Assembly (NCBI RefSeq): GCF_022045235.1 | Contig: NW_027266264.1 | Coordinates: 68,138,001 to 68,202,000, forward strand | Length of the DNA: 64,000 nucleotides | From: Haliotis cracherodii | Taxonomy: Eukaryota | Direction: 5' to 3' | Shown: positions 1-64,000 of the stretch, one piece after another | How positions within the stretch are numbered: position 1 is the stretch's first letter | Layout: the number at the start of each line of letters is the position of its first letter | Notes under the pieces: model-generated | Databases searched by the model: none | Told to the model about the DNA's origin: nothing | The model's input: only the letters and a program-made list of their open reading frames with translations | Made by a program: the position numbers and the translations under genes

Positions 1-36
1 TTCTTTATATTTTTCATATTCATCACTACTATTCCC

Positions 37-159
37 TTTCGCCGAAGACCCGGGTTCGATTCCCGACATGGGTACAATGTGTGAAGGCCATTTCTGGTCT
101 CCCCCGCCGTGATATTGCTGGAATATTGCTAAAAGCGGCGTAAAACCATACTCACTCAC
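37..159 (+). mobile_element. SINE family 1 (tRNA-Asp-like head), 5'-truncated
   Basis: B box GGTTCGATTCC, (CACT)n tail, TSD TCACTACTATTCCC at 23-36 and 160-173. Confidence 0.9.
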
Positions 160-830
160 TCACTACTATTCCCAGGCATTTTTGGTTTAAACCTATATAC
201 GGTAGTTTTATGTTGCCGACATGCATATGCTGTAGTATCATTTGTCAAACCTGTTTAACTTTAAATGCCTTTGTCTTAAACAAAGATGAAATGCACAAAT
301 ACAGCATATACATGTAATGCATTAAATTATATGCATTTAGAAAGTCGCAACTCGCATCTTGTTTGCATTCACTAAATTTCAAACACAAGTGTATATATTT
401 TATTTCATCAGGCCAGCAGATCAACTAGCTCCAAGTAGTATACAAGTCTTGGAACAGAAACTCAGACAGCCGGGTTGTCCACATTTAATGGACATGTGGG
501 ACCCACTAAGTGGTATTCAGGAAAGAATTCTCATCTGAATAATCCAAATGTGGTGATCAGTTTTCAGCAATATGAACAAAATATTGTCGTACGTCCGAAT
601 ATTCCGGTGCTAATATTCTCTTACCATATTCCAAAGAACATTATTATACCAAATACATTTCTAATATACTTGTTGAAATAAAACATTTAGAGTATTTTAC
701 TTTTTTGTATAAACAATTTTTCCATAATGTGCCTGTTGACCAAATGCCTATGACTCTGTCCAGGGGATGCTTTGAATATTGTCTGTCGTGTTCATTGTAT
801 TCCAAAGAAGGTAATTGTATTTTAAGATTA

Positions 831-1070
831 GAAGATCCGGTTTAGAATTGGTCTTCAGCAACCCACATTTGTCGTAAGAGGCGGCTAATAGGAACGGGTG
901 GTGAGGTTCGCTGACTTCGTTGATCTATGTCATCGTATTCAAATTACCAAGACCGATGTTCATGATGTCAGTCATTGGATTGTCTGGTTCAGACTCGATT
1001 ATTTACAGACCGCCGCCATACAGCTGTAATATAGCCAAGTGCGGCGTTAAGCAACAAACAAACAAAACAA
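831..1070 (+). mobile_element. Short retroposon family 3 (no tRNA head seen, structured 5' end)
   Basis: At least 7 copies in the window; tail gcggcgttaa..(CAAA)n. Confidence 0.85.
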
Positions 1071-1935
1071 GTAGCTTAGTGTATTAGTTTACTACCGGGT
1101 GTTACCCCTTTGTCTTAGTTAACACTAGGTAATTCTATGCAATTTGCTTATAGATAGTCACAGAATGCTGTTTGGTTGCACATTTGTCAGTAGATGTTAT
1201 GCTTAGAGCAGGGCCATCATATGTGTCCCTCCGCCGCATTATAGTTTGCCCATTATTATCAGTTCAATATATACTTTTGTTACCATTTCTGCTGACTTAC
1301 AGCATGTTTCACCATGTTTCAATGATATCTCCAGGTGTACATCTTACAGCTCCTGCTGGTTTACCTCTTATACGCATAATTACATTGTTGTGTTTACACT
1401 GCCATCTTGTTAACGATATGCCCTCCGTGTATATATAGTGTTATTTATTACAGTACACGTGCGAAAGGTGTTAACCAAATGGTGACGATATGAACTTGTT
1501 TGTTATTTGTTTCATTTTAGTTCATTGTGCAATGCTTTATAGGTCGAATTACTCAGTATTACTAACTATATCAGTGTATTATCATGCTAAAGGTATCTGA
1601 TTTTATGTACAGCTCACGTCTATAGTTTTTTTAATTATGATACTTCTATACCTTTTCCCGAATAAAACAATTTTACAGAGCTTGAGTTTATTCCATATGG
1701 ACAAAAAGGATGATATTGTGATTGTACACGGATGTGTTGTAGGACTAAATGTGAAACGTAAAGTGGGTTAGCTTATATTATTTGCTCACACTGTATGGGC
1801 AGTGACTATTCCTTTGGTTTTTGCAACATCCGATAGCAGCAAGGTCGGAAAAACACATGAAGCTTATAAACAAAACAAAGCACTGAAATGACACAAAAAT
1901 GACTATCTCAATAAGGGTTAACATGGACGAATTGT

Positions 1936-2101
1936 GAGGTGAGGTGAAATGGGGTTTAACGTCGCGTCCAAGACTATTGCACTTATGTAGCGACATGCAT
2001 GCACGTGTGTGTGTGGCTGCTTGTACTAGTCCGGACCTAGTCCGGACTGATGCCAATTTATAGTTTAACATGAATACCCCACTCAGACACAGTATACTGA
2101 C
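1936..2101 (-). mobile_element. SINE family 2, 3' part (seeds the higher-order repeat)
   Basis: Reverse complement of 55575-55769. Confidence 0.85.
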
Positions 2102-3935
2102 TACTGATAACCTTACACTCTGACACTGCATGGCTACGGTGGACCAATATAACCTCACACTCTGACACTGTATGACCATGGTGAACCAACATAACCTCAC
2201 ACTCTGACATTGCATGACCACGGTGGACCAACATAACCTCACACTCCGACACTGTATGGCCACGGTGGACCAACATAACCTCACACTCTGACATTGCATG
2301 ACCACGGTGGACCAACATAACCTCAAACTCCGACACTGTATGGCCACGGTGGACCAACATAACTTCACACTCTGACACTGTATGACCATGGTGAACCAAC
2401 ATAACCTCACACTCTGACATTGCATGACCACGGTGGACCAACATAACCTCACACTCCGACACTGTATGGCCACGGTGGACCAACATAACCTCACACTCTG
2501 ACATTGCATGACCACGGTGGACCAACATAACCTCACACTCCGACACTGCATGGCCATGGTGGACCAACATAACCTTACAGTCTGACACTGCATGACCACG
2601 GTGGACCAACATAACCTCACACTCCGACACTGTATAACCATGGTGGACCAACATAACCTCACACTCTGACACTGCATGAACTTATATAGCGACGTGCATG
2701 CACGTGTGTGTGTGACTGATTGTACTAGTCCGGACTAGTCCAGACTGATGCCAATTTATAGTTTAACATGAATACCCCACTCAGACACAGTATACTGACT
2801 ACTGATAACCTCACACTCTGACACTGCATGGCCACGGTGGACCAACATAACCTCACACTCCGACACTGTATGACCATGGTGGACCAACATAACCTCATAC
2901 TCCGACACTGCATGGCCACGGTGGACCAACATAACCTCACACTCCGACACTGTATGGCCACGGTGGACCAACATAACCCCATACTCCGACACTGCATGGC
3001 CACGGTGGACCAACATAACCTCACACTCCGACACTGTATGGCCACGGTGGACCAACATAACCTCACACTCCGACACTGTATGACTACGATGGACCAATAT
3101 GACCTCACACTCCGACACTGTATGACTACGAAGGACCAACATAACCTCACACTCCGACACTGTATGACTACGATGGACCAATATGACCTCACACTCCGAC
3201 ACTGTATGGCCACGGTGGACCAACATAACCTCACACTCTGACACTGTATGACCACGGTGGACCAACATAACCTCACACTCTGACACTGTATGGCCATGGT
3301 GGACCAACATAACCTTACAGTCTGACACTGCATGAACTTATATAGCGACGTGCATGCACGTGTGTGTGTGACTGATTGTACTAGTCCGGACTAGTCCAGA
3401 CTGATGACAATTTATAGTTTAACATGAATACCCCACTCAGACACAGTATACTGACTACTGATAACCTTACACTCTGACACTGCATGGCCACGGTGGACCA
3501 ACATAACCTCACACTCCGACACTGTATGACCATGGTGGACCAACATAACCGCATACTCCGACACTGCATGGCCACGGTGGACCAACATAACCTCACACTC
3601 CGACACTGTATGGCCACGGTGGACCAACATAACCCCATACTCCGACACTGCATGGCCACGGTGGATCAACATAACCTCACACTCCGACATTGTATGACTA
3701 TGGTGGACCAACATAACCTCATACTCCGACACTGCATGGCCACGATGGACCAACATAACCTCACACTCCGACACTGTATGACTACGAAGGACCAATATGA
3801 CCTCACACTCCGACACTGTATGACTACGATGGACCAATATGACCTCACACTCCGACACTGTATGACTACGAAGGACCAACATAACCTCACACTCCGACAC
3901 TGTATGACTACGATGGACCAATATGACCTCACACT
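1981..3935. repeat. Higher-order repeat: 3 x (SINE2 fragment + ~11-14 x 42-bp unit)
   Basis: Unit GGACCAACATAACCTCACACTCCGACACTGTATGGCCACGGT; higher-order starts at 1981, 2680 and 3336. Confidence 0.95.
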
Positions 3936-5601
3936 ACTCCTTTAACCACTGAATGCCCTCCATAGACCATGCCCCCTCCTAACAAACCCTGAGTTATAGC
4001 TTTATATATATTATATTGACTGAGATAAAGCGTTGGGAAAGCCTGAAAGAAGAATATGCGATTTATACTTGAGGACAGGTCAAAGGCATATAGGTGCGGG
4101 GTGAAAGATTCATTACGTTTCTTGTCAAACAAGCTACAGGTGACAAGTTGAACGCGGATTTCTGTTTTCGGCTGTGAAAATGTGAATATAAACAGAAATG
4201 AGTAACATCGATTTCTTTTAGATGTGTTCTGTAGACCAAGAAGAAAACACACTCCTCAAGTGAAATTTTGCAGTTTTCTCTTCGTTTCCGGAAAGTATCG
4301 ATTGTGAAATTCTCGGTCCAGTCGCTCGTAATTGCTAATGATGAAAAATACCAGATATACGCATTCTAGGTACAATTATTTTTTATCGGAGAAAGTTATG
4401 AAAGAATAATTACAGATCATGTGAATGTTGTAAATGGAATATAACAATAAAGCAAAAATACATAGATCTATGAATTAACAACAAAAGCAACAAAACCCTT
4501 TCCATTACCACAAGAAATATCTGCTGAAGGCAGAGTCCATTTAACGATTTGGCCTGTGTAATGGGCATACGTTTATGAATCACTAACAAATAGAAATGAT
4601 GCCAGGTGTTCGCGGAAAGGTGTCTCTCTCCAATGACACTAGGCGTTTGCGACAAGGGTAATCATGTCGGTAGTAGAAACATTCAGGTACCTTGGCAGCC
4701 TTTCATCAGAAGAAACTGCCAGCCTAGCAAGGGCTTGAATTTCAGGATCGTCACCCTTGTGACAAAACTGAATCCCGGTCGAACCAAACGGGGTTTCACA
4801 TTTCCTTGGAAATTAACTATCCGACATACTAGGATTCGAACCTGTCGAACCCGCGAAAAGAGCATGCCTGTCCTGCTCTACAGGTAGTAAGCATCACACA
4901 TACAATTTTCATTAAGAACAAGAGTTTGTCAAATGCCTAAACCCTCACCCAGCAATGCTCCTTACATATCGCCTGTAAACAATTGCGTCTGGACCGGACA
5001 ATCCAGTGATCAGCATCATGAGCAATGATCCACGCCGTTGTGGTACGACGCCACACTGTCAACCAAGGACACCAAGGATGACCACCAGATTAATAAAAGT
5101 TAGCGCCCGTGAGTAAGCTGGGTGTGAAAACTCCCTAGAAAGGTCATAGTATGGGATAACACCGCACAATCAAAGTGTCGTATTTGGTACATGCCTCTGA
5201 ATGCACCATACCATCTCTGGAATGAATTGACCTGGTCTTTGCTGTGAAATACGGATCGAAAAGCTTAGTTTCGACATGAAAGGGAAACTCACGATGTGAA
5301 ACGCTTTTCCAAACATGTTAACACCTTTAGCGTTAATTGACAATCAGTTCACTTGTGTAGCATTTAGGTAGCCTGATAGCGCCATAAACAAAACACTGGA
5401 CGTATATACAACAATTATGATACAAATAATGTCTACACTAATACAATCTGAGCAGTAATATCAAAATATAAACAGAAAATTAGAAAACATGGAAAGGCAT
5501 AATATCTTCGGACAGTAATACTGTATGAACTCTACAACCCTACAAGTAGATATCTTGCATTCCCTGGTACAGGGTTATTATCGGGGGAAGTAAATGTTAG
5601 A

Positions 5602-5870
5602 GTGAGTTAGTTGGGTTTAACGCCGCTTTTAACAATATTCAAGTAATATCGCGGCGTGTCAGCTTAGTGTGGGAGGAAAGCCCGAAGTGATGCAGGTCTC
5701 AGACGTTTACCACTTCGGTGAAACCCACGAGCGCGGGTATGGTGCTGACAAACCTTGAAACATAATCGGGGCGAACCGGGATTCGAACCCACAATCATAG
5801 GTTTCCCCAAGGGACGCAACTCTGCACAGCGAAACGCGGCGCCTTAGACGACTGGGCCACCCGTATCCCC
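5602..5870 (-). mobile_element. SINE family 4 (tRNA-Leu/Ser-like head), full length, downstream of the gene A stop
   Basis: A box TGGCCCAGTCGTCTAAGG, B box GGTTCGAATCC, TSD AGTAAATGTTAGA at 5589-5601 and 5871-5883. Confidence 0.9.
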
Positions 5871-6331
5871 AGTAAATGTTAGAATGATTTAATGATCAGT
5901 AAGATCCATCATAATGAAGGCGTAGAATTCTGTCAATTCTCTGAACTCTAGCCATCTCACACGACAGTCAACGTCTTTTAAAAAGAGAAACACATCAACA
6001 AATGGCTCTGTTCGCAACTTGAACCATGGGCATGAGACTTCGAATGTCACAACTATCTCTCCGAAGATCATCGCTATGGTACATTCGTTTCACGTGTCAC
6101 AAGTGGGGTGTACGGTATTTACGAGCTGAAAGTTTCTGTACGCCGCTTGACCCCTTGCCTTGTGGTACACAGGACCATTGACCTCGTAGCATCCCGTACA
6201 CTCCTCTTCGGATTTCAATCTGTTGAATCGCAATATCACGTAGTAATGTTGGGCGATAAACCAGTAGCTTCTCTCGGCCAAACCATATGATCGAACTAAG
6301 ACGCGCAACTTGCTGGAGAAATATTATCCAT

Positions 6332-6374
6332 CTAAGGATCTACATCATTCTTTCCGTCATACAGATCAGAGTAC
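6332..6374 (-). CDS. Gene A terminal coding exon (YSDLYDGKNDVDP*)
   Basis: Strong acceptor TGTGTTTTTCAG; the TAG position is conserved in gene B. Confidence 0.8.
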
Positions 6375-9300
6375 CTGAAAAACACAACATTGCAATTTAT
6401 CAACGCCTGATAATCATTGATCTCTAGTAGCGGCATATAATTCAGGTCGCCTTCGGTTAACCATGTCTGGCTATGAATCCTGACTTGGATGTGTTCTTTT
6501 GAGTGTATGAGGGTATCTGTAACGGCTGATAACTCAGGTCGCCTTCGTGGTTAACCATATCTGGCTATGTACCCTGACACGGGCGTGTTCATTTGATTAT
6601 ATACGTGTTTAATCAATGGTGGGTGGGTGAGTGAGTGAGTGATTGAGTGAGTGAGTGAGTGAGTGAGGGAGGTTTTCCGCCGTTTTGAACAAAACTATGT
6701 CAAGGAGTCTGAGCTTAACAGGTAATGAACGCCCAAAGTGTCGCTGGTTCAATACGTCTACTTATTTAGGCAAACCCACGGACAAGGGTATGGTGCTGAC
6801 AAAACAAGAATTATTATAGTGCGAATTTCAGTGTTCGAAGCTACGACAAAGACAACATGGCATTCCTAAGGGACGCAACTCTACACTGCTCACTGCAGCA
6901 CATGTCCCTTTGTAGTTTGTGTGTGTGTTGAGAGGCGCTCTTCCTTGTGACTATAGACGCTGGTTATCTATACTCACTACAGTCAGGGTATGTACAGACG
7001 CTCTATTCTGGGTATCTATACCCACTACAGTCAGGGTATGTACAGACGCTCTATTCTGGGTATCAGTACCCACTACAGTCAGGGCATGTACAGACGCTCT
7101 ATTCTGGGTATCTATACCCACTACAGTCAGGGTATGTACAGACGCTCTATTCTGGGTATCTATACCCACTACAGTCAGGGTATGTACAGACGCTCTATTC
7201 TGGGTATCCATACTCACTCTATTTTGGTCACCTCTTGGAACTTGCACTTCTGAATATCATCGTCCGGATCTAGATACGCCACATCGAGTTCAGTCTTGTA
7301 AACTGAAACAAGTTATATCACACAAACGTTTGTACTTATCTTAAAATTATTCGTACGACGGATGTGCACGCGTATGGAGGTAATAGTCCATAGTTCGTCT
7401 CACTGCCTATTTGAGAAGATTTAGAGGAATTTTGTGAAGGATGTAAACCTACAACTTACGAACATTTTAAGGACGTTCGCCTGTCTATTTCAAGAGTATT
7501 TGACCTTTCCAATGAAAGGTTTTCCAAAGCCTTTATCATTTTAACTAACTGCATTTTTTTTGCACTTTGAAGCATTTGCTTATGCTCATATTCCCCCTTT
7601 ACTATAAATTTTATTACAGATTGATTGAATAATCATTCGCAGTGTTTAGAGTTTCGCATTTAGATATAATAAATGGTATATAATTTTAAACAATATTTTA
7701 ATCACACATGGAACAATCGTTTATATAAATATATAGCTCCATAGCACATATTTCCTAGTCTGATACTTTGCTTTGCCAATCTTAACAACGTGCGCATTTA
7801 CGGAATTCCCTTGACCAATTCCATTCCATTTACTTTGCAGAGTCAAACGCGACTTGTAGTAAAACGAGGATTTATAATCAGTGGATTTTGATTGATATAT
7901 AATTCCTACCTTTGACGAACTAACATTAAACCTAAGACTCCTGGCGTCCACGCCTCATGTATTTGTGTACGGTGGCAATGGTGGGGCAGGACATACTGAC
8001 CTTTTCGCGAACACCTGTTATCATCACTATGTAATAGGGATTCATAAACACATGCTATGACACGGTCTAAATCGTACACTGGACTCAAATTGGCTACACT
8101 TTTCCCTTGTGTTAAGAAACTGTGCCTACTGCTTAAGAATGACATTTCACCAGGTATCATCACTATTTGTTAGTGATTAATAAACACAGTTTGAGTTGCG
8201 CAGTGATTACATGGTGGTAAGAGCAGACATCCTTAAAGATTCTAGAAAAATCATGGCAAGTGAAACAAGAAATGGATTTCACACAACCGCGGACTTCGGC
8301 GTGACAACAATATCCTTTCCATAATAATATAAGAAATGTTTGCTAAAAGCAGAGTCCATAGTACGATTCCGACTACTAGTGTATCATAAGCATGTGTTTA
8401 TGCAATCACAATCAAATAGTTATGATACCAGGTGTTCGAATAAAAGTGAGCGTATCTTGCCCCACCGGTGGCACCCCTCACAAACGCGTTGTTGAATCAC
8501 AATATGGTTAAAACTATGTACTTTTGTAGGCTCCCTCTTCCTTCTTCCTGGACATGGCGATGAAGGCGAGGACGAGGAGAACCAGTAGCACCACGAACAG
8601 GACCACCAGGATGATAACCCATGAAGGGAAGGCCGCCGGTGCTACTACAATCGGTGCTGCAATGATAACACGAATTGACACATACAGGTACATTTAGGGT
8701 AATACAGTGACTGCTGATGTAGACACCATGTAAGTCTATGAGGTTGGTGGATTGACGATGTCAAATGTAACATCGTATGACAACTCTGATGCTCTGGAAC
8801 TATGAAATAGTTTCAGATACATAAAAAACACATTGGCAGGAAAAATGTATATGTCCATATCTGAATAGCCCGAATATCAAAAATACAGTTTCGCGTTAGC
8901 AACATGGCATTCGTATTAAATGGATGCATCTGCAACTTGCATATGTTATATTATTCTATACAACATTGACACGTGTTTCAAAATATGATACTCATATGTA
9001 AATCTATGTCTATGAAGCCTAAAGAATAGTTTATTTATAGTCACTTTCCTTCTTTAAGAACTTCCAAAAGAAGCGTTATCGAACATATTTGAAACCTTCA
9101 AACTTATAAAAGGGAGCCTGTCTGGAGACCCAAAACTACCCCAAAACGCACAGTAATCAACAGGCCTCGGGGAACACATCCAGTGGTTGAGTGAGTAGCC
9201 TATAGGTAGCTTTTAGCAATATTCCAGCCAATTCAAGACGTACGGCCAAACCGCCTGGACGCCACATGTACACATGTTGGGAAGTGAACTCGACCTCAAA

Positions 9301-12300
9301 GGTACTATTAATTTGAGAGACATAAGTCACATGCTTGACATAGCAGACATGGTGACAGCATCCGATGTTCATATATACAAACCTGTCCCATCCTCTAGGG
9401 CAACGTCAATAACTACACGGCGGGTTTCAAAGTCGTGGTACAGCACTCCGGTGTAGGTTCCTTCTATCTTGTCGTACTCCTCATCGCTCAGACGTGAAGT
9501 GTTGATGTAGGTTTGTTTTGTGACGTCGTCATAGATCACATGTGGCGGTAGTTCTGTGTAATACGTTTCATTCTTGAATTCCCATCTGTACCTGAGAGTC
9601 ATCCCCGGGTCTGTGGTTCCCCGCACAGTGAGGTTCATCAGATCACCTTTCTTGATGCCCTGTCTAAGAGGAGGCTGTGTAGTCACTTTGATAGGCTCTA
9701 AAACATGATATAAATTCGTTACATTGAATCATCACTTTATGAAACAACTGAACTGATTTTACCACATGCAATCAACTGTCATGGGTACAATTGGCTCTCA
9801 TGTGGCTGTTTGTTATATGGTACAATCTTACTTTCAATCGGAGCGGTCGGGTAGCCTAATGGTTAAAGCGTTCTCTCGTCACCCGAAGACCCTGGTTCGA
9901 ATCCCGACATGGGTACAATGTTTGAAGCCCATTTCTATTGTCCCCTGCCCGTGATATTGTTGGAATATTGTTTAAAGCAAACTCACTCACACACTCACTT
10001 ACTTTCGATCGAGGTCAGTATCACATTGCTCTCACAGAGCATGTTTCAATTGTGAACATTAGACGTTATAGTGCTTTATCAGAGAAATCTTCATTCTTTC
10101 GCGATAGGTTGATTGCTTTCACTTAACATAGGTATGATATGTTGTGGGTAACAACCAAGATAACGTCCGATGAACTTTTTAATAAAAGGACATTTTACTT
10201 CATAGCTTTCATCAGATGTAGATACTTTGATGTCGGAGCTTTGACGTATGATGTGCAATTTTGCTATTGAAACCCTGTTATACTACCTGGATAATTCATT
10301 TAAGGAAAATGAATTATTGATTTTCGAGTTTATGATCTCACATATAATCATTGATAAGATACAATATTGATGGGATATCAAACGAGCTTTCCATTTCCTA
10401 TCAAGATAATATCATTTGTGAGTAAATGAGTGAGTGAGTGAGTGAGTATGGTTTTATGCTGCTTTTAGCAATACATAATAGTAACATAATATTCCAGAAA
10501 TATCATGGCTAGGGACACCTTGAATACTAGTATATAACATATATTACGTGAGAAACATGACAGAAAATTTTGTAGTTTATTTGCTGCGGTATGACTTGTT
10601 AGTCTATGTATGGAAAACACATTTTCATGAACCAAGATATGAATTATTGATAAAATAAAATTCGTTAAATACATTTTGAATTTGTGATATTTTAAAAACA
10701 TTGTTTATAACTAAAAGGCCAATTTGTAATGCCATTTTTTGTTTTTGTATCATTAATTCGATTTACTGATTTTTGATATAATAAAATAACACATATAAAG
10801 TAAAAAGCGCCTCAATTCAGTCAGAAGGGTATTACCTACCTATGACATTGAGACAACCGTTAGCAAACTCGGAGCCTATCGAGTTGGCTACCCGACATTG
10901 AATGCACATAATGTCATCTGGCTTGGTCAGGTTTGTGACGGTCAGAACACGGTCACGTTCGCTGAACAGGATCTTTTCATTACCTGTGGGCAGAGCAAAG
11001 TTCATGTGTTAACTTAACACTTACTTGGACCATGGCTTTCCGACCATCCGACGTCTCAATATTTAATTCTTTACTTTCATGGTAGTACCTCTCGGCTCTC
11101 AGACTTATAAGTTTCGATACTATCAAAATGCAAGAATAGGATCGCAATAAATATTTCCAACATCTTTTAGTTACGTGACTCATTACACATTTCGCTCATG
11201 ATGTTCTAAATGCATTCACATAGGGTTGCCGGTAAAACTCATAGAGAATTATTAGAGCAGTAACCCCTTCCCACGGTAGATCGAAACAAAACATATTTTT
11301 TTCTGGGAAATAGACATACTAAATGGTGAATAAGGATGGCTGTGTCCTTTCCTTTGGTGGCAGGGGTATTCTTCAGAGTGTTCTCTTCTCGATTACTGAC
11401 TTACTGATAGGAGTTCATATGATTCATAAGAAATGATGACATTTCATGAACAACTGAACGCATACATCGTCAACACCAGATAATAACCAGTCTCGATTAT
11501 CCGTCGAAACAGATTCCACTGACCCTAACCCTTTCCATTTTCATCGATTGTACGATTCCGACTTTATCATGAACATGTATTTGTGAATCACTATCAAATA
11601 GTGATGATACTTGTCTTCTCGAAAAGGTAGTCGAATCCTGCCCCTCCGATTGCCCCTCATAAACACATGCAAAGGCATTTCAATTGTTTACCTAAAGGCA
11701 ACATATGGTACAAGGGACTTGCATCGGACATGTCACAGATAGTGATGCGTCACTGATGCGTCAAGTTTGGAATGTCCCGTATATGTCTACCATAGACGCA
11801 AAAGTCTGGAGCTGCTGGGATATTGCTCGACATGAAGGGAAAGTTGACTTTTGGAAAGTTGAAGTCGTCGCTCTTGTCGAAGAGTCGTGTGAAGAGTTTA
11901 TTGTCCCTCTGAAATCTATGCACATATCTTAATATGAAATAGACGAGGCGGTTTCACTGATCTCCCTTATGTTAAGTTCAGGTGGGTAAATCAGTGGAAG
12001 GGAATTGGCTATTAGACGGTTATTGAACGATATCAGATAACCGATATACCTTAAACTTAAGTTACACTTGGCCAAATTCCCTTGTTTTGAATTTGCTGAT
12101 CGATGATTGTATGAAAGATTGTGGTTAATCTTTAAGAAGGGTATATTAGCAGGACCCAGCAATATATCTCTATTTGTACGGAACACTGTGGAGCTTTGGT
12201 ATCAAGTTCAAAAAGGGTTATGACATATCTTCGGATAAAGCCAAAAGCTGATAGTACTGTTGCGTGGTTTAAGCAGTTTACTTCCTCAGGTTACATACTG

Positions 12301-15300
12301 GCCTAATATTTATCATGATTCGATTCACCTAAGTGAAGTTCTTTAACTACAATTACTGTAGTTATGCTTACATATAATGGTTATGTTATCTGAGGCCTTG
12401 TCAGTGGGAATATATAACGTCAACGTCAGAGAATAATGAGTTTCGACCATCCAGCAGGACAGATTCCATAAAGCGTAAAAAGCAGAAGGTCGGAAGGGCA
12501 AGCCAACACTACCGGTCACAGCCGCCACTCATACAAGCTTTATAAACAAGTAAGTGTTCGTCCATCGTCTTACAACAAGACATAATCAGGTTCGAACACT
12601 CATAGTAAAATACCCCTATGAATGACAATCCAACAATAGAGAATAATCTGTACCTGGAGGATTGTTCATGTTGATCTCCACCCCATTCTTGAACCACACA
12701 GGGGTACTCGGCTCATTCTCCGCACGAGCCGAACGGGCCTTACAGGTGAAGGTGGCATCTCGACCCTCGGGTATAGTCTTGTTGTGAATGCCCTGTACCC
12801 AGATAGGACCAGCTGCAACATGATATATGATGATTAAATTTACAACACCCACCCTCATCCCTGCCACCATCTACATCAACAGCCCTTCCCCCCACCCCAC
12901 CCAAAAACAAACAAACAAACAAACAAACAAACAAACAAACAAACAAACAAACAAACAAACAAACAAACAAACAAAACAAAAAACATATCCACTAGTATCC
13001 CCAGAAAAAATATCCATTATCAACCTATCAATATCCCTACAATGATATTCACAAGCATTTCCACAATAGTCCCACCAATGACCTCACAAACATCCAGAAA
13101 AACATCCACACGATCATCCCTACAAACGACCCGTACAAACACATACGCAATCACCTCACCATTATCCCGACAAACATATTCAACAAAATCCCCAGAAATA
13201 TATCCACAATCATATCCAACCAAAGCACACAGAAACGTCCCCCATTACATCCCTTGATCGTCCCACCAACATCCCAACACCCACACGAACATATACACAA
13301 TCATACCCACAATCATCGCACCAACATCCCAACAAACACATAAACGAACATCCCCACAAACATATCTACAATCATCCCACAAACATCCCCACAAACATAT
13401 CTACAATTATCCCACAAACATCCCCACCAAACGAGATCCCTAATCATCCCACCAATATCCGCACAAACATATCTACAATCATCCCACAAACATCCCCACC
13501 AAACGAGATCCACAATCATCCCACCAATATCCGCACAAACATATCTACAATCATCCCACAAACATCCCCACCAAACGAGATCCACAATCATCCCACCAAT
13601 ATCCGCACAAAGACATCTACAATCATCCCACAAACATCCCAACCGATAACCAAAGAATGAGATCCGCAATCATCCAAACCAATATCCGCACACACATATC
13701 TGACAACACTCTCACAAACATATCCACAATCATTCCATCAACACCTCCATCAACATCCACACATACATCCCAATAAACATTTCAACAATCAAAACAGCCA
13801 CATCCATCCAACTTCTCCACAAAGATATCCACAATCAACCCATCAACAACCTCAAAAACATCCCTAAAATACATCCACGCAATTATATCCATATTTCCCC
13901 CACAAACGTCGACTAAAATATATCCACAATCACCCCACCATCATCCCCACAAACATATTCACTGATATTACCAGAAACATCCACAATCATAACCGCCCAA
14001 AGTACACAGTCACATCCCCCAAAACACACCCACATTTGTCCCCAAATCCCTACAAACATATCCATAATCACACCCACAATCATCGCACCAACATCCCAAC
14101 AAATATATTCACAATCTTCAACAAACATCCCAAGAAAGATATCCACAGTCATCGCACCAATATCCGCACAAACATATCGATATCCGACCACCATCTCACA
14201 AACATCTCCGACCACACTCTCACACACATATTCATAATCAGTCCATCAACATCCCCATCAACAGGCTCACCAACATCCGAACAAACATATCTCCTACAAT
14301 TAACCAAGCAACATCCAACCCACTTCCCCACAGAAAATATCCCCACTCATCCCACCAACATTCCAATAAACACATCTACAATCAACCCAGCTACATCCGA
14401 CCAACATCCCAACCAGCATCCCCACAAACATCCCCTCCAACATATCCACCTTCATCCCCACAAACTTTTCCACTAACATCCCTACAAACATTCACAATTC
14501 ACAATTTGGAACATCCTACACAGATCTCCCACACCACTGCTGCATCCAACACATTTACACCCTCCCAGAGACACTAAAACCTGCCATTCTCGAAGACATC
14601 ACGGAGACAGTACATGCTTGAAATGGAACCAACACATGTTGTGTTGTGGAATAGCTCATGACAACCTACATGTTACGTTCAGGAAGATGATGTCTTCGAC
14701 AGAAATAGAGCTTTTCCCCTTGCATCTATAAATGCCTTCATCATCATCTGTTAGGTTGACAATGTGCAGTTTCATGTTGTTCTTGTCAAGTTTGTACTTC
14801 TTGTTGGTCGTGATGGGCTCTCTCCGTGGGTTATACCACTGGACTGACGGGATAGGGCTTCAGATACAGAAAATTGGCATAAAATACATTACACTTCTTC
14901 GTAAAATCACAGCCTGCAAAAAAGCTCTATTTCAGATGCTGCATTTAACCCTATTCCTATTTCCTATTATCCCGATTTCGATGTCCACGTTATTCATGTT
15001 GCTTTACTTTTCATTTATATTATTATTATAAAATATAGTATCAGGTTAAACTAACTATTATCATGTAAATTTGATGATAAATGACAGATTAAAATGACAA
15101 ATGAAATGATAAAATGGAACCTATGGCTGTACAATTTGTACTTGATTGATGCAAGTGTCTCAAGTTTGCTGATGGCAATCTGATTTCTTTGGATTACTAT
15201 GGTTTCTTGAAGTTTTGATTAATCCTATCGTAATTCCTGATTTGGTGTGCTTCGAGAGCCTTTTCCTCTCACTCTATGTTAATGTATGGAAACTACACCA

Positions 15301-18300
15301 GGCCTATAGAATGTTATGGAACTGTTGACACTTACTTTCCACTGAAAACACACTCCAGTTCTGCTTTTTGGCCTATGAGGAACTGGGTATCGGCGGTCTT
15401 AAACACATTTTTCGGAGGCACTTGGGGTTTAACTAAAGTTATAAACCAAGATGGTTCAGAAACAGGTCATAAAGAAACAGATCCGCAAGAAGGGGAGCAC
15501 AAAATGTGTGTTACCCAAAAGTTTACATAAACGTTATTAATGAGGAAGTCCAGCATTTCACATATTGTTTTGTCAGTAAACTACAGATTGAATTTGGATA
15601 ACAGCCGCCTGGGACAGAATGGGTTAATTCCAATTTTGTTTCCTCTTTTTCAGTTTGTGCGTTTTACCAATGACATCACGCACTGATTGAAGCAACCCTG
15701 AAGACAATTCAACAGGTTCCTGCTCTCTTTTGTCCCATTCATTGGCATATTGTTCGACAGCATCCATAATAAGTTGTGATCTCCATTTGAAGGAGGCTAC
15801 CCACGACATTTTGGTCCATATTTGATATAACTGACGAAGGTTGCTATTGTCAACAATAGCGAAGCCACCTGTGATTATATGACCAACAGGTTGATAGCAG
15901 TATTGTGAGTCTTGGCAGCCACAAGTTGTGGAATTAACATGAAGAGCTGCCAAGTCCACGTTCTACAACACGTTTCTATAATTGCATATGAATGAGTTTA
16001 TCATTCACTATCAAATGAAAGAGAGGCAAGCTGAGGGTATGGTACCACTTATAAATATATCAAAACTCCATGTTTTACTGCAATATGTTTGCTATTGTTT
16101 TTAATAGAGCAGCTTTGTCTGATATGTTATCAAATGTGAAATCATACTAAATCGTATACAACTGTTACACTGAATGGACTGATTCAAATGGGTTCGCATA
16201 TTCTCACCTTCTACTGGTTTAACTGTCAGCTTCTTTGGGCTGCCAAGTTGGATATTATTGCGATTGACATTGTACATGGCGCACTTGTATATATCAACAC
16301 CAGTCTGGTCTTCCATTTCCAAGAAGATAAAATGCAGGGTTCCTTTGAATTAAAAATTTACGCTATTATTCATGCATATACATTGTAAATGATTAGGTGT
16401 GGAAGCTCTGAATTAGTGTGTCCTTAAAGAAAGCTTTATAGAGCGCACCAACCATAACATCCTGACATTATGCCTGTTGGTTATGATGGGGAGTCATGGT
16501 GGTTCTGTTAAAACATTGGGCTACAACGGTTCTGCTTGCTCTAAATGCTCTGCTGACTGTCTCCGTCACGAGGCTGTAATTTAACATTTAAGGGAGTGTG
16601 ATGATTTAAAACAACAGATAGCTTCAAACTTAGGCGCTGCATTAAAAACTCCCCTCCGCCAAAAAAAACGCAGAACTTAAGACCTTCTGTGATTAAAAGT
16701 AGGTCTTACAACTCCCATATGGTCACTTTTCGGCTGCTAGTGTATCGTCAGTATGTTGCATTATGTACTAGTATATATGTCCTTTAGCTGTACCAGTCTC
16801 AGCTGGTGGTGGTCCAGAGTTGGACCCATTGTGATCCTTGGTCGGTCTGCACCATGCACGTGCTTGTGGGTTTCATCAAAGTGGTACGAACAAAGTCCCA
16901 TTGGGTCTTCTTCCCAAACAAACACAAACATATTCGAACTATTGCTGTAAACACACTACACTACACTACAAATTACCCCCAAGTCTACATGATAACAACA
17001 ACATACAGTGTACATCAAGAATCAGCAGGATGCAAACCTTTATCGTCAATATAGATTCTTTCGCTTTCTTTAACTTGTCCCTGGGTGCCATCTGTTCCTT
17101 GTCGGAACCACATGAAGCGTGCTGGAGGAACGCTCTCTGGAACATCCCCACACTCGAGGCTGGCATACTCCCCCTCCGACTTGATTATGGGTGTTGGTAG
17201 GGCGCCGCTGTCAGACCAACTTTCTAGAACTAGAAACAGCACCAGTATGATGATGTCAAACACAGGCGGCATTAAATGATGAGATGGACCTGTATATCAT
17301 TACCATGGGATTGTTTTGTGTATTGTTATTATTAAACAGTTCTCCCAATTGTAATTGTGGACTATTCCAGTGTATTGAAAGGTGTAAACCCAAGAAGGTA
17401 GGGATACAGATCTTCAAGGGTCGAATGTCAAAATATTTTCGAAAGAAATACAGCTTATATATCATATTGTGAATTTCAGAAAACACATAATAACTCATAA
17501 ATAATATCTTCGGCTTTGAAGATATACCGTGACTGCACTGTTGTTTTAATAGGCATTGAAAATATATTTTTTCTAATGATGCTTTATAATTCAGTTGAAA
17601 GGGTAATAGCAGAGTGTAACTATGTTTCCTCATGATGTTTTATAATTAAGTTAAACTGAACAACTGGAATCCGTATATGAGTTAATGTTGTTTATCGCAT
17701 ATATGGGTGAGAGAAATAACTGTTTGTATGTTTGAACAAATGATATAAATTCAGTATGACCATTGTGTCTCTTAACGGGAAAACAATATGGGTCATCTTG
17801 ACTTTCGATGTCAATTCAGCCTTTAACAAATTGAAGAATTATTATATTGGAGTGGTTATTATTCTGCATTGACAATTTATTTCACATTGTTTCACCATAG
17901 ATAGCCTTGAACATATACTGATGGTATATACGACTCTTTACAAAACCTGTGATGGGTGACTACACACCCACAGAATGAATACAGCCATAAGCAGTCACAG
18001 AAAATATACACGTGACTCTACACTGACACAATAAACAAATTCGTGGAAAGTGTTGGATTTATGACTATGCACTGACAGAATTAACAGAACCATACACATC
18101 CTTGGACATGTGACGTCACATTTGGACCAGTGAGGCTTCTCACTGTATTTGTAAACGCTCTGATTAAAAAACAGCATCAATAAAAGCCTAACTTCCCTCA
18201 CGAAAGTTTTAACGATAAACCTGTTTACAGACAGGCATACTTAGACTGCGTCCAACTGTTCCACTATGAACTTGCTATTGATGCAGTTGATCGATATGCT

Positions 18301-21222
18301 GCACTGAATATGTAATTAACTAAAAGCTGAAACAGTATTTTTCCATCAAGATAAGAGAAATTAGTCAGTAATTGTCAGGAAACAAACATTAAATTGTCTC
18401 ACTATAATGTGGAGTTCCCAAGGGTTCTGATTTTGGTCGCTATTTATTCTGTACAACAGCCAGTTTAAAAAAACCCGGATAAATGAGTTTCCCCTGCCAT
18501 ACCTTTATAGCCCCATGGATCTCACAATAAATGCTATGATATTACATAATAGTCCAAATCACTGGTATAAAGCCTTCAGTTCAGAAGGTTCAATAGGATG
18601 TTATAGTTTTGATTCGGTACGTTCAAACATATCTAAAGTCGAAGGCATCAAAGTTGCAGGTAATGCACTATACAATCAAAGGGGAATAACTCACCGATTT
18701 CTATCAGGGTTGTAACGGGTGACATGGCTAACGGGTTCACATCCGAACCAACATTATTCCCCACTGCACACTGATACTCCCCCTGCTCTCTGTCTGTGAA
18801 GCTGGGTATAGTCAGGGTGCCGTTAGTTCTGTCTACTTTTATATGCTCGTTTGACGATTTAACCTCGTCTCCTTTGAAGAACCATTTGTATCTGAAAATA
18901 GAACGGATTTGGAGGTGATATCACAATACATTTTTGACAACCGTTGCTTCAATTAAAGATTATTTAATGTAATAGCTCTCTTGTTATCGCTTACAAGCCA
19001 TAGCTTATGATAAGGGTTATTTTGCTCACGTGGGTCTGGGGTTTCCCTCTGCCGTGCAGGGGAGAACAACCTCCGAATCTTTCTTGATGTAATCCTTCTT
19101 ATGGGCGTCCGGTTTAGTTATGTATGGTGGAATTCCTATGAAAATAGTAAATATAATAATAATATACAGTTGAATTTGGCGGGAATGAGGGGATTATCCG
19201 TATTTCAAAGAATACTAGTGAGTGAGAATAGTTTTACGCCGCTTTTAGCAATATTCCAGCAATATCACGGCGGGGACACCAGAAATGGGCTTCACACATT
19301 GTACCCATGTCGGGAATCGAACTCGGGTCTTCGGCGTGACGAGCGAACGCTTTAACCACTAGGCTACCCGACCGCCCCTAAAGAATACTAGTATATGAGG
19401 ATATGCCATGTAATATGTAATCCTCAGGAAATAATGGAATTATATGTGCCCATTGAATTGACGAGGGTTTTCCACATTTCACAATGATGGTAACATCATG
19501 GTAACTAAGCTGAAACCTTCAACGCTAGTCATGTATGGAATTATATGTGCCCATTGAATTGACAAGGGGTTTTCCACATTTCACAATGTCTTCATATGCC
19601 TGTATACCTATTGTGTACACATGTATGTCTGCCTACAGCTACCATTATCTGTAAATGAAGCGAAAAAGGCCTTTCCACATCCAATACAAATCTCGATTAC
19701 ACGATTCCGACTATAGCATGGGAATGTGTTCATGAAGCACTATCAAATAGTAATGATACCAGGTGTTCGCGAAAAGTTGAGCGTACCCTTTCCCACCGGT
19801 GGTATTCGTCACAAACACATGCAAAGGAAGTCAATTGTTCAAATGAAAAAATACGGGAACATATTGTACACGTCAAAATAAGGAATTGCATTGGACATCA
19901 TTTTTGTCACTGATGCGTCAAATTTGGAAATGTCTACCATAAACCTTTCGAAAGCTTTACTGAGGCCTTGAATGTTCTAACCTTGATCAAACATCGTATG
20001 GCTCTCTTTGAAATTTTCGTAGAAAGAGCCTGCTCGATTGTATCTCAAAAGTTGTGAAATGTAAACACCAAAGGCTGGAGCTACTGGAATATAGCTCGAC
20101 ATAAGGGAAAGTTGACTATTAGATAATGAAGTCATCCCTTTTGTCTTAAGTAATATCAGTGGCAGTAGAAACTATTGTAGATGTATTTGTGATAATTGTC
20201 AGTGGCAGCAAAAGCTCGTGAAATGTCGAGTGTGGTAAAGTCCAGATTTTAACAGGAAGTGAGTATAGTTATTTACTCATTGCTGTTGTAAACATACATA
20301 TATATGCTCTCTGCCACATGGCATTCATTCACCTGATGAAGGAGTAAGCATATACTCCCAAACGTTGTGTTCCTCATAATGATAAGTTGACATCTATATA
20401 TTCTCTTTCTTAGAGAAAAAGGTTGTTATAAAATATAATACCTTAGCCAATTCGTTTAGCACAGTAACACCAGTCGCAAGTCAGTAAAAGATCAAAACTG
20501 CCCCACAATAACGTACTTGCGAAACTAAGATTCAACCTGACCACCCAGTAACAGAACGGTCCGTCAAGGTCTAGCGATTCATGATGATCATTACATTCGA
20601 TAGCGCCGAGGTTCTTTAACGAGACGTGCGGACCTCGGTGAAGAAAACCACCCCAAGCTAGCAGGGAAAACTGTTCGCTCCCGGAACTGAATCGAACCGT
20701 GCTTTCTAAAATATGGATAAAACAAATAGCACACAACCTACTAAACCGATTTTGGACATGCAGGTACGAAAATAAAGGGCCACAGGTACCATTAAACATT
20801 TACAACCAGATATGTTCAATGAGTAAGGTAGGAAAAATGACTACAAATATATGAGAAATATCTACTTAGTTCTAGATAATCCCACTACGGCATGTAAATC
20901 AACGTTACTAAAACACATTCAATACACGAAGAAGCTTACATACACATATGAGATAACGACATATGTCAAATCGACACACATATGATAAGAAAACAAAAAA
21001 CAAATGCAAGAGAAAAAAATATACAGACAACAAATTCGCGAGCGACAGCTTAATGAGCACGAGAAGGGAGGCGATAGGATCACTGTACCGTGACGAACTG
21101 GGTTTTACGATCCGGTACCAGACACATTACATTAATTACAAAACTGTTAAACATATCTTACTCTGAGACGTGACACTGGGTACTGCGGCCAGCAAACAGA
21201 CGAGGGAGAAGATGGGTGTCAT
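6332..21222 (-). CDS. Gene A: L1CAM/neuroglian/hemolin-like type I membrane protein (SP-5xIg-TM-tail), 13 coding exons, ~618 aa
   Basis: Exons 21162-21222, 19030-19135, 18695-18891, 17038-17229, 16208-16342, 15336-15432, 14670-14857, 12654-12812, 10840-10983, 9383-9697, 8522-8656, 7218-7302, 6332-6374. All have GT-AG boundaries and compatible phases, sum to 1857 nt and contain no internal stop. Ig motifs include CTAEGNPRP-YKW, GEYQC, LECVFSG-P-P-V-W and DEGIYRC. Confidence 0.9.
6670..6900 (-). mobile_element. SINE family 4, degenerate
   Basis: aaacccacg...gggtatggtgctgacaaa...aagggacgcaactct. Confidence 0.7.
6960..7217. repeat. 48-bp minisatellite x~5
   Basis: TGGGTATCTATACCCACTACAGTCAGGGTATGTACAGACGCTCTATTC. 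Confidence 0.95.
7218..7302 (-). CDS. Gene A cytoplasmic exon 1
   Basis: IYKTELDVAYLDPDDDIQKCKFQEVTKIE; TTTCAG and GTGAGT. Confidence 0.88.
8522..8656 (-). CDS. Gene A transmembrane exon
   Basis: WVIILVVLFVVLLVLLVLAFIAM followed by basic SRKK and EEGAYK. Confidence 0.92.
9383..9697 (-). CDS. Gene A membrane-proximal cysteine-less Ig-like exon
   Basis: EPIKVTTQP...GTTDPGMTLRYRW...GTYTGVLYHDFET; phase 1/1, 315 nt. Confidence 0.9.
9840..10000 (+). mobile_element. SINE family 1
   Basis: A/B boxes and body match the other copies. Confidence 0.85.
10840..10983 (-). CDS. Gene A Ig4 C-half exon
   Basis: VLTVTNLTKPDDIMCIQCRVANSIGSEFANGCLNVI. Confidence 0.9.
11480..12300 (-). mobile_element. Penelope-like (Naiad-type) RT 3' relic
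   Basis: IYPPELNIREISETASSISY...DKSDDFNFPKVNFPFMSSNIPAAP, frameshifted. Confidence 0.8.
12654..12812 (-). CDS. Gene A Ig4 N-half exon
   Basis: GPIWVQGIHNKTIPEGRDATFTCKA...PVWFKNG. Confidence 0.9.
12903..14520. repeat. (CAAA)n followed by A/C-rich low-complexity tract with 72-bp units at ~13370-13640
   Basis: Very few G on the plus strand; recurrent acaaacatcccca and caatcatccca. Confidence 0.85.
14670..14857 (-). CDS. Gene A Ig3 C-half exon
   Basis: PIPSVQWYN...KLHIVNLTDDDEGIYRCKG...IFLNVT. Confidence 0.9.
15336..15432 (-). CDS. Gene A Ig3 N-half exon
   Basis: VKPQVPPKNVFKT...GQKAELECVFSG; donor GTAAGT. Confidence 0.9.
15460..16100 (-). mobile_element. Penelope-like (Naiad-type) relic with CxC linker and RT piece
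   Basis: TCGCQDSQYCYQPVGHIITG (CxC linker) and CAPLLADLFL (RT). Confidence 0.75.
16208..16342 (-). CDS. Gene A Ig2 C-half exon
   Basis: GTLHFIFLEMEDQ...YKCAMYN...LGSPKKLTV; donor GTGAGA. Confidence 0.9.
17038..17229 (-). CDS. Gene A Ig2 N-half exon
   Basis: EGEYASLECGDVPESVPPARFMW...ERIYIDDK. Confidence 0.9.
18695..18891 (-). CDS. Gene A Ig1 C-half exon
   Basis: YKWFFKG...NGTLTIPSFTDREQGEYQC...AMSPVTTLIEI; TTTCAG and GTGAGT. Confidence 0.92.
19030..19135 (-). CDS. Gene A Ig1 N-half exon
   Basis: IPPYITKP...VVLPCTAEGNPRP; AG and GTGAG boundaries. Confidence 0.9.
19220..19379 (-). mobile_element. SINE family 1, full length
   Basis: TSD AAAGAATACTAGT at 19207-19219 and 19380-19392. Confidence 0.92.
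19660..20150 (-). mobile_element. Penelope-like RT C-terminus plus 3' repeat relic
   Basis: Homologous to 22720-23280. Confidence 0.8.
21162..21222 (-). CDS. Gene A signal-peptide exon (MTPIFSLVCLLAAVPSVTSQ)
   Basis: ATG at 21222, hydrophobic core, phase-1 donor GTAAGA; acceptor TTTACAG at 21267. Confidence 0.85.
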
Positions 21223-21424
21223 TGTTACTCTTAGCCCCGCCAAGGACAGTGTCCCACACAGGCAGTCTGTAAACAGTACATAGAAGTGAAACTTGAGTAA
21301 CAAACATTATTAAGACATACGTTTGTTGTAGACAAAACATTACAGTGTTTTCCCGATAACGCACAATGCATACATGAATGTGCCAGTGGCCTTCACAAAT
21401 ACATTTGAATGAAAACAGTAAATA

Positions 21425-21616
21425 CAGTAAACTACGGTTATAACGAACACGTTTATAACGAACTGATGGATATAACGAACTAATTTTTTAGTCCCGACTG
21501 TTTGATGTAGTTATGCTGTATATATGCTTATTACGGTTAATCTATGGAACGAATTACGGTTATAACGAACTAAAATTAGTAGTCCCTTTGAGTTCGTTAT
21601 AACCGTAGTTTACATG
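21425..21616. mobile_element. Tc1/pogo-type MITE
   Basis: 22-bp perfect TIR GTAAACTACGGTTATAACGAAC; TA at the left end. Confidence 0.85.
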
Positions 21617-35100: not shown

Positions 35101-38100
35101 CGGTATAGGTAATAAATAGATACACGTCCCTGACATTGAACGTCTGAATACAGAATGGGCTACTTTCGTATTAATGGTGGGCATTAGGTCTGTGAGCTAA
35201 TCACTCAATATACGGGCTAGTTGCATGGGACACAAGGCATGTGTCAAATATAAACTGCTGGCGATATGAGACTATAATCAATTATTACAAGCAGATTTTG
35301 TACTTGTATCTCAGCAGTGTGTGTCCAGTATTGCACAAAGAGCGTAAGAATGAACCGTCTACAGGAAAGTATGGACTGAAAACATCTATGGTCGAGGGTA
35401 GTAAAGTTGCACACTGTAGTCTCCTGATCATGAAATAACTCTAAAAAGTTGAAAATAGAAATGTGATATTAAAAATAGAACCAAATAAGATCGTTGTTCC
35501 CTGACACACAACATACAAGGCTATGAAAAGAGTATCCACCAATCAAAACATGTGGGATTCTCAATACATTGTACTCTGTCACATGAATAGAAACAGAATT
35601 CACACAAAATGGAATCGACACGTTTATGGAGACAAATCATTGTATTCTTATAACTTAATTCTACTACTACGCCCTGATACCATGAAATAGTTAACGAAGC
35701 TACTTACTGATGACGTTGAGACAACCGTTGGAAAACACGGAGCCGATGTCGTTGGTGATCTGGCACTGGAAACACATGATGTCATCAGGTTTTGTCGGCT
35801 GAGTCACTGTCAGGACTCGACCTTCGTCCCTGAAGATGATATTACCTGCGGAACGACAGGGACAAACAGTCAGTTGTCTGAGGCATTGTAGTGATATCAG
35901 CATGAGGGTTTATGAGGTGGTCGTAGGTCACCTTCTCAGGTTCTTGTGCATTGTCAGTGTGAATAAAAAACCACCGAGACTCATCCTCTACAGCTATTAT
36001 GCTTACACAATACATAAGAATGACGTTCAATTCTACGAAGATCCGATATAAAATTGCTCTTCAGCAACCCATGCTTGTCGTAAGATGCGATTAACGGGTT
36101 CGGTCGACCAGGCATCGTATCCCAATTGCGTAGATCGATGCTCATAATGTCAGTCCCTGGGTGGTCTGGTCCAGATTCAATTAATTACAAACCGCTGTCA
36201 TGTAAGCTGGAATATTGCTGAGTGCGGCGTTAAACAAAAAAGGAGATTCGGATTTTGTCAAATAAAGCTGATACTTTAGAAATACTAGGATACTATTGGT
36301 TATGATGCATTTAATTGCATGTTAAGCAAAAACATACCATATATGAAACGTCAAAGCTACATTCTGACTGAATAAAGGGGACGCCACTCGTACGGGCGGA
36401 AGAAATTCTTGTTACTTTTTGAATTAGAAAAGGACCCTTACATACATGTATGTTTGATGAAATATTTGTTTTACGCTAATGTCAGACGAATATACGATAT
36501 AAAAAAACCAGTCTGAGATATAATCTGGCGATGGGATGCGACATAGTAGTTTCAAGATGATTTCATACATCATTGTATGCCGTTTTTAAATAATCGTTGG
36601 TTTAGAATTATACAATTAAATTTCCGTTGTGTTCATTGAAATTCCTGTTTTCTGATTAGATGAATTGGTCACGCGTTATTGCATTCATTTCCCAATGAAT
36701 GTAAAAAATTAAGCCACGCCCACCGAGGCGCACTGCTTTTATTACTTCGGAATGTCGGGGAGTCCCAATATTACAGTCGAGGGAATTCCCTTTCTGCTCA
36801 CGGGTATCGTCATGCACAGGATATTTAGCGACTTTCATGCATATTCATTGTCCAAACAAACCTTTGAAACCGAAGGCCGAGAATGAATGAAACAGCAAAC
36901 GTGCAAGCTCGCTCGCCTGTTTTTTTTTTGCTCGCCCCGGTTCAATTTTCATGTCTTCGGGTTTCATTTCTCACTAGCATTTTTCCAACTGTGTTTACCG
37001 TAATCAGGGAAGTAATGTTTGAACATGGCGGTAACTGACTGTTTCATTTGAAACAGCCGCCTTCTCTCGGACATATTTCTTCCGGTTCGTTAGTCTGACT
37101 GTTGCAGTTCTTTTCGCCTCTTGTCTTAATTGAGGGGTCAAATGAACATCGTTTTGATCCTGCTCTCCGTTGATTAGCTACTGACTGTGTAGGCGTGTCA
37201 AGTTATGTGCATAAATTAAACGATCACCTGGTTCATTCACGCCACAGTATGTATTCCTACACCCGGAATGTTAATCAATCTCGAATTTTTTGTCTGTTTT
37301 GATGTATACAATTGTTTTTGGTTAAACTATTGTAGATAAAACATGTTTTATGTTGCCGAATTTAATTATAAGCATTGACTGGGTAATTTGTTCGAAAAAA
37401 AATACATAGTCAATCCTTTAATAAGATAATAAATAATCATTTCACGTTCATGTCTTATGATCTAAATTTGATTAACTTTCGTCGATATAAGGAATCCATT
37501 GTTTAAAAGAATGTTGTATGTAAACTGTACTTTAAAAGTATTTTATTTATTTTTTATAACAGCCGCGCCATACAAACACATGTCCACACCCACGCCAAAA
37601 CGATTTATTGTATGAAGAATGTAATATATAAATTAATCAAACGAGAATAGGACAGTCACAACTAACATCCCACTCAACAGCACATCAATTTTCCAGAATA
37701 TGCATGCGTTGTTTCCTCTGCACCAACTGATCTTATTTACTAAGTTTATGTCATGCTTTAAATAGAATATACGTCCTGTTGCATGGTTGTTCTATTAGAG
37801 TTTCATCTAATCAGTTTCACATTAAAATGTATGTACAGTAAACTACGGTTATAATGAACACGCTTATAACGAACTGACGGATATAACGACCTTACTTTTT
37901 GGTCCCGACTACTTGCTGTAGTCATGCTGTATATGTACTTATAACGAACTACGGTTATAACGAACCGTAGTTAACTGTATGTTTAAAGACATGTACTCTG
38001 ACTTCTACGTTACATATGAAACAATGAAAACGTCAGAGTTCTGGTCATGTCGCTCATCTTGTATTTGATTGCCTTGAGTTCAGTTCACCAAACTAAGTGA

Positions 38101-41100
38101 ACCCCTTTTTCCTGCGGTTTTATTCAACACTCTATTGCATGCTTAGTTTTTTCTGTATATATTTTTCACGACACCTTATCCTCTCTACTATGAACATATC
38201 ATTATACCTTGTCATTAACTGCTTTGGTGGATAGTACCTTATGTTCATTGACAGTTATTTCACAGGATATTTACCTGTTGTTTTTTGTATTCTCTCCCAA
38301 TTCTTGTACCACACCGGTGGTTCCAAGGCTTTCTCGTTGATAGCTGGTCGGGCCTTGCAGGTGAAGGAAGCGTCTCTACCCTCCGGTACGGTCAGGTTAG
38401 TGATGGCTTTTTCCCATATAGGACCAGCTGCAACATGTTTCAACACCAGCAAACTCAAAAAAACTAGAACACCTACAGCAATATTGAACCATACACATCA
38501 AAATGTCACCACTAAAAGTATATGATCTTGAATTCAATGCACTCATGTATATAGGAATTATAACATTATATAATTATATAATAATTAACTTCACTGATCA
38601 GAGATATAAAATCTTTGAAATCACCATATGTATGACACATGGCCCAACTTTGACCATATTTGGCTGAAACTTGACATTCTATTTGTTGAAGTCGTTCCAT
38701 CACTTAACAAAAGGTACTTTTCACTATCTTGACATCATATCCTTTTACGCCACTCTTAAGATGAACATATGTTGTGATTGTTATGTTGCTAATGAGGTGA
38801 CAGAACTGAATGAAATTAGAATAGATTGGCAATATGTAACTTTATAATGATTGTCATACTGAAAAAAACAAGAACAAAACAAGGAATACATTTTACGTCA
38901 AGGAAGATGGTCGACTCAGCTTCACCAAGAGTATTCTCCCCCTTGCATCTGTACAGGCCTTCATCTTTCTCTGTTAGCTTAGCGATCTTCAGTTTCATGT
39001 TGTGTTTATCCATTTGGTATCTCCCTCCTGGATTGATGGGCTCATTCCTTATGTTAAACCATTGGATCGATGGTAGGGGACTTCAATGATAAATGAACAT
39101 GTATTAATTAACCAATGGTACCACGTGTAAACCATCACAGGCATCAAGTGAGAGAAAATAATCACATGAAAGCATACCGAAATCAGTCTGTAACGAAAAG
39201 CAATACGAGAAACACGCCCNNNNNNNNNNNNNNNNNNNNNNNNNNNNNNNNNNNNNNNNNNNNNNNNNNNNNNNNNNNNNNNNNNNNNNNNNNNNNNNNN
39301 NNNNNNNNNNNNNNNNNNNNNNNNNNNNNNNNNNNNNNNNNNNNNNNNNNNNNNNNNNNNNNNNNNNNNNNNNNNNNNNNNNTAGATAACAACGAACACA
39401 GGAAAACACTCAAATATCAACCGAATGAACTGGTTCACTACCGGCTTGAGAAAATGTTATAGCAATCTCAAAGAATGAGAATTATTACTGTCGTCATGAT
39501 TGCATGTTATTATTACATATGCCTAAACCCTAACTTCTTTGAGAGGCATCGATCAACCGCGATCAAGACTATAACATACCCCCTGCTTAAAATGATAGTC
39601 AACTCACCAAAGACTCAAATCAGGTATAATCCGCTTGTTTTTACAACTGACTGTTAGGGTTTTTACCTTGTATCACCCGCATTGTGTACATAACAGGCCT
39701 CTCCAGTCTATTGTAACTACCCCCAATCTACTCAACTGTATAAACTCGGCCTTGTATATATGCTTGTAATAGGGCCATTTAGATTGTGCATATTTACATA
39801 CCACTCAGGGGCATGCTGAAAGCGATACTATTACCCCGGATCAGTATGCACTCAAGAATCATTCTCAGCTCCCTAAGTAGTATACAACCCAAGCTGCCTG
39901 TCTGGCGCTAGAAGGTTAAAAACATCTCATCCTACCGGATACCCATTCACTGCTGGGTGAACTGAGGCACATTTTGAACAAAGCCATTTGTCCAAGGAGA
40001 CGCCACATGTGTTATATGTGCTTCGGTTCAGGGCAGGACCGAAGCCCTGGAAACCCTCAGGAGCCAAGCTGCCGAAACGCGGTAACCCATCTAAGGACTC
40101 TCCGCGACTGACGTGGCTTACTTTCACCTGAAGTGCACAGGACCACGTGTCACGAGTATGCTTGTCAAGCATAGTCTGTATATTTCTTGCTTGATAACAG
40201 TGTTAGAACCTACACCGAAACGTCGCTCCTAATTGTAGTAAAGAATTTGTTCATCCATATATCTTATTCTTACCTATACCAAAGCTCGGTAGGAGAGTCG
40301 ACACTGGGGTTTTCCAACATCGATACATTTTATAAAGAACAACAGCGTGTTATGTAAAAGGACCATGGTAAAACCAGATTTAAGCTAGGGATAGCATTAT
40401 TATCTCCTTTAGGGATCAGTTAAGGTGAGGTGAAATGGGGTTTAACGTCGCGTCCAAGATTGTTGCACCTATATAGCGACGTGCATGAACGTGTGTGTGA
40501 CACAGTATACTGACTCCGAGCCGACTAGTTCTTGTTTTAGCCCCTTAACGCCGAGGGGCAGACAGGGTAGCAACAAGTACCATCTTTTAACGTCTTTTGG
40601 TATGACGCGGCCGGGGATCGAACCCCGGACCTTCCGCTCTCCGGTCGGACGCTCTCAGACTTGACCTCGGAGGCGGTCCTGAGAGCAGTCTAAGAACAGA
40701 CATGCAGAATAGAAGTTCAATGATATTATTGGATAAGGTAATTTCAGAATCGAAGTCCTTGTGGCCCAGAGTACAGTTGAATATCATATCATCTCTGCAC
40801 ATACATTAACAATTATGGAGATGCACTCCTTTTCAGAAGGTAGCAATTGTTTTGAAGGTACATGTAAAAAGTTGATAGTTAATACCTATTTCATTCTCAC
40901 GGAAATAATGGGACACAAGTTATGACAACTTAGATCGCCCTCTCCCATAGATTTACACGTGTTTTTATATATAATTAGCACATTAAAAGACAAGACGGAA
41001 AGACGAGGAATAGATAATTGTATTAACATGGTTCACTCAAACCTTTTTGTTTCTTTATACATGTATGCAAATTCCTAAACATGTTTTCCTTGACACGATT

Positions 41101-44100
41101 AGGTAAAGCTGCATCGTCAACTATCATCTAGTCAATATGCACATAACAGGTCTCTTTCACAACGAACAATAGTGATTGGAAAAATGGATATTCAATGAAA
41201 TTTTTTATATGAATTGCCTCTTAAGGGCGAGGATGTCGCTAAATATATGTCAGCGATTCTCCAAACAAGTGAGCAGAAGCGTAATGTCGCATCGGCAAAA
41301 TGTCGACGGGTCTCAATGATACACTTGTTTAACTAATGGGGCATGAGGTTTTCCATTGACAAACAGTCTTTGCAATCTAAACATAAAATCGGTTTTATGT
41401 CAAAGCATATGAGTGAGTGAGTATGGTTTTACGCCGCTTTTAGCAATATCCCAGCAATATCACGGCGGGGGACACCGGAAAAGGGCTTCACACATTGTAC
41501 CCATGTCAGGAATCGAACCCGGGTCTTCGACATGACGAGCGAACCCTTCAACCACTAGGCTACCTGACCGCCCCTCAAAGCAAATGAAGCCTTTAGAGAC
41601 ATGAGCGCACCTTAATAATATATTTCCAAGAAAACCTTGCAAAGAAAAGGTAAAACACGAGCTAAGAAATAATGAATGCATAGTAACACACTTCACTTGG
41701 TAATTTTCAGTCATGTAAAAGGAAACTTGAAAAGTAACATACTCTATCCACATTACCAAGAAGCCTCGCGTCGCTTTTATTCTGATCACTGCAAACATTC
41801 ACGCATTTCAAGTCAGGACAAATACTGCTACTCACTATCCGCTGAAAACACACTCCAGCTCTGCCGTTTGACCAATTTGGAATTCCGCAGGGCTGGTTTT
41901 AAACTGGATCCTAGGCTTCCTTTCTGGTTTAACTGACAAAGAGAGGTGACAAGAAAATACCATTACTTTGAAAACACCTGCAAGATGGAGGAACAGAAGT
42001 CATGGGTGATAATATGTGAAGTTGGTTCATATCTGTTAATGAATTACCACTAACTAAACGTGAAAATAACTTAATTAAGTAACCCACAGTGACATTTTTT
42101 TCTAATTAATCAAGATGATATTCATGTATTACATGTCTATGTAACTCTGATGCTAGAACATATGTGAGTGGTGGTAAAGGATGTTTTGTTTGTTGTTCTT
42201 TGTAGTAATACTCCAGCTATAATACGACGACCTTTAAATGACCGTGTCTTGTTCACACAAACCAGTGGTTGATAGCATGATCAAAGTCAATGGGGAACGA
42301 TGACACACATTCAACCAAGTCACCGAGCCTGACCCCCTGATTAATATATCTTCCGACAAACATAGGTTACTAAGGAAATTCTTACCCCTGAATCACTACG
42401 ACTTTTGAAAAGATATGCAACATAGCGTTACCAGTGACTTCTCTAACTGTTAGTCTCTTGGCATTGCCAAGCTTAATGTAGTCCTGAACTTTGTTATAGA
42501 TGGCACAGTTATACACGTCATCGCCACTCGTCTTGTCACTTGGCTCCACGTAGATGAAATGTAGAGTACCTTCAATGAACACATCATCATACAGTGCCTT
42601 GCTTTCACTTCAAAAATAAAGCTGACGTTGAGTCAGTACAAACGTTCTGATAATTTGTAATCTCTTACAAAAGAGCATTTCCAAGGTCATGATAGGACCG
42701 CTCTGTAACAATGAATACATCTGAAATGTGGAATGTACTTCCGCAATATTTCATGCCGATCGAAAACTTTGCCTTTTAGATGATCATACGGCACCCTTAT
42801 TGATTTCTGGATTTAATGAGGTTAAATTCACGTAGCCCCAAATAAGAAGAAACAGAACGAGACATATATACCTCTCTCGTCAATGTAGGTTCTGTTACTT
42901 TCTGGATTTAATGAGGTTAAATTCAAGTAACCCGATATTAGAAGAAACAGAACGAGACATATATACCTCTCTCGTCAATGTAGGTTCTGTTACTTTCTGG
43001 ATTTAATGAGGTTAAATTCAAGTAACCCGATATTAGAAGAAACAGAACGAGACATATATACCTCTCTCGTCAATGTAGGTTCTGTTACTTTCTCGCAACT
43101 GATCAGCATCTTTTGATGATTTCAGAAACCAGCTGAATGGAAGTTTTGGGTCACCGTGGGTGACATTATTACATTCCAGTTTGGCGTATTCCCCCTCTGA
43201 CGCAATGATGTGTTCAATTTGGCCGCTTTTAGTCCAACCAGTAGCATGTCCTTAAATATACAGACAACAGATGTGTTTGATATTTTTAAATAGGGACAGG
43301 TACTTTCGTATGTTCTAACAAAAAATCCTCTTCCACTGCTTATTGTTCTTCAATATCACACCCGTAGTTCTCCTCAGGTGTATAGAAATTAAATTTTTGT
43401 TTGTTTTTTGTGTGCAAAAACATCTCGATATAAATACACTATGCCTTTTGTTTAATATTAGTTAACCACAATGTTGCTTTCCTCAAACTAATCCTGTTTT
43501 GTTGTTGATTCACTTCTACCCGTATCCTAACCAGCAAACCAAATACCTTGAAAAGGATAGACACTGTCAGTTATTTTGGCTTTGTGATGATTCCGGTCAA
43601 ATGCTAATATATAATATCTGAATAGAGGCAGGCAGCTACTTATGTATGGTGTACAATGCAGAAGCAGAATACACGCATGATCTGACCTATCCAGCGTAGG
43701 GCAGCCTGGCAATGAATAGTTTAATAATGAAGTGATGCTGCACAACAGGCCAAACTAAAAGATATATATCTTCCCGCCAGGACCCCTGTGCACAGTTGTG
43801 CTCAACTCACTGATTTCTTTCAGGCTGATAGCGGGTGACATGGCTAATGGTGATACCCCTTGGCTGATGTTGTTTGTCGCCCCACATCGGTAGTCCCCCG
43901 CCTCCCTGCCTGAAAAGTCGGGTATTTCCAGTGCACCAGTGTCAGCATCTACTTTCTGGTACTGATTTGACGAAATTTCTGTACCATTCCTGTACCATGT
44001 ATATCTGAAATAAGGAATTGGAATACCTAGTGCATGCACAAAGTAATAATCACCGAAGGACCATCTGCCCGACTACATTGTTTGGTGATGTGCTGAATGA

Positions 44101-47100
44101 AAAGCAAGACACAGAACCTTGAACAAGGACGAGTTCTTTTGGAGCAACAACTTCTACAGTTGAGACTTCCTTTTAAAGTAGATTCTAACACCTTCATTTA
44201 GCAATATACCAGAACATAAACCGAAACTGCAACATTCCACTCAAAGGAGGTACATAGAGCCGTATCTAATGTTGCCTAAAGGGGCCATTACACCAAACGG
44301 CGATCGCTCTGCGATCCTTCTGCGTCCTAAAATTTGACTAGAGCGCAGTGGGGTCGCCATACTCAAGAAAACTCTCTTTTAGTGTAATCGCTCCTACGAC
44401 CGTTCTGCCTTCCTTCTGCGACTAAATATGTTACTTTTGTCAATGTCACTGCGTTCCCTGAACGACCTAGGCGTTCACTGTGCGATATCTCTGCGCTCCC
44501 TCTGCGTCTCCTCTTCGTTCTCTCTGCGTTCCCTCTGCCTCCCTTTTGCGCTCTACGTGACCGTTCTGCGACCCCTCTGCCTTCAACGCCGACCTGGCAA
44601 AACTTAAGAACGCAGAACGGTCGCAGAAAGGTCGCCGTCCGGTGTAATGGGGGTATAAGCTACAATACCAGACATATCGTTGCTTGTCGGTAAAAAAGAA
44701 TTTACAAGCATATGCATGTAGAGTTATAGTCATGGATGGTTCGAAGATACTGTAGCGTGCTTACATAAAAGTGCATCTTCCCTTGTAGAATGGAAAATGT
44801 TAGTTTGAAGATGTGGCCTGCATATATGCATCACTATAACAAACCTAGAGACTACGCAGTGTCGTTAGCTTCTTTTGCTGAGGCTTGTCCCAATAAAGTC
44901 AACGTCTTTCTCAACTACATCTCCTGACCTTACCATATAACTGTTATAACCAGTCATCTCCTTCTGATTTATATGGCTTTATCCAGGTATATCAACCACC
45001 TAGGTCTTCCGTGACCAACTCGTCGGGACAAGCCGAACGTAGACCCCTCTCTATGGTTTCGATATTGTCGTATGAACTACTTTAAGCAAGAACGATAACT
45101 CTTATTCTACCCGTACCTTAAATACAGCAGCACTCACTTATTCCTCTGGTAAAAGTATTGAATCTCTCTGATATAAAATTAAAAAATTTCTTTAGAACAA
45201 AAGTATATTTGGCAAGCCATTCAACTCAATCATTCTCAACTGTTGATCTTTTATTTGCAAATTAGTAATTAGTAACAAGGAATTTCTCAGACATATTCAG
45301 TTAAATGTGGCAAATTTGAAATCGTCTTTTCAAAGCTTGAAAGTGCAATTTCAAAACTCATTACTTCAGAACTAAATCTGTCCTTTCATGGACAGTGTTA
45401 ACAAATAGTACGCATATTGTCTATGAATTAATTACAATATAATTATGACGGAATTCCATATCCACCATGTCTAGAGATGACGAGAAGTATTTCTAAACAT
45501 ATATCGACAGCGTAGTGAGACCATGTTGGTTTTCAAACCCCGTGAGGGTTCCCAAGTAGCCTATGCCTGTCGTGAGAGGCGTCTTAATGGATAGGGTGAT
45601 CACACTCGATACCTTAGTTGATAGCGTACCATCGCACCTCGACCGTATTGATCGTTGCTTCCAATATCAATTGCTGGTGAATGTCAGTGCAAGTTGTAGT
45701 ACATTCAATTTATACCCCAGAGCGATGTCTGACAAAGACATATTTATTGATAGTTAATATTCTACTATTAGAAATTTTAATATTTCTGTACAATATACAT
45801 TTTATTAATCTGTATGAAAGTTGATATTCTAAAAAAGAATTCGCAAATGGCCCAAAATACTCGCAACACAATATAACATAATTAGAGTTTTATAGGTACG
45901 TGAATAATTTGTTTTGAAAAAGGTGATTAGATAATTACTTTTACACTTTTTTCAAAGGGATATTACACGGAATGTCGTTCTGGAAAGTCAGGTCTAGTTG
46001 AAATGGACAGATATCGCAGTTAAGTGAGCCGTTTCCTGGATGTAAACAAAAGCACGTGTACATTTGAATTTATCATCCAACATAGCACTTCAAGTAACAA
46101 TATAAATTATATATACTCTCCGCCAAAAGAAACGCGAACCATAGAGAAGCAAGTACTTTAAGAAGAGAGGTGTCCAATGTATACTACTTAATGACAAAAG
46201 TAACAACCAGTCAAGTGTTACCACAGAGCGTCTTTCTACTTATCACAATATACTGCACGTGATTTCCAAACTTTTCACGCTAATCTTGCACAAGACAAAT
46301 GGTGCATCTCGAGTCATGGATCTGTGACGTCACATATGATGCGTTCATGAGCGTCGATTCACACAACATAGTAGTATGTTCGTTTGTGCATCAAACCATT
46401 CTAATTATCTTCAAAATGAGTAATTCGTCATATATTACCCAACTTATATGGGATTCGCGTTTCTTTTGTCGGTGAGTATATGTATCACATTTCTGTTATC
46501 CGTATACAATGCGGTGTGGAACCGACAATCTACAATTTCCTGCAGTTTTTAAACAAACACTTATTGCTAAAATTCTTTTATGGACTATATTGATTATATT
46601 ATATTTATCAAAGTACCAATATCCTGACACGCATTCTGATTGGCTTGCGCCGTTTCGACGAATGACGGCCTTCGAGATGGGGGACGAGCCTTGTAGGTTA
46701 CGGAAACATGCGAGTGGTGACGAATACCTCCTTTCTGCTGAGAAACAACTCCGTGGTATAGCAACGACATAACTGACAGGGTTTGGGCAGAGGCCATTTG
46801 TCTACAATGCAAAGAGCTTATATCATGCTGTGAAAACAGGTTTGGTTTATAAATAAACGAAACCGACAATAACGATATATGACGATAAAATTTCTCAAAC
46901 GACGGTAAAAGATTTGTTTAAATTTCGAGAAAGAGCATCCCGCATTACCATAGGTACTTTGGTTTTAGAACTAGAAAAGACTACTGGAGTTGCGCATGCG
47001 TCGATATTTCACTTGCTACACATGCGCACCTCTTTTCTATTCGTTGCGTTAGTAGATTAACCATGTCAGTCGATTTCCTTAAGTGCCGCCTACGCCATAC

Positions 47101-50100
47101 ATACACTTGTTTCTATAATGTCTCTACTCTGTTCGTTGTGTCAGTAAAGTCTTTAGGAGCCTTTTTATTTTCTTTCATTGTGTTTACTAACTCAAGTAAA
47201 CTAATAGCCATGTTAGTAGACAATCCCAAGCGCTTTGTTTCTGTAATTTCTCTACTTTGCTATCTTTGTCACTAAATTAATCACATTAAGGCTTGACGTT
47301 TAAAACCTTCAATCAGTTAACTCCAGGCCCAAATTACTTTCATTGTACGCGGTGGTCAAACCTTGTATTTTGGTTGATACAACTATAAGTGAAGACATAT
47401 AAAAGGGCAAACAATTTGGCAATAAAATAGTTAATGTTTTGTTGTATCTACGCTTTCACATAATTCAAACAAATTACTATTCTTTACATATATCTTATTA
47501 AAGTACACATTACACAGAATAATTGAATGCAGTATCTTAAATTGAAGTTGTTTTTAGTCCAGTGGTATTCCTCCTAGTATTTTCCAGTTATACTGATCTT
47601 CACCATGTATTTGTTATAAGGTCAAAAATGCATCTCAGAAACGAATGATAATAAATAGAACCATTATAGCTGCAATTAGGAATTGCATTAAATATAGTTC
47701 GTGACAGAACTTGTAGTTGGAAAGGAATCAATAGAGAAAAGACATTTTACATTTATCACAAGTGTATTCTGGACATTTCACATTTATCATTGGATTGGTC
47801 TCTGGCTATCGTCCATGAGTTAATGAAACAAATGGGGAATTACAAGGTATAATCCATTGGGAGCTTCGGAGCGAGTCACAGAATCAATAGAGAGATGAGC
47901 AATCAGGCACGTAGGCTTTTGGTATTTTTCCGATGGCGACACACATGAGTTCATGGTCAGATCTAAACTTGTAACGAATCAAATGGAGGTATTGAGACAT
48001 GTGACAAGGACAGGTCAGGCTCGAACACTATAAAATGATACCCTCAACATTAGGAGAGGGAAGCGCGGTTTGCAGTTGATCGAGTCGAATCCCGATCGTT
48101 CTAAGTTTCCCCCAGCTAGTGACGAGCCTGACCAGTCTGATCCTGTTCTGTATTGATAGATGGGCTGAGAGTAAGTAAAATTATGTGAGTATAAACTGGT
48201 GTTGCGTTTCTTTATTATGTGAGTATGAATGCTGATAGAGACAACTTGGAGTAAGGGTCATTATGCCAATCACTCCTTGACGGAGCCGAGCCGTGGTGGA
48301 CAAGGCGAGGGCAATGTCCTGGCTTAATTGACCACAAGGACCAGGAACGGCAATACATTTAGTAACTGTAGCAGGGTCGCACTGAACGCCCAAAAGCAGT
48401 TACGACATATTGATGTACAACAAGTATAAGATCATACCACTATTTCGATTTGGCTGGACAATAGGTAATAACGCTACAAACTATGGAAACATTGTATTAG
48501 TTACAAGTAATATGGGTTTTAAAATCGTGGAATCCTGATCTATTACAGATGCTAAAAAGAAGAAAATATGTGTACAGAGTGAACAGGAAGATAGAAGTGT
48601 GTCCAGTCATTTTGTAGTGCTTGTCTCGTGACAGTAGACAGCTTACTTCACAGAGTTGAAAACCTTGACCACAATCACTATGAGGTCCCGTTTCCCGGTC
48701 TTCAGCAACCCATTCTTGCCGTAAAAGGCGACTATGCTTGTCGTAAAAGGCGACTAACGGGATCGGGTGGTCAGGCTCGCTGACTTGGTTGATACATGTT
48801 ATAGATCCCAATTGCGTGGATCGATGCTCATGATATCAATCACTGGATTGTCTGGACTAGACTCGATTATTTACAGACCGCCGTCATATAGCTGGAATAT
48901 TGCTGAGTGCGGCGTTAAACAACAACCAATCTTAGGCATGTCGATATATTTAAGGATGTTTTGTTTGAGCTATAAATGATGTAAGTTTATGGTACAGAGC
49001 GAAACGGTATCGATAATATGATCTTCCGTCGACTGTGTCAGATTCACTACCAATTACACAATATATTTACTGAAGTACCTGGGAGCGGGTTATGTAGTCT
49101 CACGAGCACCAGAATCTATAGCAACGCATGTGTCAGGCTTGTCAAAACGGATAAGAAGATACAGAAGGAAGCGTTTATTATCATGAAGTAAACAAAAACA
49201 CTGAAATGCTAAAAGTTATGTCAGGTATTAATCTGAAGTTAGTGGTGGTCCGAAAGGTGTTCATATATCGTCTAGTTATGGTTCACTCCCAGAATACCAG
49301 ATTTGCTTGGATTGAACATACAGCCTATCTGGTGAAGTGTCAGTTTGTACGTGAAATCTACGGTCAATAAACGTCGGATACAACATCCTTGTTTATATGT
49401 TACACGGACGTGAAAATTGTTTCTGTTGCAATAATTATAATTTTTTTCTTTCTCCTTGTCATGTTGAATTCACTTTAGAATATTCTAGTTTTGCTCCCAG
49501 CTTCCTCCCGACAACACATCCTACATTATGGAGGGACGGTGGGGTAGCCTAGTGGTTAAAGCGTTCACTCGTCACGCCGAAGACCAGGGTTCGATTTCCG
49601 ACATGGGTACAATGTGTGAAGCCCATTTCTGGTGTCCCCCGCCGTGATATTGCTGGAATAATGCTCAAAGCGGCGTAAAACCATACTCACTCCTACATTA
49701 TTGATTTGTATAATTTATTTTTGTATTTGAAATATATAACAATGATACTTTAGCCTAACTTCTTGTTGTTTTTCGGTGGTTCAATGCCCTGGACGCGTCA
49801 TTCTGGTAGTTGCTGTTGCTCTCCCTGGCGCTGGGCAGTGAGGGGATAAAACAAGGTCCCGTCGGGTCGTAGTCAGATGTAATGTGTGTGGGCCAACACT
49901 ATAGAGTGATTGAGTATGGTTTTACGCCGCTTTTAGCAATATTCCAGCAATATCTTACGGCGGGGGAGACTAGAAATGGGCTTCACACATTGTACCCCTG
50001 TCGGGAATCGAACCCGGGTCTTCGGCGTGACGAGCGAACGCTTTAACCACAAGGCTACCCGACCGCCCCCAACACTATAGAACTGACAAGTACGAAGTCC

Positions 50101-51498
50101 TAACTAGTACAAGAAGCCACACATGCATGTACACCGCTATAGAAATACAAGAATATTGAACGCGACATTAAACGCCATTTTACCTAATTTTTGTCCTGTA
50201 TATTGTTATTCATTCTGTATGGTTACACATATAATTTCCAAAACGTCGAATAAAGTATCGATGGTAGTAATTATATTGTAACCTTTATAACGAGTTTTGT
50301 TTTCAAAACTGAGCAATGATTTACCTTAAAATATTGTTGTCAATATTCAGAGACATTTCCGGAAGCTCACTTTTCAGACAATTATCAGTAGCTACACTGT
50401 TATGACGTCACAATTGAAGTATATCATTGAAAGAGATGTGATCAAGGTTTACCATTAGTAAATAAAATCAACAATACAATTTCCATAACCATTACATTCA
50501 TCTGAGTCCATTGCACGACCATACCAAAAGCATGCGTATCGCACACTGGGAAGCCAATATGCCAAGGATGCCCACGAGTATCCAATTGGTTGTGATACTA
50601 ATTATATATCTATATGCGGTTTATAGCCATACAGGGGCAGCTGGGTATCATCGTGGTTAAAGCGTGGGCTTGTCACACCAAAGGCTTGGGCTCGATTCCC
50701 CACATGAGTACACTCACTCAACCACCCACCCAAACACACCCACTCATTTGCCAAAGCCTCACCCACTCACTCAGTGTACATGTGCACTCAGCTATATAAA
50801 TAATGTTCTTACTTGGGGGTAGGGTTGCCCTCTGCTTTGCATGTGAGACAGATGCTGTCCTTGGCGGCGATGTACCTGATTTGAGGCACCAGCGGATCTG
50901 TTATGCCGGGCGGTTTTCCTATTTCGGAAAAAAATAAATGTATGGAGTTGCGGTTCTTTGGCAGGCCAGAAACATATGATTATGGGTTCGAATCCCTGTT
51001 CGCCCTGATTATTTATCTCAGCACCAGTTTGTCAACACCATACCAGTGCTCGTGGGGTTCACCAAAGTGGTAAACGTCTGATCATGAGACCTGCATCACT
51101 TCGGTCTTTCCTCCCACATTAAGCTGACACGGGGTGATGTAACTGGAATACTGTTAAATGCCGAGGCCCTTTATCTATCACCATTTTACGGTTGAGTGAT
51201 TTCAACGTGGGGTGATACTCATGGCACAGATTCTTGGGTATGTTAACCAAACTCACATATTGACGAGTGTTCATACCTTTGATATCAGAAGTTACTCGGG
51301 TAAAATTCTAATTAAAAAATATGATTGTTAAGTCATATTCCGCTGTCATATTTCCCAGATATGCTTAGACACAAATGAAACTAGCTGCGACAGCAGGAAT
51401 ACGAGTTCTGGCATAACTGACTGTGTGTGAAACTCACCCTGAGACGCGACGCCGTGTAGCGAGGCCAGGGAACAGAACAGGATGAATATTGTCGACAT
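30641..51498 (-). CDS. Gene B: paralogue of gene A with identical exon structure, ~614 aa
   Basis: Exons 51438-51498, 50813-50918, 43811-44004, 43062-43250, 42432-42569, 41836-41932, 38890-39080, 38275-38427, 35708-35845, 34401-34715, 33592-33726, 32251-32335, 30641-30683. All are GT-AG with the same phases as A and sum to 1845 nt. Confidence 0.9.
30830..31660. repeat. 31/32-bp minisatellite x~26
   Basis: GGGATATTC(C)TACAGAAAGTCCCTCTTACCAA. Confidence 0.95.
32079..32149. repeat. (TG)n microsatellite
   Basis: Read directly from the sequence. Confidence 0.95.
32251..32335 (-). CDS. Gene B cytoplasmic exon 1
   Basis: IYKTELDVTYLDPDDDIQKGKFQEVTKIE; 82/85 nt identical to A. Confidence 0.88.
33592..33726 (-). 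CDS. Gene B transmembrane exon
   Basis: Nucleotide-identical to 8522-8656. Confidence 0.92.
34401..34715 (-). CDS. Gene B membrane-proximal cysteine-less Ig-like exon
   Basis: 315 nt, about 80% aa identity to the A exon at 9383-9697. Confidence 0.9.
35708..35845 (-). CDS. Gene B Ig4 C-half exon
   Basis: VLTVTQPTKPDDIMCFQCQITNDIGSVFSNGCLNVI; donor GTAAGT. Confidence 0.9.
36037..36240 (+). mobile_element. Family 3 copy
   Basis: cttcagcaacccatgcttgtcgtaag...gctggaatattgctgagtgcggcgttaaac. Confidence 0.85.
37836..37977. mobile_element. Same MITE family, internally deleted
   Basis: TA-CAGTAAACTACGGTT...AACCGTAGTTAACTG-TA. Confidence 0.85.
38275..38427 (-). CDS. Gene B Ig4 N-half exon
   Basis: GPIWEKAITNLTVPEGRDASFTCKA...PVWYKN. 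Confidence 0.9.
38890..39080 (-). CDS. Gene B Ig3 C-half exon
   Basis: PLPSIQWFN...LTEKDEGLYRCKGENTLG...IFLDVK. Confidence 0.9.
39220..39381. other. Assembly gap (N run) in an intron of gene B
   Basis: About 160 Ns. Confidence 0.99.
39800..40110 (-). mobile_element. Old SINE with CORE/Deu-like body
   Basis: The minus strand has tccttggacaaatggct and cctcagttcacccagcagtgaatgggtatccgg, resembling CORE and Deu cores. Confidence 0.5.
40423..40680 (-). mobile_element. SINE family 2 (tRNA head, Meta-domain-like body)
   Basis: B box GGTTCGATCCC; gtcataccaaaagacgttaaaagatggtacttgttg core. The Meta assignment is from recollection and is unverified. Confidence 0.85.
41412..41574 (-). mobile_element. 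SINE family 1, full length
   Basis: Matches consensus; imperfect TSD TCAAAGCA(T/A)ATGA. Confidence 0.9.
41836..41932 (-). CDS. Gene B Ig3 N-half exon
   Basis: VKPERKPRIQFKT...GQTAELECVFSGY; donor GTGAGT. Confidence 0.9.
42180..42390 (-). mobile_element. Family 3 copy, degenerate
   Basis: tcaaccaagtcaccgagcctgacc. Confidence 0.65.
42432..42569 (-). CDS. Gene B Ig2 C-half exon
   Basis: GTLHFIYVEPSD...YNCAIYN...LGNAKRLTV. Confidence 0.9.
42803..43093. repeat. 95-bp tandem repeat x3 spanning an exon end and donor site
   Basis: Period 95 (42872, 42967, 43062). Confidence 0.95.
43062..43250 (-). CDS. Gene B Ig2 N-half exon
   Basis: EGEYAKLECNNV...FSWF...SNRTYIDER. Confidence 0.88.
43811..44004 (-). 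CDS. Gene B Ig1 C-half exon
   Basis: YTWYRNG...GALEIPDFSGREAGDYRC...AMSPAISLKEI. Confidence 0.92.
44280..44655. mobile_element. PIF/Harbinger-like MITE
   Basis: Imperfect TIR CCATTACACC..ACGGCGA / TCGCCGT..GGTGTAATGG, flanked by TAA. Confidence 0.7.
46114..46478. mobile_element. Tc1-like MITE
   Basis: TIR TACTCTCCGCCAAAAGAAACGCGAA / TTCGCGTTTCTTTTGTCGGTGAGTA, TA TSD. Confidence 0.85.
48697..48930 (+). mobile_element. Family 3 copy
   Basis: Near-consensus with duplicated 5' hairpin. Confidence 0.88.
49530..49690 (+). mobile_element. SINE family 1, full length
   Basis: TSD TCCTACATTAT. Confidence 0.92.
49906..50068 (-). mobile_element. SINE family 1 nested in an old family-2 SINE
   Basis: TSD CCAACACTATAGA; the flanks at 49810-50183 resemble the family-2 body and tail. 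Confidence 0.9.
50813..50918 (-). CDS. Gene B Ig1 N-half exon
   Basis: KPPGITDP...ICLTCKAEGNPTP; donor GTAAG. Confidence 0.9.
50945..51160 (+). mobile_element. SINE family 4, 5'-truncated
   Basis: Reverse-complement match to 5620-5825. Confidence 0.8.
51438..51498 (-). CDS. Gene B signal-peptide exon (MSTIFILFCSLASLHGVASQ)
   Basis: Same 61-nt coding length as in A; donor GTGAGT; acceptor at 51538. Confidence 0.85.
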
Positions 51499-51849
51499 TG
51501 CGGCTCCAACACCGGAAAGGTCTGTGTCACATGTGGCCTGTCACACACACGTTTCCTGTAAAGAACACTGAATAATATACTAAATAAAAAAGTAAGGGCT
51601 CAGGACATATAAATGTTAATACCATATGTCTTGACAACAAATATCCTATGCACGAACGTTTATGTCTGTAAAACTTAACACCAAAACACATCCTACAGTT
51701 TTCACTTGTCTCACACAGTAGCGCCAGACACATGAATAAGGTGTCATTCCTGAGTTTTATGAAAGGTAATTTAATCTCTGTGGACCAATATTTCTGTCAA
51801 TCTTATTAATAATACAATTGTGATTACTTGATTTCATTTATTGTTTGTG

Positions 51850-52200
51850 TATGGATTAGCGATGCGGCGTCTGCAACGCGCGGAGCGCCTTCGGGCTATT
51901 GGCATGTTGAAAACTGTCTGAAGACAACGTGCAGTGGCCAATTTGTTTCACAGTCTGTGTTTAGCAGGTCAACGACACGAGTACAGGATAGATTGATCCG
52001 AAAGCAGGTTCTACACAATCGAGCTCAAACGGCGACTCAAATTGCTGCAAACTTCCATCCTTTCCCCTATTGAACACGTATGCTGAAGGAGTAGAACAGG
52101 CTCCCTCAGATAGCCATTGGGAGACTCAGGCAGAATGCCTCGTCGAGTGAATGCATGTTTGACCGCCGACCATCGTCCTTCAAGATCGTTGGGTCATAAC
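51850..52200 (+). mobile_element. Tc1 transposase N-terminal relic
   Basis: RSTTRVQDRLIRKQVLHNRAQTATQIA. Confidence 0.55.
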
Positions 52201-52515
52201 TTTATACTTCACTACCAGTTATAATGTGTTCCCAATTCGTTCATTATTATCATACAACTATTACTAGAAAGTAATATCTCTTACAATTTTGGACGTTTTA
52301 AGTTATTTCCTGTTAATTACCTAAACACGAAGCAAATGGAATGTAAACCTTGAGAGAAAAGCGAAATTAAGCATACTTGTCCATATAAACGAAATACATT
52401 CTATCAGACAAAATGGCATCACAAACGATTTATACCATGGGGTGAACATGCCAGTAAACCATGCCTGTCGGTTATATACGTATCAGAATACGGGGATATT
52501 TTAAGAGGCACGTAC

Positions 52516-52560
52516 CTGTATGTACTGATTGGTTCTATGCCAGATATTCTCCACTACTTG
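52516..52560 (-). other. Probable non-coding first exon of gene B (5' limit uncertain)
   Basis: CAG|GTACG donor; acctgtatgtactgattggttctatg aligns with acctgtatagacagatgggttctagg at 24765. Confidence 0.5.
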
Positions 52561-53329
52561 CAGTAGTTGGTGTGTAGTTCTGATCAACTGTGGGTCCATG
52601 TAAGAGTCCCTGTTAGACTGGGGAAGCGTGGCCACATCTGCGCAGACCAGAGGGGTGATCCCGGAATATAAAAGTCGACGAACCAGGGCAGTGCATTTTA
52701 GTTTGAAACTTTTCCTGCTCATATTTATGAAAGCGAGCGTGTAGGTTGAAGACGGGCTTGTGGGACAAAGTTGGCGAGATATACCTACGGAAGTTTCAAC
52801 TTTGTCAGAACTAAAATAGAGCTTATGCAATAAGCAAGCATACTACATATATACAATGTGTTTTTACTAATTCCTGCGTCTTCAAATTTAAATAGCTAAA
52901 ACCTTTGTTTGAATTTTAATCTCCCTCATGTTACATATATACAATATACTCACGACTACCAAATATCGTTATTTATGGCATTATTATTGAGTCTTGGCTT
53001 ACGATTTTCAAACTCACTTCTGAACTGAATGGTTTGTTCAAACGACGTCATAAACTGTGCAAAACCATTTTGTGACACTTTATCGACAAACAATAATATG
53101 TAGACTATATTTTCACGTAACTGTGTGACATTGAATAATTCCGATACACGAAATTTACGAGTATATACATGTAAGCTGTTTCATCCGCGATATTCATCAC
53201 ATTTCGGAAATGTCTCCAGTGTTTTGAATGATGAGTCATGTGTCGGAAATTACTCACTTCCGAATAAATATATATATATATCTCAAATTAAGAAATACAA
53301 GTGACAAAAAACATGTCTCCATTGTCCAC

Positions 53330-53545
53330 TGTTCGATTGCGTCTATATCATTACAAGCATGAGTTTATGAATCACTATCAATTAATGACCTTACCAGGTG
53401 TTCGAGAAAACAACAGCGTATCCTGCCCCGCCGGTTGCACCCAACACGAACACATGCAGACGCAAGTCAAGTGTTCACCTCAACACGGGGTCAATATGTT
53501 ATGGCACAAGTCAAAATAATAATTTGCCTCAGACATCATTCTTGT
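53330..53545 (-). mobile_element. 3' terminal repeat of the same Penelope-like family
   Basis: tttatgaatcactatcaa...accaggtgttcg...cgtatcctgccccgccggttgcacc. Confidence 0.7.
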
Positions 53546-54046
53546 CTTTCTGACCGATTGGTTTCGTCACGGACATTTTGAATATTGGAAGAATCGCTAA
53601 TTAACTAATGATCATGACATACATGTAAATACATTTCCTGACAATATTATCTGAAAATGTCTGCCGTTCTGCCTTTAGAAAACATATCGAATACTACTAT
53701 TTGCAACTTTTACAGCATAAACAGAATATTAAACAACTACCTATTAGACAAATTGCGGGGACTTTGAACATACGTAACATCAATGACATGTTAGCCAGTT
53801 TGAGGCACAAATGTAATATGATCATCTTTCCCCAATAATTGCATTACTCGACTGGAGAAGGTTCAGCTGACTTGAAGACATGACATGCTTTGACAAGTAT
53901 TTGCCCTGGGATATCTCACCTGAATGTAAAGAGTTACTTTTCCAGCATCGCCAAACATGCTGTGTAGTTGGGAACAACAAAGGTTAGACTTACTAGTTTC
54001 CTAGAAATAAGCTATACATGTATCTGTCAGACGTTCTGCTTACAGA

Positions 54047-54162
54047 ATGAGTTTGGTTTTACACCAGGTTTAGGCGGAGCATACCATAAAATGGGCTTTA
54101 CACATTGTATCCATGTTTGGAATTAAACTTGGGTCTAACCACAAGGCTACACAATCGTCCCT
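54047..54162 (-). mobile_element. SINE family 1, degenerate
   Basis: aaatgggctttacacattgtatccatg...aaccacaaggctac. Confidence 0.65.
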
Positions 54163-54219
54163 CTGTATACTCATGGACCAATGCATGCTTGGGACATCAA
54201 CACCAACAATACCTTATAA

Positions 54220-54892
54220 AAATGTCAGAAGCTATTGGCCTGCTACAGAATGGTAGATCTCATTGAGAAGTAGCCAATATGTTCGATGGGTCTCCGTCTG
54301 TGATTTTCAGATTTGGTTTCTGGTTTCTGCAGACACAAAATGTTAATGATCGGTCTCGCACGTTTTGTCTTTCAAGACGATAACGCTCGTGTCCATCTTG
54401 CACGTATAGTACCTGACTACCTCCCGCAGCAAAACATCACCAACGGCCAACCATGAGTCCCCACCGTTCCCCAGCAGAGCACATCAAGCCCATGATCGGG
54501 AGACGTGTACCCAACCGTCAGAGGCTACCCGCTCCATGAGGCGAACTGGGCCAGGCGCAGCAAAAGGAGTGGACAAGACTCCCTCAAATTGTCATTGGGA
54601 GATTGATTCAGACCATGCCACGCCAAATAAATGAATGTTTAACCTATCGTGGGAGCATGGTCCATTACTTATTAAGCCACCTCAAACGTTCATTTTTTAT
54701 TATACACACCTGTCGTCCATTTTGTTTGTTTGTTTGTACTCTTACAAAAGACAGCCAACATGTTCTATTGATTGTCATGTTACACCAATTATTACTTCTT
54801 TTTCTTTCTTATCCAACCATTACCATCACACTTTACCTCTTTGTATGTCTGTAATCATTTGTGATTTTCGAATACTTTTCCTTGATAGTATA
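54220..54892 (+). mobile_element. Tc1 transposase relic
   Basis: VFQDDNARVH; EWTRLPQ..IGRLIQTMPR; TA-ending terminus. Confidence 0.75.
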
Positions 54893-55445
54893 TGTCATTT
54901 TTTAGAATTATTATCATGAAATATATTTATTCAGAATTAATTGGTTTCGATTTGCCTCGCTCTCGAGGAAGGTGACGCTGCTGTGTTGAGCTCGGGAAAT
55001 TACACAGCTGACATGCTTAACCAATACGGAAATAAGTCATGTTTCCAATACAATGTCGACGCTTTCATCTTCCCCAAAACAGACATAAATTGTCATAAAT
55101 TGCATCTGCATACTGTAGAATGTAGTTAATGTTTATTATGAAAACATACAATTCTACCACATGCCAGATTCTGAAATACAAAACCACGATATTCATAAAT
55201 ATAAATCACTTTTGAATGAAAACCCCCCAGCAGATAACATTTGATATGTCACATGCTTACATGTTAGAGATGCTTCAATTCGACTCGACGCGATTCGACA
55301 CATTTTCAGTCCAAACCATGATCCCTTCTACATGTATCTATAGAGTGAAGCACCGTGAGTATGGACACCGTCCATCCTGACACACTGTTTTACTCTTTGG
55401 AGCGTCTTTATATAATTAATTGAATATTGTAACATACCATGACTT

Positions 55446-55769
55446 GTCCGAGAGCGGAAGGTCCGGGGTTCGACACCTGGCCGCGTCATACCAAAAGACG
55501 TTAAAAGATGGTACTTGTTGTTACCCTGTCTGGCGCTCGGCATTAAGGGGCTAAAACAAGGACTGGTCGGCTCGGAGTCAGTATACTGTGTCTGAGTGGG
55601 GTATCTATGTTAAACTGCGGCATGGTATCTCAGTGTGCTAGCACTATAAATCGGCATCAGTCCGGACTAGTACAAGCAGCCACACACATACATAAACGTG
55701 CATGCACGTCGCTATATAAGTGCAATAATCTTGGACGCGACATTAAACTCCATTTCACCTCACCTCACC
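55446..55769 (+). mobile_element. SINE family 2, near full length
   Basis: GGTTCGACACC B box, core, (CACCT)n tail. Confidence 0.88.
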
Positions 55770-56137
55770 ATGACTTGTCCATTCGGAAATGTGTTAATCT
55801 GGACGATCCATGGTGGACGGTGTTTGTACTAATGAGGTTGTTTCGATGTGTGAAGCATGTCAACTGAACCATCCCCAACATTATGTCGGGAAGAGTTTTG
55901 ACATGTGTGTTTTGCTCCATAGCACGCTTGTTTAATACAATGTCTGTCAGCAAGATATGTATCTTCCTGTGTATACACAGAGCTAGTGTATGTCTCCGTT
56001 ATGTTCTCCCTCAGAGTCTGTATACAGACCATGTATCAATGATGTTCTATAACTGCCCATCCATACACAGTGTCACTTTTAGTCCATTGAGAATATATTT
56101 GTCTGTCCTTCCGAAAGGTTTGGTTTGGTTTGGTGTA

Positions 56138-56372
56138 TTTGTTGTTTTACACCGCACTCAGCAATATTCCAGCTGTATGACGACGGTCTGTAAATAATCT
56201 AGTATGGACCAGACAATCCAGTGAATGATATCATGAGCATCGACCCACGCATTTGGAATCGATGACATGTTTCAACCAAGTCGGCGAGCCTGACCACCCG
56301 ATCCCGTTAGTCATCTCTTACGACAAGCATATTCGCCTTTTACGGCAAGCATGGGTTGCTGAAGACCTATAT
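56138..56372 (-). mobile_element. Family 3 copy
   Basis: Near-consensus reverse complement. Confidence 0.88.
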
Positions 56373-56904
56373 TAGGGTGTAAAGTGAGACATGTCTAGCC
56401 ACATATATCGGACATGATATACATAGCCGAACAATGAGACACGACTAGCCACATGTATTGGACAAGATATACGCGTATAGACGCGTGAATCTGAATATAC
56501 CTTACGTGACCGCTGAACTTGAACAATCGGCATATATGGGTCTATTGTACCGCATTTAATGAACACAATTGCACACTGAGACACGTGAAACCTTATATAA
56601 CATGTATATAATTAAAAATGAACAATGAGACATATGTGAACTTATACTACCCATAAGACTGTATGATACGCCAAGACGAATATTGATATAACTATAACAG
56701 CCAATATACCTAAATATAGTTGACAATAAGTCGGAAATGGGCCTATCGTATGCCCTTCACTTTATTGAACGCTGATACATTCATAGTAAAATGGACCGTA
56801 AATGTTACACACACTTTAACAGAGACCTATGGGAGCTAGAAAACCAATGTTTCCATCTTCAGGCGAATAATTACCATAACACACCGGGTCGATGAGGTCT
56901 AGAG

Positions 56905-57072
56905 GTAAAAGTGTTCGCTCATCACGCTGAAGACCTGAGTTTTATTCCCCGCATGAGTACAATTTGCGGAGCCTATTTCTGATGTTCCCCCGCCGTGATA
57001 TTGCTAGAATATTGCAAAAACCCCAAACCAACAACAAAAAACAAAGCAACGTCAAACCATAGTCACTCACTC
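56905..57072 (+). mobile_element. SINE family 1, degenerate
   Basis: gttcgctcatcacgctgaagacc...ccgccgtgatattgctagaatattgc. Confidence 0.75.
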
Positions 57073-57179
57073 AAAGAGTTCTTCGTGAGATTTGCTCTTT
57101 CATGGTTGGTCCGGACATAGCTGCTCATGTGACTGTCGGTAAGAGATTCACCATGCTGCACTCTACATGTTTAATGTGT

Positions 57180-57720
57180 CATAGGGGGTAATCCCACAAT
57201 ATTAACTTCAGGACATCCTCATGCTGTAATGCGGCGGAGCATACTGCCTGTCAAGGAAGTTAGAAAGCCATGAGTCATACTGTCCCAATATGTCACCACC
57301 TCTGCTTTTATGTCACATATATTTTTTAGATTATTTTTTATTGATATTGTCCTTCATGATTCCCCAATTATTTTCAATTGGGTTCAGGCCCGGACTGTAG
57401 CTGGGCCATTCCAGGTGTGTAACATCCTAAGAATGCTTCGCTCTATGTTTTGGATCATTGTCCTGCTGGAATACCAACCCGTCACCATACAAAACGTGTG
57501 TGCTGTTAGAAGCAGATGTCCTTGTGGAATGTCTGTGTACACTGCACAAGTCATGTTACCATCAAATACACATATTGGTGTGGCACCCAGCACAGACACT
57601 CCACCCCAAACATGAAATTTACGAATATTCATTGGACGCTGGTAACTTGTTTTTTTCTACACCTTGTCCGCATTTTTATGCAGTTTGGATATAGCCACAC
57701 TGATCTTTTATCTAAGAACA
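57180..57720 (-). mobile_element. Tc1 transposase relic
   Basis: KFHVWGGVS..G, QQDNDPKH, WPSYSP.LNPIENNW. Confidence 0.8.
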
Positions 57721-58714
57721 TAACATTGTCCAAAGTCTATGCTCCAGACTCGGTTCTTGGTGTGCAGGTTTTAGGAGTTGTGATGGAATTTCCGCGATTT
57801 CCGCAAAATGCATTCTTATTGTCACTTTAGAAACGTGAACTGTTCCTCTAGTAATCATAACATGCCTAATACTTGCTATGCTCATAAGTCTTCAGACGCC
57901 AATATACTAAGTCACCTCCTGTAATCAGCAGTCAATTTCTTTGTGCTCAATTCTATTTCTACTCGCAATATTTTTCTAAACACGGCACACAGTTGATAGT
58001 GGAATGTTTGTCCTCAATGTAATGACCTGTGAGATCTGATTCCTTGATTGTATAGTTCAGAAATAATCAATTTTTTTTCAAAGCTGCCATTACATTTTCC
58101 ACAGTGGTCTTGTGTGACGTCTGCTAGCTTGTTTACCATGGGCGACTGGTCATACTTTACAAATATGACACGAGGAGTTGTCTCCCTTGAATCAAAGTTA
58201 GAATAAGTTCTACATACACCGCTGATATGGTTATTATTGATGGTCAAAATGGTTTAAAAAATCTCAATGCATTCTGGTCAAACTGTATTTAAAACATCTC
58301 TTGGTGTTAATTGAATACTTCAACATCCACATCCACGTGTTACACTTTACTTATGTACGATAACTAATTAGAATACATACATGAAGTACCATAGCTATAG
58401 GTCTCATCAAAAATATGTATTCGTCTCAAAGACTTTATGGTGTAAAGACATAAATCTTTACATCACAAATGTGCATTACTTTAAATAATGAAATACACAT
58501 ATTCATCCAGTTACTCGTCTGTCTACTGCGAACATATTTCTAAACACATATCATAAGCAGAAAGAAATATTTGACTTTTCAAATGATTCAATCGTTGATA
58601 CTCTGTTGTTAGGTTTCGTTGATTCATCCCCATATGTTATGATGTTTAGGTAAAGACTATGTACTATCATGTGTCAAATTTGTTTCTGTCAAGGGAGCTA
58701 GGTAACTAGGCATC

Positions 58715-58925
58715 AGGGCGACTATGCTTGTCGTAAGAGGCGACTAACAGGATCTGGTGGTCAGGCTCGCTGACTTGGTTGATGCATGTCATCATATCCC
58801 AAATGCGTGGATCGATGCTCGTGATGTCAATCAATGGAATATCTTGGTCAGACTAGATTAGTTACAGACCGCCGTCATATAACTGGAATATTGCTGAGTG
58901 CGGCGGTAAACAACAAACAAACAAA
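58715..58925 (+). mobile_element. Family 3 copy
   Basis: Near-consensus. Confidence 0.88.
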
Positions 58926-60777
58926 TAAAAGGTAGGACCACTGATTCCACCTTCTATTCACAACATACAATGAGGCCGTATCATACGTTGCCTCTGCGAA
59001 ATGCAATTACCTGTATGCGTTATACCCAGGTAACATAGGAAAGATGTCCTGATATTTTGATGATTGTCATTCAAACAATGTTCTGAAGAACAATGAAGTG
59101 AACAAAATAAAACGAGTATGCTAGTACTTGTTTTTTCAGATTTGATTTGTGGGAGGATTGGCCTTCTTATTCCAAGAAAGATATTTATTAATCTCTACCT
59201 TTAGAATAGAGAGCTGAAACAGTTTGTGAAGAAAACGGATTTTTGTGACCACACCAGCCATTTATACAACTGATACTTTCCAAACGGAATTTGCATTAAG
59301 CAGTTTGTACACATCGTATAACTCATCGCCCTGAGCACCTGTATACACCATCACAATGCAAACTGAATTCTCTGTAAGAGTTTTCATACATGAAACCATG
59401 ATATATACACCTTTAAAACGAAAAGCACCACCGACCTTATGGCCAAATATTCCGAACATCCACATATTGATATACAATATAGATAACTGGTGACAGCTGA
59501 GCATTTAAATATGAGTACATGTATGTCACTTTGAAATGGGGGTAATTATCTCAGATGGATATTATGGGATCAGAGAGGATCTCCTCGACATCTTCCTTCT
59601 TAAGGCCACTGCAGATATGTATCACAAAATACACAAGTTCATGTTTTTGGTACCATTGAAGAAATAACTCAGAGTAAAATATAATGTTCAGAAGAAAGAA
59701 GTGGACGTTAAACTTATAATATATTTCAGGGTGAACAAGTCATCTGACGCTTAGGGGAGAGACGTGAAGCGACGACCTGGCGCGTGATATGGCGTCGCAG
59801 TGTAACAAACATGGTGAAAGAAAAGCGACAGTGGTCGTTTTGTTTGACTGCAGTACGTTGCTAAATGCCATACAGTGAGCAATTGGTGTTTACGTGGTTA
59901 TGAAACTCTGCTAGCCATAATTCCAAGGGCACCAACGCCCGCCTCGGACAACTTTTATTTAGTGGTTTGAATATGTTTGGGATAAGCCTGCGGCATGAGA
60001 TATGATTGACACACCGTAATGTGACAGAAATACTGTAAAATCCAACTCACTCACTCACCCAGAACACTAGGAGAAGTTATATCTTTTCTTTGGTTGGCGC
60101 AGTAGGCTCTTGACAAATGCGTTGCTTATCCGATTCATGAATGACGTTATCACTATGATGCAGTGACAGAAGGCAAATTGTATTTTAGTATTTTGGGTTG
60201 TAAATAGTTTATACCATACCACATGCATATAGATGCACATAACGACTACCCCCTGCATTTAAATCATAATGTAATTGCAACATATATTGCATAAAAGCTA
60301 AAGTATTTAGCCGCAGTCATCACCTGAAGGTAAGAATTTAAAATATCAATGCAAGAGAATAACCAGCATAACCATGCTATACCATGTGATGAATAATAGG
60401 TCCAGGCTAAAGGTATCAGCTGCTTCGCCTACTAAAGTGTAAAACTGATTAATGAACAATGTTTAACAATTGTTAATTCTAATTGTTTATTCCAAAGTAG
60501 TGCTAATGATAAATGCACTCCAATACTTACCATTTTTACGACCATAATATTTCATACTCATCGTATATGCTGTGTAATTAGGGATATTTTCTATATATTC
60601 AGGGCATTGTATAGGCAAATGTAACAGTCGCAGAACAAAACAAATTAATGCATAGAGTAATGCACTCATGTCTTTAATAAACATTTGAAGCGACACCACT
60701 CTGGTAGAAGTTGATATTGGTCATAAATGGTTTGACCTTTTGGGACGTAGTCCACAGTAAGATGTCTTTGGAATTCC

Positions 60778-60945
60778 GGGGCGGTCGGGTAGCCTAGTGG
60801 TTAAAGCGTTCGCTCGTCAAACCGAAGACCCGGGTTCGATTCCCAACATGGGTACAATGTGTGACACCCATTTCTGGTGTCCCCCGCCGTGACATTGCTG
60901 GAATATTGCTAAAAGTGGCGTAAAACCATATTCACTCACTCACTC
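60778..60945 (+). mobile_element. SINE family 1, full length
   Basis: ggggcggtcgggtagcctagtggttaaagcg...cactcactc. Confidence 0.92.
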
Positions 60946-61829
60946 TTAATGTAAAGTCATTGTCTACATTACAGCTGCTCAATTCATGATCTCACAAAGT
61001 ACACGGTAGCACACAACTTCGTATTACTCACAAAGCTAGTATTAATGTTACCCGTCTGTGGAATCAAAACTTAATCATACTGTGCTTCGCCACAGCCGAC
61101 CTTGTGGGAGTTGTACTTCCGACCAAAGTAACATAGTCATATCTTTGGACTGCAGACCGTCTCTCGTTGATAGATTATTGTGATAAAACAAGACGGACTT
61201 ACTCCGGATACAACGATGTACTTGGACTGTTCGTTATATCCGTTTCTCTTCGTGTACGATAATGATAAATACCGATAATGGAAGGCACAGTTAGGTTCGT
61301 GAATCATTCTTTTACTGCACGGGATTTCATGTTCGTCGGAAGTTGGTGTATTGTCAGATGACCCACAGGGCATGGTTGACCTAGGGGTCTAAGGTGCTGA
61401 AACTCGCTATTGTTCATCAACAATACCTAGTCACATTGAATGCGTATATGCTGCCTGTACATGTACTTTGTTGTTGTTGTTTATTCAGCAAGGTTAGGCC
61501 ATCGGTCCATGCCACAGCAGTTGCACAGCAGCTATTATTATAATTGAAATTTACATCTGCAGTTTTGTCTTCAATTGCATAGACTTAGAAATATACATAG
61601 CCAAATTTCCTATGATATTACATTTATCACTTGGCATCAAGACATTGAATTTTTGTAATGTGGGAAATTCACAGTAGTTTCTTGGAATCTACTGTTCACG
61701 CAGTTCGTCATACACCGTGCCTACAAACAACATATGATACTCATCCTGAACGAAACCTTTTACTTAATACATCATTAATAAAAGCGACAAAAATCTTTCC
61801 ATATTCATTGTCAATTTCTGTATTTTGTC

Positions 61830-64000: not shown

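Follow-up and report, generated by a model that had tools for sequence, protein, structure and literature searches.

Two FnIII-less, L1-derived receptor genes of Haliotis cracherodii, one of apparently chimeric ancestry, belong to a mollusc-wide family

The window analyzed here (the whole 64-kb stretch of Haliotis cracherodii DNA) carries on its minus strand two complete genes, A and B, which we read as intact single-pass receptors from a branch of the L1 family that lacks FnIII and occurs across molluscs. Their Ig horseshoes are likely to bind matching horseshoes, and gene A is proposed to have arisen by unequal crossing-over; we give this reading as a whole about an even chance of being right. 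It starts from direct observations, namely the gene structure, the range of the family, the pattern of chimeric ancestry and a tract of identical DNA. A search of the literature (with most subscription journals outside it) gave no description of a molluscan five-Ig offshoot of L1 without FnIII, nor of the abalone cluster. The window genes themselves have already been annotated automatically; as for the family and its exchange of tails, the literature searched appears to hold no account of either.

Matching minus-strand exons were first found by comparing the window with itself. Splicing at AG/GT sites gave 13 coding exons for each gene and products of 618 (gene A) and 614 amino acids (gene B). 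All 24 introns and both frames are intact and the frames are free of stops, and the introns of both genes have the phases 1,2,1,1,1,2,1,1,1,1,1,2. Both products consist of a signal peptide, five Ig domains, a membrane helix and a 51-residue tail, and are identical to each other at 385 of 621 aligned positions. Each is identical, letter for letter, to a RefSeq protein of H. cracherodii that NCBI names L1-like, XP_071105281.1 for gene A and XP_071100656.1 for gene B. Splicing and these identities confirm an earlier note on this DNA, which had described two intact 13-exon genes with this layout and the same phases. The features are:

6332..21222, minus strand: gene A coding span, 13 exons, 618 amino acids; apparent chimera of an A-type ectodomain and a B-type Ig5/membrane/tail block
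21162..21222, minus strand: gene A exon 1, signal peptide
18695..19135, minus strand: gene A Ig1, exon 2 (19135-19030) and exon 3 (18891-18695)
16208..17229, minus strand: gene A Ig2, exon 4 (17229-17038) and exon 5 (16342-16208)
16342-16208, minus strand: gene A exon 5, carrying the type-specific FG loop and G strand of Ig2
14670..15432, minus strand: gene A Ig3, exon 6 (15432-15336) and exon 7 (14857-14670)
10840..12812, minus strand: gene A Ig4, exon 8 (12812-12654) and exon 9 (10983-10840)
9383..9697, minus strand: gene A exon 10, fifth Ig-like domain, L1 Ig6-like, without core disulfide
8522..8656, minus strand: gene A exon 11, membrane helix and juxtamembrane motif
6332..7302, minus strand: gene A tail, exon 12 (7302-7218) and exon 13 (6374-6332), with a single ITIM-consensus hexamer spanning the junction
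8375..8668, minus strand: 294-nt tract, exon 11 and intron flanks, identical to 33445-33738; likely recent gene conversion
4266..9699, minus strand: 3' block, colinear coding and non-coding homology to 29180-34717, from exon 10 to about 2 kb beyond the stop
30641..51498, minus strand: gene B coding span, 13 exons, 614 amino acids; B-type ectodomain, short tail
51438..51498, minus strand: gene B exon 1, signal peptide
43811..50918, minus strand: gene B Ig1, exon 2 (50918-50813) and exon 3 (44004-43811)
42432..43250, minus strand: gene B Ig2, exon 4 (43250-43062) and exon 5 (42569-42432)
38890..41932, minus strand: gene B Ig3, exon 6 (41932-41836) and exon 7 (39080-38890)
35708..38427, minus strand: gene B Ig4, exon 8 (38427-38275) and exon 9 (35845-35708)
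34401..34715, minus strand: gene B exon 10, fifth Ig-like domain
33592..33726, minus strand: gene B exon 11, membrane helix, 135/135 nt identical to gene A exon 11
30641..32335, minus strand: gene B tail, exon 12 (32335-32251) and exon 13 (30683-30641), without the tyrosine of gene A's ITIM-like hexamer
52516..52599, minus strand: alternative upstream 5' exon of gene B, RefSeq isoform X1 (P0015)

Searching the window by tblastn with 15 proteins gave, beyond the two genes, just repeat-borne or chance matches and the 5' exon; no third gene, no relic exons of the long FIGQY tail and no third-tail exons were found in the 64 kb. Rfam gave no matches. Spliced contigs were available from four runs, of which three are presumed to be RNA and the fourth, of a kind not given, also covers introns. 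Among the matches listed, contigs with introns 2 and 9 spliced out occur in all four runs; for intron 3 this holds in at least one. Toward the 3' end, contigs from all three presumed-RNA runs cross introns 11 and 12, and those of two of these runs join the Ig5 exon straight to the membrane exon (intron 10), with letters of the gene B type at the joint. The fourth run has none of the intron 10-12 joints among the matches listed. Since the contigs, at 85% likeness, derive from relatives or from paralogues, what they bear out is the architecture and not the expression level of gene A.

Pfam detects Ig domains in both window proteins (E<=0.01), and gives no match to fn3 or Bravo_FIGEY in either at the same threshold. 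The tail motif RKKEEGAYKIYKTE is found in both genes. Intron 10 is 726 nt long in gene A and 674 nt in gene B, and its longest stop-free frames, of 74 and 53 amino acids, are too short for an FnIII array. Hidden FnIII exons are therefore ruled out, by Pfam, by the size of intron 10 and by the direct Ig5-membrane joint in the related contigs, and the earlier claim that FnIII is missing stands.

The AlphaFold model, built on a 17-sequence alignment, has a mean pLDDT of 83.3 and contains five beta-rich domains and a helix at residues 543-568. The modeled Ig1-4 fit the neurofascin horseshoe 3p3y with Z 33.0 (rmsd 3.1, 381 residues). CNTN4 and CNTN5 tie with neurofascin within 1 Z, and hemolin gives Z 31.3 (rmsd 4.4, 380 residues). 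Ig1-4 of the window proteins are thus predicted to form an L1-type horseshoe, as had been proposed. In sequence comparison with the PDB the top match is neurofascin (E 1.4e-75), while hemolin ranks 19th (E 6.7e-37). Derivation from the L1/neuroglian family, the origin suggested in the earlier note, is supported by this match and by the L1-type tail of the parent gene. The description as hemolin-like holds in the sense of a parallel truncation but not of kinship, since hemolin lies below neurofascin and the contactins by sequence and is not ahead by fold.

Domain profiles were made from 55 near-full-length family members and matched against bear L1. The Ig1, Ig2 and Ig4 profiles match the corresponding L1 domains, and placement of Ig3 is ambiguous because the L1 record is incomplete there. 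The fifth-domain profile is best at bear L1 Ig6, which agrees with the earlier assignment, though weakly (12.6 bits, compared to at most 4.4 elsewhere). No family profile matches L1 Ig5 best, apart from a generic cross-match by Ig3. In the fifth domain the B-strand cysteine is absent from all 55 members and the F-strand cysteine is found in 11, while the core tryptophan is kept in 54. This domain was also folded alone without an alignment; the result (pLDDT 45.7) was set aside.

The window proteins share with the L1 family (L1CAM, neurofascin, NrCAM, CHL1 and Drosophila neuroglian) the predicted Ig1-4 horseshoe, the Ig6-like fifth domain, a single membrane helix and a membrane-proximal GxY motif, and the parent paralogue has a FIGQY-type tail. 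They differ in having five Ig domains rather than the six by which PMC3406286 defines the family, in lacking FnIII, FIGQY and the B-strand cysteine of the fifth domain, and in that the abalone genes form a tandem cluster with exchanged tails. Hemolin of Lepidoptera is also a truncated L1-like horseshoe without FnIII, but it is described as having four Ig domains (PMC3406286) and as a haemolymph protein (PMC8625317), whereas the window proteins add a fifth domain, span the membrane with a helix, end in a tail derived from L1 and are nearer to neurofascin by sequence. By membership the window genes thus fall outside both canonical L1 and hemolin, yet they are L1 descendants and probably work like L1. 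They provide a second case, besides hemolin, of L1 shedding FnIII and diversifying.

The architecture had been taken to be lineage-specific, which is not borne out. The same FnIII-less five-Ig design is found in the gastropods Gigantopelta, Patella, Babylonia, Littorina, Pomacea, Aplysia, Elysia, Physella, Biomphalaria, Bradybaena and Candidula, and in five bivalve genera, Solemya, Mytilus, Ostrea, Pinctada and Pecten. The range given here is gastropods plus bivalves, and of the 43 shorter new matches inspected 10 were looked up by name, with a few more named through a further search. One Solemya member has an added LDLa domain. The absence of FIGQY claimed earlier is correct for both window genes (by Pfam) but is not a trait of the family; a FIGQY-like motif is kept in 26 of 55 members, and its loss is confined to some paralogues. 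Bravo_FIGEY exceeds its cut-off (23.8 bits) in 4/11 and 4/14 proteins in two Pfam scans, the carriers being the abalone parent (P0021, 44.2 bits), A-long (P0005, 27.9 bits), an Aplysia and a Solemya protein, and four further bivalve members. Quick trees, in which long branches leave the root unsure, roughly track the mollusc groups; abalone, Pomacea and pulmonates each show an expansion of their own, and a second short-tailed set contains another H. cracherodii gene. The database names neuroglian-like, contactin-5-like and hemicentin-like mask one coherent molluscan family with a diagnostic fifth domain. The earlier note had set conserved orthologues without a cluster against its own proposal; a conserved parent lineage is indeed present, but so are clusters.

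The tandem cluster that was proposed is present in abalone. A tree of 22 sequences from four abalone species (one isoform per gene) contains ectodomain types A, B and C and the parent, each as a supported clade. Types are combined with tails in different ways: A-long, B-short and C-long are among the returned proteins of H. asinina and H. rubra, and H. rufescens has in addition A-short as well as types B and C on a third, unrelated tail. The H. cracherodii set is that of H. rufescens minus A-long, which is present in H. rufescens (P0005) and was not among the returned H. cracherodii proteins. Gene A sits with A-long in the Ig1-4 tree (support 100/99), and with B-short in the tree of the membrane and tail (98/97). 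AU tests reject a short-tail clade on Ig1-4 (p 7e-42) and, at a borderline level, an A clade on the tail (p 0.047). Judged from these trees, gene A is an A-type ectodomain on a B-type Ig5-membrane-tail block, with the tail test borderline; this swapping of modules had escaped the earlier note.

Five abalone pairs with a common ectodomain, picked from RefSeq models for this pattern, are identical at 371-384 of 400-402 ectodomain residues (93-96%), while in the last 85 residues just 8-23 are identical by global alignment, the tails being unrelated or distant. Four of them include C-long or a third-tail gene, which lie outside the window. The third tail type, unrelated to the others, bears YSTI/YTTI motifs. 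For this tail and for the C-terminal half of the parent, the ESM Atlas yielded just generic Ig clusters or clusters of low score. The ITIM consensus occurs in 3/14 tails scanned. The ITIM-like hexamer is present in 3/6 short tails and in neither H. asinina nor H. rubra, which speaks against a conserved ITIM as a trait of the family. The tyrosine missing from the gene B tail is still present in its H. rufescens orthologue. None of the 14 tails has two YxxL/I motifs, and no charged membrane residue was seen in the aligned tails.

The DNA of genes A and B fits this pattern. Their Ig1-4 regions are 52% identical. Synonymous divergence is 1.1-2.7 in Ig1-4, where dN is well below dS, but drops to 0.11 for Ig5, 0.13 for the tail and 0 for the membrane exon. 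Colinear non-coding sequence, 61-80% identical and offset by 24.3-25.2 kb, extends from exon 10 until 2 kb beyond the stop, whereas upstream of exon 10 colinear matches are confined to exons and their edges. The 294-nt identical run is longer than any in 5000 shuffles (maximum 59). Two sites in exon 11 group the genes of H. cracherodii and H. rufescens by species and none does so by gene; in Ig1-4 the numbers are 0 and 136. The tract is likely to reflect recent gene conversion. An assembly or polishing artefact is unlikely, because A and B of H. rufescens have their own common exon 11 residues. We propose that gene A probably arose by unequal crossing-over, in or close to the Ig5 exon, which put an A-type ectodomain onto the Ig5-membrane-tail block of gene B. 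The crossover would predate the split of the two Californian species, with later conversion refreshing exon 11. On this model an A-long gene is expected downstream of gene A; H. rufescens does have A-long, but that none is among the returned H. cracherodii proteins counts against the model.

As to function, the two proteins would be adhesion or cell-identity receptors whose predicted horseshoes probably bind like horseshoes on adjoining cells in a type-specific manner, with putative trans binding through the G strand of Ig2 as in neurofascin. According to PMC3406286, neurofascin dimerizes via the side of Ig2, in the vicinity of Thr222 and Gln224. The segment aligned to neurofascin HTIQQK in this strand differs among A, B, C and the parent and is mostly constant within each type across the four abalones, which fits a small code of type-specific adhesion. 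The disulfide-less fifth domain could act as a short stalk, giving closer contacts than full L1. The L1 GxY motif binds FERM proteins. This proximal motif is retained in the window genes, while the distal region that binds ankyrin and stabilizes adhesion in neuroglian (PMC2133023) is lacking. Adhesion by the short-tailed forms would thus be uncoupled from the ankyrin-spectrin skeleton, and exchange of tails would rewire the intracellular output of one recognition specificity. Counting against the adhesion reading, L1 adhesion is reported to depend also on domains outside the horseshoe (PMC3406286), and the window proteins have no equivalents of L1 Ig5 and FnIII.

An immune role is a possibility that we rate well short of even. 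The proteins would then sit on the haemocyte surface and bind microbes or markers of self; Lymnaea MDM would be an example of a secreted relative, and the same-ectodomain pairs would be paired receptors with opposed or distinct outputs. Repeated lineage-specific expansions (independently in Pomacea, Physella, Bradybaena and Biomphalaria), snail forms without a membrane helix (five-Ig ones in Physella and Bradybaena) and tails with tyrosine motifs, including YSTI/YTTI in the third tail and the hexamer of gene A, look more like immune families than a slow adhesion gene. Vertebrate paired receptors (Siglec-11/16, CD300A/C) are described as having the same combination of near-identical ectodomains, different tails and clusters shaped by gene conversion. 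However, no conserved opposition of ITIM and ITAM emerges from the abalone tails scanned, and conversion between A and B homogenizes Ig5 and the membrane exon rather than the ligand-binding end. The patchy ITIM-like hexamer and the aligned tails without an ITAM pair or a charged membrane residue also speak against this role, as does ectodomain divergence, which between distant species is no greater than the parent's. The oyster receptor CgIgR, compared by description, also has five Ig domains, a membrane helix and a tyrosine-motif tail, but it has an ITAM (PMC6994640), unlike the abalone tails examined. MDM of Lymnaea stagnalis (U58769.1 / AAC47132) is a possible link: by description it is a hemolin-related gastropod protein with five Ig-like domains, lowered in parasitized snails (PMC8625317, PMC11999971). 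A word-limited search with six freshwater-snail members gave 23 proteins, none named MDM, with one unnamed Lymnaea protein. If MDM does belong to the family, a marker of snail immunology gains an origin and membrane-bound partners. The broader proposal that molluscs built a whole self-recognition or immune receptor system from L1 strikes us as doubtful. Here a conserved FIGQY-tailed five-Ig parent would have given rise to independent clusters in abalone, apple snails and pulmonates, with type-specific faces, exchangeable signaling tails and secreted forms, MDM among the members.

It is unlikely that A-short and the third-tail chimeras are near-neutral passengers of a recombination-prone array, redundant with A-long, B-short and C-long. 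The chimeras are indeed found in H. cracherodii and H. rufescens alone among the returned proteins, the tail tyrosine has been lost in gene B, and the homogenized Ig5 exons of A and B are a ready crossover site. Against this, both frames and 24 introns are intact, dN is well below dS in Ig1-4, A-short is retained in two species at 88% identity, and spliced A-type and B-type contigs occur in related organisms. Less probable still are heterophilic receptors of epithelial junctions, shell-forming mantle or gametes that bind contactin-like or other partners and not themselves. L1-family horseshoes do bind heterophilically as well, the neurofascin-contactin complex 7ol4 is among the fold matches, and the LDLa domain in Solemya would suit such a role, but the window offers no hint of a partner. 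Returning to type-specific adhesion, the abalone cluster is a small natural experiment, with one ectodomain on several tails and one tail under several ectodomains, and these combinations make the question of adhesion or immunity directly testable.

The earlier note had called the cluster variable. Between H. cracherodii and H. asinina, Ig1-4 of the parent are identical at 283/404 positions, and those of A, B and C at 281/405, 299/401 and 291/403. In these distant abalones, types A, B and C are thus 69-75% identical, compared to 70% for the parent gene. In the close pair the numbers are 383/404, 359/406, 372/402 and 385/403 respectively, with gene A somewhat faster than the parent (88% vs. 95%). 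A hypervariable ectodomain is not supported by these comparisons, in which A, B and C behave as stable orthologue groups. The Alr system of Hydractinia also consists of clustered IgSF receptors with tails more divergent than the ectodomains, and gives a precedent for homophilic trans binding (PMC9546547). It is described there as having tens to hundreds of alleles, and its domain make-up is different; such extreme polymorphism is not favored for abalone, given that ectodomain identity between species is like that of the parent. The parent ectodomain is itself fast-evolving, at 70% identity between abalones, a point against the adhesion reading.

The features of the window that bear on the two gene models, together with the long minisatellites, are as follows (positions within the window).

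2107-3935, long minisatellite of 42-bp units
6960-7218, long minisatellite of 48-bp units, adjoining the donor of gene A exon 12
30838-31658, long minisatellite of 31-bp units
38890, GT donor of gene B exon 7 (minus strand), weak-looking in comparison with its gene A counterpart
39220-39382, assembly gap of 163 N bases, located 140 nt ahead of exon 7 within intron 6 of gene B
42804-43093, tandem repeat with a 95-bp unit (3.1 copies, 97% matches)

The coding sequence of gene B is untouched by the assembly gap, and the weak-looking donor of exon 7 is the one used in the RefSeq protein. The 95-bp repeat holds two extra copies of the last part of exon 4 of gene B (its 3′ end), each with the GT donor, and splicing at a downstream copy of this donor would cause a frameshift.

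Four RefSeq models from abalones, all lying outside the window (P0014, P0028, P0003 and P0053), join a B or C ectodomain to a third, unrelated membrane-tail module, which carries YLTP and YSTI/YTTI motifs. A source for the module in these four models was looked for and not found. A second short-tailed five-Ig set, consisting of P0182 and its relatives and including H. cracherodii XP_071103224.1, falls outside the FIGQY-tailed parent group in a quick tree with an uncertain root. In several short-tailed family members the N terminus is extended by about 100-150 residues that match no Pfam domain, and the member from Solemya velum (P0165) has an N-terminal LDL-receptor class A domain.

The family has expanded independently in Pomacea, Biomphalaria, Physella and Bradybaena, with at least eight of the Pomacea records located on one 34.7-Mb contig. 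In several forms among the records from these genera, the C-terminal hydrophobic segment is absent or only weak. Three further database proteins (P0174, P0237 and P0136) contain horseshoe units in tandem, as two or three sets of four to five Ig domains; these may be fused gene models or additional L1 derivatives.

Follow-up and report, generated by a model that had tools for sequence, protein, structure and literature searches.

We consider it probable that gene A, one of two neighboring L1-derived immunoglobulin (Ig) receptor genes in Haliotis cracherodii, is a chimera that joined the outer domains of one receptor type (alpha) to the membrane anchor and tail of its neighbor, gene B, through a crossover in the exon for the fifth Ig-like domain (Ig5), and that DNA-level conversion re-copied the transmembrane (TM) exon after the species split. 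The two genes have a common 3' half because A likely arose as such a chimera, a point missed by an earlier reading made from the letters of this DNA (the sequence-only reading), which had described recent conversion of a constant membrane and signaling module under divergent ligand-binding domains.

Structure of the two genes

The window, by which we mean the whole 64,000-nucleotide stretch of H. cracherodii DNA analyzed, contains genes A and B head to tail on the minus strand, B being transcriptionally upstream of A. Exon phases are identical in the two genes, splice sites are canonical, and the products correspond to two H. cracherodii RefSeq proteins. The features of the genes are as follows:

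6332-21222, minus strand: gene A, 13 coding exons, 618 aa, alpha ectodomain with short T1 tail, likely chimera; identical letter for letter to P0001 / XP_071105281.1
30641-51498, minus strand: gene B, 13 coding exons with the same phases, 614 aa, beta ectodomain with short T1 tail; identical letter for letter to P0013 / XP_071100656.1
10840-19135, minus strand: gene A Ig1-Ig4 exons, partner 35708-50918; 210/399 aa identical (53%), pS 0.64, introns unalignable
9383-9697, minus strand: gene A Ig5 exon, cysteine-free Ig-like; likely crossover zone and start of A/B non-coding homology; pS 0.10
34401-34715, minus strand: gene B Ig5 exon, from the exon model
8522-8656, minus strand: gene A TM exon, encoding a stalk, a TM helix (predicted, 543-570) and a basic juxtamembrane stretch; 135/135 nt identical to B
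33592-33726, minus strand: gene B TM exon, from the exon model; matched with 0 other letters by an X16 contig with B-type flanking exons
7218-7302, minus strand: gene A first cytoplasmic exon, partner 32251-32335; identity 0.966, sorts by gene; spliced joints with CT..AC ends
6332-6374, minus strand: gene A last coding exon, partner 30641-30683; YSDL in A, NTDL in B
1986-6331, minus strand: 3' flank of A, patchily homologous (68-87%) to 26523-30638 behind B; tail end of the duplicated block

Each product begins with a signal peptide, which is followed by four Ig domains, a fifth Ig-like domain free of cysteines, a single TM helix that carries no charged residue, and a short tail. The solved structures nearest to Ig1-4 are those of neurofascin and contactins (E 3e-31 to 7ok5 by sequence; E 8e-31 by fold). 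Ig5 has a strand-rich predicted fold (pLDDT ~80-88 in the AlphaFold model), and the overall pTM of 0.34 means that the domain arrangement, horseshoe shape included, is not fixed by the model. Pfam scans of A and B found no FN3 family, the TM segment following directly after Ig5, and the FIGQY ankyrin-binding tail is absent from both, so we regard the two genes as L1-derived but not canonical L1.

Homology between A and B breaks at Ig5. None of the nine introns 5' of it can be aligned, whereas all three introns 3' of it can (61-94%), together with patches of 3' flank down to ~1986. The hand counts of the sequence-only reading for Ig1 (47/100 aa identical), Ig5 (84/105 aa) and the first cytoplasmic exon (82/85 nt) were all reproduced. 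The TM exon is identical at 45 of 45 aa, with 0 differences at 36.7 synonymous sites, and the last exon at 9 of 13 aa.

Several repeats and length differences were also seen in and around the two genes. The second intron of B (44005-50812) measures 6808 nt against 138 nt in A, and an N gap (39220-39382) lies in another B intron. The end of B's Ig2a exon, together with its donor, lies in a 95-bp unit present in ~3 tandem copies (42804-43093, 95-97% alike), which are either spare donor sites or a local assembly duplication. Beginning at the donor of A's first cytoplasmic exon is a 48-bp tandem repeat (6960-7218), of which B has one related unit. Behind A lies a long tandem array (1978-3935) with a period of multiples of 21 bp, with just a brief diverged stretch left at the counterpart site behind B (26523-26657). 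A dispersed short repeat family (40-164, 9839-9978, 19201-19382, 41396-41578, 49532-49692, 49902-50072 and 60777-60944), whose copies are 85-95% identical, is very abundant in all runs of the comparison set that includes X16 (below).

An identical tract over the TM exon

Direct comparison of the letters gave 0 mismatches in 294 nt between two segments covering the TM exons, and the exact run between A and B halts at both ends of the tract, so the perfect 294-bp identity claimed earlier stands. The tract and its surroundings comprise:

8375-8668, minus strand: youngest conversion tract, gene A copy; 294/294 identical to 33445-33738
33445-33738, minus strand: youngest conversion tract, gene B copy; 294/294 identical to 8375-8668
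8241-8374, minus strand: older extension of the tract, identity falling stepwise; exact runs of 37 and 31 nt, partner ~33316-33444
8305-8485, no strand assigned: interspersed-repeat fragment in the intron after the TM exon; 9 other matches in the window at 72-86%

The tract contains the whole 135-nt TM exon, flanked by 12 nt of intron on the acceptor side (8657-8668) and by 147 nt of the intron that follows (8375-8521), and thus spans both the acceptor and a weak donor (GTACAT). The longest other exact run between the two genes is 67 nt. When mismatch events were permuted (n=10,000), a run of 294 was reached in none; the maximum was 85 over 8241-9697 and 205, still below 294, over the most conservative interval, 8241-8690. 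Identity at the synonymous and non-coding sites of the tract far exceeds that of its flanks, as expected of conversion, and the 95% upper bound on A/B divergence within it, 1.0%, is under a third of the between-species value. Identity over 8241-8521 and 33316-33591 is 94.3%, and its stepwise decay towards 8241 suggests nested older conversion tracts.

About 111 of the 147 intronic nucleotides (8375-8485) are part of the interspersed repeat. We rejected independent insertion of this repeat as the cause of the identity, since its other copies reach only 72-86% identity and the tract continues through the exon. The label "retroelement relic" given to it in the sequence-only reading could not be confirmed: a longer copy scanned in two frames against Pfam gave no match, and the only lead, PF26215 from the Atlas at 0.89, is sub-threshold. 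Older, inverted copies of the same family (7962-8188 versus 8352-8484) lie in A's intron beside the tract and are missing from the B alignment.

Evidence for conversion after the species split

We compared the window with 8 of 18 listed public runs, using assembled contigs (Logan) from which rare variants have been dropped. X2 and X5 represent organism A (this species) from two studies, X2 possibly sharing its project with the assembly, and X11 represents organism B; none of the listed runs is registered as RNA, but X12, X14, X15 and X16 are tentatively taken as such, and their spliced joints and alleles were used but not their depth. In X2 and X5, a single contig runs from 8454 or 8447 to 8668 with 0 other letters relative to the window. 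In three of four runs (X2, X5 and X11) a contig ends at 8668 and an A-flank contig starts at 8639, the 30-base overlap (8639-8668) being that expected at a branch of the assembly graph, and the ratios of tract to flank depth in these runs are 2.4, 1.6 and 2.2. The X11 contig ending at 8668 has 7 other letters. In X7, a contig of 761 nt shows 11 other letters over 8447-8685, of which four are likely A/B flank differences, and one X16 contig joins B-type cytoplasmic exons to the TM exon with 0 other letters. Clean contig cover extends over 8447/8454-8668, so that the repeat end of the tract lies outside it, and with rare variants dropped from the contigs one or two differences between the copies could be hidden. 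The breakpoints and roughly doubled depth are those of two copies, and assembly collapse, the artifact on which the earlier claim was said to hinge, is unlikely.

Divergence of the tract between species is ordinary. Organisms A and B differ at 7 of 222 nt of the tract and at 41 of 1144 nt in three mostly intronic flank contigs (Fisher p = 1.0); over the same 222 nt, the paralogues differ at 0 positions and the orthologues at 7. All three organism-C runs have the organism-B letter at 8557, 8607, 8616 and 8622, sites of single changes of which three are silent and one alters a residue, and these four changes are therefore derived in organism A, where they stand in both copies. A quartet of the A and B proteins from H. 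cracherodii and H. rufescens gave 2 sites sorting by species and 0 by gene in the TM exon, versus 136 by gene (0 by species) in Ig1-4, 8 by gene in Ig5, and 3 by gene (0 by species) in the cytoplasmic tail. Over the TM exon, the H. rufescens A and B proteins share 98% identity, one TM residue being different. A matching conversion in the lineage of organism B is suggested; position 8623, absent among the organism-C rows listed, is thus unpolarized. Because the tract takes in intron, the exchange was not by way of spliced RNA. Interlocus conversion over the TM exon after speciation is strongly supported, bearing out the recent conversion proposed earlier: between species the tract diverges as fast as introns do, yet within each it is common to both copies.

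Origin of gene A

Among the H. asinina and H. rubra matches, the alpha ectodomain occurs only on a long tail with an ankyrin motif (T2), and beta alone carries the short tail (T1), the absence of the chimera from these species being based on annotation; H. rufescens carries alpha-T2, alpha-T1 and beta-T1. At sites diagnostic of alpha or beta, gene A has 54 alpha and 0 beta residues among 62 in Ig1-4, and 10 of 10 beta residues in the TM segment and tail. At the other 8 of the 62 it is neither alpha nor beta, compared with 2 in H. rufescens. In the Ig1-4 tree, the alpha ectodomains form one clade (95/97). For the TM segment and tail, an alpha clade is rejected at a modest AU p = 0.032, in a tree from which two T3 rows (see below) were excluded. 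The Ig5 protein tree does not resolve, which leaves the breakpoint located no more finely than the exon. Diagnostic sites number 1 in 105 in Ig5 versus 62 in 405 in Ig1-4 (p 7e-6 for the loss), and little species-specific sharing is seen in the Ig5 of the two outgroups (2 and 3 sites in 105 versus 1 and 1 in 405); repeated Ig5 conversion is thus supported, mainly by the loss of diagnostic sites.

In the history that we infer, an old duplication would have given rise to alpha and beta. Homogenized Ig5 exons would then have led to a duplication-type unequal crossover, duplicating at least 7.7 kb and placing an alpha-5'/beta-3' gene downstream of beta. Later conversion would have persisted where homology is long and indel-free, that is, at the TM exon and the adjacent repeat fragment, and the short cytoplasmic exons and introns elsewhere would have drifted apart. 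The position of B upstream of A in transcription is the order that this crossover predicts. An H. cracherodii alpha-T2 gene would be expected beyond the left end of the window; protein searches found no such gene in this species, and bases 1-2000 gave no alignment to 21300-26600, which lies upstream of A. Contigs of low depth from organism C match the intron of A itself with 9/282 and 11/277 other letters, so gene A is likely older than the split of organisms A, B and C; among these contigs, which are uninformative either way on this point, none was seen linking alpha Ig4 to the short tail.

A wider receptor family

A third ectodomain, gamma, bears a third tail, T3, in both H. cracherodii and H. 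rufescens, and a beta-ectodomain gene bears T3 as well; outgroup gamma genes have a T2-like tail. T3 (P0026, P0028, P0014 and P0003, outside the window) has a PKRC-like ending with YLTP and YY motifs and is found under gamma and beta ectodomains in the two species, the protein search giving no further carriers. Five sites in the tails of beta-T3 and gamma-T3 sort by gene and none by species, which implies that beta-T3 predates the species split and that its tail is not being homogenized. Seven sites in the ectodomains of beta-T1 and beta-T3 sort by species and none by gene, with 16/401 ectodomain differences between B and its beta-T3 paralogue. The beta-T3 gene looks like a second chimera, and the data suggest a chain of gamma-T3, beta-T3, beta-T1, alpha-T1 and alpha-T2, with three ectodomains, three tails and two chimeras, whose order is taken from accession numbers and of which beta-T1 and alpha-T1 lie within the window. 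Conversion between alpha-T1 and alpha-T2 on the ectodomain side is no more than suggested in H. rufescens (29/405 versus 47/405 differences), with no H. cracherodii partner found. Gene A's ectodomain (10840-19135) differs from its H. rufescens orthologue at 47/405 residues, which, together with its 8 diagnostic sites that are neither alpha nor beta (H. rufescens: 2), suggests acceleration in H. cracherodii.

Pfam placed Bravo_FIGEY above cut-off in the long-tail relatives (P0017, P0021) and in 4 of the 5 non-abalone relatives scanned, none of which had FN3; 10 of the 98 relative matches were looked up. L1-like proteins of ~620-700 aa with a similar fifth domain occur in several gastropods and an oyster (P0036, P0040, P0044, P0047, P0092, P0121), with no FN3 match in those of them that were scanned. 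A literature search, with most subscription papers outside its reach, turned up no account of this cluster or of molluscan L1-like genes that lack FN3.

Tails and ectodomain evolution

The last-exon motif reads IEYSDL in A, IENTDL in B and IEYTEL in H. rufescens B. The tyrosine is lost in B (NTDL, 30641-30683) and kept in A (6332-6374), in H. rufescens B and in both outgroup short tails. We take A's IEYSDL to fit the ITIM and YxxL sorting consensus motifs. With cytoplasmic residues sorting by gene at 3 sites and by species at none, and with these different motifs in a last exon of which 9 of 13 aa agree, the constant signaling module of the sequence-only reading is not supported. In the available part of PMC2196473, FIGQY is assigned a role in ankyrin binding. 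The crossover would have freed the alpha ectodomain from an ankyrin-binding L1 tail and set it on a short, tyrosine-bearing one, so the chimera would likely confer alpha specificity without ankyrin anchoring.

Between H. cracherodii and H. rufescens, the ectodomain differs at 60/510 residues in A, 34/506 in B and 23/510 in a neuroglian-like control. By our own arithmetic, neutral change would give ~8% at 3.6%, against which the 60/510 of A is fast, though conversion could contribute.

Alternative explanations

That the identity of the tract is an artifact of assembly collapse or polishing would be very surprising. The window does contain a 163-N gap and local tandem duplications, X2 is possibly from the assembly's own project, and contigs hide rare variants; however, a second study (X5) and another organism (X11) give a two-copy contig with the identical end, the X16 contig carries the TM exon unchanged beside B-type exons, and independent H. 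rufescens proteins agree at 98% over the exon. It is equally hard to credit purifying selection on the nucleotide sequence, such as a splice or RNA element, with no exchange between the copies. The acceptor and weak donor within the tract would offer a target for such constraint, but the tract has diverged between species as fast as introns have (a refutation that holds if the organism-B contig is orthologous), and the derived changes are common to both copies. Gene A could also have begun as a full alpha duplicate whose 3' end, at least 7.7 kb, was later replaced by B sequence in a single long conversion; alternatively, the chimera could be ancestral in Haliotis and either lost or unannotated in H. 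asinina and H. rubra. The introns of the 3' block are only ~60-80% alike between A and B, which makes the event old, and the alpha long-tail gene of H. cracherodii was not found. We nevertheless judge both versions improbable, as a single crossover accounts together for the gene order, the sharp Ig5 break and the flank homology, and the tails of A and B, each 93-94% identical to its H. rufescens counterpart, fall away from the two outgroup short tails in a tree that conversion affects.

Adaptive concerted evolution would be compatible with a chimeric origin of A and would differ only in why the exon stays identical, selection favoring conversions that keep the TM and juxtamembrane segment the same on the grounds that the two receptors pair with one another or with a common membrane partner. 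The acceptor-side contig end at 8668 recurs in two organisms, the TM exon is near-identical within both species, its GC3 is 32/45 versus 217/406 and 210/402 (p 0.027 and 0.018), as repeated conversion would give, and an argument of this kind was made for TLR1/TLR6 in the accessible text of PMC2077338. Against selection, 159 of the 294 nt of the tract are intron and repeat, the fixed boundary is accounted for by the indels and closely spaced mismatches that adjoin the exon on its 5' side, the second tail-sharing pair (beta-T3 and gamma-T3) sorts entirely by gene, and the TM exon took an amino-acid change in H. cracherodii. We regard an adaptive cause as possible but doubtful. Conversion limited to the longest indel-free stretch can proceed with no selection, and the unconverted T3 pair indicates that a common tail does not require identity; the identity of the TM exon itself need not be adaptive.

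We would only speculatively, and with more doubt than belief, read the family as an abalone-clade combinatorial chain in which two unequal crossovers combined three ectodomains anew with three tails (ankyrin-binding, short Tyr-motif and the novel T3), conversion matches the common half of neighbors and selection drives rapid change of the ectodomains, yielding immune or self/non-self paired receptors from a neural adhesion molecule. The alpha ectodomain with and without an ankyrin-binding tail, together with T1 under two ectodomains, amounts to a dated natural experiment in receptor modularity: since the same ectodomain stands on two tails and the same tail under two ectodomains, the effect of each half is directly testable. 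The second tail-sharing pair, being unhomogenized, allows one to ask whether TLR1/TLR6-style conversion reflects selection or residual homology alone. In practical terms, short-read variant calls over the TM exon in black and red abalone are confounded by the paralogues.

Comparison with known systems

Anti-Lepore-type fusion genes combine the 5' part of a downstream gene with the 3' part of an upstream gene and are sited between them. The polarity of the putative gene A chimera is of this type, the abalone fusion being present in at least two species. Insect hemolin, an immune protein with L1-like Ig1-4, is secreted; its structure (1bih) came at rank 27 in our fold search. Unlike hemolin, the abalone receptors are membrane-bound by their predicted TM segment, and an immune role for them is hypothetical.

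Canonical L1CAM/neuroglian proteins, as defined in the parts of PMC2196473 and PMC3796554 available, have six Ig domains, five FN3 domains and a FIGQY tail, with Ig1-4 homologous to neurofascin and contactin. A and B resemble them in their best structure matches (neurofascin and contactins), and their long-tail relatives in carrying Bravo_FIGEY; unlike them, the abalone proteins have five Ig-like domains, the fifth cysteine-free, and A and B have neither FN3 nor a FIGQY tail.

In paired leukocyte receptors, the accessible text of PMC3210942 describes "merohomogenization", in which homogenized ectodomains stand over different tails. The sequence-only reading had called the abalone pattern the reverse of this. 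That is so for A and B, which are inverse in pattern (53% identity over Ig1-4) and whose T1 TM helix lacks a charged residue, but not for the family, in which beta-T1/beta-T3, and probably alpha-T1/alpha-T2, have homogenized ectodomains over different tails. Classical paired receptors also signal in opposite senses, activating and inhibitory, on a shared ligand; the one feature of this sort in the abalone pair is the ITIM/YxxL-like motif of A.

In fugu clustered protocadherins, according to the available part of PMC1852091, membrane-proximal 3' regions are >99% alike under divergent 5' regions, with raised GC3. Conversion there takes place within large variable exons of many paralogues, whereas the abalone case involves whole multi-exon genes and a tract that runs into an intron. 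TLR1 and TLR6 are tandem paralogues whose ligand-binding N-terminal part groups by orthologue and whose TM-containing region is homogenized within species, with conserved boundaries, ~300 aa converted including most of the TIR domain, and an extreme C-terminus that escapes (PMC2077338, as far as its accessible text goes). A and B are alike in converting the TM region beneath divergent ligand-binding domains; they differ in having an Ig fold, an exact tract made up of a single 45-codon exon with adjoining intron, and a common half that likely came from a chimera.

EMR2 (ADGRE2) is, in the available portions of PMC2077338 and PMC2720389, a chimera of CD97 and EMR3 with the ectodomain of one neighbor and the membrane part of the other, maintained by conversion with both. 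Gene A likewise probably has its ectodomain from one neighbor and its membrane part from another. EMR2, however, is a mammalian adhesion GPCR formed by one chimera between oppositely oriented neighbors, whereas the abalone genes are head-to-tail mollusc Ig receptors with likely two chained chimeras. The conversion mechanism is thus of an already known kind; the novelty lies in where it is found, a mollusc L1 family without FN3 domains that likely carries a chain of chimeras.
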